Assembly (NCBI GenBank): GCA_963767735.1
Contig: CAVYES010000006.1
Span: forward strand, 448,001 to 512,000
Length of the DNA stretch: 64,000 nt
Origin: Candidatus Bathyarchaeota archaeon
GTDB lineage: Archaea > Thermoproteota > Bathyarchaeia > Bathyarchaeales > Bathycorpusculaceae
Direction of reading: 5' to 3'
Below are positions 1 through 64,000 of this stretch, in pieces. The position numbers and the translations under genes were made by a program. Below the pieces are notes generated by a model. That model was not told the origin of the DNA, made no database searches, and was given only the letters and a program-made list of their open reading frames with translations. The first letter of the stretch is position 1; each line of letters starts with the position of its first letter.

Positions 1-2
1 TT

Positions 3-1541
3 TTCCGTTTACCCATGCCTTCGCCTGGCACGGTGCTGGGTTTGATTGGGCAAAACGGTATCGGCAAAAGCACTACGCTGAAGGTTTTTTCAGGCGAAAT
101 TAAACCTAACCTTGGCAAATACGATGACCCGCCTGATTGGCCAGAGATAATCCAGTACTATCGAGGGTCAAGCCTGCAGGATTACTTCCAAAAATTGAGT
201 GAAAAAAAACTCAAGGTCAGCAGCAAACCCCAGTACGTGGATAAGATTCCCAAAGCGGTCAGTGGCAAAGTCGGCGATTTGCTAGAAAAGGTTGATGAGA
301 GAGGTCAGCTTGATGCACTTTCAGAGGAGCTTGAACTCAAAACAGTTTGGGATAGACCACTAGAAGTGCTTAGCGGCGGGGAGCTTCAGCGCGTTGCGGT
401 TGCGGCGGCGCTTAGCCGCGAGGCAGATGTTTACCTTTTCGATGAGCCATCAAGCTACTTGGACGTGAAGCAGAGGCTTGTTGTCGCAAAAACCATACGC
501 AGCCTAAAAGAGCAGCAAAAAACAATAATTGTAGCTGAACATGACTTAGCCATCATCGATTACCTGTCTGACCAAATCTGCCTCTTCTACGGTGAACCAG
601 GCGTCTATGGAGTTGTCTCCCATGTGCATGGCGTTCGAACAGGCATTAACATTTACCTGCAAGGCTACATTCCAGACGAAAACATAATGTTCCGCAAAGA
701 AGCCATCATTTTCCATGAGAAACCCCCGACCGCAGGCACCAACCTAAACGAACCGCTATTGAAATGGGACAGCATGACGAAAACTTTCAAGGGCTTCAAA
801 CTATCCATTGAACCAGGCGAGATTAAGATGGGCGAAATCGTCGGCATCTTAGGACCCAACGGTATCGGAAAAACCACTTTCGTAAAAATTCTCGCTGGAC
901 TAGAAGAAACCGACGAGAAACAGAAGCTTGGCGAGTTAAAGGTCAGCTACAAACCCCAGTACATTGCACCTGACTACACAGGCACGGTTCTGGAGCTGCT
1001 TATGAGTGTGGCTAAAGAAAACTTTACATCCAGCTGGTACAAAACTGAGATTGCCCAGCCGCTGCGGCTTCAGGTTTTGATGGACAGAAATGTAATGGAG
1101 CTTAGCGGTGGTGAACTGCAGAAAGTCGCCATCGCCGCCTGCCTAAGCCGTAAACCCGACCTGTATCTTCTTGACGAACCAAGCGCGTACTTAGATGTTG
1201 AAGAACGATTGAACATGGCTAAAACACTTCGGCGCGTTGTTGAAGCGCACGGCATACCCGCATTCGTAGTTGAACACGACGTTGTCACCCAAGACTTCAT
1301 AGCCGACAGACTGATGGTCTTCAACGGCGAACCAGGCGTAAGCGGCTTAGCTAATCCGCCAACCAGCCTACGAAAAGGCATGAACACCTTCCTCAAAGAA
1401 ATGAACATCACCTTCCGCAGAGACTCAATCACCATGCGACCCAGAGTAAACAAGGAAGCCTCACAAATGGACAAATTCCAAAAAGGAATCGGCGAATACT
1501 ACTACACAAAAACAACCAAACCCGAAGCCGCCAAAAAATAA
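3..1541 (+). CDS. abce1: Ribosome recycling ATPase ABCE1/RLI (5' end, including Fe-S domain, lies outside the window)
   Basis: Two ABC cassettes (GQNGIGKS, GPNGIGKT, LSGGELQ x2) and C-terminal ITFRRD..RPRVNK motif; frame is open from the window start. Confidence 0.96.
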   Translation, partial: FRLPMPSPGTVLGLIGQNGIGKSTTLKVFSGEIKPNLGKYDDPPDWPEIIQYYRGSSLQDYFQKLSEKKLKVSSKPQYVDKIPKAVSGKVGDLLEKVDERGQLDALSEELELKTVWDRPLEVLSGGELQRVAVAAALSREADVYLFDEPSSYLDVKQRLVVAKTIRSLKEQQKTIIVAEHDLAIIDYLSDQICLFYGEPGVYGVVSHVHGVRTGINIYLQGYIPDENIMFRKEAIIFHEKPPTAGTNLNEPLLKWDSMTKTFKGFKLSIEPGEIKMGEIVGILGPNGIGKTTFVKILAGLEETDEKQKLGELKVSYKPQYIAPDYTGTVLELLMSVAKENFTSSWYKTEIAQPLRLQVLMDRNVMELSGGELQKVAIAACLSRKPDLYLLDEPSAYLDVEERLNMAKTLRRVVEAHGIPAFVVEHDVVTQDFIADRLMVFNGEPGVSGLANPPTSLRKGMNTFLKEMNITFRRDSITMRPRVNKEASQMDKFQKGIGEYYYTKTTKPEAAKK

Positions 1542-1741
1542 ATTGACGTAATTTCACATTCAAGAAAACTAATCTTCTCTATTTATACAATTTTAAAGCA
1601 AAAGTCAACATTTCTCAACCTACTGCCCTCTACACAATCAAAGGTTTTTCCCGCAAAGTGCAGTTAACTTAAAGAACAAGCAGCAAATATACTAAGCAAT
1701 CTGCAATAACAATACAAGGAAAAGAGTGGTGTAAGCAGCAA

Positions 1742-3368
1742 GTGGCTCAAGCAACCTTTGAAGAGATAAGCGCATCCGACTTTTTCTATCGAAACAGAGA
1801 CATTGCAGGCTTAACTAACCCTTCACGCGCTGTCTTCGTTGCTATACGAGAAATTGTTGAGAACTCCTTAGATGCGGCTGAAAGCCAAAAAATTCCTCCA
1901 GACATTTACGTTCGTTTATCTTATGAAGGAGAAGCTACCAAAGAAACTCAAATCTACAAACTTCGAGTAGAAGACAACGGCAGCGGAATTCAGCCAAGGT
2001 TTATTCCCTCAGCTTTTGGTCAAGTTCTCTATGGCAGCAAATACAAACTCAAACAAACCAGAGGCACATTTGGCTTAGGCGGAAAAATGGCTGTTCTCTA
2101 CGGGCAAGTCACCACTCACCAACCAGCCTACGTAACCTCATCCACTGGCCAAGCAAAAATTTACAGTTTCAAATTAATGATTGACATCCAAAGAAACCGC
2201 CCAATAATTCTCGACCGCAAAGTCCTAATCAACAAGGATAATTGGCGTGGAACCATCGTTGAGTTTTCTCTTGAAGGCGATTATCTTAGGGCAATGCCAA
2301 AAATTCTTGATTATTTCAAGCAAACGGCGATGGTTAATCCATACGCGAATTTGACATTTGTTGACCCCAAAGGAAGACTCTACAAGTTTACCCGTGCCAC
2401 CTCCGAGATGCCTGAGCCACCAACAGAAATATTGCCACATCCCTACGGCGTTGACGTGGAACTGCTGCAACGACTAATCCAAATTACAACTTTCAACAAT
2501 ATGGAGGATTTTTTAAGAGGACATTTTCACCGAGTTGGCGGAGTAACTGCTGTCAAATTTTTGATTTCTGCAAATTTAATTTCCTTTTCCTGCAGCGAAC
2601 ATGGTAAAATTGAGTACGATCAAATAAAGTGGGTTGACAACCGACCCATTTGCCCCAAATGCGGAAAGGTCATGCAATCCAGTTCCAAGAACCCGAAGAA
2701 ACTTTCCCATGAAGAAATTGTGCGGTTAATGCAGAACCTAAAGAAGTACAAGGATTTCTTGCCGCCAGACGCCAGTTGCCTCTCGCCTTTAGGCGAGGAT
2801 TTGCTCAGAGCTGGCGTTATGAAAGAGTTAAACCCCGAGTACCTTGTGGTTCATCAGCGTAAACCATCCACTTACTGCCGGTCACCCATTCATCATTGAA
2901 ATGGCAATCGCTTATGGCGGTGGAGTGCCAAAACGTGGTTCTTTTGTTATTTACCGTTTTGCTAACAAAATTCCCCTGCTCTATGATGAAGCAAGCGATG
3001 TTTCTTACCGAGTGATCTCAGCCATGAACTGGCGACGCTACAAAGTGTCACCTGACATGCCAATAGCTATAGTTGTTCATATTTGCAGCACAAAAGTTCC
3101 ATACAAGACGGTTGGAAAAGAATTCATCGCTGACCGCCCCGAAGTACGCCGTGAAGAAGCAAATGCTCTGCGTGAAGTTGCCCGTCAGCTTCAGCATTTT
3201 CTGTCACGTCAAGAGCACGTTCACATGGAAAAGAAACGTTTGGGAATTTTCAGCAAGTACCTACCTAAAATTGCGCAGTTTTCTGCAACCTTAGCAGGGG
3301 AAAAGCGTGTGCCAGATATCGAAAAACTATTGAAGAGTGTGCAAAAGTATGGCGCAGAAGAAAGCTAA
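1742..3368 (+). CDS. top6B: DNA topoisomerase VI subunit B (+1 frameshift near 2876, probably an assembly error; Zn-finger-like insertion)
   Basis: GHKL motifs EIVENSLDA, EDNGSGI, RGTFGLGGK; second frame continues GHPFIIE..RFANKIPLLYD..STKVPYKTVGKE. Confidence 0.95.
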
Positions 3369-4431
3369 GATAATTGAAAAACAAAACGAAGTCATCGCTG
3401 GTCTTCGCGATTTTGGAACCAAAATTTACAATCAGCTAGATCAAGGTGTTTTTCCAACCATTAACATGCCCAGCCGTTCCACTGAAAACATCAATTATGA
3501 CCCAGCACTTCGGCAATACATTTTTGGTGAGAAAATCGTTAGCCGAAGCGCCCGCAACATCCGTCACATTAAACCCTTCACTCAGCTTGCTTGGGCAGCA
3601 ATGTTTAGTAATGAACTTACAAGCCAACGCAAAACCAGCACGCTAAGAGACGTTTACTATTCGGCTCAGGCCTACGAGATGACCTTCACTGACCAGCAGG
3701 AATCTAACAACATCATCACCGACTTAGAAACATTAACTGGGTTTGCCCGAGAAGACTTTCACATTTTTCCAGAAGAGCGAAGCGCAATTTTCGGCGACTT
3801 AGACATCGGCTACACAGTTCCCGGTTATGAAGGAAAAACGTTGAATTTAACCAGCCACCCAGATGGCGTGTTGATTGGTCCAGCCTTAACTTCATCCGAA
3901 CTCATTCACACCAGAGCCGACAAAGTCATCGCCATCGAGAAAGGCGCCCTTTTCACAAGATTCATCGAAGAAAACGTGCACAACAAACATCAGGCCCTGC
4001 TGATTTCATGCGGTGGACAAGCGCCAAGACAAACCCGAAGCTTCATCCGCCGCCTGCACGACGAGCTGAATCTGCCAGTCTACATTTTGACTGACGGGGA
4101 CCCATGGGGAATGCACATCGCCCAAGTCATCATTTCCGGCTCAGCTAACGCGGCGCACCTTCGAGAGCTAAACACGCCTGACGCTGTTTGGAGCGGAGTT
4201 TGGGCAAGCGACATAATTGAGTACAAGCTGCCGACTGACCCGTTGGACGAAGTGGACATCAAACGATTATACGAGTTACAGAAGGATCCAAGATACCAAA
4301 ACGATCCCCTGTGGCAGAGAGAAATAAAGCTCTTCCTAAAAATAAAGAGAAAGGCTGAGCAAGAAGCTTTCAGCCGCTACGGTTTAACTTACATAGTTGA
4401 TGAATATTTACCTACTAAACTCAAAAGCTAG
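3349..4431 (+). CDS. top6A: DNA topoisomerase VI subunit A
   Basis: TLRDVYY catalytic Tyr, TOPRIM IEK and TDGDPWG, KAEQEAF; follows top6B. Confidence 0.97.
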   Translation: MAQKKAKIIEKQNEVIAGLRDFGTKIYNQLDQGVFPTINMPSRSTENINYDPALRQYIFGEKIVSRSARNIRHIKPFTQLAWAAMFSNELTSQRKTSTLRDVYYSAQAYEMTFTDQQESNNIITDLETLTGFAREDFHIFPEERSAIFGDLDIGYTVPGYEGKTLNLTSHPDGVLIGPALTSSELIHTRADKVIAIEKGALFTRFIEENVHNKHQALLISCGGQAPRQTRSFIRRLHDELNLPVYILTDGDPWGMHIAQVIISGSANAAHLRELNTPDAVWSGVWASDIIEYKLPTDPLDEVDIKRLYELQKDPRYQNDPLWQREIKLFLKIKRKAEQEAFSRYGLTYIVDEYLPTKLKS

Positions 4432-4435
4432 ATCG

Positions 4436-4879
4436 CTACATCATTGGCGCTGCTGCTGGCGCTGTTTCCATTGCCTTTGGCATTTCTTGCCAGATTTTTA
4501 TCATTGCCTCGTCGTTTTTCGTCATGCCCTCAACCCATGCTTTAGTATTGTTTAGCCAACTGAGCCTCGGCGAGTTTGTCATGTAAGTTATTTCGCCTTT
4601 GAAGCTGCCTTCCATTGCTTTCTCTTGTTTTCCTGTCCCTTTGCCCCATATCATTATAACGTCGCCTTCTTTGGTCATTTCCATCGCGCGAACATCCCAC
4701 TCATTTGTCCCATCCATCTTTACCTTTACATCAACAGTTTCCATGTGGGTAGCGTGATATTTTCCTTTAAATTCTCCCATTGAATTGTATTGAATCATTG
4801 CGCCGTCTGCAGAGAATTCTTTGATGATTGTAGCTTGAGTTTTTTCCTTTATTTCGCCTAACATTTCCTTTTTTTCCAT
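4436..4879 (-). CDS. Hypothetical Met-rich protein, probably beta-rich
   Basis: 147-aa ORF with ATG and upstream GGTG; no family recognised with confidence. Confidence 0.75.
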   Translation of the reverse strand: MEKKEMLGEIKEKTQATIIKEFSADGAMIQYNSMGEFKGKYHATHMETVDVKVKMDGTNEWDVRAMEMTKEGDVIMIWGKGTGKQEKAMEGSFKGEITYMTNSPRLSWLNNTKAWVEGMTKNDEAMIKIWQEMPKAMETAPAAAPMM

Positions 4880-5123
4880 TCAAAACACCATTGCCTAAAA
4901 ACCGATGACACGATTTATGTCTATGTGACTGTACCATCACATCAACAATCGGTTTAGCAGGGGATTGCGGTTAGCTGTTTGTTACATAAACATTTGTGGG
5001 AAACAAAACTCCTAAATTAAACCTGAGTTAAATATTCTCGAATCATGTTTGACAACAAATAATTTAAAATAACCCAACTTGTTTAATGTAGCCATTAAAA
5101 CGGAGAGACAGGGCGTAAACACT

Positions 5124-5324
5124 ATGAGTGAAGAAGGAGACACATTCTTTGTAAACCTAGCCGAGAAGCTATTCGGAGTTGCCTTAATTATAGTCGGGGC
5201 AATAATGCTTTATCTTACCGCAAGCACAAGCGCACTTGGCGCATTCAGCGTATTATTCGGCATCCTAAGCGTCATAATGCTGGTTATCGGTCTTTTCCTG
5301 CTTCTCGTGAGAGCATCTGAATAA
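5124..5324 (+). CDS. Small membrane protein (2 TM)
   Basis: Two hydrophobic helices; ATG at 5124. Confidence 0.75.
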   Translation: MSEEGDTFFVNLAEKLFGVALIIVGAIMLYLTASTSALGAFSVLFGILSVIMLVIGLFLLLVRASE

Positions 5325-5507
5325 CGCATCTACTCTTATCAATCACAAAATAATAATTAGCGACAAACCCTGCAAAATTTCTGATTCTCTTCAGCCAAAA
5401 GTAAAAATAACGCTTTTTCACAAACCACTGAAAAGGTGTAGTTAGGGTTATAAACTAAAAAAACATTATGACACGTAGATAACTTATCGTGGAAAGTGAA
5501 TTCATTT

Positions 5508-7292
5508 ATGCCCACCCGCCAACCAATAGTTTGCGTATTAGGACACGTAGATGCAGGGAAAACCTCGCTTCTTGATGAACTGAGAAAAACCAGTGTGCAA
5601 GCACGTGAAGCAGGAGGAATGACGCAGCATATCGGCGCAAGCTTTTTCCCCGTTGAAACGCTCAAACAACTAATCGGGCCATATATGGCTAGCTTTAAAA
5701 CAGGCATAGAAATCCCTGGTCTTCTGATTGTTGACACGCCTGGGCATGAGGCTTTTACCAACTTGAGGCGCAGAGGTGGAAGCGTCGCGGACATAGCGAT
5801 ACTTGTGGTGAATGCGATAAAGGGTTTTGAGGCTCAGACTTTTGAGTGTATAGAGATTTTGAAAGCTCGCAAAACCCCCTTTATTGTTGCGGTTAATCAG
5901 ATTGACCGGATTCCAGGGTGGGTGCCTCAGCAGGGGGCACCTTTTTTGAAGTCTTACGCTTCCCAGTCAATTTTTGTACGCGAAGCGCTGGATAACCGTT
6001 TGTACCAAGTTATGGGAGAATTTTCTCGTTTAGGTTTCAAGACAGACCGTTTTGACCATATTCGGGATTTCACTGTCAACGTGGCTTTGGTGCCGACCAG
6101 CGCCAAAACCGGCGAAGGCTTATCGGAGCTGGTTATGGTTTTGGTTGGGTTGAGTCAGCAGTTTCTAAAGAAGCGTTTGCAGACAACAGAGGGTGCAGCT
6201 AAGGGTTCGGTGCTTGAGGTAAAGGATGAACCTGGTTTAGGTTTAACGTTAAACACGATTATTTACGATGGCACATTACATAAGGATGACTTGATTGTTG
6301 TTGGTGGACGCAACGGAGCAATTATGGCTCGAGTGCGGGCGATTTTGGTGCCAAAGCCGCTGGATGAGATGAGGGATCCACGGGACAAGTTTACTTCGGT
6401 TGATTGTGTTTTCGCCAGCGCGGGTGTTAAAATAGTTGCTCCTGATTTGGAAGGAGCTTTAGCTGGTGCACCGTTGTTCGCTGTGCCAATTGGTGAGGAC
6501 CCTGCAAGCTATGCTAAGCTTATCACTGAAGAAATTGGCAGAATCAGAATTGCCAAAGAAATTGAGGGTGTCATTGTTAAGGCTGACACGCTTGGCTCTT
6601 TAGAAGCTATGGCGGAGATTTTGAAGGCTAACAATGTGCAGATTCGAATCGCGGATGTCGGCGACATAAGTAAACGTGACGTAATCGAAGCATCCGTAGT
6701 TAAGACGCGTGAGCCATTGGTTGGCGCAATTTTGGCGTTCGGCGTTAAAACATTGCCTGACGCTGCGGAGGAAGCCGCCGCTAATGGCATCCCGATTTTC
6801 AACCAGCCCATCATTTACAATCTGATAGAGGCCTATGTGCAGTGGGCTAAAAACAAGCGCGAAACAAAAAGTGAGGCAGAATTTGATGCTCTTGTGAAGC
6901 CTGGAAAAGTTACGGTTTTGCCCAACTGCATCTTCCACAGGGCTAAGCCTTTAGTTGTCGGCGTGGAGGTGCTAGGAGGCAGAATAAAACCGAAAGTTGG
7001 GCTTATGCGTGCAGAAGACAGTAGCGATTTAGGCGATGTTGACCAGATTCAGGATCAAGGCAAAGCAGTGCCAGAAGCCAAAGTCGGCATGCAGGTGGCA
7101 ATTTCGATGGATAAGCCGATTGCAGGCAGGCACGTGTTTGAAAAAGACATTTTGTACGTGAAGGTGCCAGAAAAGGACGCAAAAGCATTGTTGACAGCAC
7201 ATTCAAATGATTTGACGGCAGATGAGCAGGAAGTGCTCAAAGAGTACATAGCGCTTATGCGAAAGAAGACGCTGTTTTGGGCCGGAGTTTAA
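5508..7292 (+). CDS. infB: Translation initiation factor aIF5B (IF-2)
   Basis: RQPIVCVLGHVDAGKT, REAGGMTQHIGA, DTPGHEAF, VKADTLGSLEA. Confidence 0.98.
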   Translation: MPTRQPIVCVLGHVDAGKTSLLDELRKTSVQAREAGGMTQHIGASFFPVETLKQLIGPYMASFKTGIEIPGLLIVDTPGHEAFTNLRRRGGSVADIAILVVNAIKGFEAQTFECIEILKARKTPFIVAVNQIDRIPGWVPQQGAPFLKSYASQSIFVREALDNRLYQVMGEFSRLGFKTDRFDHIRDFTVNVALVPTSAKTGEGLSELVMVLVGLSQQFLKKRLQTTEGAAKGSVLEVKDEPGLGLTLNTIIYDGTLHKDDLIVVGGRNGAIMARVRAILVPKPLDEMRDPRDKFTSVDCVFASAGVKIVAPDLEGALAGAPLFAVPIGEDPASYAKLITEEIGRIRIAKEIEGVIVKADTLGSLEAMAEILKANNVQIRIADVGDISKRDVIEASVVKTREPLVGAILAFGVKTLPDAAEEAAANGIPIFNQPIIYNLIEAYVQWAKNKRETKSEAEFDALVKPGKVTVLPNCIFHRAKPLVVGVEVLGGRIKPKVGLMRAEDSSDLGDVDQIQDQGKAVPEAKVGMQVAISMDKPIAGRHVFEKDILYVKVPEKDAKALLTAHSNDLTADEQEVLKEYIALMRKKTLFWAGV

Positions 7293-7590
7293 AAAAAATA
7301 TTTGTTGACGAAATCAGACAGTCAAAATGAGTACCCCAACCTCCTTTTTTAGTGGCTTGTTTTGGGTTGTTTTTTCGGTTTAGGTTTAAAGCATTTGCTG
7401 GTTGCGGTGAAAAAAGGCTATAAATGGTAAAAAAAGGTGGAAAAAGAGTTGCCTATGAATCACGTTCGAAATAATTTAAAAATAGAATTTTTAAACTTAG
7501 CTGTGAAGACGTCGTTAGAGTTTTTTCCTTGAACGTTTTTTCAATGAAGAACGATAGAAAACGATAAAATAACCGTTATTTGCAGTTTCC

Positions 7591-7884
7591 TTAGCCGCCG
7601 CCTACTGGGGGAAGAATCGCTAGTACATCGCCGTTTTTTAGTTCTGTTTTTAACCCGTTTAATGTTGATGTGCTGGTTCCGTTAATGAGGAATTGGAGGA
7701 AATTTTTGGGTTGCCCCGTTTTGCTGTCGTAGACGTATTCTGTGAAGGGTTTTCCGTATTTTTGAGAGATCGTTTTAAGAACCGAATCAACAGTAACTTT
7801 TTCTCCCCCAGTAAACGTTAGAGTTTCTTCTCTTTTGTTAACGATTTCCCTCAGATTAGTAAAGAAGCGAATTTTAACTTCCAC
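7591..7884 (-). CDS. MoaD/ThiS/SAMP ubiquitin-like protein
   Basis: Beta-grasp pattern, C-terminal LKNGDVLAILPPVGGG. Confidence 0.92.
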   Translation of the reverse strand: MEVKIRFFTNLREIVNKREETLTFTGGEKVTVDSVLKTISQKYGKPFTEYVYDSKTGQPKNFLQFLINGTSTSTLNGLKTELKNGDVLAILPPVGGG

Positions 7885-8050
7885 TACTGGTACACCAACA
7901 GGTTACATATAGAAAAATTGTGAAAAATAACCATTATGCAATAGGCAGCTCTTTTCAAAAAACAAATAATCAATTGCGGATAAATGAACATTTCTCGTCG
8001 TCGAAAAAATATTTTTTAATATAGCAAGTTCTCTTTAATGGGCGAGGGGT

Positions 8051-8147
8051 TTGGCTGAGACTCTGGAGAACTTCTAGGAGATAAAATGCAAAATCTTCCA
8101 CGACTATGGCTATTCGTGAATTTTCTCTCCAGAGTCTCGTCAGCCAA
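8051..8147. ncRNA. Candidate structured RNA (long hairpin)
   Basis: TTGGCTGA-GACTCTGGAGA (8051-8069) pairs with TCTCCAGAGTC-tcg-TCAGCCAA (8126-8147); inner stem CACGA/TCGTG; TATA-like boxes on both sides. Confidence 0.5.
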
Positions 8148-8457
8148 TAAAGTGAAATTCGCTAATGCTATATATATTTTTTCCCAATTAAACCATAAAT
8201 GGGAAATAAATCAATAAATATTTGCGTAAAAGTTTAAAAAGGAGAAAAAATAGGCTGAAAAAACTCAAAGTTTTTGAATAATTAAATAAAAGAGCCCTCA
8301 AGGCAAAAATATACTGGAAAAACCGGTTTATTTATTAAATATTAAATATCTGTTAAAAAACAAACACCCTGCTTCGCAAAATAAAAAGAACATTTAAAAA
8401 ATCTAAAGTGGCAATTAACATATTGGCGATAAGAAAAAACTGGGGCGGGCTTAGAGA

Positions 8458-9222
8458 ATGAAGTTAAGTTTGTCTAACGGGATTTTTAGCAGGCTGAGCT
8501 TAGATGGGAATTTTGCGGCTGTTAAGCAGCTTGGTTTTGAGAACATTGAATTTAACATGAAATCGGTAAAGAAAGAGAGAGACACAGATGTTTATCGGGA
8601 GCAGAAAGCGCTAGCTGCTTCTGGACTGAACTGTTTAACGCTTCACTCCGCCATCCTGCACGTAAAAAACCCCATCGAAGTCCACAGGGCAGTTTACTTC
8701 GGGAAAATATCCCTCGAATGCGCTCACGCCCTTGGTGCGCCGCTTATGACCGTGCACTCGAACGTTTCAAAAAAGTTGCCTCAGCCTGTTAGAGCGCAGT
8801 GTCTGTCTGAAATTTTCGGCGAAATCAAACCGTTTGCGAAACGGCTGGGGATAAAATTGTCTTTGGAGAACTTGTCTTATAATTCGACAGGTTTTGGAAA
8901 AAACGTCGAAGAACTTGAGGAAGTGCTAAACGTTATTGACGACGGCAACATGGGAATAACGTTTGATCTGTGCCATGCGCTGGAAAGCAAAGAAACAAAC
9001 AACCTTCTTGAGAAATATGGAGGGCGCATCTTCAACGTTCACATGGCCAATAAATCGCATGAACCCTTCACCGCAGCAAAACCAGAACTCACAAACTTCC
9101 TCTCTAAACTGCACGGTTATAGCTATGACGGTCCTATCACCCTGGAGTTAGACCATAAAACAACCATGGAGGACATCGCGAAAAGCAAAGCTCTTTTTGA
9201 CATACTGTTAAAAGAATTTTAG
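8458..9222 (+). CDS. Sugar phosphate isomerase/epimerase family TIM-barrel protein
   Basis: Metal-binding pattern LSLEN, FDLCH, NVHM, ITLE. Confidence 0.88.
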   Translation: MKLSLSNGIFSRLSLDGNFAAVKQLGFENIEFNMKSVKKERDTDVYREQKALAASGLNCLTLHSAILHVKNPIEVHRAVYFGKISLECAHALGAPLMTVHSNVSKKLPQPVRAQCLSEIFGEIKPFAKRLGIKLSLENLSYNSTGFGKNVEELEEVLNVIDDGNMGITFDLCHALESKETNNLLEKYGGRIFNVHMANKSHEPFTAAKPELTNFLSKLHGYSYDGPITLELDHKTTMEDIAKSKALFDILLKEF

Positions 9223-9423
9223 CTGTTTTTAACTTTACTCTGTACTCAAAAGTTGAGCTTGCAGAAATAATCAAAGTTAAAGTCACGGGTTAAAAAAACC
9301 TTTTTTCTTGTCTTTATAAGCGTGAGCCTTCATCATGTAGCTGAAGAGTTTCTTTTGTTCTCTGGCTGACCTCTGAGTCACTGATTCTTTTCGTATACAA
9401 CTACAAGAAGGGTAAAAAAATAC

Positions 9424-9720
9424 ATGTACATTAAGAGCGAAGCATCGGCTCTGAAAGAAGATAAGCGAGAAATTTCTCGCAAAAAACAAGGAACGAAAAC
9501 GAAGGGTTCAATTATGGTTGAAGTTGGCGACCAGAGAAAGTGTCCTGAATGTGAAAGCATAGGCTGTGTGGTTTGGGTCTCGCAGGACAAGAAGACGATG
9601 GGAGTGCAGTGCCGCAGGAGCCATAGGGAAGCGAATAGATCCGCATCTAAATATGGCGCGACAGCGGTTCTCTCGACCAAGACAAGGAAAAACGTTGTTT
9701 TCATAACTGCGGCGGGATGA
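9424..9720 (+). CDS. Small Zn-finger-like hypothetical protein
   Basis: CPEC...CRRSH; start uncertain. Confidence 0.6.
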   Translation: MYIKSEASALKEDKREISRKKQGTKTKGSIMVEVGDQRKCPECESIGCVVWVSQDKKTMGVQCRRSHREANRSASKYGATAVLSTKTRKNVVFITAAG

Positions 9721-9744
9721 TGACGTTTACTAATCTGGTTGGTT

Positions 9745-10056
9745 TTATATCACGTAAATGTCTTGTATGGTTACTAAGCCGTTGTCTCCAACTATTCTTT
9801 TAAGTTCTGGCAGAAGTGGCTCAAGCTTTGATTGCTCATCAATCACTTCTATTATCAAGGGCATGTTGACTGTTACGCCTTCAAGTTTGAGTGTTGATTT
9901 GCCGCGTTTCCCAAAGCCGTCAACGCCTGTCCAAACCGTGGCGCCGCTGACTCCTGCCTTGATTAAAAAATCGATTACAAGATGTTCAAGGCGTTTGCCG
10001 CCAACCTGGTCATTCCTTTTGAATCTGATAATTAAGCTCCACATTTTAAGTCTCAT
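9745..10056 (-). CDS. DUF190 (PII-like) protein
   Basis: GVSGATVWTGVDGFG, MPLIIEVID; 4-bp overlap with crcB, a known association. Confidence 0.92.
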   Translation of the reverse strand: MRLKMWSLIIRFKRNDQVGGKRLEHLVIDFLIKAGVSGATVWTGVDGFGKRGKSTLKLEGVTVNMPLIIEVIDEQSKLEPLLPELKRIVGDNGLVTIQDIYVI

Positions 10057-10442
10057 TCAAATATCCTCGTCATGATGGCGTTGCCGACTGCTTTTCCCCC
10101 TAATACAGCGCCTAAAGATAATCCGATGTTAGCTAGTATGTTTAATATTACCAAGATAAAGCGGTTGCTATCCATCAAGTTGCTGGTTTCAAGAGCGAAC
10201 GAGGACATTGTTGTGAATGCCCCACAGAATCCAGTAGCCACAAGCAAGGAGTAATTTGAGTCCAAGTTTAAAGCAAGCGCTAAAACTGAAAAGAGTCCCA
10301 GTATAAAGCTGCCGATAACGTTAACTGCTAAGACATTGACAGGGAGTCCGCCGACGGTTTTTGGCGAGGCAACCATTATGTAACGCAGAAAAACTCCAGC
10401 TACTGCACCAACCGCCAAGAGCACTAATTCAGTCATTTTCAT
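10053..10442 (-). CDS. crcB: Fluoride efflux channel CrcB/FluC
   Basis: VNVIGSFILG, TGFCGAFTTMSSFALE. Confidence 0.96.
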   Translation of the reverse strand: MKMTELVLLAVGAVAGVFLRYIMVASPKTVGGLPVNVLAVNVIGSFILGLFSVLALALNLDSNYSLLVATGFCGAFTTMSSFALETSNLMDSNRFILVILNILANIGLSLGAVLGGKAVGNAIMTRIFE

Positions 10443-10462
10443 ATTTACCTACCTTATTTTTT

Positions 10463-10527
10463 GGGTAGGCATTATCAGCATCCGTTGCGGAGCGGTTTTG
10501 ACTAAGTCAGGGCTAATGCCATAGCAC
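10463..10527 (-). promoter_or_regulatory. Fluoride riboswitch (crcB motif)
   Basis: Minus strand GCTATGGCATTAGCC...AACCGC...GCTGATAATGCCTAC matches the crcB-motif consensus, with pseudoknot GGCATTA/TAATGCC; 20 nt upstream of crcB. Confidence 0.92.
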
Positions 10528-10647
10528 AGATTTCGCTAAAAATTAAGCTTGCAGCTATTATACTTATTGGTTCTCGGAGGCGTATTTTTGTGGTTCCGAA
10601 ACCTAAAATAAGCTGGCGACAAAATTATAGCCATTTGAGGTAAAATC

Positions 10648-11901
10648 TTGTCATCCATTATCGAGGACCTCATTGCAAGAAAAATTTTCAATAGTCGCGG
10701 AGAAGAAACAATAGAGGTTGACGTAATTACCACTGGCGGTTTCGGAAGAGCGTCGGCTCCTGCGGGAAAAAGCCGAGGAAAAGCCGAAGTGACCTATTAC
10801 CCGCAGGGTGGAGTTGAGGCAGCTGTAAAAAAAGTTGATGATTTAATTGCTCCTGAACTTGCCGGCTTAAACTCTGATTTTCAAGAAGAAATTGACAATA
10901 CTCTTCATGAGCTGGACGGGACCGCCGACTTCAAAAACATCGGCGGAAACACCGCATGCGCCATCTCTTTAGCCAATGCGGAAGCGGCTGCAAACTCTCA
11001 TGGTTTACTTTTATTCCAGTTTATGGGCGGAAACGCCGCAACCACGCTGCCTTACCCGCTTGGAAACTGCATAAGCGGCGGTGAACACGCACGGGGCAAA
11101 GCACCTGACATTCAAGAGTACTTGGCATTGCCGCACGGGGCTGAAACTTTTCTCGAAGCCCAAACAGCCAACACACAAATCCACCGCAAGATTGGCGATG
11201 CTTTAAGAAAGAAAAACAGCCAGTTTAACGGCGGAAAAAGCGACGAAGGCGCATGGATAGCCAACATCGACACTGTTGACGCTTTCGACGTTATCGCTAA
11301 AGCCTGCGAAGAGGTTGGTAACGAGTTGGATTTTGAATGCGGCTTTGGTATTGATGTTGCTGCTTCCTCGTTTTGGAAGCCGAAGGAAGAAAAATACGTT
11401 TACGCTAATGAAGGTAAAAAGCGTGACACGGCTGAACAGCTTGAGTTCATGCTTGAATTAATCGAGAAATATCATCTTGCATACGTTGAAGACCCTTTTC
11501 ATGAGGAAGACTTTGAAAGTTTCGCTGCGTTAACTCGCAAAGCTAAAAACTGCTTGGTTTGCGGGGATGATTTGTTCACAACAAATACTGAAAGGTTAAA
11601 TAATGGAATAAAGATTAACGCTGGAAACGCCATCATCATAAAAGTCAACCAGATAGGTACCCTATCCGATGCAGCTCAAACGATTGAAACTGCGCAGCGA
11701 TATGGGTATGACCCAGTCATGTCGCATCGTTCTGGCGACACATGTGATTGGCATATTGCGCATTTGGCTGTGGCTTACAAGTGCCCACTAATCAAGACAG
11801 GCGTAGTTGAGGGTGCACGCATAGCCAAACTCAATGAGCTAATAAGGATTGAGCATTTCCTTGGTAGCAGAGCCAAAATGGCTGATTTAAAAATACGCTA
11901 A
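10648..11901 (+). CDS. eno: Enolase
   Basis: KIFNSRG, YVEDPF, GDDLFTTN, IKVNQIGT, SHRSG. Confidence 0.97.
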   Translation: MSSIIEDLIARKIFNSRGEETIEVDVITTGGFGRASAPAGKSRGKAEVTYYPQGGVEAAVKKVDDLIAPELAGLNSDFQEEIDNTLHELDGTADFKNIGGNTACAISLANAEAAANSHGLLLFQFMGGNAATTLPYPLGNCISGGEHARGKAPDIQEYLALPHGAETFLEAQTANTQIHRKIGDALRKKNSQFNGGKSDEGAWIANIDTVDAFDVIAKACEEVGNELDFECGFGIDVAASSFWKPKEEKYVYANEGKKRDTAEQLEFMLELIEKYHLAYVEDPFHEEDFESFAALTRKAKNCLVCGDDLFTTNTERLNNGIKINAGNAIIIKVNQIGTLSDAAQTIETAQRYGYDPVMSHRSGDTCDWHIAHLAVAYKCPLIKTGVVEGARIAKLNELIRIEHFLGSRAKMADLKIR

Positions 11902-11916
11902 ACAGAAGATGAAAAA

Positions 11917-12708
11917 ATGTCAGAAGACGAAAATAAAGAAAATCAACCAGCAGAAAACGAAGAGGAAAACCAAGAGGAATCTATCGAGCAATCTATAGAG
12001 GAATCTGCAGAGGAACCCATGGAGGAAGAATCTTTCCAAGGGGAACAACCCGCAGTCGCCGAAGGGAAGTCTAAGGAAGCCCCGTCTGCAGAGGAGCTTC
12101 TCTTGCCGCGAGACACCTTGCTTTCTGCAGGTATTCATATTGGAACTAGGACGAAAACTCTTGACATGGTACCCTTCATCTACCGGGTTAGACCAGACGG
12201 GTTATTCGTACTTGACGTTAAAAAAACAGATGACCGAATAAGAGTCACCGCAAAGTTCCTCTCACGCTACGAGCACGCAAAAGTAGCAGTTGCAGCAACC
12301 AGATTGTATGCTCAAGAACCAGTCAAAAAATTCTGCGAGCTAACAGGTTCAACGCCTCTAATCGGCCGTTTCATCCCAGGGCAACTTTCCAATCCACAGT
12401 ATCCAGGCAGAATTGATCCTGAAGTCATACTTGTTTCAGACCCAAGAGCCGACGCACAAGCAGTAAAAGAAGCCTCAAAAGTTGGTATTCCAATCGTTGC
12501 GTTATGCAGCACGGACAACGAGTTCGCAGGCGTGGACCTAGTTATCCCAACAAATAACAAGGGCAGAAGAGCATTAGCCGTTATATTCTGGCTATTAACA
12601 AGGCAGATTCTCCGCGAAAGAGGCGAATTAGCCGCAGACAAAGATCCGCCAGCAACCATAGATGACTTCGAAGCAAAAGTTACAAGGGAAGAGGAGGAGG
12701 AACCCTAA
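11917..12708 (+). CDS. rps2: 30S ribosomal protein S2 (uS2) with acidic N-terminal extension
   Basis: LLSAGIHIG, YRVRPDGL, GRFIPG, IPTNNKG. Confidence 0.97.
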   Translation: MSEDENKENQPAENEEENQEESIEQSIEESAEEPMEEESFQGEQPAVAEGKSKEAPSAEELLLPRDTLLSAGIHIGTRTKTLDMVPFIYRVRPDGLFVLDVKKTDDRIRVTAKFLSRYEHAKVAVAATRLYAQEPVKKFCELTGSTPLIGRFIPGQLSNPQYPGRIDPEVILVSDPRADAQAVKEASKVGIPIVALCSTDNEFAGVDLVIPTNNKGRRALAVIFWLLTRQILRERGELAADKDPPATIDDFEAKVTREEEEEP

Positions 12709-12712
12709 ACCG

Positions 12713-13564
12713 TTGCCGACGATTCGGCGTCCAACCGTAGCAGGTCAATTTTATGAAGGCGACGCTGAAGCGCTTAGAGCACAAATTAAAAACTGTTTCC
12801 TCCATGATCTAGGCCCAAAAAAACTTCCCAACGTAAACTTGCATATTGACCCCAGGAACATAGTTGGCATGATTTGCCCCCACGCAGGCTACATGTATTC
12901 TGGTCCTGTGGCGGCATCAGCTTTTTATGAGTTAGCCTTAGATGGCAAACCCGACACTGTTGTGCTTATGGGTCCAAACCATACGGGTTACGGTAGCGCC
13001 TTGAGCCTTATGAATGAAGGCGTTTGGCGGACACCGCTTGGAGACGTAGAAATCGACGCTGAAATGGCCAACGAGATAATTCATGAAACCAACCTTATCG
13101 ACGTGGACGAGCTTGCCCACCGTCATGAACATTCTATCGAGGTTCAGTTGCCCTTTTTGCAGTTTCTCTACGGCAACACATTCAAGATTGTGCCAATCTG
13201 TTTTCTAATGCAGGATTACGGTTCCGCTGTTGAGGTGGGTAGGGCGCTTGTGGAAGTTTTAGAGCCTACAAACACCGTGGTTATCGCTTCTTCGGATATG
13301 ACGCATTATGAACCAGCAAAAACAGCAGCCGCAAAAGACCACGCTGCACTAAAAGCCGTCACGGATATGGATGCAAAACGCTTCTATGAAACAGTTGAAA
13401 CCCAAAACGTCTCCGCATGCGGTTACGCGCCAATAACAGCACTAATAACTTACGCCAATGGCGTCTATGCTAAAGCTGAACTGTTAAATTACCATAACAG
13501 CGGCGATGTAACGGGGGACTATTCAAGCGTAGTGGGCTATGCAGCGGTAAGTTTCAGAAAATAG
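12713..13564 (+). CDS. MEMO1 family protein (AmmeMemoRadiSam protein B)
   Basis: RRPTVAGQFY, PHAGYMYSG, EHSIEVQLPFLQ, SSDMTHY; TTG start. Confidence 0.95.
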   Translation: MPTIRRPTVAGQFYEGDAEALRAQIKNCFLHDLGPKKLPNVNLHIDPRNIVGMICPHAGYMYSGPVAASAFYELALDGKPDTVVLMGPNHTGYGSALSLMNEGVWRTPLGDVEIDAEMANEIIHETNLIDVDELAHRHEHSIEVQLPFLQFLYGNTFKIVPICFLMQDYGSAVEVGRALVEVLEPTNTVVIASSDMTHYEPAKTAAAKDHAALKAVTDMDAKRFYETVETQNVSACGYAPITALITYANGVYAKAELLNYHNSGDVTGDYSSVVGYAAVSFRK

Positions 13565-13605
13565 GCGGTCAAAAAATATATTTGCCTAAATTGAAGATTA
13601 ATCGT

Positions 13606-14259
13606 TTATATTGAGTCCCATCTTGTGAGAGCTTCTCGCCGTCTCTTTTCTTCTTTAAGTTGCTGTATTTCATTGTATAACGCGATTGCTTGTGTGAATT
13701 GTGCATCGTATTCTCGAATGATGTCTTGCATTTCTGTGCTCCAACTGAGAAGATGCGGATAGCAAGGAACTGTTTGTTTACCGCCTATTGGGTTTTCAAA
13801 CCAGTATTCTTGGTATTTGCCCGCGTTGCTTTTGGTGGTAACATTAAATCCGAATTCTTCCAGTACCCTGCCCAAATGTCCCAGTATGTGTCTTACAGCA
13901 TGGTCAAGGACTTCTGAGTACCTATCGGCTACTTGCTTATACTTATCAATTGGATCATGCAAATTTGGCTTTTGATGCCACCACAACGCAGGATTATCAA
14001 GCTCGTCTCGGACTATTTTTTCAGTGTTTTTAACCAATTCGTTAACTTTAGCCTTCATGTTAGCTATTTTTTCTTCACTCATCTTTAGGGTGATTTCAGG
14101 ATACTTGGTGATGTATTCTTTCGCTGTTTTTCTGAACCATTCAAACGCAAAGTCCATCGTTTCTTTAGTAAATTCTATTTTGAGTTCTTCCATGTACGAG
14201 CGAAGAGGCAAAAGCTCCGCTTCTTTTCTCTCAATTAAAACATCCGTTTCTTCACTCAT
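13606..14259 (-). CDS. Hypothetical helical/coiled-coil protein
   Basis: 217-aa ORF with ATG and GAGG SD. Confidence 0.75.
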   Translation of the reverse strand: MSEETDVLIERKEAELLPLRSYMEELKIEFTKETMDFAFEWFRKTAKEYITKYPEITLKMSEEKIANMKAKVNELVKNTEKIVRDELDNPALWWHQKPNLHDPIDKYKQVADRYSEVLDHAVRHILGHLGRVLEEFGFNVTTKSNAGKYQEYWFENPIGGKQTVPCYPHLLSWSTEMQDIIREYDAQFTQAIALYNEIQQLKEEKRRREALTRWDSI

Positions 14260-14537
14260 ACCTCGGAAGCCTCAGTCACTCTCTTTTTGACCTTGTTTGA
14301 CTGCATGTTTCTATACTAACTATGTCATAAAAGACTTTTCAAGTGCCATTCAATTTACCTTTTTAACGTGCTCTCGATTCCATGGTGCATTTGAGAAGTT
14401 TACGCAAAATATAATCAAGCGGAAAGTCCCTATATAAGCAAGCGGTTGTAGCATCATATTGTAACCACATTATTTTATATTTTCTTACCACGTAATCATC
14501 TTTAAGCGAGAAAGGACTGCGGAGAATTGCCAACAAA

Positions 14538-14640
14538 GTTGGGCGGTCTGGTTGCTAACACGAGATAAGGTGTTTGCCCACCATCTTTCTAAGCCTTATC
14601 CGTATTAGCGCAAGGCTTGACCGACCTAACATTACTTTTT
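14538..14640. ncRNA. Candidate structured RNA upstream of mvk
   Basis: Nested stems GTTGGG-CGGTC/GACCG-a-CCTAAC, TGCTAACACG/CGTATTAGCG, GATAAGGT/GCCTTATC, then T-tract; TTTAAG box at 14501. Confidence 0.5.
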
Positions 14641-14741
14641 GCTCATTAACCAAACCTCAAAGCTCATGCTGTCTCTCTTCTGAGCGAAAAGAATGTTTTT
14701 ATTTGGTTAGCGTAATAGCTACCTTTCAAGGTGCCACAGCA

Positions 14742-15683
14742 ATGGGTAAAGGGTCAGGTTACGGAAAAGTCATCTTATTCGGTGAACACTTCGTCGTCCA
14801 CGGTGGACCGGGCATTGTTTCCGCGATTGATTCCACAACTGACGCGGAAGTTAAAAAAGCGGCAAAAGGAATCAACGTTAAAGATGAGCGGAAAACCGCT
14901 AAAGGCTACAGCGAAGAAAAACGGCTCCAGCAAATCGAATCAATCGAGCGAATGCTAAAGGCCATGGGCATCGACCCCAAAACTGGGCTCGACATTTGGA
15001 TTGGCGGAACACTTCCAGGCTTCAGCGGCTTAGGTGCTTCTGCAGCAAGCAGCGTCGCCATCGCACGAGCCATCGCACAAGAGCTTGGAATGCAAATTAC
15101 CGACGAGAAAATTAATCAAATTGCTTATGAAGCGGAGAAAGCGTATGCTGGCAACCCCTCAGGCATCGACAATACTGCAGCAACTTACGGCGGGTTGATG
15201 TGGTTTAAAAAAGACGTGGCCGGCGGACCAGACAAGATAGAAAAACTTCATTTGCGCAGACCAATCGAAATTGTCATTGGTAGCACGGGCAAAGTCGCGA
15301 ACACCAAGGTCATGGTGGAAGGCGTAGCGGAACGTAAAAAGAAGAACCCTGCTAAATACGACCCAGTCTTCAAACAAGCTGAAAACTTGGCGGTTGCTGG
15401 GCGCAGAGCGCTGGAAAACTATGACCTGAAAAAAATCGGGGAGCTTATGAACGAAAACCATCGCCTGCTCCAAGAAATAGGTGTATCCAGCAAAGAACTC
15501 GACATACTGGTCGATTTAGCCCGCAAGCAAGGCGCTTTCGGCGCAAAACTCACAGGCGGAGGAGGCGGCGGATGCATGGTAGCGTTGACCCCAGGTAAGG
15601 AGTTGCAGGGCAAAGTTTTAAGCGCAATCAAAAGCTTAGGTCTTGAAGTGCTCAGTACAAAAATTGGTGTTGAGAAATATTAG
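14742..15683 (+). CDS. mvk: Mevalonate kinase
   Basis: GKVILFGEH, GLGASAA, NPSGID, AKLTGGGGGG (GHMP family); ATG at 14742. Confidence 0.95.
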   Translation: MGKGSGYGKVILFGEHFVVHGGPGIVSAIDSTTDAEVKKAAKGINVKDERKTAKGYSEEKRLQQIESIERMLKAMGIDPKTGLDIWIGGTLPGFSGLGASAASSVAIARAIAQELGMQITDEKINQIAYEAEKAYAGNPSGIDNTAATYGGLMWFKKDVAGGPDKIEKLHLRRPIEIVIGSTGKVANTKVMVEGVAERKKKNPAKYDPVFKQAENLAVAGRRALENYDLKKIGELMNENHRLLQEIGVSSKELDILVDLARKQGAFGAKLTGGGGGGCMVALTPGKELQGKVLSAIKSLGLEVLSTKIGVEKY

Positions 15684-15694
15684 GTTGGAGCAAC

Positions 15695-17002
15695 TTGGGG
15701 TTTAGAAATTTTATAGAAGCACTGGACAAAAGCGGCGAATTAACAAGAATCACAAAGCCAGTTTCCACCGAGTACGAGTTAGCAGGGATAATAAGTGCGC
15801 TTGGCGAGAAACCAGTTTATTTCGAAAAAGTTAAAGAGTCAAGTTATCCTGTTGTGGCAGGACTCGTGTCTTCTAAAGAATTGATTGCTCGGTCGTTGCG
15901 CTTAAAAAAAGACCAGTTACTGCCCAAATTATCTAATTCAATAGAGCATCCAGTGCCGCCGCAAATAATTGGAAAAGGAGTATGCCAAGAAGTCGTGGAA
16001 ACCGACGTTGACTTAACCAAGCTCCCTATAATGCATTACACGGAAAAGGACGGCGGAAAATACATTGCTTCAGCAGTAACCATTATCAAAGATCCGCAGT
16101 TGGGCAGAAATATGTGTTTCCACCGCCTAATGCTTAAAGACAAAAACCACTTCGTCGCCCGTGTCGTGGAAGACCGCGGCACAGACACAGCACTCAAAAA
16201 AACAGGTGGAGAACTCGACATAGCCATATGCATCGGAAACTCAACTGCAGTTCTGCTTTCAGCAGCCACTTCATTGCCCAAAGGCGTAGATGAGTTGGGA
16301 ATGGCTAACGAACTGGAAAAAACGGAACTGGTAAAGTGCAAAACCGTGGATTTGGAAGTGCCAGCGGACTGCGAGTTTGTGCTGGAAGGAAGCATCACCA
16401 AGGAGAAAGCTTCTGAAGGGCCATTTCTCGATTTAACAGGCGTCGTTGACCGCATGCGCCAGCAGCCAATCATCGAAATCAAATGTATAACTCACAGGCA
16501 AAATCCCATTTACCAAACCATCCTCGCAGGCAAAAATGAGCACAAGTTCCTCATGGGCATGCCAAAAGAACCCACAATCTTCAACGAAGTCAACAAGGTC
16601 TGCCAATGCAAAGACGTCTACATCACCCCAGGCGGATGCAGCTGGCTTCATGCTGTTGTGCAAATCAAAAAGCAGAACGCTGACGACGGCAAAAAAGCGA
16701 TAGCCGCGGCGTTTGAAGGACACAAATCACTCAAGCACTGCGTGGTGGTTGATGAAGACATCAACATTTATGACCCCCACGATGTGGAATGGGCTATTGC
16801 CACAAGGTTCCAAGCTGACAAAAACACGGTTATCCTCTCTAACCAGCCTGGCTCTTCACTTGACCCGTCAGGCGACTTAACCGAAGGCAAAAAAGCCACC
16901 ACCGCCAAAGCCGGCTTAGACGCCACTGCACCGCTCATAACAACGAGCAAAGGCTTCAAAAAAGAAGAATACATCAAAGTAGACTTAGACAGGTACCTGT
17001 GA
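15695..17002 (+). CDS. UbiD-family decarboxylase, likely trans-anhydromevalonate phosphate decarboxylase
   Basis: EGPF, VVVDEDI, VEWAIATR, SSLDPS; located between mvk and AcnX. Confidence 0.9.
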   Translation: MGFRNFIEALDKSGELTRITKPVSTEYELAGIISALGEKPVYFEKVKESSYPVVAGLVSSKELIARSLRLKKDQLLPKLSNSIEHPVPPQIIGKGVCQEVVETDVDLTKLPIMHYTEKDGGKYIASAVTIIKDPQLGRNMCFHRLMLKDKNHFVARVVEDRGTDTALKKTGGELDIAICIGNSTAVLLSAATSLPKGVDELGMANELEKTELVKCKTVDLEVPADCEFVLEGSITKEKASEGPFLDLTGVVDRMRQQPIIEIKCITHRQNPIYQTILAGKNEHKFLMGMPKEPTIFNEVNKVCQCKDVYITPGGCSWLHAVVQIKKQNADDGKKAIAAAFEGHKSLKHCVVVDEDINIYDPHDVEWAIATRFQADKNTVILSNQPGSSLDPSGDLTEGKKATTAKAGLDATAPLITTSKGFKKEEYIKVDLDRYL

Positions 17003-18207
17003 CAAATATGCAACTAACTAAACAAGAACAGAAAATGCTTGACGGCGCTGAAGGCTACGCTGTACAAAAAAGCATGGAAATCCTCGTCGCGCTAGGGAAT
17101 ATTTACGGTGCAAGGAGTCTAATCAAAGTAGGCAGTGTTCAAGTCTCAGGCGTATCCTACCACAACCTCGGCGACGCGGGCTTAGAATTCCTTAATGAGC
17201 TGGCAAAAGACGGAAAAGTCAAAGTTCTCACCACTCTAAACCCGGCTGGAATGGACTTGGAAAATTGGCAGCAACTAGGAATCAGCTCAGAGTTCGCAGA
17301 AAAACAAAACCTCGTAATAGATGCCTTCCAAAGAATGGGGATACTGGTCACATGCACTTGCACGCCGTACTTGATAGGAAATTTGCCGCTTTACGGCGAA
17401 CACATCGCATGGTCGGAGAGCTCAGCTGTCACGTTTGCAAACTCGGTAATCGGCGCAAAAACGAACCGTGAAGGCGGACCATCCGCGCTGGCAGCGGCAT
17501 TCGTGGGCAAAACGCCCTGCTATGGGTTGCATTTGGATGAGAACCGCGTGCCCGATGTTCATGTGGAAGTGAAGACTGAATTAACGAAATTGTCTGATTG
17601 GGGTGCACTGGGCTATGCGATTGGCAAAAAAGCGGAAAACAAAATTTCTTACATTACTGGCATACGATTGGTAGACCTTGATGAGCTCAAGTCTTTCTGT
17701 GCTTCCGTAGTGACTTACGGAGCCAAACCGCTCTTCTATATGAAGGGTGTGACGCCTGGAGCCGAATTGCTGGCTCAACCGAAAGAGACCGTTAGCATTG
17801 AAGAAGCAGATATCAAAGACGCTTACAACAACATAAACGACCAAGTAAGCGACATTGAACTGGTTTGCGTTGGTTGCCCGCACTGTTCAATCAACGAAAT
17901 CGCCAAAGTAGCCGAGTTGATAAAAGGGAAAAAAGTGGCGGAGGGCACGGAGTTTTGGGTTGCCACCTCAAGAACAGCAAAACAACTCGCCGACAAACGC
18001 GGCTACACCCAAGCCATCACAGCAGCTGGCGCCAAATTCGCCTGCGACACATGTATGGCAGTTGCGCCGTTGAAGGGCAGGTTCAAATCTTTGGCGACAA
18101 CCTCGGCGAAAGGCTGTTTCTATTCAAGGCAGAACCTCATGAAAACTAAAATGGGCAGCATAGAAGAATGCGTGCAGGCGGCGGTGACTGGAAAATGGAG
18201 CAGTTAA
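16999..18207 (+). CDS. Aconitase X catalytic subunit, likely phosphomevalonate dehydratase large subunit
   Basis: TTLNP, CTCTPY, AWSESSA, GCPHCS, DTCM. Confidence 0.92.
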   Translation: MTNMQLTKQEQKMLDGAEGYAVQKSMEILVALGNIYGARSLIKVGSVQVSGVSYHNLGDAGLEFLNELAKDGKVKVLTTLNPAGMDLENWQQLGISSEFAEKQNLVIDAFQRMGILVTCTCTPYLIGNLPLYGEHIAWSESSAVTFANSVIGAKTNREGGPSALAAAFVGKTPCYGLHLDENRVPDVHVEVKTELTKLSDWGALGYAIGKKAENKISYITGIRLVDLDELKSFCASVVTYGAKPLFYMKGVTPGAELLAQPKETVSIEEADIKDAYNNINDQVSDIELVCVGCPHCSINEIAKVAELIKGKKVAEGTEFWVATSRTAKQLADKRGYTQAITAAGAKFACDTCMAVAPLKGRFKSLATTSAKGCFYSRQNLMKTKMGSIEECVQAAVTGKWSS

Positions 18208-18581
18208 AGGGCAGATTAATCTCTAAAGGCAAAGGCGAAGGAGAAGCTCTCGTAACTTCCCAGCCTATATCCTTCTATGGCGGAGTTGACCCGAACACGG
18301 GCGAAGTCATAGAAAAAGGACATGAGCTTCAGGGACAAAGCGTCAAAGGCAAAATCCTCGTGTTCCCAACAGGCAAAGGCTCAACAGTCGGCTCATACAC
18401 GCTGTATCGCATGAAAAAGAACGGCACCGCACCAGCCGGCATGATTAACAAGGAATGCGAAACCGTTGTCGCCGTAGGCGCCATAATCAGCGAAATCCCC
18501 TGCGTTGACAAAGTAGATATATCTAAAATTAAGGCTGGAGATAACGTTCGAGTGGAAAATGGCGTCATCTCCATTTTCTGA
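18195..18581 (+). CDS. Aconitase X swivel subunit (DUF126), PMDh small subunit
   Basis: ISFYGGVDP, FPTGKGSTVGS. Confidence 0.93.
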   Translation: MEQLKGRLISKGKGEGEALVTSQPISFYGGVDPNTGEVIEKGHELQGQSVKGKILVFPTGKGSTVGSYTLYRMKKNGTAPAGMINKECETVVAVGAIISEIPCVDKVDISKIKAGDNVRVENGVISIF

Positions 18582-18787
18582 ATTTTTGCAACAAGCTGTA
18601 GGTTCAAACTAAGTTATTGGCTCATCAGTTGTGTGGCGCTATCTTGTCCTTTGCCACAGAATGCATGTGTAGCCCAAAGAAAATCAGCGGAAGTGTAAAA
18701 ATTAAAAAGACTAAGGTCTAATCTTTAATTAAAATAAACAAATTCTAAATACTTTCGTAATACTTATGAAAGCAAGGCCCCAGAGTT

Positions 18788-19487
18788 ATGCAGCCACAAG
18801 ACAAAATCAAAAACGATAAAGCACATAGGTATTGCTGTTCCAACCCTAATTGCAAGAAAGTCTTTTCCAAACCTAAAATTATCAAATATTACGTATGCCC
18901 TGCATGTCAAACAATAGTCGACATGAATTTCGAGAATTCTCAATTAATCGCTCGAAGAAAAACCCCCAACACTGAGAAAACCAAAAGAAGGCAATAAAAG
19001 CAAAAAACAAGAGCCGGAAGCAATAACGAGCCAACAGACACAAGAGTTGGGAGCAATAATGAGCCAACGGGCACAAGAGCTGGAAGCAATAACGAGCCAG
19101 CAGGCAACAACCGATAATGAAATAATGCCAATGGAAAAACCTGAAGAAAAAGCGGTTTTGGAAACAGTGGAACCGGCTCAAATGGAAGAGCCCAATATCG
19201 TGGAAGTCAAGGTAAACAAAGAGTCTACCGTTACGGGAGATTATGACCTGCCTTTCACATTGGGAAATAGCGATGAGCACAAAGAAACAGTTAAAGAACA
19301 AACGGGGCAGTCCTCGGACTTTCAATGTAAATACTATTTTGGGTACCTCAGTCAAAGAAACAAGGAAGAAGTAATACCTGAAACATGCTTCGGATGCCTC
19401 AAATCTATAGAATGCATGATGTCCGAATACAATAAAACCAAAGAAACGATTGATGAAATTAAGAAGTGGTATTCTTTCAAACTGTAG
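18788..19487 (+). CDS. Cys-rich hypothetical protein with N- and C-terminal Zn-binding-like domains (frameshift within 18948-18994)
   Basis: CSNPNC..CPAC N-terminus; second frame open from 18948 ending CKYYFGYLSQR..IPETCFGCLKSIEC. Confidence 0.7.
19008..19106 (+). repeat. Three 33-bp coding tandem repeats (QExxAIxSQxx)
   Basis: CAAGAG.....AGCAATAA.GAGCCA units at 19008, 19041, 19074. Confidence 0.9.
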
Positions 19488-19665
19488 CTTAACAATTGCG
19501 GCCCATTTTTCGTAATTATTCACTCTTCGGCTTGTTTATTTTAATTGATTTTCTTGGTATCGTAGATTTGATTATTGTTTTTCTGGTTTTCCGTCAATAT
19601 TGGACATAAGTCGGTTAAAGACCTTTTTTGCTTATTGGGCTTCTTTGGAAAAACCAGTTTTTTTG

Positions 19666-19723
19666 GTGTTATGCGGATATTTGGTCTGTATTAGTGTTAT
19701 ACGGATATTTGATACATATTAGT
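19666..19723 (+). promoter_or_regulatory. 28-bp tandem direct repeat upstream of a TATA box (candidate operator)
   Basis: GTGTTAT(g/a)CGGATATTTG-n5-TATTAGT at 19666 and 19694. Confidence 0.55.
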
Positions 19724-19800
19724 AATTCGTAAGAGTTAATATAGTCCACTGTGTAACAAATCACAAATCAAATAAATAAAAAAATGGAGGTAAAAAAAAT

Positions 19801-20118
19801 ATGCCCGAATATTTAGTCTTGCTTAAGCTCAACCCCGCCAAATTAATGGAAACCTTAGGCGCAATAAGAAATATGGATGCTCAACCTGTTTCAGGAGTAG
19901 ACCTTCTATACAGCATGAACATTTTTGGTTCGTGGGACGTAGGCATGTGGATAGACGCTGAAGAAAGCGGCAAAGCTGTTGATTTTGTCCAGAAAAAAAT
20001 GAAGGGGCTCAACGGTGTCACCGAAGTATATACCTTACCAACATTCCCGCATGCAAACGGAATCAAAAATGGAAATGGAAAAATCTCTGAAGAGCAAAAG
20101 CACCCTTTAGAAACCTAA
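19801..20118 (+). CDS. GYD/Lrp-AsnC ligand-binding-like ferredoxin-fold protein
   Basis: YLVLLKL...FGSWD pattern; strong GGAGGT SD. Confidence 0.7.
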   Translation: MPEYLVLLKLNPAKLMETLGAIRNMDAQPVSGVDLLYSMNIFGSWDVGMWIDAEESGKAVDFVQKKMKGLNGVTEVYTLPTFPHANGIKNGNGKISEEQKHPLET

Positions 20119-20338
20119 AGAAAAAAAATTCTAAGGTTAAACGGGTTCTGTAGCTTTCACCAGCTCAAAAACTTCCCAGCTTTTTTAGTTTTTCATTATC
20201 ACAGATAAAACTTTGCTTAACTATAGCTTCTTTACTTCCATTTAGCGGCGAAACAGTAGTTTAAAGCTTAAGATGCAATTTAGAGTTCCGATTCATAAAA
20301 GCTAAATTTAAATTGGCGAAAAATAAGACAAAGAACAA

Positions 20339-21478
20339 GTGAAAGTAATGGAAAATATCGAAACCTTACCTCAGAAAGTAGTTGACAGAAGAACTGCTAT
20401 TCTAAAATCTCGCTTGGACCCTAATACAGCGAGGCTTATTGGAGAGGACCAAAAAACCAATCTTTTCCAGAAGTTTGGCTTTCTGAAGCCCAGATCCGAC
20501 GACATTTCACTTGTAGGTTTCACTAAATACTATGAATCATACATTGTCATCGGCGGAAAATACTCAATAGATTACTGCAAGAAACATGTATTTGAGATTA
20601 AAGCTGACAATCAAATGAAAAACATTTTCCTCGGCGGCCAAGAGTTCAAATTCGAACCCTTAACCCCGGGAAAGCCCTCTAGATTGCTGAAGCTTGTAGG
20701 TGAGGAGCATTCTCATTATGAAAATGAAACTTATTTCATACTGGATAGACTAATGAGAGAAGCCAAACCAGAAAAAGTGCCATTAGCCCCTTTTGAAAAT
20801 GAAATGGAAAATCCTGATAATTTTGATGCAGATTTTAGAAAAGCCCGGATCTCTTTGGAAGAAGAAATAAATTTTCTTAGGTCCAAGATAGTGAAACGAC
20901 CTTCAGATGCGGACGCGATTATTAAAGAAATTTTTGAAATCACCGAACGCTTAACGATTTACAAACCGAATTATGAGCTTTCTTTCCAAAATGTTAAGAA
21001 CGCAAAAGAAGTTACAGTTTATATTGATGGTATCACTGGTAAACTAACAATAGCTAAATTTACTAAAGTATCAGAAAAAGTTGGGTCAACCGAAAATGCG
21101 GACCCAAAAAATTTTCCGAAAATAAATGCACAAATTTTTCAAGAAAACCCGAAAAAAGAAACTTTAATTGACCCATCAATTTCAAATGAACCTTTAAACG
21201 ATTCGAGTCAAAATAAAACCTTGGAAAAAGTAACAAGTGCAACACCTATTTCTGAAGCAGAATCAAAGTTTGATATAGAAAATGCGATCACTTTGGCGTC
21301 TGATTCTTTGAGGCATTTAGGTCTTAAAAATAAGATAAAACCATTAAAAGTGTCCTTAGACGGTGAATTGTATGTAGTGGAGCTAAGTCTCCAAAACAAA
21401 ACAGCCAAAGTGTTAGTCAACGCTAAAACGAAGGAAGTTAAAGAATATGAAATTCAAGATTTAACCTCTAACTACTAA
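20339..21478 (+). CDS. Hypothetical protein with possible C-terminal PepSY-like domain
   Basis: 379-aa ORF; C-terminal YVVEL...VLVNAKTKEV. Confidence 0.75.
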   Translation: MKVMENIETLPQKVVDRRTAILKSRLDPNTARLIGEDQKTNLFQKFGFLKPRSDDISLVGFTKYYESYIVIGGKYSIDYCKKHVFEIKADNQMKNIFLGGQEFKFEPLTPGKPSRLLKLVGEEHSHYENETYFILDRLMREAKPEKVPLAPFENEMENPDNFDADFRKARISLEEEINFLRSKIVKRPSDADAIIKEIFEITERLTIYKPNYELSFQNVKNAKEVTVYIDGITGKLTIAKFTKVSEKVGSTENADPKNFPKINAQIFQENPKKETLIDPSISNEPLNDSSQNKTLEKVTSATPISEAESKFDIENAITLASDSLRHLGLKNKIKPLKVSLDGELYVVELSLQNKTAKVLVNAKTKEVKEYEIQDLTSNY

Positions 21479-21709
21479 TCTTTCAGATTCGGCTTTTCGA
21501 GAAAAAGGGTGTCGGAACAGTAGCATCTAAAAAACCTAGAATGTTTATTTCGGCAATTAATTTATGGAGCTTGTAACCTTTCTAATAGCCAAACGTGACA
21601 ATTTTTTCCAAAAAGTCCCCAAAAAGATTAAAAAATCAAAACTTGCTTTGAAATTCATAAATGTTATTAGTTTGTCAAATATTCTCCTTTTAGAGCCTGA
21701 GGAGTTATT

Positions 21710-22117
21710 GTGGGCTATCAAACTGATTGTTTAGAATCTAAACAGAAGCGAAAAGAAGCTGTTAGCGTCTTTAGGGAATTATGGTCCGCTGGGAATTCCC
21801 CTTTGCACCGAATGTATTCTTCTTGGGAGGAGCTTGAAAGAAACATTGAGGTGAAATCAGATGACGAAGCCACCATGAAGAAACCTAAGATACGGTCATG
21901 CCCGCATTGTGGTGTTAAGCAAGCCATAACCAAGCCGCTAGACGGAATTTTTCCGTATCTGAATTGTGAATCATGTAAGCGTCCTTTTTTCATTGAGAAT
22001 AATTTGTCTGTTCGAAAACTCACTGAAGAAGAGGAACTGGAAATTCCTGAAGCATGGATTCGAATAGTTGAAGATTTAACCAAAAAGAAAGTTGCAGTAG
22101 TTTTAAAATTTGAATAG
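21710..22117 (+). CDS. Zn-ribbon protein
   Basis: CPHC...CESC; GAGGAG SD. Confidence 0.75.
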   Translation: MGYQTDCLESKQKRKEAVSVFRELWSAGNSPLHRMYSSWEELERNIEVKSDDEATMKKPKIRSCPHCGVKQAITKPLDGIFPYLNCESCKRPFFIENNLSVRKLTEEEELEIPEAWIRIVEDLTKKKVAVVLKFE

Positions 22118-22207
22118 TACAGAAGAGATTTTGAATCCGTATCTATAACAAATAAACGTTATATATTTAGGAAAAAGTTGTGAAGTGGACAATGCTGGGC
22201 GAGAAAA

Positions 22208-22666
22208 ATGCACAACACTCAAAGGCGTAACCAAAGCACAGTACCTAGATTGGGTGAAGAGTCATTCAGTGTTGAAATAACCGTTGACACTGATATTTCC
22301 TTTTATAAAGTGCTGATGGAAGCCGTTGAAGAAGCTTTTTCTTCTTTGGGTGAACCCGTAGCAGAGAAAATTTTCTGCACTTTGGAAAAAAGTTTTGGAC
22401 TCAAACGGAGTGAGATTCCATTTAGGATTGAAGCCTTTTCGGATGCGATCGAGAAAATTTTCGGTCTTGGCGCTATGCCCTTGGAGATTTCGGTAATAAA
22501 ACAGCTCCACAAAAAGGCTGCCACTGAATACATGTGGGAGGCTCCCCAATGGGTTGTCCAGGAATTAACGTTTAGAGAATACGTCAACATGGTTAAACAA
22601 AACTTTGAACAATCCAGTAGAAAACTCGAGTTATCAAAGAGTGGACTCAAAGAACAACCAACCTGA
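22208..22666 (+). CDS. DUF3227/NitrOD5-like helical protein
   Basis: EAVEEAFSSLGE...EIP..IEAFSDAIEKIFG pattern. Confidence 0.65.
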   Translation: MHNTQRRNQSTVPRLGEESFSVEITVDTDISFYKVLMEAVEEAFSSLGEPVAEKIFCTLEKSFGLKRSEIPFRIEAFSDAIEKIFGLGAMPLEISVIKQLHKKAATEYMWEAPQWVVQELTFREYVNMVKQNFEQSSRKLELSKSGLKEQPT

Positions 22667-22848
22667 AAACAAAATCGTTATTTCTCCGCGCTTTACTGAT
22701 AATTACGAAGCGGGCTTTAAATTGCCTAGCGAATAAATTGAGGCGACTGGGGTTGACTTTTCAGCAAGTTTACAACTCTAACAGTCCGCTTTGCGGCTGG
22801 TTGTGCGTTGTCGGTTGGTGGCTGGATCAATTTAATTAGTTACAAGTT

Positions 22849-23511
22849 TTATGTACCAGGCGTTTTTTTCAAACGGGTGGCGAGGTAAGTGGACACGACG
22901 GCCAACCAAAGAAGGACGGACCCAAGAAAAAGCCGTTCAGTAAGCCCACCTACGTGTGCATTTAGATGAGGCAATAAGAAGGGCAATCCGAACTCGATAA
23001 TCCACAAGACAATGACAATTATTGATAGCGGCAGCGCGGTGCGCTTCAAGTCTCCAAACTCTCGATTTTGCGTTAGTTTCAGTGAGATGGCAACTATTCC
23101 GAACGCTCCGCCGATAAAGGCGATAATCGCGACAGCAAGATGAATCGCTCCATGCCACGATATAGGTGTTGATGGTACGTCAGTTGGAAATATTGCAAGA
23201 AGAAATGCTCCAACCGCCCATGCGCCGAGCAAGTACGTGCCCGTTCGAAATTGAGATCGGGCAACTCCCGCATAGTCCAATGTTCGAAGGAAAGCAAAAA
23301 TGAACAGGAGTGAAAGGAGGCCGCGGTTGAGGAAGTTTATGGTCATGATGAACCCGAACTTGCCTACGGCTAGGTCGCTTTCCGCTTGGCTGATTGGGCT
23401 GTAATGTGGCGGCAAAAGTTGAGCTATCACGTCGAGAACCACGTATAGAGCTATCCCTAAGATGACTATCCAGAAAAGCTTCGCGGAACCCGATTTCTTG
23501 ACTTTATCCAT
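22849..23511 (-). CDS. DUF998 membrane protein
   Basis: YSPISQAESDLAVG, FPTD, HGAIH, GLTERL. Confidence 0.85.
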   Translation of the reverse strand: MDKVKKSGSAKLFWIVILGIALYVVLDVIAQLLPPHYSPISQAESDLAVGKFGFIMTINFLNRGLLSLLFIFAFLRTLDYAGVARSQFRTGTYLLGAWAVGAFLLAIFPTDVPSTPISWHGAIHLAVAIIAFIGGAFGIVAISLKLTQNREFGDLKRTALPLSIIVIVLWIIEFGLPFLLPHLNAHVGGLTERLFLGSVLLWLAVVSTYLATRLKKTPGT

Positions 23512-23632
23512 TACTAGAACCGTTAACTTGAAAAGCAATTAAACTTATTGCTCTTCCCTTCCAGCCTCTTTTGCTCTTTCTCTTGAATGCTTTAACGTTT
23601 CAAAGGAAGCAGATGTTTCTCGCTTGTTTCTT

Positions 23633-24058
23633 TTAGTCTATCGGTTTTGACCATCCGCCATTGCTGAACCTTGCCAGGCAACCGAAAGGAAGTGATAACA
23701 GTAAATCGATTATGGCTATGGTTGGCAGAAATGGTAAGCTGAAGGTTATCTGTAATACAAGATTGAGGGTTGAGAAAGCGAGCAGTAGGAAAATTCCGTT
23801 TAGCCAGAAGCCCACTTGCCAGCCTCTGGTTTTGTGCAGGCTGTTAATCACCGCTATGTTGGTGACGCCTAGTATTAACGGTTGAACAAAATATGTGATG
23901 GCTATTAAAAACGCAAAGCCTATGGGAGGCATATAATCCATAAAAGAACCCTGTACATCGTTGAGCAAAACTTGAATAACAATTAAAATGACAACTATTA
24001 TTAAGCCTTGAAATAGCAGTTTTTCAATTAAGTGCAAATGTCTGAAGTGGTTGATCAT
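23633..24058 (-). CDS. Hypothetical membrane protein
   Basis: About 4 hydrophobic segments; directly downstream of the GH-like gene. Confidence 0.7.
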   Translation of the reverse strand: MINHFRHLHLIEKLLFQGLIIVVILIVIQVLLNDVQGSFMDYMPPIGFAFLIAITYFVQPLILGVTNIAVINSLHKTRGWQVGFWLNGIFLLLAFSTLNLVLQITFSLPFLPTIAIIDLLLSLPFGCLARFSNGGWSKPID

Positions 24059-24065
24059 TTTATTG

Positions 24066-24995
24066 TTACTTAGCGTTTTGTGCAATCCAGTCACCTACCG
24101 CCGTTTCTGTTGATGTACCCCGAATTCCATAATTATCATATTCACTATTCCAGTACACGATCCAGCAGCCTTTAAGCCCCATGCTCTTGAAAAGGTTAAG
24201 CCCGCTGATGATGTAGTTGGTTTGCGCGGCGCTGTCGTTTGTTGACATGCCAAACTCAGTTATTACCACGTTTTTGTGAGTTATCGCATGCAGGGTTTGA
24301 ATAAACAGCGGAGATAAAGTGAGGAAGGAATTCATATAAACGTCTAATCCGACGAAATTGAGTTTTTGGCTAAGATCAATCGGAATGTTCGTTCTCAGGA
24401 CGTAACCGATTCCAAAGTTTGTGTACAGTTGCGCTGAAAGGTGATGAGATTCAACAGCTGCATACAGAGTGTTAAAGGTAGACATAATTTCGTCGTCTGT
24501 AAACAATGCGCCGACATCCCAGCTGGAAGATGTTTCAGGCTCATTCATGATTTGGATGTACGTCAAGTTGCCGCCCCAGCGGTCAAGGTAATAATTAACA
24601 TCGTAAACAGTCTCATCGTTTGGAATTACAAGAGCAACAGCTAACCTGTAATGGCTGGATGCCGAGAAAAGCATGTCCGTCTTCTGATTTATCAAATCAT
24701 TATACTCAAGCGGGTTGCACTGAAAATTTATGCGCATAACTTTGAAACCTAAATCATAGATCTGTGCAACCTGCCCATAAATTTCGCTCAGGTTATCCTG
24801 CTCGTAAACGTAATGTATGCCCACTTGGAAATTTGAATTTGGGTCTCTTTGGGCTGAGGAATAATAGTTGTATGGGTAGAAAATTTGGATAAAGAAAAAC
24901 ATAACACATAGCGTGATAACAATGAGATTTTTCACCAAGCTCTTGTTCGTAAACCTAACTAAACCCTGCCATAGGTTTGAGGCAAGCTTGCTCAT
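24066..24995 (-). CDS. Membrane-anchored clan GH-A-like glycoside hydrolase (TIM barrel)
   Basis: N-terminal TM; acid/base IMNEP and nucleophile VITEFG motifs. Confidence 0.75.
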   Translation of the reverse strand: MSKLASNLWQGLVRFTNKSLVKNLIVITLCVMFFFIQIFYPYNYYSSAQRDPNSNFQVGIHYVYEQDNLSEIYGQVAQIYDLGFKVMRINFQCNPLEYNDLINQKTDMLFSASSHYRLAVALVIPNDETVYDVNYYLDRWGGNLTYIQIMNEPETSSSWDVGALFTDDEIMSTFNTLYAAVESHHLSAQLYTNFGIGYVLRTNIPIDLSQKLNFVGLDVYMNSFLTLSPLFIQTLHAITHKNVVITEFGMSTNDSAAQTNYIISGLNLFKSMGLKGCWIVYWNSEYDNYGIRGTSTETAVGDWIAQNAK

Positions 24996-25434
24996 AACCT
25001 ATTGTGTAGGGGTATTACGCTTTTATATTTTGGTGAAACTTAGGAAAGTGGTTTCTGAGAATAACACGCCAATTAAGATATCGGGTACTTTCACAACTCC
25101 GTATATACTTTAACGGTCTGAAAATGCCAACAGAAATAGCTCTTGAAATTCTATATGCTAATACCTCTTTTCCGATTAAGGGGAATCCTGCCTATACGCT
25201 TAGATTTAGCTGGAAATGTACGCATTGCGGAGAAATGAATCAAGATGACACTGCAACAGAGTGCAGCCATAGTAAATCTAAACGAATAATGTAAGTTTTT
25301 TCTTAGTCACGGGAAATACTAACTATTCACCTTTTCCCTTCAACACTTTTTTATTAATTGGTTTAAGTTTCATTGATGATAAGTCTTAAACAAAATTTAT
25401 ATTTTCTCCTCCTTAGAATGTATTGGGCTTCAAA

Positions 25435-25716
25435 ATGACTGAGAAAGAAATTAGTAAAATAGAAAAAGGTAAGAGAGATATTGAAACAATAAAGGCAGAA
25501 GTTACTGCAAAGTTGGAAGGAATGAAATTGGCCGCTCTGAGTCCAAATGAAAAAGACTTGGTAATAATTCTTGAATCTTTAGTTAGTGGTTTTTTAACTA
25601 TCGGAGAAGGCTTGCTTTCATCCAAAGAAGAACAACTTAGACTAACTCAAAGCTTAAACAGTTTAGAAACAAGAATCAAAACCTTAGAGCAAGAAATTAT
25701 AGCCCTAAAAAAATAG
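25435..25716 (+). CDS. Small coiled-coil hypothetical protein
   Basis: Heptad pattern LTQSLNSLETRIKTLEQEI. Confidence 0.65.
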   Translation: MTEKEISKIEKGKRDIETIKAEVTAKLEGMKLAALSPNEKDLVIILESLVSGFLTIGEGLLSSKEEQLRLTQSLNSLETRIKTLEQEIIALKK

Positions 25717-25798
25717 CTTGAACAATTAACCAAAGCCGATAGGTAGTCAATAGTAGCTAAGTTTTCATAAAGATAAGTCTTAAATCTGCATGGTGTAG

Positions 25799-25945
25799 TT
25801 AAGCTCCTTCTTCAGCAACTTTATCTTTAGCAAGCAAGAATTCGACATATTCTCTTATTGTGCGGTTGGCTTCTTCAGCTCTTATTTTGACCTCTTGGTG
25901 AACTTGGTCGGTGACTGTAATAGTTTTGAATCCTTTACGTGGCAA
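25799..25945 (-). CDS. Small RHH-type DNA-binding protein (48 aa, not in ORF track)
   Basis: TTG start after GGAGCTGAT SD; MPRKGFKTITVTDQVHQEVKIRAEEANRTIREYVEFLL. Confidence 0.75.
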   Translation of the reverse strand: MPRKGFKTITVTDQVHQEVKIRAEEANRTIREYVEFLLAKDKVAEEGA

Positions 25946-26082
25946 AAACTATCAGCTCCCAAAAGTAGGGTTACCGTACAATCAATATATAATTAATGGT
26001 GACACACAATGTTGTAACAAAGACATATGGTGAAACCTTAAATGAACATGCGTACGCTAACTAATTTGGAGAGGTAAACAAA

Positions 26083-26286
26083 ACGCCGAAGAAAGGCTAC
26101 AAAAGCATCACCGTAAAAGCTGAAGTTTACGATTACTTTTTTAACGAGTGGTTGAAGGTCAAAGAGGAATACGCAATTAAAAAAGGCAATAACAGCTTCT
26201 CAGCATACATTACCTACCTCTTAACTCAGCTGATGAACGAAGAAAAGAAATGTACAGCAAAAAATAAACTTGGACAGAATTCATAG
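26083..26286 (+). CDS. Small RHH-type DNA-binding protein (67 aa, ACG start, not in ORF track)
   Basis: GGAGAGGT SD then ACG-CCG-AAG; (M)PKKGYKSITVKAEVYDYF...SFSAYITYLL. Confidence 0.65.
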   Translation, partial: TPKKGYKSITVKAEVYDYFFNEWLKVKEEYAIKKGNNSFSAYITYLLTQLMNEEKKCTAKNKLGQNS

Positions 26287-26633
26287 ACATTAAACGATTA
26301 TGGCTATTTCCGAGAGCATTCAAGGGTTAAGATGATCTTACTAAAATTACTAAGACGATTTAAGGCTTAACACTATACCTACCAACGAAATTTTACTAAA
26401 TGTTTCAAGCGATCTTAAGGCACGGTCTCGGTAAAATCAAAGTTTCTTTATAGTAAAAGTTTAAGTTCTATTTGGAACAAATGTGTTCTTTAGAAGGTCT
26501 TTAGGATGTACTTTAAGAAAGTGCGGGAGAAACCTTTTCACGTATCAATTTATTAAACTAAATAATAAAATTCTCTCTAAAAAAGCTATAACTTACATTT
26601 TAAGAATCAATAGCCCCCAAACCAGTGTTTAGT

Positions 26634-28172
26634 ATGAAACGCCTCGCTTGCATTATTCTGATCGTAACAATTCTTGTTAGCGGGCTATTTTTTGTTGAAA
26701 CCGCTTATGCACAAATTCCTGCTGGCATAACAATTTCCAGCAACGAGGAATGGACAATATCGCAAAGCCCAGTAAATTTTAACGGAACTGTAACTGTGGC
26801 CAGTGGTGTGACTTTAACGATTGATCCAGGTGTAACTGTCAACTTAGGAATGTACTCTTTGCTTGTATATGGTACGTTAATTGCCCAAGGTAACTCTAGT
26901 AGCCAAATTGTATTTGCTGCCACCGTTAACGTTAACTCGGGTAACCTGACCTTGCAAAATAATCTGGTTGTGCCGATTATTTTTTCATCTTTGAACGCCG
27001 TGACTAGTTCGGGGTCAATTATTCAAAACGCGATTTTAGATGGAGTATATCTTGCGATAGATGGTGCATCGCCCGAAATAGACAACTGCCTTTTTAATTT
27101 TGCCACAGGAGTCTCGCCGATTAGCATAAATGGCGGTTCACCCGTAATCTCCAACAATACCATAAATTTCAATGCCCAAAGTATTCAAGGTTTTGGCGGT
27201 GGCGTCGACGGCATTAACGTATTCGGCGGATCCCCGCTAATAGCCAGCAACCAGTTTGAAGGAGACTTCTTGGGCTACAGCAACATAGGAATCTATGTGA
27301 GTTCGGAAGTTTCAGGAACTCCAATAATAAATAATAATTCATTCGTAGCACAGTACGGCAATAACAGCGAAGGCATAAGCGTCGTCTCAGGCAGTCCACA
27401 GATAACTAACAATCAGTTTGAAGGCGGCGGATACCTCAATGGCATTATTGACTCGTCGTCTTCTTACATCACCATTTCAAACAATACGTTCTCAAACTGT
27501 TTATCAGGCATCACAGCGCAAGCTCAAAGCACATTGACGGTTCAAGGCAACTTCTTTTTGAGAGGAACAGATGGTATAGACATTATATCGGGAGCAGCAT
27601 CATTAACAATCACTGATAACCTGATCGATAGCAACTCTCGGTACGGAATCAACGGGGGCGGAAGCATAACTTCCAACACTATCAGCAACAACCAAATAGG
27701 AATACATAATCCCCCATCAGGTGTAATCAGCTACAATAACATCGTCGGCAACTCCATAAACAGCGTTACCGCCACCGTTGATAATATTGATGCGGCGAAC
27801 AATTGGTGGGGAATAACCGACACCGCAACAATCAACCGAACAATCTATGACTCAAAAGTCGATTGTCACCTCGGAACAGTCACGTTTACTCCATTCTTAA
27901 CCCAACCGAGCACCTCCGCACCAACCATCCCGAGTTATACGCCCACTATTACTCCTGTTCCATCACCAGTGCCACCCTCAACGCTAACCGACGAACCTGT
28001 ATTAGCGCCAACGTCAACGTCAGATCAAGATTCGCCATCATTCGTAAATCAAGTGGGCACGTTGCTGAACTTGAACGTAATCACAACCGTCACTGCAATT
28101 GTATTGGTCATAGTATGGATGATTGTAATATTAGGGTACGCGGCGAAAAGAGGCATCTCGAAATACAGATAA
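26634..28172 (+). CDS. Surface protein with right-handed beta-helix (NosD/pectin-lyase-like)
   Basis: Signal peptide, GVTLTIDPG, PxIxNNxF repeats, DAANNWWG, Pro/Thr linker, C-terminal TM. Confidence 0.85.
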   Translation: MKRLACIILIVTILVSGLFFVETAYAQIPAGITISSNEEWTISQSPVNFNGTVTVASGVTLTIDPGVTVNLGMYSLLVYGTLIAQGNSSSQIVFAATVNVNSGNLTLQNNLVVPIIFSSLNAVTSSGSIIQNAILDGVYLAIDGASPEIDNCLFNFATGVSPISINGGSPVISNNTINFNAQSIQGFGGGVDGINVFGGSPLIASNQFEGDFLGYSNIGIYVSSEVSGTPIINNNSFVAQYGNNSEGISVVSGSPQITNNQFEGGGYLNGIIDSSSSYITISNNTFSNCLSGITAQAQSTLTVQGNFFLRGTDGIDIISGAASLTITDNLIDSNSRYGINGGGSITSNTISNNQIGIHNPPSGVISYNNIVGNSINSVTATVDNIDAANNWWGITDTATINRTIYDSKVDCHLGTVTFTPFLTQPSTSAPTIPSYTPTITPVPSPVPPSTLTDEPVLAPTSTSDQDSPSFVNQVGTLLNLNVITTVTAIVLVIVWMIVILGYAAKRGISKYR

Positions 28173-28395
28173 GAATTTTAAAAGCTGGGTTTCACGAGCA
28201 TCTTCAAGGGCGAATCAAAAGGTGTTTCTTCGTATTCTATTTTTATTGAAGCTATTTGGCTATCAGGTTCCCCGTAAACAATTTTATCTAAGAGTTTAAA
28301 TCAATACTCCTTTCCCCGTTACAGTAAGAAGTTTTTTCAGCCTCGTAATGCTTTTCAATGAGTGCCAAAATATCATATGTAAAGGTGCAGGAAAA

Positions 28396-29199
28396 TTGAA
28401 CGAGGCGAAACCAGTAATCCTTAAAATCGGCGGTTCAGCCATCACTGACAAAACAGGGGAACTAGCCGCAAAAACTGAAATCATAAATCGCTTAGCGGAG
28501 GAAATCAAACGGGCGGATCTTGATAACTTGATTATCGTGCATGGCGGCGGAAGCTTTGGTCACCCGACCGCTGCGAAGTACGGCATAAAAGACGGCTACA
28601 AAGAAGACCCGACGCAAAAACTCGGCTTCGCTGAAACCCACCACGTCATGACAGTGCTCAACGGGCTAGTCATGGACGCGCTTATTTGGCATGAAATTCC
28701 CGCCATAAGCATTGCACCATCATCCTGTATCATAACAGAAAACGGCAAAATCAAATTTTTCGACGAAACCGTGCTTAAATCAATGGAGAAAATGTTGTTT
28801 AAGCCCGTCATGTACGGCGATGCAGTTTTAGACGATAAATTAGGCTTCACAATTCTCTCAGGCGACCAGTTGGTTGCTTACTTAGCCATCAAGTACAAAG
28901 CTTCAAAAATCGTAGTAGGCGTTGACACAGACGGCTTGTTTGACTGTGACCCGAAAACTAACCCCAACGCCAAACCATACAAGCACTTAACGTTGGCTGA
29001 ACTCAAGCAGATTCAACCTAAAATAGGCAAAGCAGCAGGCGCGGACGTCACAGGCGGCATGGCGGGAAAAATAGCGGAGCTGATCCCAGCCATCGAGCAG
29101 GGCGTGCGCGTTACTGTCACAGGTGCTACAAAAGGCTTATCCATTTACAGGGCACTAACCGACCAAAGCGTCATGGGCACTGAAATCGAGAAGGCGTAA
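28396..29199 (+). CDS. ipk: Isopentenyl phosphate kinase
   Basis: ILKIGGSAITDK, VHGGGSFGH, SGD, DVTGGMAGK. Confidence 0.95.
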   Translation: MNEAKPVILKIGGSAITDKTGELAAKTEIINRLAEEIKRADLDNLIIVHGGGSFGHPTAAKYGIKDGYKEDPTQKLGFAETHHVMTVLNGLVMDALIWHEIPAISIAPSSCIITENGKIKFFDETVLKSMEKMLFKPVMYGDAVLDDKLGFTILSGDQLVAYLAIKYKASKIVVGVDTDGLFDCDPKTNPNAKPYKHLTLAELKQIQPKIGKAAGADVTGGMAGKIAELIPAIEQGVRVTVTGATKGLSIYRALTDQSVMGTEIEKA

Positions 29200-29200
29200 C

Positions 29201-30298
29201 ATGACTGAAACCGAGAAGCGAAAAGCAGAACACATAAAAATCCTCTTGGAACAAAAAGCCCAAGCCAAAAAAGCCACTACAGGCTTCGAAGACATCCAGC
29301 TGGTCCACCGAGCACTGCCCGAAGTTGACCGACAAAAAATCAACATATCAGCCTCTTTCTTAGGCAAAAAATTGTCAGCACCACTGATTGTCGGTGCTAT
29401 GACTGGCGGAACGGAAGAAGCAACAAAAATAAACGCTTCAATAGCCGAAGCCGTGGAAAAACTTGGTTTAGGTATGGGTGTGGGAAGCCAAAGAGCAGCT
29501 ATCGAAGACCCAAAACTCGAAAAAACCTACAAGATAGCACGCAAAAAAGCGCCAAATGCCTTCTTAATCGCCAACATAGGCGGAGTACAGCTTGTCCACG
29601 GATACGGCTTGAAAGAAGTCAAGAAAGCCGTGGAAATGATAGATGCTGACGCATTGGCCGTTCATTTGAACGCGGTGCAGGAAGCACTTCAACCTGAAGG
29701 ACAAACCAACTTCAAAGGCGTCTTAGCTAAAATCGGCGAAATTGCGGGTGAACTTGACAAACCTGTAATTGTTAAAGAGACCGGCTGCGGGGTTTCAGCG
29801 GAAGATGCTAAAGCGCTTGAAGCTGCAGGAGTAAAAGCCATCGATGTCGGCGGTGTCGGCGGAACAAGTTTTGCAGCGGTTGAATATTACCGTTCAACAA
29901 GCCCAAACAACTTGGGCGAAGTATTCTGGGACTGGGGTATTCCAACAGCCGTAAGCCTAATCGAAACGACTCAGACCGTGAAGATTCCGGTGATTGCTTC
30001 AGGCGGAGTCCGAAGCGGTTTAGACATCGCTAAAGCCGTAGCGTTAAACGCAAATTTAGCCAGTACTTCTCAGCCCGTTCTTGAAGCCGCAGTTAAAGGG
30101 GCAAAGAAAACTGAGAAATTGCTTTCTTGTTTAATCGATGAGTTGTGCAATGTTATGTTTCTTGTGGGCGCTGAGAACCTTGAATCCTTAGCAAAAGTGC
30201 CTGCGGTGATTATTGGAAGAACTGCAGAGTGGCTAAACATCCGAGGTTTCGACACAGTGAAGTATGCGCAGAGGAGCACGTTAACGTTTGAATATTGA
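29201..30298 (+). CDS. fni: Type 2 isopentenyl-diphosphate isomerase
   Basis: RKAEH, AMTGG, GVGSQR, HLN..QE..QPEG, VKETG. Confidence 0.97.
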   Translation: MTETEKRKAEHIKILLEQKAQAKKATTGFEDIQLVHRALPEVDRQKINISASFLGKKLSAPLIVGAMTGGTEEATKINASIAEAVEKLGLGMGVGSQRAAIEDPKLEKTYKIARKKAPNAFLIANIGGVQLVHGYGLKEVKKAVEMIDADALAVHLNAVQEALQPEGQTNFKGVLAKIGEIAGELDKPVIVKETGCGVSAEDAKALEAAGVKAIDVGGVGGTSFAAVEYYRSTSPNNLGEVFWDWGIPTAVSLIETTQTVKIPVIASGGVRSGLDIAKAVALNANLASTSQPVLEAAVKGAKKTEKLLSCLIDELCNVMFLVGAENLESLAKVPAVIIGRTAEWLNIRGFDTVKYAQRSTLTFEY

Positions 30299-31358
30299 AA
30301 ATTTTCTTGAAGAAAAAGCACCCTTAATCGACAAAGCAATCGAAAAGTACATACCGCGAAGCTTCACCAAAGATGCGCTACTGTTCAAGGTTAATCCGCC
30401 AATGTACAGCTACAACTTAGAACCCTTAAACAAAACAGTTGCAGAGCCCATCTGGGACATGCTGGACCGTGGCGGAAAAAGGTGGCGTCCAGCGCTTTTT
30501 CTGCTGATTTGCGAAGCCTTAGGTAAAGACTCCGATTACTGTTTAGACTTCTCCATTATCCCCGAAGTCATCCATAACGGAACGCTTGTTATCGATGACA
30601 TTGAAGATTCCTCAAAACTGCGCCGAGGCAAACCATGCACATACAAAATCTTCCAAATGGACATCGCCGTTAACGCTGGAAACGCCATGTATTACCTGCC
30701 GCTTCTTCCGTTAATGGCGCAAAAAGCAAAACTTACACCTGAAATAGAACGTGACATATACGAGGTTTACGTGCAGGAAATGATTAACCTCAGCATGGGG
30801 CAAGCCATGGACATTGCATGGCACAGGGGAATCGCAAACGCTGATAAGTTAGATGAAGAGGATTACCTGCAGATGTGCGCATACAAAACAGGCACCCTTG
30901 CACGTATGTCAGCCAAAATAGCGGCTGTAATGGCAGGCGCCAACAAGCCGCTGGTTGAAAAGCTGGGGCGTTTCGCTGAAAGCATCGGTGTTGCCTTCCA
31001 AATGCAGGATGATATTTTAGATGTAACTGGTGTGGAGTTCGCCAAGAAGAAAGGCGGCTTTGGGCAAGATATTACTGAGGGCAAAAGAAGCTTAATGGTT
31101 ATTTACACGCTGAAAAAGGCAAATAGCAACGACAAGAAACGGCTACTTGAAATTCTCAATATGCACACTTCTGACCAAGCCCTAAGAGATGAAGCAATAG
31201 CTTTGATGCAGAAATACAACGCGGTTGAACATGTTAAGCGTACGGCAGAGCGGATTGTCGAGGAAAGCTGGGGTGAAGCTGAAAAGCTTTTGCCCACGCC
31301 TGAAGCTAAGGAAAAATTAAAACAGTTCGCCGAATTCTTGATTAAAAGAAACAAGTAA
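30288..31358 (+). CDS. Polyprenyl (geranylgeranyl) diphosphate synthase
   Basis: GGKRWRP, DDIED..RRG, FQMQDDILD, DITEGK. Confidence 0.95.
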   Translation: MNIENFLEEKAPLIDKAIEKYIPRSFTKDALLFKVNPPMYSYNLEPLNKTVAEPIWDMLDRGGKRWRPALFLLICEALGKDSDYCLDFSIIPEVIHNGTLVIDDIEDSSKLRRGKPCTYKIFQMDIAVNAGNAMYYLPLLPLMAQKAKLTPEIERDIYEVYVQEMINLSMGQAMDIAWHRGIANADKLDEEDYLQMCAYKTGTLARMSAKIAAVMAGANKPLVEKLGRFAESIGVAFQMQDDILDVTGVEFAKKKGGFGQDITEGKRSLMVIYTLKKANSNDKKRLLEILNMHTSDQALRDEAIALMQKYNAVEHVKRTAERIVEESWGEAEKLLPTPEAKEKLKQFAEFLIKRNK

Positions 31359-31380
31359 AATTTCAGCGAGCGTAAAAAAT

Positions 31381-33132
31381 TTGTCGTTTGAAAATGACAC
31401 TGAACTTAAAGAGCTTATTCGCAAAGCTGCGCTGCTTAATGCGGTTTCGCATGACGGCAAAGCCCAAGCAGGCGCTATGGTGGGCAAAGTTCTTGGTGAA
31501 AGACAAGACCTTCGAACCAAAGCAAAAGAGCTCTCAAGCATAATTAACAAAATCGTAAATGAAGTAAACAGCCTCTCCACGGCAGAGCAGAAAGCGATTG
31601 TGGAGAAAAATTGGCCTGAAACCCAGAAGAAAGAGAAGGCTGAAGAAAAACGTTTATCGCCGTTGCCTAACGCGGATAAGTATTCTCAGATAGTGACACG
31701 GTTCTCTCCTAACCCTGACTGCGTATTGCATTTGGGTTCAGCAAGAGCCATAATCCTTAGCCACGAATACGCCCGTATGTACAACGGCAAATTCATTCTG
31801 CGCTTCGAAGACACGGACCCAAAAATCAAAAGACCCTCACTCGTTTTCTATGATAGTATCAGGCAAGATTTGAAGTGGCTTGGCTGCAAAGTCGACGAAG
31901 AATACATCCAAAGCGACCGATTACCCATTTATTATGAATACACGGAACGGCTAATGCGAGACGGCAACGCCTACGTTTGTGAATGCCCGCCTGAAGAATT
32001 CAGGAAAAAAACCATAGCTCAAGAACCCTGCCCATGCCGAATTCTGTCCGCAGCCGAGAACATGGAGCGCTGGAACCGCATGCTGAGCGGCGGCTACGCT
32101 GAAGGCCAAGCTGTTGTTCGTGTTAAAACTGATTTGGAGAATCCTAATCCTGCAGTCCGAGACTGGCCCGCCCTACGGGTGATTGACACAAAGAAGTATC
32201 CGCACCCACGAGTCGGAAGCAAATACATCGTTTGGCCCCTCTACAATTTAGCGGCTGGCTTGGACGACCATTTGATGGGCATGACACATATCATCCGCGG
32301 AAAAGAGCACTACACCAACATGGTTCGCCAGAAATATATGTATGAGCATTTAGGCTGGACGTACCCTGAAGCCATTCATTACGGGAGACTAAAAATCACA
32401 GGCACTTCCCTTAGCAAATCAAAGATTATTCAAGGCGTAAAAGACTGCATCTACGCAGGCTTTGACGACCCCCGCCTAGGCACATTTGCAGCACTTAGAA
32501 AACGGGGAATCACCCCCGAAGCAATCAAGAAAATGATAATCGATGTAGGAACAAAATCAAACGATGTGACCTTAAGCTGGGAAAACCTGTATTCGTACAA
32601 CCGTAAAATCCTCGACGCCACAAGCAACAGGTACTTCTTCGTTCCTGAGCCAGTAGAACTTAAGGTTTTGCAAGTGCCAAAAACTTTCCTTGCCCGGCTT
32701 CCTTTGCATCCCGAGAAACCAGAGCAAGGTTTCAGAGAATTCAAAATAACTCCAGAATCCTCTGAGAAAGCAGTGAATTTTTGGGTTTCAAAAAAAGATG
32801 CTGAAGCGTTGGAGCCAGAAAAAGTAGTTAGGCTCATGGAGCTTTTCAACGTCAAAGCCGGCAGCAAAACAGGCAACTCGGTGACCGCAACATTTTCAAG
32901 CGAATCTTATGAGGACGTTAGGAAAATTAAAGTTCAGCTTATCCAGTGGATACCAAAAGGCGAGGAGTTCCCTTGCCAAATTGTCATGCCGGGCGCGTCA
33001 GTGACCGAGGGATTTGCTGAAATAGCCTGCAAAAAGTTAAAGCCAGACGATATAATACAGTTTGAACGCTTCGGATTCACACGCATAAACGAAGTAAACC
33101 AAAAACTAATCGCTTATTACGCCCACAAGTAA
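31381..33132 (+). CDS. gltX: Glutamate--tRNA ligase
   Basis: RFSPNP, HLGS, LRFEDTDP, LSKS, QFERFGF. Confidence 0.97.
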   Translation: MSFENDTELKELIRKAALLNAVSHDGKAQAGAMVGKVLGERQDLRTKAKELSSIINKIVNEVNSLSTAEQKAIVEKNWPETQKKEKAEEKRLSPLPNADKYSQIVTRFSPNPDCVLHLGSARAIILSHEYARMYNGKFILRFEDTDPKIKRPSLVFYDSIRQDLKWLGCKVDEEYIQSDRLPIYYEYTERLMRDGNAYVCECPPEEFRKKTIAQEPCPCRILSAAENMERWNRMLSGGYAEGQAVVRVKTDLENPNPAVRDWPALRVIDTKKYPHPRVGSKYIVWPLYNLAAGLDDHLMGMTHIIRGKEHYTNMVRQKYMYEHLGWTYPEAIHYGRLKITGTSLSKSKIIQGVKDCIYAGFDDPRLGTFAALRKRGITPEAIKKMIIDVGTKSNDVTLSWENLYSYNRKILDATSNRYFFVPEPVELKVLQVPKTFLARLPLHPEKPEQGFREFKITPESSEKAVNFWVSKKDAEALEPEKVVRLMELFNVKAGSKTGNSVTATFSSESYEDVRKIKVQLIQWIPKGEEFPCQIVMPGASVTEGFAEIACKKLKPDDIIQFERFGFTRINEVNQKLIAYYAHK

Positions 33133-33145
33133 GAGATGAACCAAC

Positions 33146-33448
33146 ATGAGAAAACTCGATAAAGCAATAATTTGGCCAATCTACTTCGACGCTTCAAAAT
33201 CAAGAAGAAAAGGACGTCGGGTCCCAAAAAACTTGGCCGTGCAATCCCCAAAAATTGCCGAGCTCAAAGAAGCAGTTGACAAATTAGGTTTAAAAAACGA
33301 AGTTAACCTTGAAGCTCATTTTCCCAAGAATCATTGGGCAAAGACTGGAATGTTGCTTGTCGAAAAGAAAGAAGCAAAAGAAAAGATAATACAGAAAATT
33401 GCTAAACAACTAGTGAAGATTAAAGCCGCAACTGCAAAACCGCAGTAA
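33146..33448 (+). CDS. srp19: Signal recognition particle protein SRP19
   Basis: IWPIYFD..SRRKGRRVPK. Confidence 0.95.
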   Translation: MRKLDKAIIWPIYFDASKSRRKGRRVPKNLAVQSPKIAELKEAVDKLGLKNEVNLEAHFPKNHWAKTGMLLVEKKEAKEKIIQKIAKQLVKIKAATAKPQ

Positions 33449-33451
33449 AGT

Positions 33452-33847
33452 TTAGCTTTTCTCTTTAGTAGCCATCAAGACAGCGTTAATTATGCCGTCG
33501 GTGCCTGGCCTGCTGGTAACTTTTGCGAGCCCCAATGCGGTTTCTATTTCTGCGCCTTTAGTTATTACGCCTCTTCGGTTATAATCAACGTTAGCGCCGT
33601 TTCTGACCACTCGGGTGATTTCGGTTTTTTGTGTTTTACCGCTTTTAGGATCCGTTACCGAAGCAAATTTGTCACTTAAAGCTTTGATTTTTATGTTGCC
33701 GCCTAAACCTCTGGAAGTTTTCCTTCTGGGTTCACCGAGGGTTGTTTCTGCAGGGTATCCGCCTTGCTCATACTTTTTCTTTGATCTGTACGCTCTTTTT
33801 TTGCCGCCTGTAAGTTTTCTTTTGCGTAAACTGCTATGCCAAGACAT
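33452..33847 (-). CDS. rps8e: 30S ribosomal protein S8e
   Basis: RKLTGG, RRGVITKGA, VTSRPGTDGIINAV. Confidence 0.97.
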   Translation of the reverse strand: MSWHSSLRKRKLTGGKKRAYRSKKKYEQGGYPAETTLGEPRRKTSRGLGGNIKIKALSDKFASVTDPKSGKTQKTEITRVVRNGANVDYNRRGVITKGAEIETALGLAKVTSRPGTDGIINAVLMATKEKS

Positions 33848-34051
33848 AATCTACATTTCCCTTTTACGATGTTTAATTCGAGTAGTCAGTAAAACCGTTA
33901 ATTTCCATATAAACATATCCGTTTCAAGCTTGTTCTTCATTAGTAAAATGTTCCTTTCTTATACCTTTATCAATCAGTTTTCTTTGGGGTAAGTATCAAA
34001 GTGACCGGCAAGTTTTATTAGACTGTTGTGGGATATTTATGTGGGAAAAAT

Positions 34052-34315
34052 ATGTCAACATCAAGGGTCGATCAAAGACATAGAATAGTTATCGATAAAA
34101 AAACTAGAACAAAAATCCACATTCAAGCAGGAGACATAGTAGTCATTGAACCGCTTGATGATCACAGTTTTAAAGTCAACGTTTTAGACTTCGCATCTGA
34201 GAAGCTTGAGGACGACCCAGCATGGCAGGCGATTCATAAACCCGCTAAACTTAGAAAGTACATTCCTCCAGAAAAACTCGAAAAGATGATGGAAGAAGAG
34301 ATTTGGCAAGAATAA
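34052..34315 (+). CDS. AbrB/MazE-like antitoxin (VapB)
   Basis: VDQRHRIVI..IHIQAGD; overlaps the PIN gene. Confidence 0.85.
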   Translation: MSTSRVDQRHRIVIDKKTRTKIHIQAGDIVVIEPLDDHSFKVNVLDFASEKLEDDPAWQAIHKPAKLRKYIPPEKLEKMMEEEIWQE

Positions 34316-34761
34316 GCATTGTAGAATCGAAACCTCTTGCGATAGTTGACTCAAACGTAATAGTCTATGCAATGATTAAGGATTACCCGGACAAGATGCG
34401 ACACGAAAAATGTCTCGCTCTTTTAGATAGAGGCCTCAGAGGAGACTTAAACTATATTTTAACGGTTAATCCAATAATTGTAGTTGAGGTTTTTTCAGTT
34501 CTAAAAAAGCTCTTAAACCTCGCTGAAGCGGAATTCAGAATAAGTGCTCTTCTTCGATCAAGACGACTCGGATTCTTATCAATCTCAAAAGAAAATTGCC
34601 AAAACTCTGTGCAATGGGCAAAAGAAAAGAATATACCAGTAAATGACGCCTTAATAGCTGCAAGCATGATTGAACACGCCCAACTGGTATACACAATTGA
34701 CGAAGAACATTTCAAAAAACTCGAAGAATACAACGTCAAAATCTTCAACCCAACAACATAA
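34303..34761 (+). CDS. vapC: PIN-domain VapC toxin
   Basis: IVDSNVI, VVEV, NDALIAA, YTIDEEHF. Confidence 0.9.
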   Translation: MARISIVESKPLAIVDSNVIVYAMIKDYPDKMRHEKCLALLDRGLRGDLNYILTVNPIIVVEVFSVLKKLLNLAEAEFRISALLRSRRLGFLSISKENCQNSVQWAKEKNIPVNDALIAASMIEHAQLVYTIDEEHFKKLEEYNVKIFNPTT

Positions 34762-34869
34762 ATCTTTGGAAAGAAATGGCGCAAGTGGCAATAGGAATAC
34801 ATCGATCTCGAGTCATTCTTTTGACGAAAATCAATAAGGCTTTAACGCGATTTGGTCGCTTCTTCCAAT

Positions 34870-35469
34870 CTATGTTTCTTGGAAGTCTTTCAGTGCGTCG
34901 CCGAAAATGTGTTTGAAGTCTTTCTTCATCATGGTTATGTCGTGTGTTAATCCGAAGTAATCTGCGAAATAGTCAGTGGTTTTTAAAGCCGTTGAACGGC
35001 CGCTTCTTTCAGCCACAATTAACCCCATGTCCTTGAGCAGCTTCACGTGGCCATAAGCGTGTTGTCCCCTGACATCAATCACGCGTTTCTGAGAAACAGG
35101 CTGCCGGTAGGCAATGTAGGAGAGCGTTTTGAGAGGCCCAGAAGACAGCAGAGGTCTGTTTACAAGTTTCTTAATCAATGGCGTAAAGTCTGCTTTCACC
35201 TGCAAAACGTAACGTTCATCTTTCAACGCTAAAATTTCAAGCGCCGTGTTCCTTGCCACATATTCTTGTCTCAGAGTGTCTGCGTATTTTTGAGCTTTCT
35301 TCTTAGAGTGGCTGCCTATAACTTGGCATAACTCGTTAAGGTCTAATGGGCGACCAGCCACGAACAACGCAGCCTCGAGCAAAGCTAAGCAATGAGCTTT
35401 CCGTTCGGCATCCTGCGCTTGCTCTACATCAGGGTTTGAATTAACTGTCTGTTCCTTTGGCTTTTCCAA
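34870..35469 (-). CDS. scpB: Condensin subunit ScpB
   Basis: LEAALF, LKTLSYIAYRQPV, VRG, TTDYFADYFG; likely TTG start at 35469. Confidence 0.93.
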   Translation of the reverse strand: MEKPKEQTVNSNPDVEQAQDAERKAHCLALLEAALFVAGRPLDLNELCQVIGSHSKKKAQKYADTLRQEYVARNTALEILALKDERYVLQVKADFTPLIKKLVNRPLLSSGPLKTLSYIAYRQPVSQKRVIDVRGQHAYGHVKLLKDMGLIVAERSGRSTALKTTDYFADYFGLTHDITMMKKDFKHIFGDALKDFQET

Positions 35470-36148
35470 TATTGAGTTTCCCCACGGCAATGTATAGTTC
35501 TTCTGTTTCTTCATTCTGCCATAAACTTACTTTGCCATCCTGTGCTAAAAACAAGAGATAAATAAACATTCTTAAGGCTTCGATTCTAGTTGCGTCTTTC
35601 GATAAGGTTGAGAAATCGATTATGCCTGCACCCTTCACTTTCTCGCATAAAATGGCATATAATTTGTCAATTTGCAACTCTAGTTCAGCTACAAACTTGT
35701 CAAACTGCGGCATCAAATCTGTAACCGCTGGAAGAATAGGATGCTGCTCCATTGTATGGTCCAAACGAAGTAGTTTTTCGCCCTTCAACACGTCGTCTAA
35801 GACTTCAAGTAAATGCTGAATAGTTGTAGAGGTTAACTCATGGCGCAAAGGTAAGAACAAGGGCGGAGGAACAAAATCTTGAGGTCCCTTAGCCGGCAGA
35901 GCAGGTGGTTCCTGCAGAGAAAGCAACAGTTTAGACTTCATCAAGTAAATCAAGGCCGAAGAATCCAATGCGACTCCTGAGGCTCGGAAATCAACCTTTT
36001 CTGTTCGCTCCATCTCAGTGAGAAACGACCGCAATAGGTAAGCTATGTTAACGTTCCATGGAGTAAGCTTTTCAAGCTTGCTTACTTCAAACAGTATGTT
36101 CCAAGGAGGACGAAGGTAAAAGGGTTTTCTGAGTGGCGTGGTTGACGT
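35441..36148 (-). CDS. scpA: Kleisin ScpA (apparent ACG start at 36148)
   Basis: PWNVNIAYLL lies upstream of the first TTG; DFRASG..LMKSKLL; FIYLLFLAQDGKVSLWQ; sits between smc and scpB. Confidence 0.88.
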   Translation of the reverse strand, partial: TSTTPLRKPFYLRPPWNILFEVSKLEKLTPWNVNIAYLLRSFLTEMERTEKVDFRASGVALDSSALIYLMKSKLLLSLQEPPALPAKGPQDFVPPPLFLPLRHELTSTTIQHLLEVLDDVLKGEKLLRLDHTMEQHPILPAVTDLMPQFDKFVAELELQIDKLYAILCEKVKGAGIIDFSTLSKDATRIEALRMFIYLLFLAQDGKVSLWQNEETEELYIAVGKLNIGKAKGTDS

Positions 36149-39100
36149 TAGCGTGGTGCCTCCGGTGGAAACTTTGCTGTGACAACGTTTGAGACTCCGT
36201 TGCGTTCGTAGACTCCGTAGACTTTTTGTGCTTTGTTAACCATTTCAGGACGCAGGCTGATCACTATGAACTGCATTTTTGCTGCTTCTTCGAGGAGTAC
36301 TTCGGCAAGTTTGGTTGTGTGGTAAGCATCTAAGTGTGCATCAACTTCGTCTAGGATGAAGAAGGATGCTGGCGTGAATTCTTTTAGTGAGAATATGAAG
36401 CTGACTGCTGAAACTGAACGTTCACCGCCGCTTGCTCCGCTTACAACGATTGAGGGCTTGTTTGGGAACTGTACAATCATGTCTATGCCGCCGGTGAAAG
36501 GTTCTTCGGGGTTTTCAAGTTTAAGCGTGGCTTCTCCGCCGCCGGTGAGTTTGGAGAAGTATTGTTTGAGGCTGGTGTTGATTTTTTCGAAGGCGCTCAT
36601 GAAGACTTTGCGTTTTTTTGCTTCGATTTCATCCATGAACTGTACGATGGCTTGTTTTTCTTTTTCTAACTCGTTTAAGCGTACTGATAATTCTTTATAG
36701 CGGGACAGTTGGTCGGAATAGTGTGAAAGCGCAAGTTGGTTTATGGCGCCTATTCTTTCCATTTCAAACTGCATCATGCGGATAGTTATTTCGGCTTCCT
36801 CAACCTGTTTCTGATTTGTTTCTAAAGGTTGTTCGTAGCCGAATTGGCGAAGTTGCGATTGGAGTTGCTGGAGACGAAGCTGGCTAGTTTCCATGTTTAG
36901 CTGCAGCTGATTTAGCAGCTTATCTGCCTGTTCATATTCAAAATCAAGCGACCGCAGTTCGGAGTCAATGGCATCTATTTGTGATGTGAATTTTTTGGAT
37001 TCTTCCCGTGCAGAAAAAACAGCTTTTGAAAGCTCAACACGGCTTTTCTCGAATTCTTCGATTCCTTTCTTTAATGACTCGCGTTCTTGAAGTGCGTCTG
37101 CAACTTCTTTCTCAAGCTTTCTTTGTTGCTGTTCAACTTTGACTATCTGTATTTTGATGTTCTTGTATCCATTCCTTAGAACTCTGTCGAATTGTGACTG
37201 ATATGTTGAAATTTCCGTTTGAGTGGACCCTGAGTTTTGGCGGAGCTTGTTTAGTTCTTCTCCCAGTTTTTCCCGTTGCACTTCGAGCTCTTGAATGTGC
37301 GACACATCAGTTTTCAGTCTTAAAGTGGCGATGTCTGCTTGCAATTTTTGGTCTGTTCTCCTGATAGAATTTCGCTCATTCATGTACATGCTCATGCGGC
37401 CTTTGTATGCTGCTGCTTCACGTTCAAGTTTGCCGCCGTATTTTTCCGTATGACGAATGTTGAATTGTGTCCTTTTAACGCTCCGTTTGATGCGCACCAG
37501 TTCCCTGTCCAACGTGGCGATAGATTCTTCAAGCCGTGTCATTTCGATTTTGCTTCGGCTGATTTCTTCTTCGATGCCCGTAATGTCTGTTCCTCGTTGA
37601 GTGAGATGCGTCTGGAGAGCTTTTACTGCTTCATCTAAACTTTTTAATGCATTTTCGCTTGGAATAATTGTTGAGAAATCTATTGGGGCACGGTAATAGC
37701 CGCTTTCAAAAGCGCCGGGTTCGTACAAGTCTCCGTTCACTGTGACTGCTCGGTAGCCTTCATTTGAAAGCGCAAAAGCTACTCTATCGTTAGATACTAC
37801 CACTGTGTCTCCGAAAACATAGTTTACGGCCAGTTCATAGTTGCTGTCAAATTTCATGAAGCTTGAAAGGGCACCTACTACGCCGTCTCGGCTGGGTGTC
37901 CCCTTGTTTTTAACGTTGATAGCTCCCTGCAACGGAATAATTTTTATTCTGCCCAGTTTCATTCGTCTTAGCGTTTCAGTACATGTGAAGGCTGAATCGA
38001 TATTTGCCACCACTAAAGCGTCAAGCCAACCTGTCGCCGCTGCTTCGATAGCTTTCTTATAGTTTTTGTCTATTTTTATCAGGTTCCGTAGCCTGCCGTG
38101 GATTCCAGTTATCGCGCCAACGTTGCCCATTTCTTCTATGCTTCTTAGGGCTTTTTCTTCAGCAGCTATAGTTGCCGCAAGGTCTCTTTGAGTAGCAAAC
38201 TCTATCACGGCGTCTTTGGCGGAGCTGGCTATTTTTTCTGCGTCAGTGATTTCTTTTTCAACGGTTTCTTTTTGGAGTTTTTTACGCTCGATTGTGTGTT
38301 CAAAGTTTTTAAGCGAGTTTTTCTGGTCCTTCTGAACCTGCTCCAGCTCGCCTAATGATTTTTCGATTTCAGTTAGGCTTGTTTGGAATTTTTCTTTTCT
38401 CACGTTTAAGTTTTTGAGTCTTCCACTGCATAGGCGAAGGGCTGATTTGTCTTTGGTGTATTCTGAGCGTAAATACGCCAGCCGTTTAACGTGGTTTTCG
38501 ATTTCTGATTGCTTTACCCGTATTTGCTGGTTGTTATCGCCAAGCCCTTCCCAAAGTTGCGCGGTTTCTTTTGCAGCTGTATCATGCTCCATTTCTTTTT
38601 GAGTTATTTGGTCTTTGGTTTTCACGTATTCACTGCGGAAGGCTCGGATTTTCAGTCGGTTTTCCCGTATCTCCTTCCTAATATTTTCTTGTTGAAGAAG
38701 GTTGTTTTCTCCTACGCGTTTTAAGCTTTCAAGGCTGCCTTGTCCAGAATTAATTTTGCTGTTTAACTCGGTAAGTTTAGATTTTAATTCACCAATCGTT
38801 ATTTGAACCTTAAGAACTTCTGAACCGCCTTGTTCAAGGTTTTCGCCGCTGAGTTTTCGCCAATCAGACTCGATTCCATGGCGTTTAGACCTGCGCAGGT
38901 CACGTTGTTCTTTTAATTTGTCAACTCTGACTTTGACTTTTTCAGTTTGGCTGGTTGCTTCATTTATTCTCGCGTTTAATTGCGTTATGTCGCTTGATAG
39001 TTTGATTGCTTGGAACTTTTTCGTCTCACTCTGAATGAAGTTGTAACGTAAAAGTTGGTTTCGTTCGCGTTCTAAATCGTCGAGGCGTTTTTGCACTTCA

Positions 39101-39699
39101 TCTATTCTGCCCATGGCTGTGCGGATTGAAATGTCGGCAGCGCGAAGTTTTTCTTCCGCATCCGCCTTCTCCGCGTCATACTGACCTATTCCAACGAGGT
39201 CTTCAATGATTCTTCGGCGTTCAATCGGGTTAATCTCCGTTAATCGGGTTAAGGTGCCTTGAGGGATAATGTTTTGGCTGATGCTGCTGATTGAACTCAT
39301 GGACAGGGTTTCTGTAATGTACGTTCTTGACATTCTTCTGCCGTTTAATCGGTAAACGCTTTGGCCGTTTTTAAAAACTTCACGTGAAATCGTAACGGTA
39401 GTTGTATCAACAGGCATTGTGCCATCCGAATTATCAAATTGAATGACAACCTTCGCCATTTTGGCTTTTTCTTCCCCAGCTTTCCCAGCGCCATGAAAGA
39501 TCAGTTGAGCCGCATTTTCAGCGCGGAGCCTTCTTGTACTCAATTCCCCAAGCGAGAAAAGCACTGCATCCATTATGTTGGATTTTCCGCTGCCGTTGGG
39601 ACCAGTTAAAGCTGTGAAGCCCTTGTCCAAGTTTATTTTGACAGTCTGTGGCCCAAAAGACTTAAAGCCTTTTAACTCAATTTTTTTTATGTAGGGCAT
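36148..39699 (-). CDS. smc: Chromosome segregation protein SMC
   Basis: GFKSF, GPNGSGKSN, coiled coils with hinge, SGGE, LDEVDAHLD. Confidence 0.98.
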   Translation of the reverse strand: MPYIKKIELKGFKSFGPQTVKINLDKGFTALTGPNGSGKSNIMDAVLFSLGELSTRRLRAENAAQLIFHGAGKAGEEKAKMAKVVIQFDNSDGTMPVDTTTVTISREVFKNGQSVYRLNGRRMSRTYITETLSMSSISSISQNIIPQGTLTRLTEINPIERRRIIEDLVGIGQYDAEKADAEEKLRAADISIRTAMGRIDEVQKRLDDLERERNQLLRYNFIQSETKKFQAIKLSSDITQLNARINEATSQTEKVKVRVDKLKEQRDLRRSKRHGIESDWRKLSGENLEQGGSEVLKVQITIGELKSKLTELNSKINSGQGSLESLKRVGENNLLQQENIRKEIRENRLKIRAFRSEYVKTKDQITQKEMEHDTAAKETAQLWEGLGDNNQQIRVKQSEIENHVKRLAYLRSEYTKDKSALRLCSGRLKNLNVRKEKFQTSLTEIEKSLGELEQVQKDQKNSLKNFEHTIERKKLQKETVEKEITDAEKIASSAKDAVIEFATQRDLAATIAAEEKALRSIEEMGNVGAITGIHGRLRNLIKIDKNYKKAIEAAATGWLDALVVANIDSAFTCTETLRRMKLGRIKIIPLQGAINVKNKGTPSRDGVVGALSSFMKFDSNYELAVNYVFGDTVVVSNDRVAFALSNEGYRAVTVNGDLYEPGAFESGYYRAPIDFSTIIPSENALKSLDEAVKALQTHLTQRGTDITGIEEEISRSKIEMTRLEESIATLDRELVRIKRSVKRTQFNIRHTEKYGGKLEREAAAYKGRMSMYMNERNSIRRTDQKLQADIATLRLKTDVSHIQELEVQREKLGEELNKLRQNSGSTQTEISTYQSQFDRVLRNGYKNIKIQIVKVEQQQRKLEKEVADALQERESLKKGIEEFEKSRVELSKAVFSAREESKKFTSQIDAIDSELRSLDFEYEQADKLLNQLQLNMETSQLRLQQLQSQLRQFGYEQPLETNQKQVEEAEITIRMMQFEMERIGAINQLALSHYSDQLSRYKELSVRLNELEKEKQAIVQFMDEIEAKKRKVFMSAFEKINTSLKQYFSKLTGGGEATLKLENPEEPFTGGIDMIVQFPNKPSIVVSGASGGERSVSAVSFIFSLKEFTPASFFILDEVDAHLDAYHTTKLAEVLLEEAAKMQFIVISLRPEMVNKAQKVYGVYERNGVSNVVTAKFPPEAPR

Positions 39700-40065
39700 T
39701 TAGTCTTTACCCTCGCGGCAGCATTGTACATTATTTTAACATCTCATCATCATACGTATAAAAGCTTATTTCAATGCTTCTACATTTACACCTTCCGAAG
39801 AATCCTCTGGTTTTCAAGAAAACAGTGATTCTTTTCATTTTTTTCTTGGTTCAGAATCCGAGTGATTTTAATCGCTGAACCTGGCAAGATGTTATCTTGT
39901 TTCCTAAAAATTACTGTCCGTGTGGAGTCTTCAATTTGAGAAAAGGGCTAAGGGAGGCTTGTCTCTAACTTGTTTCGATTTTGAAGTGCTCCCTGTTTTA
40001 CCGCTAATAATAAAAGATAATAATGATAGGGTTTAAACCAAGCCGAAATTAGCTGCGATTACCAG

Positions 40066-40985
40066 ATGTTGAATCGTCCATACTCAAGAAAGATGCTTTT
40101 TTCAGTGTTAATAGCGGTTTTACTGGTCATCAATTTTTGCACTCTTGTGCTGGCGTATCCTCAAACTTTTAAGCTTGACGGAGGCGGCACTTTAGCAAAA
40201 GATTTTTCGGCGTACTACATAGGCTCTTGGAGGCTGCTGCATGACCCTGCTAAAGTTTACACCCGTGGAACAGTAAATGACGGAGAATACCAGGTTACCC
40301 TCAAACGCAAGCTTACAAATACTTGCCTAGCTTTCTTGTATTGCTCTTTCCTCTTTTGCCCCTGAGTTATCACGATGCCCTCATCGCCTTCGACATCTTC
40401 CAATTCATGCTTCTGCCCCTGATGGCTTTTCTGCTATACAGTTTGCTCGGTAAGAAAAGCCTTGCCGTAACATTAGCGGTTGCAGTGATCGTTTTCATCC
40501 CCCTTCCTCTACCCCACTGGGGACCCATCGCTACATACTATTGGCAGTGGGCTGAGGGGCAGGCAAAGGTTTTTGAAACTTTCCTTTTTCTTCTGGCTTT
40601 TTATTTGGGTACCCGTGGGAAACCTTACCTTTCCGCAGTTGCATATGGTTTTGCGGCCTTCGACCCCAGATTTGCATTACTGGCGCTGCCGCTTTTCTTA
40701 TTCTACAACAAAAGCAACCTTCGGACTGCGGTTGGAGCCGGAGTGGGAGTGATGCTTTTATCAAATTTCTGGTTGTTTTACCCTCCCACAGGCGCAGGAT
40801 TCATTAACATGATTTTCACGGATGGCGTGAATACGGCATTATACGCCTACGCCTATATTCCACTATTAACGCTGGCAGCTTTGATAGTTGTTAACGCTAA
40901 GGAAATGGCTCAAGCTGTTTCTCATTTCGTCACAAAGTTGAAGGGAAAAGTCAATTCCCATAGGGCTCTTATAAAAAGTGCTTGA
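40066..40985 (+). CDS. GT87/DUF2029-like polytopic glycosyltransferase (1-nt deletion near 40295)
   Basis: DFSAYY, YKYLPS, GQ motifs, many TMs; two frames join at V-Y-P-Q. Confidence 0.65.
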
Positions 40986-41220
40986 GTAAAGCTACTGCTG
41001 TTGTTACAACAATAAGAATCGCTATTCTTTTTTGTCTGAAACCCCATCTACCTACTCTCCCTTATTCAATTCTGCTTTCGCTTTGAACATTAAACTGCCT
41101 CTACATATTTTGCCGATGCTTAGCCTATTCAGTCACCTCAGGGGGTGCTATCTGCTTTCTTTCGGGGATTATAAATAACTCCGGCAATGAACAACACTAT
41201 TCCAACTGCGGGTAAGATGA

Positions 41221-42343
41221 GCACGCGCGCTGCCTTGTCCCGATATTACGTGTTGAAGTATGTTGGTGAGACTGCTTTATCGTATCTTCCGAAGTTTTCT
41301 GCCGCCTCTCGGTTCAGAACTAAGCATAGAATGCTAAAGAGCGCATATGAAGCTACGTTGCCTAAGCCTCTTACTTTATTGACGGTTAGGCTGTACTGTG
41401 TCTTTAGGAAGCTGTAGACTGCCTCTACATGAGGTCTTTTGTGGTACTCCTTCTTCTGTTCTTCCGGTCCATAGGCTCGAAACTTCTTGTCCACTCTCAG
41501 CAAGCCCTTAACGTCCCGTTTCTGGTTTGCAACGATACGGAATCACCGCAGCGTCAACAGCGTCTCTGAGTTTGCCGTCGCTGTACTGGCTGTCAGCTAT
41601 CACACTTCTCAGTTTAGCCTCAGACTGCTTGAGAATCAGCTTGGTCTTCTCCAGCAGGTTCAATGAGTGTTTCTGCTCGTTCTGGTTGGCCGAAGCAAAA
41701 ATGCAGGCTAAAGGAAGCATAGTCGCAGAATCGATAGCTAAGTGAAGCTTGTAGCCGAGTCCGAAGGATCTGCCTGCGCGTCCGACTCTGGCTTCCTTGT
41801 CTGAATAGCCAGTCTGGTTGTCCAGTGGATCACGTGTACTCCACGCATTTATAAAGGAAGCATCAAAGATGGAATCAACGTCTCTTGCACTGCTGTGTTT
41901 CGAGAGTTTAACAACTTTCTCCTCTATTATGTTGATGAGGCGGATTTCTCCGACTTTGCGGATGAACCTGCTGAGAACACTTCGTGGGTAGCCTTTTTCG
42001 GCTGGTTTGATGAGGCACAATCTTCTAAGTCTTGGGTCTGCGTCGAGTAGTCTGGTCATTTCTCTTAGGCTGCGAACGCCCTTCATGCGCATGACGATGA
42101 AGGTTCTGAAAAGTCCCAATGGGTTTCTTGGGGGTCTTCCTGGACCATCGGAATGGAAGCAGTCTGAGTAAGGCTGCTTTAGCAAAACTTAAGTCTACGT
42201 TTCTGAAGAGGGTTTCTAGGGTCTCGTGTTCATCTTGTCCCGCTTGGGGTCACCTCCTAAGCTTGGACGTAACTCATTTGAATACGAGACCCCAACTCAA
42301 AAATAAACATTAACTTAATTTAGGGACAAGCCAGCGCGCATGC
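41221..42343 (-). mobile_element. IS element with DDE transposase (IS5/IS4-like)
   Basis: 31-bp inverted repeats at 41221-41251 and 42313-42343 (26/31 match) enclosing a transposase. Confidence 0.88.
41246..42243 (-). pseudogene. DDE transposase, frameshifted near 42168 and 41531
   Basis: GRPP, FDAS, GYKLHLAID, IADSQY, Y..R..VE..S.LK. Confidence 0.85.
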
Positions 42344-42408
42344 ACCTTTAGGTTTTTTGAGCAGCTTTGCCACCTGCAGTGACTTGGGTAGACGAGAACG
42401 GTCCAGTA

Positions 42409-42537
42409 TTAATTTTTTCTCTTATTCCATCTGCGGTTACCAGGTGGTCCTATAAGAAAATAACCTATTAACATAAGAGCAATGGTTACAACGATAATTA
42501 TCACAACTGTTACTTCAGTCGTTACTCTCACCTCCAT
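42409..42537 (-). CDS. Single-TM micro-protein (ATG 42537 or ACG 42522)
   Basis: VTVVIIIVVTIALMLIGYFLIG followed by basic tail RRWNKRKN; GGAGGTGA SD. Confidence 0.5.
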   Translation of the reverse strand: MEVRVTTEVTVVIIIVVTIALMLIGYFLIGPPGNRRWNKRKN

Positions 42538-42757
42538 TTTTAGTGTCTAAGTCTAAACATTTCCACTTAGGGCGAGCGTAATTTTTTTCGGTGTTTAGTA
42601 CTTCAACCTGGAACTTTTTTGGCAATGACGAAAAGTGTGATTCATTAACGACTTTTTCGCCATCCACTTCTATCTTGATGTATTTTAGAAGCGCGGTCGC
42701 ATTAACAATAATGGTGTGTTTTTCAGTCTCTCCTATTTCAAACTTGGCTTTTGTCAT
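42515..42757 (-). CDS. Hypothetical small beta protein, possibly truncated
   Basis: GGAGG SD; FEIGETEKH..IEVDGEKV motif whose second copy appears cut short. Confidence 0.55.
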   Translation of the reverse strand: MTKAKFEIGETEKHTIIVNATALLKYIKIEVDGEKVVNESHFSSLPKKFQVEVLNTEKNYARPKWKCLDLDTKNGGESND

Positions 42758-42785
42758 TTTTTTGAACCTCCCTCCTCTAACTTTG

Positions 42786-43530
42786 CTACTTCCACTTTGT
42801 TAGTATTTCCTCCCTTCGGAAAGTGGCTGTGCTAACATAGAACAGCGCCACATCAACCGCTAAAAGTATACCTGAGATTATAAGCAGGCTGTTTACGTCA
42901 AGAGTTATTATGCTTGTCTCACTGGCAAGGTATATGCCCAAGAGTGGAAAGAGGATAAAAATTCCAAAACTGTTAGCGCTGCGCACATCATTAACTCGCG
43001 ATGAAACAATGACGCTGAACAAAACACTCATAACAATGGCGACCGGCATCAGAACCAGGAGCAAAGTGGCGATGTTCCAGTTTGGAAAATAATAGTAGCC
43101 AAGCGTATGGAAAGTAACCTCATCAATGCCCACCATGAAGACTGCTGCAGCCGCATACATTGCTACTAAAGTTGGAATAATTGCGGAAATGGCTTTTCCA
43201 AGCAATATTTCTCCATCAGTAAGGGGCGTGGCTAGAAGCGGTTCCAGACTCTTCTCCACTTTCTCCCCCACTATACTGTAGGAGGCAATCCCTAAGGGAA
43301 CGTATGCTGCTCCTATAACTAAAAAGAAGGAAAAGGAGTTAAGCAAATTTGGAAGCACACCCGGCGCTGCGAGTCCATGGCTCCCCCTTACTGCTAAATA
43401 TTCCAGTATCACCGGAAACAGGACTGAGATAACAACTGGGAAAATAATAATTGAGGTACCAGACGTTTTTTACTCGCCTAAATATTTTGAAGTCCCTGGC
43501 TGCTATAATCCACGCCTTTGAGAGTCTCAT
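42786..43530 (-). CDS. ABC-2 type permease (+1 frameshift near 43455)
   Basis: SIVGEKVEKSLEPLLATP..EILLGK, FRREEIL. Confidence 0.9.
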
Positions 43531-43532
43531 AT

Positions 43533-44460
43533 TTATTTCCTCACAAGTTTTAGATAGGTATCTTCTAAAGTTGAGCCAACCACATTGATTGATCGGACAT
43601 GACCGCCCGCCAGCACTATAGCCTCTACAACAGGCGAATTTTCCTTGTCTGGGTCTTCCACGTCAAATGTTATCGTGTCGCCGCCGCTGGACAGGTTTTT
43701 GAGCGCCAGTTTTTTCAGTGCCCCCAAAACCGGCATCGTTCACTTGCTGTTCCAATCCGATAACTGTCTTCCTGCCGCTAACGGACCTTTCAAGTTCCTG
43801 CGGAGTACCAATTGCCCTAAGACTCGTATTCATTATTGCTACCCTGTCGCAGATTCTCTGCGCCTCGTCAAGGTTGTGAGTGTTTAGGAAGATTGTCTTC
43901 TTCTCTTTTTTTAGTTGAAGAATGAAATCTCGGACTGTTTTCGCAGCCTCAGGATCTAAATTTGCAGTAGGCTCGTCCATGAAAAGTACTTGTGGGTCAT
44001 GGATTAGGGCGCGGGCTATGGCGAGTTTTTGTTTCATGCCCTTGGAAAAGGTCCCTGCTAAAACGTTTCTCTTATCCCAAAGCCCTAACATCTCAAGAAA
44101 ACGTTTATTGTTCTCTTTCCTTTGAGCATCGGAGCAGTCGTATATTTTTCCGTAAAAGTCCAGGTTATCGTAAGCAGTAAGATGTTCAGATAATCCAACG
44201 TTATCAGGAACTAACCCGATGATTTTTCGGATTTTCAAAGCATCTTCTTTGTTGCCTATTTCGTAGTCGCCTATTTTGGCGCTTCCGCTCGTCTTTGATA
44301 TTAGGCAACAAAGCATTCTGACGGTGGTGGTTTTTCCTGCTCCGTTGGGTCCGAGGAAGCCGAAAACTTCGCCATCGTTAACATGTAGAGTGAGGTTGTC
44401 GACGGCTGTAAGATCCCCGAATTTTTTTGTTAGGTTTTCAGTATCAATCATTACGGTCAC
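43533..44460 (-). CDS. ABC exporter ATP-binding subunit (+1 frameshift near 43731)
   Basis: GPNGAGKTT, FSKGMKQ, MDEPT, C-terminal TLEDTYL. Confidence 0.92.
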
Positions 44461-44711
44461 TGAACGCTTGCGTTATTTCCATGCGGTCTTTGAGTGACTC
44501 TGAATCATTTGTTATATAAGCTTTCAAGCGGGTTATGGCAGCTTTTTTTCTAACAAAGCTAACGGAAAAATTTCGTATAGTGCATTACAATATTATGGTA
44601 TACGCCAAATGAATTCTGCCTGCAGGTTTAACAGGGCTTATTGAATAATTATAGGCAGAAAATTAATATTGGGCGCCCGTGCAATGGTGTTAAGAAACGT
44701 TGGTGACGTAA

Positions 44712-44918
44712 TTGAGTTTTGGAACAAAAATCTTCAGTGGCGTTCAAGAAGTGTTTATTTTAGCGTTAATGGTTGTAACTATTTTTGGGCTTTTCTACGT
44801 TCCCATAAGTCTCATGTACAAGGTAGGCATGGCTGCAATTGTGTTCTCAGTAATCTTTTTAATGACGTTGGCAACCCAAATTCTAAGGCAACAAAAAGAA
44901 ACCAAGCCTACCGCCTAA
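44712..44918 (+). CDS. Small 2-TM membrane protein
   Basis: GGTGA SD, TTG start, two hydrophobic helices. Confidence 0.7.
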   Translation: MSFGTKIFSGVQEVFILALMVVTIFGLFYVPISLMYKVGMAAIVFSVIFLMTLATQILRQQKETKPTA

Positions 44919-45033
44919 ACTTACGCTTTTCACTTTCACTCTACCCTCCCCTGTTTCGCAACGTCGTTTCTCCGATGCTTTAAAAAGAGTTAGAAGCGCA
45001 CTTGCTGCTCGTCAAGGAATAGGAGAGCAAAGT

Positions 45034-45753
45034 ATGTCTCAAAATTTAATTGTCAAACCTGCAATGGCTCAACCACTATTTTCTTTAAACATGCCAGGTG
45101 TAGACGAGCTTTTTCCAGGATTTGCACCAGGCGACTTCGCCGTGCTTTATGGGTCGCCATCAGTTATTTCATTAACTTCTCTGCTCTGCATAAGAGCGCA
45201 GTTGCCAGTTCAGCTTGGCGGCTTAGGAAGCAACGTTGTCTTTATTGACGGTGGAAACACGTTTAGGCTCTACAAAATCGCTCGTTTAGCTCAACTTCAC
45301 CAGCTAAACCCACGAGAAGTGCTTGAACGCATCTTTATTTCAAGAGCATTCACAGCTTACCAATTAACTTCTCTTATACTTGATAAACTGGAAGAAACCA
45401 TAAAACACTACGATGCCAAACTCGTGGTCATTTCAGACATAGCAGGATTCTTTTTAGATAATGACATTCCACATGAAGAGGCGCAGAGAGTCTACAGCCA
45501 AATCGTCAGTTACCTTTCAAGCTTTGCAAAAAAACACCAAATCATTCTAATCGCAACTTGCCTTCCCTACTCTGACAGCCGAAGAAACAGTTTACTTCAA
45601 GAAATAACCTGCTCAAAAGCAAACACGGTACTATCTTTTAGCAAAACAACCTACACGCGAGAAGTCACATTAGAGAAGCATCCATTTTTCGTTTTAGGCA
45701 CCGCCGAACTTCCCTCCGAAAACCTGACCTTAACCGACTTCATGGGCGCTTGA
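45034..45753 (+). CDS. RadA/RecA-like protein with degenerate Walker A (PolB2-associated)
   Basis: QLPVQLGG, VFIDGGNTF, ISRAFTAYQL; GKT is missing. Confidence 0.88.
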   Translation: MSQNLIVKPAMAQPLFSLNMPGVDELFPGFAPGDFAVLYGSPSVISLTSLLCIRAQLPVQLGGLGSNVVFIDGGNTFRLYKIARLAQLHQLNPREVLERIFISRAFTAYQLTSLILDKLEETIKHYDAKLVVISDIAGFFLDNDIPHEEAQRVYSQIVSYLSSFAKKHQIILIATCLPYSDSRRNSLLQEITCSKANTVLSFSKTTYTREVTLEKHPFFVLGTAELPSENLTLTDFMGA

Positions 45754-45754
45754 C

Positions 45755-46027
45755 GTGGGTAAAACAGTTGAATCATACCGCATGGCAATTGAAGATGAAA
45801 TCCGCCGCTGGAACGGTTTCGCAAAAGCATTGCGCAAAGAAGACAGAGAAGCCTTCGACATACTGATGGATGCGTGCAGAAGCTACGCGTCGGCAGGAAG
45901 CAACGCTACTCAACCGTTACCTTTTGAACCAATGATTATGTCAATGCTGGTCTCACAGCAAATCCGTTTGCAGCGGCTGCAGAAGGAATTGGATGGCCTC
46001 AAGCAAAAGCAGCGCGGCGGTTCCTAA
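45755..46027 (+). CDS. Small PolB2-associated helical protein
   Basis: MGKTVESYR..W..F..ALR.EDREAFD; between radA-like and polB2. Confidence 0.85.
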   Translation: MGKTVESYRMAIEDEIRRWNGFAKALRKEDREAFDILMDACRSYASAGSNATQPLPFEPMIMSMLVSQQIRLQRLQKELDGLKQKQRGGS

Positions 46028-48290
46028 TTGCGTTAAAGGATGGCTGCTTGATGTTTATCCCTCTGACCCCGGCAAAGTCGCAGTTTGGGTGATAAGCGAA
46101 AAAGGCGAAAGAATCAAGTTCACTGACACGTTTCAACCCAGCATTTACGTCTCGGGCAAACAAGACGATCTTGAACGTTTAATCAGCCGACTTTTTAACA
46201 ATCAAAAAATCGCTTCAGTAAAGTTCGTGCAAAAATACGTTCAAGCTACAGATACTGAAAAGTCAAGGGTGCTGGAATTAACTGTTAAGGATTGCAGGCA
46301 AATTCCTTCTTTAACGCTTGAAATTTTGCGACTTGGAGATTTCTTGCGTTATGAACTTCACAACTGTGATCTGCAGAATGACCGTTCATACTTTTTTAGC
46401 CGTGACTTGTTTCCGCTTGCACTTGTGGAGTTAAGAGTGGTAAAATCAGGTTTGGATTACACGCTTTTGGATTCGGTTGAAAGCACCGACTACGTTATTC
46501 CTAAACTGCAGGTAATCAAGCTTGACGTGCAAGTTGCTCAGCGGGGGATTATTGCTAATTTTGATGATGCAATCGATAAAATATGTTTAAGGCAAGAGGG
46601 CAAAGAAGATGTTGCCATTGATTACGGTGACGAAGCAACAAAGCTGCTGCAGCTTGTTTATGCAGTAAACGAGTTAGACCCTGACATAATCTTAACAAGC
46701 GCTGGCGACTCGTACCTTTTTCCCTACTTAATTTACAGAGCAACCGTAAACGATGTTTTAGAACAGTTCATTTTAAGCCGAGACAACAAGCCTTTTAAAA
46801 GCAAAACTTCAGCGGGCAACACCTACTTCTCCTATGGACGCACATTTTACAGGGCAGGCACCGTGCGGTTATACGGTAGAATACACATTGACGAAAACAA
46901 CACGTTCATCATAAAGGAAGCAGATTTTGAAGGCTTCATCGAGATAGCGCGAACCTGCCGAGTACCCCTTCACACGGCTGCCCGGTTCTCAATCGGCTCA
47001 AGCATGTCTTCTATGCAGATTTACCAAGCCATAAAAGATGACATTTTAGTGCCTCGAAACAAAAAGATTCCTGAAGCCTTCAAATCAGCCTTTGACTTGC
47101 TTGTGGGCGACCGCGGCGGCTTGGTTTTCGAGCCACGCCTAGGCGTCCATGATTCAGTGGGTGAATTAGATTTCTCTTCCATGTACCCGAGCCTGATGGC
47201 TAAATATAACATTTCGGCTGAAACAGTTCTTTGCAAATGCTGCCCCGATTCACCTATGAGAATGCCTGAGCTGAATTATCATATTTGTACAAAACGGGTT
47301 GGAATAGTACCTAAAACCATCGATTTAGCCTTAACCAAACGGCTGCATTATAAACGCCTAAGAGATGAAACAGGCAACAAACAGCTAAAGCAAGCGTACG
47401 ATATGCGTCAGACAGCGTTAAAATGGATTTTAGTCACATGCTTTGGCTACTTAGGCTTCAAAAACTCAAAATTCGGCACCGTTGACGGACACATAGGCGT
47501 TTGCGCTTTTGGCAGAGACGCTTTTCTTAAGGCAGCACACATTGCTGAAAATCAAGGTTTTGAGGTTGTTCACGGTATCGTCGATTCGTTGTGGCTCAAA
47601 AAGAAAAACGCACCCATAGAAGAATACACTGATTTATGCCGAGTAATCACGCAGGAGATAGGTGTTCCCATAAACTTTGAGGGGCGCTACAAATGGGTGG
47701 CTTTTCTGCCTTCCAAACTGCATCCCCGATTAAGTGTTTTAAACCGTTATTTGGGAGTTATGGAGAACAGTAAGGTTAAGATTAGGGGCTTAGAAGTGCG
47801 GCGTAGAGATACGCCAGGGTTTATTTTTGATGCCCAAACCGAAATGATCAACATATTAGCCTCAGCAGATAATTCATTGGAACTTCAACAGAAAATTCCT
47901 GAAGCATTAAACGTTTTAAAAATTTACAGGCAACGGTTACTTGACGGCGAAGTCCCCATTTCAGATTTGATTGTTACTAAGCATATGTCTAAACAACCGA
48001 AAAACTATAAACAGCATGTTAGCCAAGTTATCGTAGCCCGGCAATTAATTAAGCAAGGCGTGGAAGTTCATGCGGGCAATAACGTGAAATTTGTTTTCAC
48101 GCATTCTGAAGACAAACGATATGAGCGCAGAGTAAAAGCTATGCAGCTTATCGAGAAAGGCGTAACTCCAGACGCGAAAAAATACCTGCTGATGCTTTAT
48201 GTTTCAACCGCTAATCTGTTAAGCTTCTCAGGCTACACCACCAAAAAAGTGTACGACGCCGTCAAAGGGGAGCACCAAAAAACCCTTTAA
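45993..48290 (+). CDS. polB2: Family B DNA polymerase, PolB2 group
   Basis: DFSSMYPS, KWILVTCFGY, HGIVDS replacing YGDTDS, RGLEVRRRD; eroded exonuclease motifs. Confidence 0.9.
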   Translation: MASSKSSAAVPNCVKGWLLDVYPSDPGKVAVWVISEKGERIKFTDTFQPSIYVSGKQDDLERLISRLFNNQKIASVKFVQKYVQATDTEKSRVLELTVKDCRQIPSLTLEILRLGDFLRYELHNCDLQNDRSYFFSRDLFPLALVELRVVKSGLDYTLLDSVESTDYVIPKLQVIKLDVQVAQRGIIANFDDAIDKICLRQEGKEDVAIDYGDEATKLLQLVYAVNELDPDIILTSAGDSYLFPYLIYRATVNDVLEQFILSRDNKPFKSKTSAGNTYFSYGRTFYRAGTVRLYGRIHIDENNTFIIKEADFEGFIEIARTCRVPLHTAARFSIGSSMSSMQIYQAIKDDILVPRNKKIPEAFKSAFDLLVGDRGGLVFEPRLGVHDSVGELDFSSMYPSLMAKYNISAETVLCKCCPDSPMRMPELNYHICTKRVGIVPKTIDLALTKRLHYKRLRDETGNKQLKQAYDMRQTALKWILVTCFGYLGFKNSKFGTVDGHIGVCAFGRDAFLKAAHIAENQGFEVVHGIVDSLWLKKKNAPIEEYTDLCRVITQEIGVPINFEGRYKWVAFLPSKLHPRLSVLNRYLGVMENSKVKIRGLEVRRRDTPGFIFDAQTEMINILASADNSLELQQKIPEALNVLKIYRQRLLDGEVPISDLIVTKHMSKQPKNYKQHVSQVIVARQLIKQGVEVHAGNNVKFVFTHSEDKRYERRVKAMQLIEKGVTPDAKKYLLMLYVSTANLLSFSGYTTKKVYDAVKGEHQKTL

Positions 48291-48292
48291 CA
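48258..48292 (+). repeat. 35-bp direct repeat, copy 1 (3' end of polB2)
   Basis: GCCGTCAAAGGGGAGCACCAAAAAACCCTTTAACA. Confidence 0.95.
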
Positions 48293-48463
48293 AAAAATCT
48301 TGCCCAACTTGCATCCAAACACAAAATGGCGCCAGCGATGGACCAATGAGGCAGAGAAATGGCAAGATAAGATTCCTGAGGCAAAAGCTTTTTTGAAGAA
48401 CTTTGTAAGTAAAGAATACTTTATAAGATTATCCAGATATAGGATTATCCTGAGTAGAATAAT

Positions 48464-49828
48464 GTGAAGTTCTATGATAGACGGATTGAACTTAAGGCAT
48501 TAGACGTAGCTTGTTCCCAAAAAGGCGCAGAGATGATAGTAGTTAGTGGGCGCAGGCGAATTGGCAAGAGCAGGCTCATTAATGAATTTCTAAAAGAAAG
48601 AGACGCGGTCAAGATTCTGATAGTACCAAAAGAAGAGAAACAAGTAGCAGGCGATTTTGCAGTTGCCCTCGCTGATGGTTATACTCCTTCACTAAGTAAC
48701 GTGGAACAAGCTCTTGAATACTATTTCAACAACTCAAAGAAACAGATTCTCTACATAGATGAGTTTCCAAATCTTATCGAAGTGAACGCTTCAATACCAT
48801 ACGTCTTTCAAAGGATTTGGGAGAAATACAAGGAAACAAGTTCAAGAAAACTCATTTTTTCAGGCTCGTATGTTAGCATGATGAACAAGATATTTACTCA
48901 TCAGAAAGCACCCCTTTTCAACAGAGCAAGTTATCAGTTCATACTTCAACCATTAACATTAAGAGTTGTTTGGGAAATTCAAGAAGATCTAGGAGTGGAT
49001 GCCTTGGAAAAGATTAGAAACTACTGCATACTTGGAGGAGTGCCTTTCTATTACGAATTGCTTGAAAAAAGGGGAATTGCGAATCCTGTAAATGATCTCT
49101 TTTTTGACGTCGCCGCACCTCTCAAGGAAGAAGGGCAAAATGTACTCAGACAAGAATTTGGATTCTCCTATAAGAAATATTTCTCAATAATAGAAGCGAT
49201 AGGCGCAGGCGTTGTCACAGGCAGCGAAATAGCAAACAGACTTGGTGTGTCGCAGACAACGCTCTCTAAATATATAATTTCACTACAACAAGACTTTCAA
49301 CTTGTAGAGCGGAACGTGCCGTTTGGGCAAAACATCCACAGAAGCAAGAAAGGACTATACTCAATCAAAGATAACACCATCGCCTTCTGGTTCGCCCACG
49401 TTTATGGCAAGCCCGAACAACCCAATAAAGAGATGATTAACGAATTTGTCAGTAAGAGGTTCGAAATGTTTTGCAAGGACTTTTTTGCAGCATACTTAAA
49501 GGTCAAAGGTGAAAAAGTAATCAGAACGGGACGCTGGTGGGGGCAAGTGGAGGTTACGCCAAATAAGTTCGAAGAAAAAGAGATAGACTTCATTACAGAA
49601 ACAGAAAGCTGCATGTATTTTGCAGAGTGCAAATGGACAAACAAAAAAATAGGTCTAATGGGCCTCAACACCACTCTTGAAGAATCATCTAAAGCTATAA
49701 AAACCAAAAAAACTGTTAAGAAAGTGCTCTTTTCAAAATCGGGGTTCGACTTAAATGAAGCCAATGACGTTTTGCTGTTTAATCCTGAAAGGATAGAAAG
49801 TGAAATAAAAAGGCTGCATGGCGTGTGA
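48464..49828 (+). CDS. Archaeal ATPase with wHTH and DUF234 PD-(D/E)XK domain
   Basis: FYDRRIEL, GRRRIGKS, IDEFP, GGVPFY, FWF, EID..FAECKW. Confidence 0.92.
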   Translation: MKFYDRRIELKALDVACSQKGAEMIVVSGRRRIGKSRLINEFLKERDAVKILIVPKEEKQVAGDFAVALADGYTPSLSNVEQALEYYFNNSKKQILYIDEFPNLIEVNASIPYVFQRIWEKYKETSSRKLIFSGSYVSMMNKIFTHQKAPLFNRASYQFILQPLTLRVVWEIQEDLGVDALEKIRNYCILGGVPFYYELLEKRGIANPVNDLFFDVAAPLKEEGQNVLRQEFGFSYKKYFSIIEAIGAGVVTGSEIANRLGVSQTTLSKYIISLQQDFQLVERNVPFGQNIHRSKKGLYSIKDNTIAFWFAHVYGKPEQPNKEMINEFVSKRFEMFCKDFFAAYLKVKGEKVIRTGRWWGQVEVTPNKFEEKEIDFITETESCMYFAECKWTNKKIGLMGLNTTLEESSKAIKTKKTVKKVLFSKSGFDLNEANDVLLFNPERIESEIKRLHGV

Positions 49829-49852
49829 GATAAACCGTGCAAAACTCAGGAT

Positions 49853-49887
49853 GCCGTCAAAGGGGAGCACCAAAAAACCCTTTAACA
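49853..49887 (+). repeat. 35-bp direct repeat, copy 2
   Basis: Identical to 48258-48292. Confidence 0.95.
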
Positions 49888-50021
49888 GAAGAATCTTTTT
49901 GCTCCACCCAACTATTAGCTCGTTAAGTCTAAAGCTTGGGGAATCTATTATTTGTCATTAATAATGCATGCTAAACGTTCTCATCCATGAAACTATGAAA
50001 TTGAAGTAAGCGTTTTTCTTT

Positions 50022-50372
50022 TTATTCGGTCAAGTAATTGGCGTTGTTAATTGGTATTATGATGAATTGATTGGTGTGTGGGCTGCGTTTTTTGGTTTTT
50101 ATGAAGATTGGGGATTCTTGGGGTTTGAGCATTGCTGTAAGATTTATCCATGCTTGAGTGAATTTTTGTCCTTCCTTGGTCGTGATGAACTTTTTTGTGC
50201 TAGGTTGAAGTTCCAGAAGATTTGATACTTGAAGCTGCAGGAGATAGCTCTCAAGCAACTTGAAACTTGTGTTTGTGTTGCGTAAAATGCAGGTTTTTGC
50301 CTGAGGCATGCTACATAGTTCAAGAATGTCTTTTAAGACTTGTAGATGATTTCTTCTATTTTCAAAGATCAA
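50022..50372 (-). CDS. Winged-helix transcriptional regulator
   Basis: RRNHLQVLKDIL..KTCIL..TNTSF...TTKEG. Confidence 0.8.
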   Translation of the reverse strand: MIFENRRNHLQVLKDILELCSMPQAKTCILRNTNTSFKLLESYLLQLQVSNLLELQPSTKKFITTKEGQKFTQAWINLTAMLKPQESPIFIKTKKRSPHTNQFIIIPINNANYLTE

Positions 50373-50466
50373 ACTCTTTTCAAGCGCTATATAGCTTGTA
50401 TGGTATACATGCGGTAATATGCTTGAATGTACTCTTAAGCTTTATTTCGAAGTCTTAAGTGTTAAA

Positions 50467-50673
50467 TTATCTGCGTTTTAATGATTTCCAGGCAAAGAAC
50501 ATGACTGAGGAGACCAGAAATGCTGAGTCAAGCATGTTTGGGAAAGACGGGAAATAAACCCATTGATTAAAAAACGTAACGAATTTCAATGCAACACCGA
50601 TTGTCCCACACACAAAAGTTATCGTCATGCAATCGTTAAAGAGTTCACTTTTCTTGTTGTGAATTGTTTTCAT
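50467..50673 (-). CDS. Small 2-TM protein
   Basis: 68-aa ORF with two hydrophobic segments. Confidence 0.55.
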   Translation of the reverse strand: MKTIHNKKSELFNDCMTITFVCGTIGVALKFVTFFNQWVYFPSFPNMLDSAFLVSSVMFFAWKSLKRR

Positions 50674-50773
50674 GTTTCATCGTTGTACGCTTATACACTT
50701 TGTTTAATAATTAAATTATGAATTTCTACTAATTATTTGAAATAAGAAAATTTTTTGTTTAAGGCTGGGGTTG

Positions 50774-51424
50774 TTATGTTATTCTGGTTGCTGTTTCTAT
50801 GAGGAATCCTTTTTTGCCGATTGTGTATGGGATGCTTCTTGAAGGGACAAAGGTGCCTTTCATTTTCTTTACCATGATATCTCGATGTGTGGCATCTGAC
50901 GTCCATGTTGTATTGAATAATATTACGCCGTCGGCGAAGTGTTGCATTGCAGTTTCAGCTTTTGGGTCTTGCATCCCTTCAGTCAAGAGAAGTAAGTGGT
51001 ATTCTTCGCTGTCTTTGTTTTGACGTAACATTGCGGTGAGCAAGTTAATGGCTTCTCCGATTTTCCGGGTTAAGAGCACTTCGGAGAGTGAATCTATAAT
51101 AATTGTTCGATGCCCTCGCATTTCTTCAAGTACGGTTTCCACCAGATTATCGGCTTTTGCCAAGGTTTCAAACTTCCAGTTTCCTGTGGCTTCTAGCGGT
51201 GAGGTATCCCAGTTATAGGCGGCCATCTCTTCTTTCACGTTGTCGGAGGTAACATTTACAGTAAAGTATGTTACCCCAATCTGTTTTGCTCGCAAATAGG
51301 CGATTTGTCTAGCAAAGACTTCGTTTCCCGAGCCTGGCAAGCCTGTTAGAAGCAATATTTTAGGCGGTAGACCTCCAGTTAAGAATTCGTCGAGACCTGC
51401 GATTCCAGTTTTAACAAGTTTCAT
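50774..51424 (-). CDS. KaiC/RAD55-like single-domain protein with degenerate Walker A
   Basis: KTGIAGLDEFLTGG, GLPGSGNE, IIIDSLS, FADGVI, VKKMKG. Confidence 0.88.
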   Translation of the reverse strand: MKLVKTGIAGLDEFLTGGLPPKILLLTGLPGSGNEVFARQIAYLRAKQIGVTYFTVNVTSDNVKEEMAAYNWDTSPLEATGNWKFETLAKADNLVETVLEEMRGHRTIIIDSLSEVLLTRKIGEAINLLTAMLRQNKDSEEYHLLLLTEGMQDPKAETAMQHFADGVILFNTTWTSDATHRDIMVKKMKGTFVPSRSIPYTIGKKGFLIETATRIT

Positions 51425-51658
51425 CTTTAGCTTCCTTCTTCATGTTTTCAATATTTTTGTCGAAACTTTTTTCAACCCGCCGCAAGAAAAAGCGGAAATA
51501 TGCTTTTCTCTAAACTTTTATCACAGTTAAATGTCAATGTTAACTCTATTAAGAAATGTTTCATTTTTAGCCTTATAAGAATTCGGGTGGAAGATTGTTC
51601 CTTACCGCTTTTTAAGCAAGCGTCCGAGAGTTAGCTTAAGAAAGGAGAGCTTTCTAAG

Positions 51659-52111
51659 ATGAATTTTAGAAAAATTCGAAAAAATATTAAAGCGATTTCG
51701 CCAATAATTTCGGTGCTACTAATGATAGCCATCGCAGTCGTAGCCTCACTCGTAGTCTACGCATGGGTAATGGGATACATAGGATACCAAACCGGCAAAA
51801 CAGGAGACTCGGTAGTAATTCAAAGCGTTACTTTCACCGGCACACCAGGCACCTCGGGAACAGTTAATCTAGTATATCTACAAAATATTGGCAGTACAAC
51901 GATTAAGTTGCAAGCAGGTCAATGTTTGTACGTCGGTGGTGCGCTTGATACACTTGCCGGAGGAGCTCCAGCAACACTAGCTCCAGGCGCTACCGCAGTA
52001 ATTACAGCAACGCCAGCTCAGCAGACCGCATGGACCTCAGGCACAGAACTTACAATTAAAGTAACCACGGTAGGCGGAACATACAGTCAAGTAACTGAAC
52101 AGGTTCCTTGA
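51659..52111 (+). CDS. Archaeal type IV pilin (probable major pilin)
   Basis: Class III signal peptide KNIKA/ISPIISVLL plus hydrophobic helix. Confidence 0.9.
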   Translation: MNFRKIRKNIKAISPIISVLLMIAIAVVASLVVYAWVMGYIGYQTGKTGDSVVIQSVTFTGTPGTSGTVNLVYLQNIGSTTIKLQAGQCLYVGGALDTLAGGAPATLAPGATAVITATPAQQTAWTSGTELTIKVTTVGGTYSQVTEQVP

Positions 52112-52169
52112 AAAAAGTGTTAAATCGCTTTTCATCTCTATCCTTTTTTCTTTTGAACTTTAAAAATAA

Positions 52170-53813
52170 ATGAGGTCGATATTAACGGTATTTAACAAAC
52201 AGATAAGATTGTTTAACAGAAAGAAGTCTTCAAATATTACGCAGAGTACGGTCATTGAAGATAATGTAGCGGAGACTTCGATCTCTTCTAGCTTAATTGA
52301 TGGCGCATCTGGAGTTGAAGTGGAAGCTTCCGTTAAAGATTCTACGGTGTTGGAAAGTTACATGCTTAATGCGCCTTACGCTTCTGTTCAAATTACGCGC
52401 GACACGGTTGGCGGCAACGTCAATTATGTTGTGGAAGAACCAAAGCTCAGCGTGACTGACCTGAAAAGTCTCGAGCGCCTGAAAGGAATTTTAAATGAAG
52501 TTTTGGAATATAGGCCAAAGGAACTGAAATCAAAGCAGGCCGCTGCAGAATATCTAGTAAAAAAGAGCAATGAAATATTAGATAATTACCATTTCAATTT
52601 AGACTCACAGACATGCGGTAAGTTGCTCTATCATGTTCTCAAGGATAATCTTGGTTTCGGAAAAATAGACGCGCTTATGCATGATCCGTTGATCGAAGAT
52701 ATTTCCTGCGATGGAGTCAATGTACCCATTTATATTTGGCACAGAAAATTTGAATCTATCCCGACCAACATTCTTTTTGAAACAGCCGAAGAGCTTGACT
52801 CCTATGCTTTACGACTTGCTTATCTTTGCGGAAGCCATGTTTCAATAGCGCAGCCTATGCTTGATGCATCCTTGCCGGATGGCAGCAGAATCAACTTGAC
52901 ATATGGAAGCGAAGTTACCCGTAAAGGCTCAACTTTCACTATAAGAAAATTCAAGCTTGACCCCTTCACAGTCACAGATCTCGTCACTTTCAAGTCTATG
53001 TCGTCCGAGATGGCTGCTTTCTTCTGGTACGCAGTAGAAAACCGAGTTTCGATTTTGGTGGCAGGCGGCATAGCAGCTGGAAAAACAACATTGCTAAATT
53101 GTTTAAGCATGTTTATTAAGCCCGATTTGAAGGTCGTCTCAATTGAAGATACCCCTGAACTAAATCTTCCCCATAAAAACTGGATTCCCGCTGCTACAAG
53201 AACGCATTTTGGGCTTGCAACAGAAACTTCGGATATCACTCTTTTCGATCTGCTGAAAGCCGCATTGAGACAGAGACCAGACTACATCATTGTGGGAGAA
53301 ATCCGAGGGGCAGAAGCTTACACGCTGTTCCAAGCAGTAAGTACCGGTCACCTTGGAATGTCAACGGTTCATGCAGAATCAGTTGAGTCAGCCGTGTACA
53401 GGTTAGAGTCAGCGCCCATGAATATTCCAAGAACACTTATCGCAGGAATAGACATCATTCTTGTTCAAAAACGAGTCGAATTAAACGGCAAGCCCGTGAG
53501 AAAAACCGTTGCAACCTCAGAAATAGTAGGTTTAGATCCGCGTTCAGGAGAAATTTTAACAAACGAAGTTTACAGATGGAATCCTGCACTAGACACTTTT
53601 GATTTTACAGGCAGAAGCTACATTCTAGAAAAGGTAGCTGAAAAAACAGGCGTGACTCCAGAAGAAGCAAGCGAAGAAATCCAGCGCAGGGCTAAAGTGA
53701 TCCAATGGCTGGTCAAGAAAAATATTCGAAACTACAAAGAAGTCTCAAACATAATCCGAAGCTACCTTGAAAACCCTGAGCCCGTATTAAAGGAGGCTCT
53801 AAACAACGAATAA
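52170..53813 (+). CDS. Type IV pilus assembly ATPase (FlaI/TadA-like)
   Basis: IEDISCDG, LPDGSR, GGIAAGKTT, IEDTPE, RQRPDYIIVGEIRG, TGH. Confidence 0.95.
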   Translation: MRSILTVFNKQIRLFNRKKSSNITQSTVIEDNVAETSISSSLIDGASGVEVEASVKDSTVLESYMLNAPYASVQITRDTVGGNVNYVVEEPKLSVTDLKSLERLKGILNEVLEYRPKELKSKQAAAEYLVKKSNEILDNYHFNLDSQTCGKLLYHVLKDNLGFGKIDALMHDPLIEDISCDGVNVPIYIWHRKFESIPTNILFETAEELDSYALRLAYLCGSHVSIAQPMLDASLPDGSRINLTYGSEVTRKGSTFTIRKFKLDPFTVTDLVTFKSMSSEMAAFFWYAVENRVSILVAGGIAAGKTTLLNCLSMFIKPDLKVVSIEDTPELNLPHKNWIPAATRTHFGLATETSDITLFDLLKAALRQRPDYIIVGEIRGAEAYTLFQAVSTGHLGMSTVHAESVESAVYRLESAPMNIPRTLIAGIDIILVQKRVELNGKPVRKTVATSEIVGLDPRSGEILTNEVYRWNPALDTFDFTGRSYILEKVAEKTGVTPEEASEEIQRRAKVIQWLVKKNIRNYKEVSNIIRSYLENPEPVLKEALNNE

Positions 53814-54666
53814 AACGTTGCTGAGCATATCTCTACGAATATTCGACAAGATCCCGAAGAGTTTTCTTTCTTCCTTTACAGGTTTACAGCAAAACCTGGC
53901 TAAAGCTAACTTGAAGATAACCTTCCAAGTTTACGTGGGATTAACGGTTTTCACATCAATTCTCTCAGGAATTGTAGCATTCACTTTGGCAACGATTTTA
54001 TCGCCTTCAATTTTTCTTTCAATCCCGATTGGTTTACTTGTCTTTCTCTCATCATTTGGCATTTGCTACGCTTATCCCCTGCTCGGTATCTCTTCAAAGG
54101 CAAGAAAAATAGATGCAAACCTTCCGCTTACAGCAAACTTTATGGCAGTTCTCGCTAGTGCCGGTATGCCGCCTGAACGAATTTTTCGTTCATTAGCCAA
54201 CGTTGGAGACGAATTTGGTCTTGGTGAAGAAATGGGCAGAATAATCGGCGACATTGAATTGTTAGGGTTAGACCTTAATGAAGCATTAAAGAAGGGTTCT
54301 TTGAGGTCTGCGTCGCGAAAATTCGGGTCATTACTTGACGGTATCGTGGCCACCACACATGTTGGTGGAGATTTGGCTGCTTATCTGCGGGAAGCAGCTG
54401 ATAAGTATAAAAAAGTCAGAATTGCATCAATGAAGAGCTATTTGGAGGGCTTAGCTGGCATGGCTGAAGTCTACGTCAGCTTCATGATTGCTCTTCCGCT
54501 TGCACTTGTGGTCATGCTCTCAATAATGTCCTTTTTGGGCGGAGGCGCATCATTGTTAGGCAACATTAATCCTCAGACGATACTTTTGCTCTTGGTTTAT
54601 GTGATAACACCTGTAGGCTGCACCGTACTTCTATTAATGGTTGATTCGATGACTCCACCGAGGTAA
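53806..54666 (+). CDS. TadC/FlaJ-like pilus platform protein (ACG 53806 or TTG 53818)
   Basis: IDANLP, ASAGMP, GGDLAAYL, several TMs. Confidence 0.9.
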   Translation, partial: TNKTLLSISLRIFDKIPKSFLSSFTGLQQNLAKANLKITFQVYVGLTVFTSILSGIVAFTLATILSPSIFLSIPIGLLVFLSSFGICYAYPLLGISSKARKIDANLPLTANFMAVLASAGMPPERIFRSLANVGDEFGLGEEMGRIIGDIELLGLDLNEALKKGSLRSASRKFGSLLDGIVATTHVGGDLAAYLREAADKYKKVRIASMKSYLEGLAGMAEVYVSFMIALPLALVVMLSIMSFLGGGASLLGNINPQTILLLLVYVITPVGCTVLLLMVDSMTPPR

Positions 54667-54671
54667 CCAAA

Positions 54672-55520
54672 ATGCGCCAAATACCAAAGAAAACACGGCA
54701 GTTTGCAGTCGTTGCCTCCCTTTTATTGATTTTCATAGACGTCATCATATTAGCCATAATTGATCCAAACATCCTGACAACTTATGCCAACGAAATATTC
54801 CTAATTGCGCTTCTTATAATCTTAGTTCCATCCGCCATACTTGACTTCGAAAATCAAAGATGGATTTCAGCCATTGAAGATCAAATGCCTCTTCTAGTAC
54901 GCGGAGTTTCAGAATCTCAGGAAACGGGGTTAACCTTAGTTAAAGCATTAGAAAAAGTCGTTGACGACAAAATGATCGGGCACCCGCTCTCAGACGAAGT
55001 CAAGAAGCTGACCCTTCAAATGGCCTGGGGCGCATCCTTCGAAACGGCCCTGACCAACTTCAAAGAACGAATCAATTCGCCAATAGTAAACAGGTTCTGC
55101 GCTTTGGTGCTTGAGGCAAGTCGTTCGGGCGGCACAATAAAGAAAGTTTTCGCTGCTACATCGGGTTTCATGGAGGAAATGAAAGACATGGATAAGGAAA
55201 CAAGTGCCCAGATGAAACCTTACATAGTCGTAATTTACGCGGCTTTTGCTGTCTTTATAGTTGTAGCAGTTCTCCTTGTGCGGTCTTTCTTTGCTCCTGT
55301 GCAGGGCGCTCCGCAAATCATGGGCCAAGGTGCAGTGGGCAGCATTAGCGGATTGAAAGACTTCTTTTACAAGGACATGCTAGTTTCCGGAGTTACAGGC
55401 GGCTTAATGGCCGGAAAACTTGGAGAGCGAAGAATAACAGGCGGCTTAAAACATGCCATAATTCTAACAGTCGTGGGATATGCGATATTCTTCATTGCAA
55501 TTCCGCCAGTTTGGATATGA
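54672..55520 (+). CDS. TadC/FlaJ-like pilus platform protein 2
   Basis: IEDQMP, TGLTL..AL, SGG, GLMAGK..GLKH. Confidence 0.9.
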   Translation: MRQIPKKTRQFAVVASLLLIFIDVIILAIIDPNILTTYANEIFLIALLIILVPSAILDFENQRWISAIEDQMPLLVRGVSESQETGLTLVKALEKVVDDKMIGHPLSDEVKKLTLQMAWGASFETALTNFKERINSPIVNRFCALVLEASRSGGTIKKVFAATSGFMEEMKDMDKETSAQMKPYIVVIYAAFAVFIVVAVLLVRSFFAPVQGAPQIMGQGAVGSISGLKDFFYKDMLVSGVTGGLMAGKLGERRITGGLKHAIILTVVGYAIFFIAIPPVWI

Positions 55521-55524
55521 AAAA

Positions 55525-55998
55525 ATGAGAAAACTCTACAGAAATAAAAAGGGTCTTTCAACAGTCATAACAACAATCTTGATGATTGTGGTCGTTATGG
55601 TCGGCATGACTATACTATTTGCTTACGTTACTGTCTACGCTAACAATTACCAGACGGGAACCGGCAGCTCCATTCTGGAGTCAATGACGATAGAGGATGT
55701 TTGGATTCAAAATTCGAACGCTGTACAGCTTTCAGTGTACAATACAGGAACAGCAACAAATTTGGGAACAAATGTTGATTTGACCATTGCCTCGATTTAC
55801 GTAAATGGCGTGGCGCTAACTACAACTAATTCTCCCTCAGGACCGATTAGCTCCAACGTCTTAGTAGGTGCTGGTGATCATGTTTCGATTGATGGTTGGT
55901 ATTGGCCATCTGGAGGGTTCCAAAGTGGGCAGACCTATAATTTTAAAATCGTAACCGCGAGGGGTTCAAACTTTGAAGTACTATACACCGACCCTTAA
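55525..55998 (+). CDS. Minor type IV pilin
   Basis: RNKKG/LSTVITTILMIVVV; C-terminal FKIVTARG. Confidence 0.88.
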   Translation: MRKLYRNKKGLSTVITTILMIVVVMVGMTILFAYVTVYANNYQTGTGSSILESMTIEDVWIQNSNAVQLSVYNTGTATNLGTNVDLTIASIYVNGVALTTTNSPSGPISSNVLVGAGDHVSIDGWYWPSGGFQSGQTYNFKIVTARGSNFEVLYTDP

Positions 55999-56017
55999 CA
56001 AGGAGTGAAATGGAATA

Positions 56018-56500
56018 ATGAAAAAGCTCATAAAAAATCGTAAAGGAACAGCTGAAGTCATCGGTACAATGTTGTTCATTGTCATACTGCTATTCTTCTT
56101 CACAAATGTCTATCTTTGGCATGATAACGCAACCAAAGATGCAAATCAACTTTTCCTGCAAAAGGTTAACTCAACATTTAAAATAGAACAAGTAGCTGGG
56201 AGTATTGTCGTTACCGCTGACGGGGGATCAACCGTTTATTTGTCTAGAATATGGATAATTGATAATACTTTAAACGCGCACTATTATGCAAACTTAAACG
56301 TGACGGTAGCAGCGGGTGAGTCTTTCAATTTTACTTTTTCAAATAATGAAAACTATTACAATCCATCTAGTCCGGTTAGCGTAAACCCTCCGCAAGATGG
56401 CAGTATGCAACTTAATTTTTACCCGCCAGCATACGCCGTAACAATTGCCGTTATAAATACTCTCGGCATAGAGGAATACACTACTTTCCAGCCATCTTAA
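56018..56500 (+). CDS. Minor type IV pilin
   Basis: NRKG/TAEVIGTMLFIVILL. Confidence 0.85.
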   Translation: MKKLIKNRKGTAEVIGTMLFIVILLFFFTNVYLWHDNATKDANQLFLQKVNSTFKIEQVAGSIVVTADGGSTVYLSRIWIIDNTLNAHYYANLNVTVAAGESFNFTFSNNENYYNPSSPVSVNPPQDGSMQLNFYPPAYAVTIAVINTLGIEEYTTFQPS

Positions 56501-56987
56501 TTCGCCCAAATGTACCTTATTTAGCCTTAACTTGGTTTCACTCAGATTCGCATGGAAACGGATCGTCTTACTGTCCATCGCAAAGTAAAAAGCTTTGACT
56601 TCTTGCTTAGCTGGCTGCCTCTTTTGAAGAAATTGATGCAAAATCGATGGGTTTACTCATCGTAAACATAGTGAGTATGTTGTTTCATGTTTGGCGCCTA
56701 TTGAGACCGTGAGAACTTGAGATAAGCCCTGACAAAATATGCTCTCTTAGGCATAAATGCTCCATTAGAGCCCCATAATTTGGTTGGTTACCATTGGATT
56801 GTTTCGGAAGAAGAAAAACGGTTTCGCCAAGCTACTTCTCTTGATGAGATTTAATCCGCTGAATCTTCACACAGTTTCCATCACGGTCATCTATCAGACC
56901 GAGGGAAGGGCTTAAGACACACAAAATGTAAGGCACAAGTTCTACAAATGAAAAAAGAAAGCTGAACATTCATCAAATGTGAAATGT

Positions 56988-58175
56988 TTATTTTGGCTTT
57001 GAGTAGCGTTCTCTGACTTGAACCCGTATTGGGCGGATAATGTTTAATCCGTTGACTATCCATTCGCCAACTTCTAAGCTAGATAACTGCTCGCCGCTGC
57101 CGCTAATCATGTTTTTGAGAAACGCTAAATCCTCGGGATCGCTTGTTCTTCCAACGATTTGGTTTACCATTTTAGACAAAACTTTTCCGCCCAGCTCAGT
57201 TGGATGGGACGTAATAAGAATGGTTGCTATACCGTTTTTCGACATTAGTATTTCTTGAATTGCCTGAACGGGGAGATTCTCCGCATCTTCAACTACCAAA
57301 AGAAATGGCTGCACCGTTTTTTCTCGTCTACTTTTTGCCAAGGCGTTTAAAATGTTCGCGTAGTATTCGCTTTTTTCGCTGAGACTTAAGTTTTCAGCAG
57401 TAATTATAGTGATTTGCCGTTCTTTAATTTTTTTAGCTGCTGAATCAACGTTTTCTTTATCGGCGCTGATTATTACGGTTTGGGACTTGAATGAATAGTT
57501 CTTGTCTGACGTTGAAGCGGTGCCCACTGTTGAGTATTCGTTGTTTGGGTCTAAAATGACTATGGGTTGGCTAGTTTTGTTGGCAAGCTCTTCAATGATT
57601 ACCGTGGCTGTAAAGGTTTTTCCTGCTCCATCAAGGGCCGAGATAAGAGTGTGCTTGCTGGTTAGGTCAACGGCATCTAAGTAACAAATTATCTGTTGAT
57701 CACCAGCCTCCTGAGAAGCTCCAAAAATTTCCGCTTTGCCCAAATAAACGGGCTGCGCACAGGCTTTTCCATCGGTTCCTCGGCTGAATATATCTTCCAA
57801 GAATGAGGCGTATGGCATGTAGATGCGGCTGCCTGGATTTGGCGGCACAAGCAGTTTGCAAATGGGCTTCGCTTCGTTTCTTAAATCGATGTAACCGATT
57901 ATTTGGGCTATGGCCAACCTTTTGCCTATACGGTCGCCAATGGTTGAGCCTGCAACCTCTTCATAACTGGTTATTTCTTTAATTTCAGCAAGCACTTGAC
58001 ATGCATCGCCATATACTGGGTGGTTAAGGCAAACTATGTCCTGTTTTTCTATGGTTTCGCGATTCTTTGGGGGACTGACCAAGAAACTGAACTGAGTGGT
58101 GTTTGTCTCACTGCTCAACAACCCAAAATGTTCTTTTATGCGTATGTTTGCTGGATCCATTAGCGGTAACTCCAT
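56988..58175 (-). CDS. HerA-like protein (HAS-barrel plus shortened, degenerate ATPase)
   Basis: PPNPGS, KHTLISALDGAGKT, ILDPNNEY, LVVEDAEN, GEWIV. Confidence 0.85.
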   Translation of the reverse strand: MELPLMDPANIRIKEHFGLLSSETNTTQFSFLVSPPKNRETIEKQDIVCLNHPVYGDACQVLAEIKEITSYEEVAGSTIGDRIGKRLAIAQIIGYIDLRNEAKPICKLLVPPNPGSRIYMPYASFLEDIFSRGTDGKACAQPVYLGKAEIFGASQEAGDQQIICYLDAVDLTSKHTLISALDGAGKTFTATVIIEELANKTSQPIVILDPNNEYSTVGTASTSDKNYSFKSQTVIISADKENVDSAAKKIKERQITIITAENLSLSEKSEYYANILNALAKSRREKTVQPFLLVVEDAENLPVQAIQEILMSKNGIATILITSHPTELGGKVLSKMVNQIVGRTSDPEDLAFLKNMISGSGEQLSSLEVGEWIVNGLNIIRPIRVQVRERYSKPK

Positions 58176-58424
58176 AAAATTATATGTAAGTATTTGTCTT
58201 TGCGGGGAATTTTAATATATCGGAATGCCAACCAAAGGCTTGAATTCAATTAATACAATTGGTAATGCGTTTGGCTGATTTTGGTCGTTGTTGTAGCGCT
58301 TGTTTGGTTGTGGAACAATCCTCCATTCAATCTTATATAGCGCTCAATCTTACCTAACTTCAACTGGAGAGAAGAATTTTACCGATTACTCTCTCCTCAT
58401 AAACCATAAAGGAGAAAAAAATTT

Positions 58425-61400
58425 TTGCGAAAAATAACTAAACTTAGACACTCTATTAAAGCTATATCACCAATAATTTCAGTTTTGCTATTGATAGCGA
58501 TTGCCGTGGTGGCTTCGCTGGTCGTCTATGCATGGGTAATGGGTTACATAGGCGGCGGCACCACCAAAGCAGGATATGCCATAAACATTCAGAGTTTATC
58601 CTCAGCCACAGGAAGCTTAACGATTTATGTACAGAACACCGGCATAGGAGCCGTACAACTCAATCCCACCAGCGCTGTATACGTAAACAATACGCTGGAA
58701 ACCATAACTTCAGTTACACCAACTGGAGATCTAGCCAACGGAATTATCACAATTCCTCAGGGTCAAACTGCAGCACTCGTTGTTCCTTGGGCGTCAAGCG
58801 GACCAGTTACGATCAAAGTAGTTACAACAAGCGGAACATTCATGACAACTACAGGCACATCCACTGCAGGCGGAATATTCTATTCGGTTTCTTTTAGTGC
58901 AAGCGGTGGTGGAGGCTCTTCCACAATTTCCCCAAGTGGTACTGCATCTTACACGGGTGCGGTTCCGATTACCGCTACTGCTGGTGCTGGTTACACGTTC
59001 TCAGGTTGGAGCGCTACTGGATCGATCATATTTGGTGACGCAAGTTCGGCTTCTACTACTGCGACTGTTAATGGTGCTGGCACTGTAACTGCTTCTTTCA
59101 CTCAGACTGATTACCAGGTCAGCTTCAGTACAAGCGGAGGCGGCAGTGGTTCAACAACTTCACCGAGCACTACTGGATCTTACACTATGGGTGAACCAGT
59201 TATGATCACAGCAACTGCAGGTAACGGATACAAGTTTTCAAGTTGGACCGCTACTGGGTCGATTACATTTGCCAGTTCGAGTTCGGCTTCTACTACTGCG
59301 ACTGTTAATGGTGCTGGCAGCATAACTGCCGACTTCGTTAGTTTGGCAGCCAGCATAAAGATCAGTCCAACAACTTCAACTATTCCCGCTGGAAATACTC
59401 AAGGCTATACAGCTACAGCTTACGACATAAACGGCAACAGCTTGGGCGATATCACAAGTTCAACCACTTGGAGTATAACTTCTGGCGCTGCTGGTTCATG
59501 GTCAGGCTCTACCTACACTTCAGCTAACACTGGCGCATGGACAGTAACAGCCACATATTCAGGTCTGACCGCAACAGCTCAACTGACAGTGTACGGTACA
59601 CTCGCAAGCTTTTCGTTTGGACCCATTAATACGCAAAATGCAGGTTCGGCCTTCCAGGTAAGTATTACCGCTCAAGATGCCAATGGTAATCCTGTCACAA
59701 ACTTCGTTGGTTCAGCTACATTAACAGATCTTTCCGGCTCAATTAGCCCCGCAACTACTGGTCCATTTACTAACGGCGTTTGGACTGGTCAGGTCACCAT
59801 CACGAAGGCAATAACGAACGATCTTATCACGGCTACTGATTCAACCATTGCTGGCCAAAGCAGCTTATTCACCGTTAATACAGGCGGCGCTACGAGCTTT
59901 GTTGTTTCTGGTTTCACAAGTCCTGTTACTGCTGGTGCTGCTGGTTCTGTTACGGTTACGGCGATGGATGCTTATGGAAACGTAGTGACTGGCTATGCTG
60001 GTACGGTCGCGATTACTTCAAGTGATAGTCAAGCTGTTTTGCCTCCGAATGCTGTCTTAACTAATGGTATTGGTTCTTTCAGTGTTACTTTGAAAACGGC
60101 TGGTTCTCAATCGATTACTGCTACTGATACTGTGACAAGTTCAATCACTGGTTCTCAGACTGCCATAACGGTTAATGCAGTTACTACTCCAACGAGCTTT
60201 GTTGTTTCTGGTTTCACAAGTCCTGTTACTGCTGGTGCTGCTGGTTCTGTTACGGTTACGGCGATGGATGCTTATGGAAACGTAGTGACTGGCTATGCTG
60301 GTACGGTCGCGATTACTTCGAGTGATAGTCAAGCTGTTTTGCCTCCGAATGCTGTCTTAACTAATGGTATTGGTTCTTTCAGTGTTACTTTGAAAACGGC
60401 TGGTTCTCAATCGATTACTGCTACTGATACTGTGACAAGTTCAATCACTGGCTCTCAAACTGGCATAACGGTTAATTCTGGTGCTTTGGCGAGCTTTACC
60501 ATTAGCACTATTAGTAATCCGCAAACTGCTGGAACAGCTTTCCCCATTACCATAACTGCTTATGATCAATACGGCAATGTTGAGACTGGCTACTCAGGCG
60601 CTGCGATAAGTGATCTTTCTGGCTCGCTTACGAGCACGGGTTCGTTTACTACTGGCGTTTGGACTGGTACGGTGACCATCACGAAGGCAATGGCGAATGA
60701 CGTTATTACTGTGACTGATGCAAGTTCAGGCACAAATGTGCAGAGCGGCGCGTTTACTGTTACTCCTGGTGCTTTGGCAAGCTTTACCATTAGCACTATT
60801 AGTAATCCGCAAACTGCTGGAACAGCTTTCAGCGTAACGATAACTGCTTACGATCAATACAACAACGTCGCGACCAACTATGCTGGTCCGGCAGTGTTAA
60901 GTGATGTTTCTGGATCGCTTAATCCAACTACTGCCACGTTTACTGCTGGTATCTATACTGGTTCGGTGAAGATCACGACGGCTAATGCCAATGATGTTAT
61001 CACTGTGAAAGATTCAAGTACAGGTGTCACAGCGTCGAGCAATCAGTTCAATGTTGTTGCTGGTTCCGTCGATCACTTTGTGTTTAACACTATTAGTCAA
61101 CAAACTGCTGGCACCGCTTTCACGGTAACTATCACGGCTAAAGATTCGAGCGGCAATACCGTAATGACTTATACTGGTTCGGCTACGTTCACTGACGTTT
61201 CAGGCTCAATCAGTCTGAAAAGCACAGGTGTGTTTACTAATGGTGTCTTGCAAGCTTCGGTAGCTATCACTAAGGCATATACAAGCGATGTTATCACTGC
61301 AACTGACATAACTACAGGAGCGAATGGGCAGAGCAACACATTCAATGTCGTTGCCGCTCCAGCTACACAACTTGTCTACACCGCGGGAACAACCCAATCA

Positions 61401-63155
61401 CTCACTACTAGCGCAGTTTCTACAGTGATTACGGTCCAGCTAGAAGACTCGAATGGAAACCCAGTCACTGCAGGAACCGGGGGCGTCACCGTTAACTTAG
61501 GTACAAGTACGACCACTGGAACTTTCTGGAGCAATGCAGGCGGAACCACGAAGATCACTTCGGTTACGATTCCAAGCGGCTCAAGTTCTGCAAGTTTCTA
61601 CTACAGTGATACGGCCGCTGGACAAGCAACTCTTACAGCTTCATCGGGAACATTGACACCGGCAACCACTACATTCACTATCAACGGCGACAAGCTAGTT
61701 TTCACCACGGGAGCAACCCAGAGCTTGGCACCTGGTGAAACTTCAACAGAGATACAAATTACGCAGGAAACCGCGACTGGAGGCGCAGATTACAATTTAT
61801 TTACTTCCACCACGATACAATTGACTTCGAGTTCTTCCACTGGCAAATTCGTTAACTCAGCCGGCACCCAAATATACTCAATCACCGTCGGAGACCTGTC
61901 AGATACTTCAGGCACGTTCTACTACCTCGATAGTTCACCTGGAACACCAACGCTCACAGGTTACGCAGGAGGCTTCACTTCGGCAACCACAGTCTTCACT
62001 ATTTACTCACCTACTCTCAATCACTTCACCGTAACTTCCTCAGGTTACACCCAGGAGACAGGCACAGCCTTCACTATAACAATAACAGCCATAGATCAGA
62101 ACGGCAATACCTACACGGGCTACACAGGCACCGCCGACACCAACACTTTGACCGCGTCTTCAGGAACCATCAGCCCAACAAGTACCACAAATGGGTTTAC
62201 AAATGGTGTCTGGACAGGTTCAGTGACACTTTCTACCGCTGGCAGCATCACTATATCTACTTCGGGCGGAGGAGCAACAGGTACAAGCAACACATTCACA
62301 GTTTACACGCCGACTCTCACTAGTTTCAGCTTCAGCACTATTAGCGGTACTAAGACTGCCGGGACAACTTTCAGCATAACCATTACGGCTAAAGATCAAG
62401 ACGGAAACACAATGACAAGCTATGCTGGTTCAGCCACTTTGACAGAGACCGGTAGCGGTGCAGGCGGAACGGTCAGTCCATCATCGGTTACCTTCACTAA
62501 CGGCGTATATACTGGAAGTGTTTACGTGACTAAGGCAGGTTCAGGCGTTACTATTACTGCGACATCTGGCACAGCGACTACTTCGAGCGGCGCGTTCACA
62601 GTGAACATGGGTGCTGTTGTCAAAGTCACGGTTTCTCCTGCTACAGACTCGGTCACAGCAGGGAGCCAAGTAACCTACACTGCAACTGGTACTGACACTT
62701 ATGGAAACACTGGGAGCATTACAGACTCAGTCACATGGAGCATAAGCTCTGGAGCCGGCGGCTCATGGAGCACCAACGTTTACACCTCTAATACCGCTGG
62801 TACTTGGACAGTTACAGCCAATGCAGGCGGTGGCGTTACAGGCACAGCAACTTTAACCGTTACTGCAGGCGCCCTATCTCAATTCGTCTTCAGCCACATT
62901 GGCACTCAAACTTCCGGTACAGCCTTTAGCGTCACAATAACCGCAGAAGATCAATACGGCAACACAGTAAGCTACTCAGGAACCCAAACATTGCACGTTA
63001 GTTCTGGATCTGCAACTTTAACTCCCACAACCGTAACTTTCACCAACGGCGTAGCAACACCCTCAGTCACTATTACAGTTTCATCATCGCGCAGTCTCGA
63101 TCTATACATTACCTACAACGGAAATCAAAACACAAGCAATACATTCACAGTTTAA
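58425..63155 (+). CDS. Giant type IV pilin-adhesin (pilin domain plus multiple Ig-like repeats)
   Basis: SIKA/ISPIISVLL class III signal; many repeats such as (Q)TAGxAFxVTITAxDxxGN and GYxFSxW; no C-terminal TM. Confidence 0.9.
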   Translation: MRKITKLRHSIKAISPIISVLLLIAIAVVASLVVYAWVMGYIGGGTTKAGYAINIQSLSSATGSLTIYVQNTGIGAVQLNPTSAVYVNNTLETITSVTPTGDLANGIITIPQGQTAALVVPWASSGPVTIKVVTTSGTFMTTTGTSTAGGIFYSVSFSASGGGGSSTISPSGTASYTGAVPITATAGAGYTFSGWSATGSIIFGDASSASTTATVNGAGTVTASFTQTDYQVSFSTSGGGSGSTTSPSTTGSYTMGEPVMITATAGNGYKFSSWTATGSITFASSSSASTTATVNGAGSITADFVSLAASIKISPTTSTIPAGNTQGYTATAYDINGNSLGDITSSTTWSITSGAAGSWSGSTYTSANTGAWTVTATYSGLTATAQLTVYGTLASFSFGPINTQNAGSAFQVSITAQDANGNPVTNFVGSATLTDLSGSISPATTGPFTNGVWTGQVTITKAITNDLITATDSTIAGQSSLFTVNTGGATSFVVSGFTSPVTAGAAGSVTVTAMDAYGNVVTGYAGTVAITSSDSQAVLPPNAVLTNGIGSFSVTLKTAGSQSITATDTVTSSITGSQTAITVNAVTTPTSFVVSGFTSPVTAGAAGSVTVTAMDAYGNVVTGYAGTVAITSSDSQAVLPPNAVLTNGIGSFSVTLKTAGSQSITATDTVTSSITGSQTGITVNSGALASFTISTISNPQTAGTAFPITITAYDQYGNVETGYSGAAISDLSGSLTSTGSFTTGVWTGTVTITKAMANDVITVTDASSGTNVQSGAFTVTPGALASFTISTISNPQTAGTAFSVTITAYDQYNNVATNYAGPAVLSDVSGSLNPTTATFTAGIYTGSVKITTANANDVITVKDSSTGVTASSNQFNVVAGSVDHFVFNTISQQTAGTAFTVTITAKDSSGNTVMTYTGSATFTDVSGSISLKSTGVFTNGVLQASVAITKAYTSDVITATDITTGANGQSNTFNVVAAPATQLVYTAGTTQSLTTSAVSTVITVQLEDSNGNPVTAGTGGVTVNLGTSTTTGTFWSNAGGTTKITSVTIPSGSSSASFYYSDTAAGQATLTASSGTLTPATTTFTINGDKLVFTTGATQSLAPGETSTEIQITQETATGGADYNLFTSTTIQLTSSSSTGKFVNSAGTQIYSITVGDLSDTSGTFYYLDSSPGTPTLTGYAGGFTSATTVFTIYSPTLNHFTVTSSGYTQETGTAFTITITAIDQNGNTYTGYTGTADTNTLTASSGTISPTSTTNGFTNGVWTGSVTLSTAGSITISTSGGGATGTSNTFTVYTPTLTSFSFSTISGTKTAGTTFSITITAKDQDGNTMTSYAGSATLTETGSGAGGTVSPSSVTFTNGVYTGSVYVTKAGSGVTITATSGTATTSSGAFTVNMGAVVKVTVSPATDSVTAGSQVTYTATGTDTYGNTGSITDSVTWSISSGAGGSWSTNVYTSNTAGTWTVTANAGGGVTGTATLTVTAGALSQFVFSHIGTQTSGTAFSVTITAEDQYGNTVSYSGTQTLHVSSGSATLTPTTVTFTNGVATPSVTITVSSSRSLDLYITYNGNQNTSNTFTV
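59892..60476 (+). repeat. Near-identical tandem duplication, 300-bp period
   Basis: 59892-60176 vs 60192-60476, about 4 differences. Confidence 0.95.
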
Positions 63156-64000
63156 CCACCCACAGACTACCAACTTCCCTAATATCCCTAATTTTTTATT
63201 TTTTTGTGTTTAGAAATCATTTATTTTAAACGGTTTATTTTCTGACAAATTTACTTAGATTCTCTGCTTGAGCCCTAGTCTTTTTTCTATGAAACCTGCA
63301 GAGTCGAGATCACTTATCGATATTCTAATGGGTTGTTTTTTGAGCTTCAAATTACGTAAAGTTGGCATAGAATCCTGATCCTATCACACTTTATAGAAAC
63401 TTCAACAACATGTGATTTAGTTTCGCAGTTTCGCACCTAAGAATGCCTGTGCATCGCTGAGGCTAAAACTAAAGCGACCGCTGACTCTAAGGCCATTGCT
63501 TAACTGGTTTAAGTTTGGCTGCTTTGCTTTTGACTACTTTTCGGCTGAAAAATAGCCAGATAAGCGAAGGTTAGCTGTTGCTTTCTTTCTGAGTGAATGC
63601 GTTAAGTTGAGGTGGACAGTCAAAAGTGTTTTGTAAAGAATTGAAGCACTATCTGATCAGGCTATTCAAAAAGAAAAAGTGATAGAAGCTTTATTGCCTG
63701 AAAATTAGTCCAGCAAAGTCGATCTGAAATTCTTAAGTCATCGGATAAAGAAACTATGATTCTTTCCCGAAGGTCTGCCTGACGTAGCCAAATGGAACAA
63801 TGCCCTTTGAGTTTTTAAAAAGGTCAGCTTAGTAATCACAACTGATGCTTCAATTAAAATGCCCTTGATTCCGGCCCCTTTTTGCTGATTGAATAAGGAC
63901 ATTGATTAATCGAACCAGGAGCGTCCACGTTATAGTTTCCAAAATTTAAAAATTCCAATCGAATAAACAAATTTACACGAAACTTTGTAGTGTTTAATCC

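Follow-up and report, generated by a model that had tools for sequence, protein, structure and literature searches.

The locus studied here raises the question whether ACG can serve as a start codon in an archaeon. An earlier note on the window (the whole stretch of DNA that was analysed, 64,000 nucleotides from the genome of a soil-dwelling member of the Bathyarchaeia) had pointed to four ACG codons standing where ATG is expected, each preceded by a Shine-Dalgarno (SD) sequence. All four were recovered as described, and the pattern extends beyond them. Judged from comparison of sequences, ACG is probably a recurrent translation start in this genome and its relatives, reached by SD-led near-cognate initiation with the ordinary CAU initiator tRNA.

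ACG precedes the conserved N-terminal sequence of scpA

The first site lies at the junction of two genes of one operon.

36148..39699, minus strand: smc, the upstream operon gene (1183 aa; SMC_N 202.8 bits, SMC_hinge 74.9 bits)
36159..36163, minus strand: SD GGAGG of scpA, 10 nt 5' of the ACG, complementary to the 16S 3' end ...GGATCACCTCCT
36146..36148, minus strand: predicted ACG start of scpA, which shares its A with the smc stop TAA (36150-36148), giving TAACG
35441..36148, minus strand: scpA coding sequence read from ACG (235 codons plus stop; PF02616 SMC_ScpA)

The product matches PF02616 with 27.7 bits (cut-off 24.6) and its gene directly follows smc, which identifies it as the kleisin. 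The frame is open from 36235, and the first ATG, GTG or TTG in it is TTG 36034, 38 codons past the ACG and beyond the PFYLRPPWNILFE motif that is conserved in 30 plus 80 scpA loci. Matches to scpA were found in 38 of 41 related genomes, nearly all of them free of internal stops, and the SD is conserved in relatives. Two orthologues from the same genus (L006 and L007), those of the nearest relatives, carry ATG at exactly the position of the ACG, another (L003, in genome G004) has ACG, and among a further 80 relatives the smc-scpA junction shows a canonical start in 79. Because only 2 of ~110 related loci have ACG, this codon may be a slightly deleterious mutation that scpA tolerates; from the alignment it appears to be a recent change from ATG.

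ACG is kept at the probable start of an RHH-like family and of dnaG

The second site heads a small gene on the opposite strand.

26033..26046, plus strand: putative promoter-like AAACCTTAAATGAA (TATA-like), ~36 nt 5' of the ACG, proposed from conservation
26068..26075, plus strand: SD-like GGAGAGGT, whose GAGGT ends 7 nt before the ACG (weight matrix score 4.7)
26083..26085, plus strand: predicted ACG start of the RHH-like gene
26083..26286, plus strand: RHH-like gene (67 codons plus TAG)

An in-frame TAA stands at 26062, and the first canonical codon, a TTG, lies 23 codons 3' of the ACG. Thus, as the note had stated, neither scpA nor this gene offers a canonical alternative before its conserved N-terminal sequence. 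The start position of the family is occupied by ACG in 20 of 22 members, by ATG in one and by GTG in one, with GAGGG or GAGGGG kept at the SD position. Upstream, AAACCTTA(T/A)ATAAA is conserved in 20 of the 21 aligned regions, and AAACCTTAAATGAA may act as a promoter. The protein has no sequence match in Pfam, NCBIfam or PDB. Its AlphaFold model (pLDDT 77) is extended over residues 1-12 and helical over 13-34 and 39-64; Foldseek returned weak matches only (E of at least 2), some of them to the RHH proteins ParD and ParB-pCXC100.

A further case is dnaG, identified by NCBIfam NF003108 (467 bits). Of the 23 species compared within the genus, 22 have ACG at its start and one has ATG; in seven other families ATG is found in four and ACG in three, and the SD spacing is the same in all. 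Across the genus the DNA of the first 11 codons hardly varies, so the constancy of the ACG is only moderately informative; Thr codon 8 shows synonymous changes in 7 of 23. With ACG retained in 22 species, selection may have favoured a weak start that sets expression, and the ACG starts of dnaG and of the RHH-like family appear to be old and maintained.

In these genes the ACG stands 3' of an in-frame stop and 5' of conserved N-terminal sequence. It swaps with canonical starts at orthologous positions: ACG with ATG in scpA and dnaG, ACG with ATG or GTG in the RHH-like family, and ACG/TTG and ACG/GTG pairs elsewhere.

In-frame ACG codons are enriched for SD sequences across the genome

We assessed the whole 3.04 Mb genome by using 3232 gene calls of our own, which cover 80.6% of it and are home-made, not the output of a validated gene finder. 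A likewise home-made SD weight matrix was built from 493 confident canonical starts (299 ATG, 142 TTG and 52 GTG, in keeping with the earlier remark that TTG and GTG starts are frequent), and a strong SD was defined as one scoring in the top 2% of random positions. The codons tested lie in frame after the preceding stop and ahead of the first canonical start (ATG, GTG or TTG).

The level of strong SD was 37/256 (14.5%) for in-frame ACG, in comparison to 14/556 for off-frame ACG (9/333 plus 5/223; Fisher p=6e-10), 46/1205 for ACA, ACC and ACT together (p=3e-9) and 832/21582 (3.9%) for the background of non-AAA codons. With paralogues counted once, the figure was 32/251 (p about 1e-8). The SD-preceded ACG is thus enriched genome-wide, in a frame- and codon-specific manner. 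TCG (7/194) and GCG (9/215) showed no enrichment.

A second set was drawn up blind to the SD, from codons at most 6 codons after the stop, at least 12 codons before the first canonical start and with a coding score of at least 3. Among its 25 ACG codons 36% had a strong SD, similar to the 34% of canonical starts, and the two groups were alike in the distribution of their SD scores (Mann-Whitney p=0.76); other codons reached 5.8%.

Many of the 37 matches have typical N-termini, such as signal peptides, a class III pilin signal or an ABC permease motif. In some ACG-read proteins a Pfam domain begins before the first canonical start: 2Fe-2S_thioredx spans residues 23-104 (canonical start only at 81), TP_methylase begins at residue 32 (canonical start at 79) and DUF4331 at residue 15 (canonical start at 19). 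About a third of the 37 are ambiguous, with a canonical codon 4-8 codons away. Plausible CTG starts also occur in this genome, as do plausible ATA and ATT starts with the same SD architecture; they seem rarer, and ACG seems by far the commonest non-canonical start. We estimate that ~27 genes with a strong SD start at ACG; the total of ACG-start genes is perhaps ~80, and these figures would correspond to 1-2.5% of the ~3200 genes.

In related genomes the signal was modest. Half of the genome of G003, from the same genus, gave 9/86 for ACG against 4.4% (p=0.013), with CAG (10/97) and CTG (10/104) scoring like ACG; half of G040, from another family, gave 5/57 against 3.05% (p=0.03), with CCC (4/44) above ACG. 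Eleven of the 37 source-genome matches aligned to the G003 half from residue 3 or earlier, and the aligned G003 codon was ACG in 6, ATG in 2, and TTG, GTG and AAA in one each.

Further candidate sites in the window

The remaining candidates are listed below.

53792..53796, plus strand: SD GGAGG, 9 nt before ACG 53806 and 21 nt before TTG 53818
53806..53808, plus strand: ACG, probable start of a TadC-like (T2SSF) gene, overlapping the 3' end of the T2SSE ATPase gene that precedes it (ACGAATAA)
42409..42522, minus strand: candidate micro-ORF from ACG 42522 (37 codons; product hydrophobic and ending in a basic tail)
43464..43466, minus strand: candidate ACG start of an ABC-2 permease, of lower confidence (weight matrix score 3.8; 18 codons upstream of GTG 43412)
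42241..42243, minus strand: GCG heading an IS5-like transposase frame, 9 nt after AGGAGGTGA / GGAGG
41225..42339, minus strand: IS5-like element, window copy, frameshifted in comparison to other copies

The TadC-like gene and the micro-ORF do have canonical alternatives, as had been noted. For the former it is TTG 53818, where the G003 orthologue has CTG and keeps the ACG; conservation of this ACG is, however, confounded by the overlapping upstream gene. For the latter it is a GTG at codon 7, 6 codons downstream of the ACG; the SD GGAGG (42535-42531) lies 8 nt before ACG 42522, and GGAGGTGAGAGTA-ACG recurs in a paralogue that lies on contig C4 (83% identity). The G003 orthologue of the ABC-2 permease has no in-frame ACG at the corresponding place.

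The transposase GCG was indeed found in a start-like position, and in intact copies of the transposase the first 42 codons include no canonical start. GCG needs two mismatches to a CAU anticodon, and this fits editing better than mispairing. Contigs of sequencing run X1 differ from the window copy of the element by one base at 41530 and at 42165, and one of them skips 41228-42335. The genome-wide GCG count probably includes IS copies, and six GGAGGTG-9 nt-GCG sites were counted.

A single initiator tRNA and the weighing of other explanations

The source genome has one initiator tRNA (C5:186288-186389), of normal type, with anticodon CAU, A1:U72 and three G:C pairs in the anticodon stem; BLAST found no paralogue of it, and the genome yielded no tRNA of initiator type that carries anticodon CGU.

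Editing of mRNA from C to U, which had been raised as the more speculative option, would turn ACG into AUG, CTG into UUG and GCG into GUG, so that the ribosome meets a canonical start. We consider it unlikely. In plant organelles C-to-U RNA editing makes AUG starts from ACG, and the interchange of ACG and ATG between relatives resembles such edited sites. CTG starts occur as well, the transposase GCG is spaced from its SD as a start would be, and all three codons become canonical after one and the same change. However, the plausible ATA and ATT starts share the SD architecture and are beyond repair by C-to-U editing, neither TCG nor GCG is enriched, and dozens of unrelated sites have an ordinary SD in common with no evident recognition element; mispairing is in better accord with the ATA and ATT starts and with an SD context of the ordinary kind. 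Literature searches found no mRNA editing of this kind for archaea. Among the contigs listed for RNA runs X19 and X20, none covers 26083, 36148 or 42522. A broader form, in which the lineage converts NCG and CTG codons into canonical starts either by editing or by a modified initiator anticodon pairing with C in the middle of the codon, is likewise doubtful. If true, ACG would act as AUG, CTG as UUG and, for the IS transposase, GCG as GUG, and this would amount to a programmed, selectable translational control of low-abundance proteins (dnaG, scpA, RHH regulators, transposases).

It is very unlikely that a reader other than the CAU initiator is at work, be it a threonine tRNA, which would put Thr at the N-terminus, or an initiator with an A35 modified to pair with C. 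The use of ACG far above other near-cognates hints at specific pairing and not at general laxity, and the GCG of the element fits a pairing tolerant of C at position 2; against this, the genome's tRNA-Thr(CGU) is elongator-like, with G1:C72 and lacking the three G:C pairs.

We regard as highly improbable that the proteins start at the next canonical codon or that the genes are decaying, with SD plus ACG a coincidence or a relic. The TadC-like gene, the micro-ORF and the ambiguous third of the matches would allow a downstream start, and the restriction of ACG to two species in scpA also speaks for this reading. The enrichment is nevertheless specific to frame and codon, and conserved N-terminal segments and Pfam or NCBIfam profile starts lie 5' of the first canonical codon. 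Both dnaG and scpA are conserved, intact genes devoid of internal stops, and dnaG retains its ACG in 22 of 23 species.

A sequencing or assembly artefact hiding a true T has next to no probability: the assembly is flawed (contig C7 holds an A/T homopolymer of 1.7 kb, and the window IS copy has 1-base indels), but the errors seen are indels and not T-to-C changes, the same ACG recurs in at least 20 separately assembled genomes (1 to 320 contigs) and among diverged paralogues of a single genome, and read-derived contigs of run X1, which may be the source sample, carry ACG in scpA and the RHH-like gene and are identical to the window over 26009-26409 and 35924-36193.

SD-led near-cognate initiation at ACG is thus the reading we prefer, and the relaxed start selection proposed earlier is supported by the specific enrichment, the exchange with ATG, GTG and TTG in orthologues, the conservation across species and diverged paralogues and the plausible CTG, ATA and ATT starts. 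On the mRNA a GGAGG-like SD, complementary to the 16S 3' end, is found 7-10 nt 5' of the ACG. It would set the ACG into the P site of the 30S subunit, where the single CAU initiator tRNA would pair with it in spite of a C-A mismatch in the centre of the codon and yield an N-terminal Met, provided that the aIF1/aIF2 checkpoint of this lineage allows the mismatch. Translation rates from ACG are probably low.

Comparison with known systems

Reportedly, AAV VP2 and the Sendai virus C' protein start at ACG. Eukaryotic and viral near-cognate initiation is similar in that the codon is one base off AUG, the context is favourable, Met-tRNAi is presumably used and the factors are homologous (aIF1/eIF1, aIF2/eIF2). 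It depends, however, on scanning and Kozak context in place of an SD, and it provides an extra isoform or a uORF start, while in these Bathyarchaeia ACG would be the sole, genus-conserved start of ordinary and essential genes. Prokaryotic alternative starts are GUG and UUG, with rare AUU, CUG and AUA (NCBI table 11; infC AUU), and they share with our sites the SD-led initiation at a non-AUG codon, in a genome itself heavy in TTG. To our knowledge, ACG is outside the table 11 start list and unused by common gene finders.

In yeast, ACG is among the stronger non-AUG codons, at ~0.4-0.5% of AUG, and for archaea only AUG, GUG and UUG are named, according to the accessible part of PMC4705826. ACG does not occur in PMC8211752, and our literature searches found no paper describing it as a regular start in archaea. 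Ribosome profiling of Haloferax volcanii, as far as the accessible part of PMC7261190 reports, gave near-cognate codons at ~30% of the harringtonine-identified putative alternative starts. Archaeal ribosomes may thus initiate at such codons, but these sites were set aside there as possible false positives, with no conserved genomic use demonstrated, and ACG is named 0 times in the accessible main text.

Archaeal starts are assumed to be AUG, GUG and UUG, and gene finders are built on this assumption. Should ACG serve Bathyarchaeia as a regular fourth start, ~1-2.5% of genes per genome would be truncated, mis-started or missed, among them dnaG (the essential primase), scpA, secreted proteins stripped of their signal peptides and small regulators. 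Bathyarchaeia are a very abundant uncultured group of soils and sediments. The finding would also bear on how codon-anticodon pairing is policed by the eukaryote-like aIF1 and aIF2; as ACG is among the better eukaryotic near-cognates, a lineage that uses it routinely would be a natural system for the evolution of start-site stringency.

Four ACG candidate starts in the window

The window spans positions 448001-512000 of contig C6 in an archaeal genome of 3.04 Mb (10 contigs, 43% G+C). The 16S rRNA of this genome has the 3' end ...GGATCACCTCCT, from which GGAGGTGATCC is expected as the Shine-Dalgarno (SD) sequence. The earlier note had listed four sites in the window with an SD and ACG in place of the expected ATG start, and the coordinates, SDs and overlaps that it described were all borne out. 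The features concerned are as follows.

36148..39699, minus strand: smc, with SMC_N and hinge domains; stop codon TAA at 36150-36148
36148-36146, minus strand: ACG of scpA (site 1), its first A being the last base of the smc TAA stop
26083, plus strand: ACG of the ribbon-helix-helix (RHH)-like gene (site 2), preceded by TAA at 26062, GGAGAGGT and 7 nt
53806, plus strand: ACG of a TadC-like (T2SSF) gene (site 3), 9 nt after GGAGG and overlapping the stop of the T2SSE ATPase gene
42522, minus strand: ACG of a 37-codon hydrophobic micro-ORF (site 4), 8 nt after GGAGG
41225-42339, minus strand: IS5-like element, frameshifted in this copy; other copies lie on contigs C4, C5, C6 and C7

In scpA the reading frame is open from position 36235 onwards, GGAGG stands 10 nt upstream of the ACG, and no canonical codon (ATG, GTG or TTG) comes before the TTG at 36034, 38 codons past the ACG; the protein translated from ACG matches the SMC_ScpA profile and has the N-terminus TSTTPLRKPFYLRPPWNILFE. 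At site 2, a frame of 67 codons, the first canonical codon lies 23 codons in. Sites 3 and 4 do have canonical alternatives, as had been claimed, namely TTG 53818, but 21 nt from the SD, and a GTG at codon 7, respectively. The micro-ORF and an 80-aa gene form a pair (42409-42757, minus strand) which adjoins the IS element and has no Pfam match; the pair is duplicated on contig C4 (~344340-344699, 83% identity), where the paralogue of the micro-ORF retains the same arrangement. No significant match to the RHH fold was obtained for the site 2 protein by Foldseek or by a PDB sequence search.

In-frame ACG is associated with SD sequences throughout the genome

Genes were called with a codon log-likelihood model trained on 978 long ORFs; the resulting 3232 genes account for 80.6% of the genome. 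Among 493 confident canonical starts we counted 299 ATG, 142 TTG and 52 GTG, in agreement with the earlier remark that TTG and GTG starts are frequent, and these starts show a G-rich SD signal at -14 to -8. A 20-nt weight matrix was built from them, and an SD was called strong if it scored among the top 2% of random positions, a level that 34% of the true starts reach. The matrix was applied to all in-frame codons that follow the upstream in-frame stop and precede the first canonical start, minus the last three (23,458 codons in all). A plain count of GGAGG or GAGGT followed by each triplet was dropped in favour of the matrix, since its power was too low and coding periodicity dominated the result.

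Strong SD sequences upstream of non-canonical codons
Codon and frame: with strong SD (share)
ACG, in frame: 37/256 (14.5%)
AGT, in frame (next best): 25/376 (6.6%)
CTG, in frame: 18/284 (6.3%)
ACA, ACC and ACT, in frame: 46/1205 (3.8%)
All non-AAA codons, in frame: 832/21582 (3.9%)
ACG, off frame: 9/333 and 5/223 (2.7% and 2.2%)

The genome-wide count of SD-preceded ACG thus shows enrichment in frame. It is specific both to the frame (in-frame versus off-frame ACG, Fisher p=6e-10) and to the codon (ACG versus ACA, ACC and ACT, p=3e-9), and it persists when paralogue groups are counted once (32/251, p ~1e-8). AAA, with strong SD in ~29% of cases in every frame, was set aside as an artefact of a matrix that favours A-rich spacers. 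TCG (7/194) and GCG (9/215) showed no enrichment as general starts in the same test.

We also selected codons independently of the SD, requiring a position at most 6 codons after the stop, at least 12 codons before the first canonical start, and an intervening coding score of at least 3. In this set 36% of the 25 ACG codons carry a strong SD, compared with 34% of canonical starts and 5.8% of other codons; the score distributions of ACG and canonical starts are indistinguishable (p=0.76), with no sign of a stronger SD at ACG. Dependence on translational coupling was rejected, as 10/37 ACG and 51/169 canonical strong-SD starts lie 10 nt or less from the end of the upstream gene. Since the excess is ~27 genes at a threshold passed by 34% of true starts, the test suggests up to ~80 ACG-start genes in this genome.

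Many of the ACG hits begin like genuine proteins, with signal peptides (e.g., TKKHLALLIVLLF...) and one class III pilin signal; among them are the DnaG primase and two diverged ABC permeases, both beginning TGI(L/V)TRA(T/V)RNISRRK. In some hits a Pfam domain opens ahead of the canonical start: 2Fe-2S_thioredx covers residues 23-104 (canonical start at 81), TP_methylase begins at residue 32 (79) and DUF4331 at residue 15 (19).

ACG and ATG exchange among orthologues

For scpA we compared 30 loci from 41 related genomes, plus 80 further loci. The relatives retrieved with this ScpA are MAGs of Candidatus Bathyarchaeota or Bathyarchaeia, recovered from soil, peat and the like. The ACG of our genome and of the related genome G004 (92% identical) aligns exactly to an ATG in the species that come next in relatedness (L006 and L007; ...CTAAATGTC...), while the start lies 1-4 codons upstream in more distant species. 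At the 80 further junctions a canonical start is present in 79 (75 ATG and, by our own rule, 4 GTG), the G004 contig being the only one with ACG. Since ACG in two species stands against an aligned ATG or another canonical start elsewhere, the scpA ACG is, to judge from these alignments, a recent ATG-to-ACG change common to both.

The dnaG ACG is an old one. DnaG matches NCBIfam NF003108 with 467 bits, profile position 1 falling on residue 10. Within the genus the gene begins ACG GGA in 22 of 23 species and ATG GGA in one; in seven other families of the order, with the same SD spacing, ATG is found in four and ACG in three. In the latter three (L196, L197 and L199) an ATG two codons upstream sits inside an extended SD (GGAGGTGATG). 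A gene finder would choose this ATG, which has no spacer; the ACG has a proper 8-nt spacing. As a control, the Thr codon at position 8 is synonymously changed in 7 of the 23 species and the start ACG is never ACA, ACC or ACT, although this control is only moderately strong since the N-terminal DNA as a whole is highly conserved.

The RHH family counts four paralogues in this genome, and across 22 members of the family in 16 species of the genus the same position holds ACG in 20, ATG in one and GTG in one. The start codon follows a conserved GAGGG(A/G)AAC spacer, and ~36 nt upstream a TATA-like AAACCTTA(T/A)ATAAA is conserved in 20 of 21 aligned upstream regions. The upstream regions (25990-26082 in the window; L263-L289 in relatives) also contain repeated GTAC-containing motifs (TACCGTAC, TAACGGT, GTACGTTCG) and a second element, ATATATAATTAA, which may form an autoregulatory operator.

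When the 37 ACG hits were mapped to half of the same-genus genome G003, 21 were unmatched, in 5 the alignment began at residue 10 or beyond, and in 11 it began within the first three residues. In these 11 the codon at the ACG position was ACG (6), ATG (2), TTG, GTG and AAA (1 each), the six conserved cases being four RHH paralogues, the TadC-like gene and dnaG. The SD test on 1.2 Mb of G003 gave 9/86 for ACG versus 4.4% (p=0.013), with similar values for CAG (10/97) and CTG (10/104); 1.2 Mb of G040, which belongs to a different family, gave 5/57 versus 3.05% (p=0.03), with CCC higher (4/44). The individual ACG hits in both genomes resemble true N-termini. It seems that the ACG-start trait extends through the order, the statistics outside the first genome being modest.

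Assembly errors, mRNA editing and the initiation machinery

An assembly artefact at the ACG codons is disfavoured chiefly because the same ACG recurs in diverged paralogues as well as in over 20 genomes that were each assembled separately, and less by the contigs of run X1, possibly the source sample, which match the window with zero differences over 26009-26409 and 35924-36193. The public runs containing the stretch are soil and peat metagenomes; a contig of another, X3, skips the IS element (empty site). The artefacts that were seen, a ~1.7 kb A/T homopolymer on contig C7 and indels in the window copy of the IS element, include no T-to-C change. The homopolymer (C7 ~184878-186689, pure A and T, with 519 AAA and 60 TTT codons in a single open frame) is almost certainly an assembly artefact; the top-ranked ORF without a start (603 codons) consists of it and was rejected as a gene.

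C-to-U editing of the mRNA, by which ACG would become a canonical start, was raised more speculatively in the earlier note, and we consider it improbable. RNA runs X19 and X20 yield contigs within the window; of those listed, none demonstrably spans an ACG site. One observation that leans towards editing comes from the IS5-like element, present in seven copies. In intact copies a transposase frame of 333 codons begins directly behind the TGA of AGGAGGTGA; it has no canonical codon until codon 43, which lies past the conserved GRPPRNP motif. Between 87%-identical copies, codons 14-43 differ by 10 synonymous and 3 non-synonymous changes, which indicates that they are translated and under purifying selection. 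A GCG stands 9 nt after GGAGG, behind a perfect AGGAGGTGA, and is retained in a 75%-identical element of a further genome (G018); in related IS families an ATG is found some two codons further downstream. For a programmed frameshift from a short ATG ORF into the transposase frame, no slippery site was found by inspection.

Starts at ATA and ATT, however, are beyond repair by C-to-U editing, and such near-cognates, together with CTG, also appear to be used. Candidates are, for CTG, a NusA-like gene (ATG in the G040 orthologue) and a CobD-like gene (CTG conserved in G003); for ATA, two paralogous permeases; and for ATT, a response regulator and signal-peptide proteins. These candidates sit at C3:48927(+), C6(-), C7:205087(+), C4:393038(+) and elsewhere (strand-wise indices). 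The relaxed start selection with ACG as a start, as proposed earlier, is thus supported by the frame- and codon-specific SD enrichment, the exchange of ACG and ATG in orthologues, and the CTG, ATA and ATT starts.

Of the two components singled out in the earlier note, aIF1 is a single, ordinary-looking gene, and the initiator tRNA is likewise ordinary. Among ~42 tRNAs (ARAGORN, Rfam) there is a single initiator (C5:186288-186389) with anticodon CAU, A1:U72 and three G:C pairs in the anticodon stem, the last two of which are identity features of initiator tRNAs; no paralogue of it was found in the genome, and tRNA-Thr(CGU) is an ordinary elongator. An intron of 23 nt interrupts the initiator gene at the canonical position 37/38. 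Introns also occur in several other tRNAs, and that of a third CAU tRNA (C5:383415-383540) is long. The simplest mechanism for relaxed start selection would be that the SD places ACG in the P site and Met-tRNAi pairs with it despite the C-A mismatch, resembling near-cognate initiation in eukaryotes.

ACG as a probable start codon in an archaeal lineage

Our literature search found no paper describing ACG as an archaeal start codon. The portions of the review PMC4705826 available to us give AUG, GUG and UUG only and state that aIF1 discriminates against AUU in Sulfolobus, and the available text of PMC8211752 does not mention ACG. According to the accessible sections of PMC7261190, near-cognate codons make up ~30% of the alternative start sites that harringtonine defined in Haloferax; the authors set these sites aside. 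Near-cognate initiation is of a known kind; what is new here is a probable fourth start codon in an archaeal lineage that is conserved, genome-wide and SD-led.
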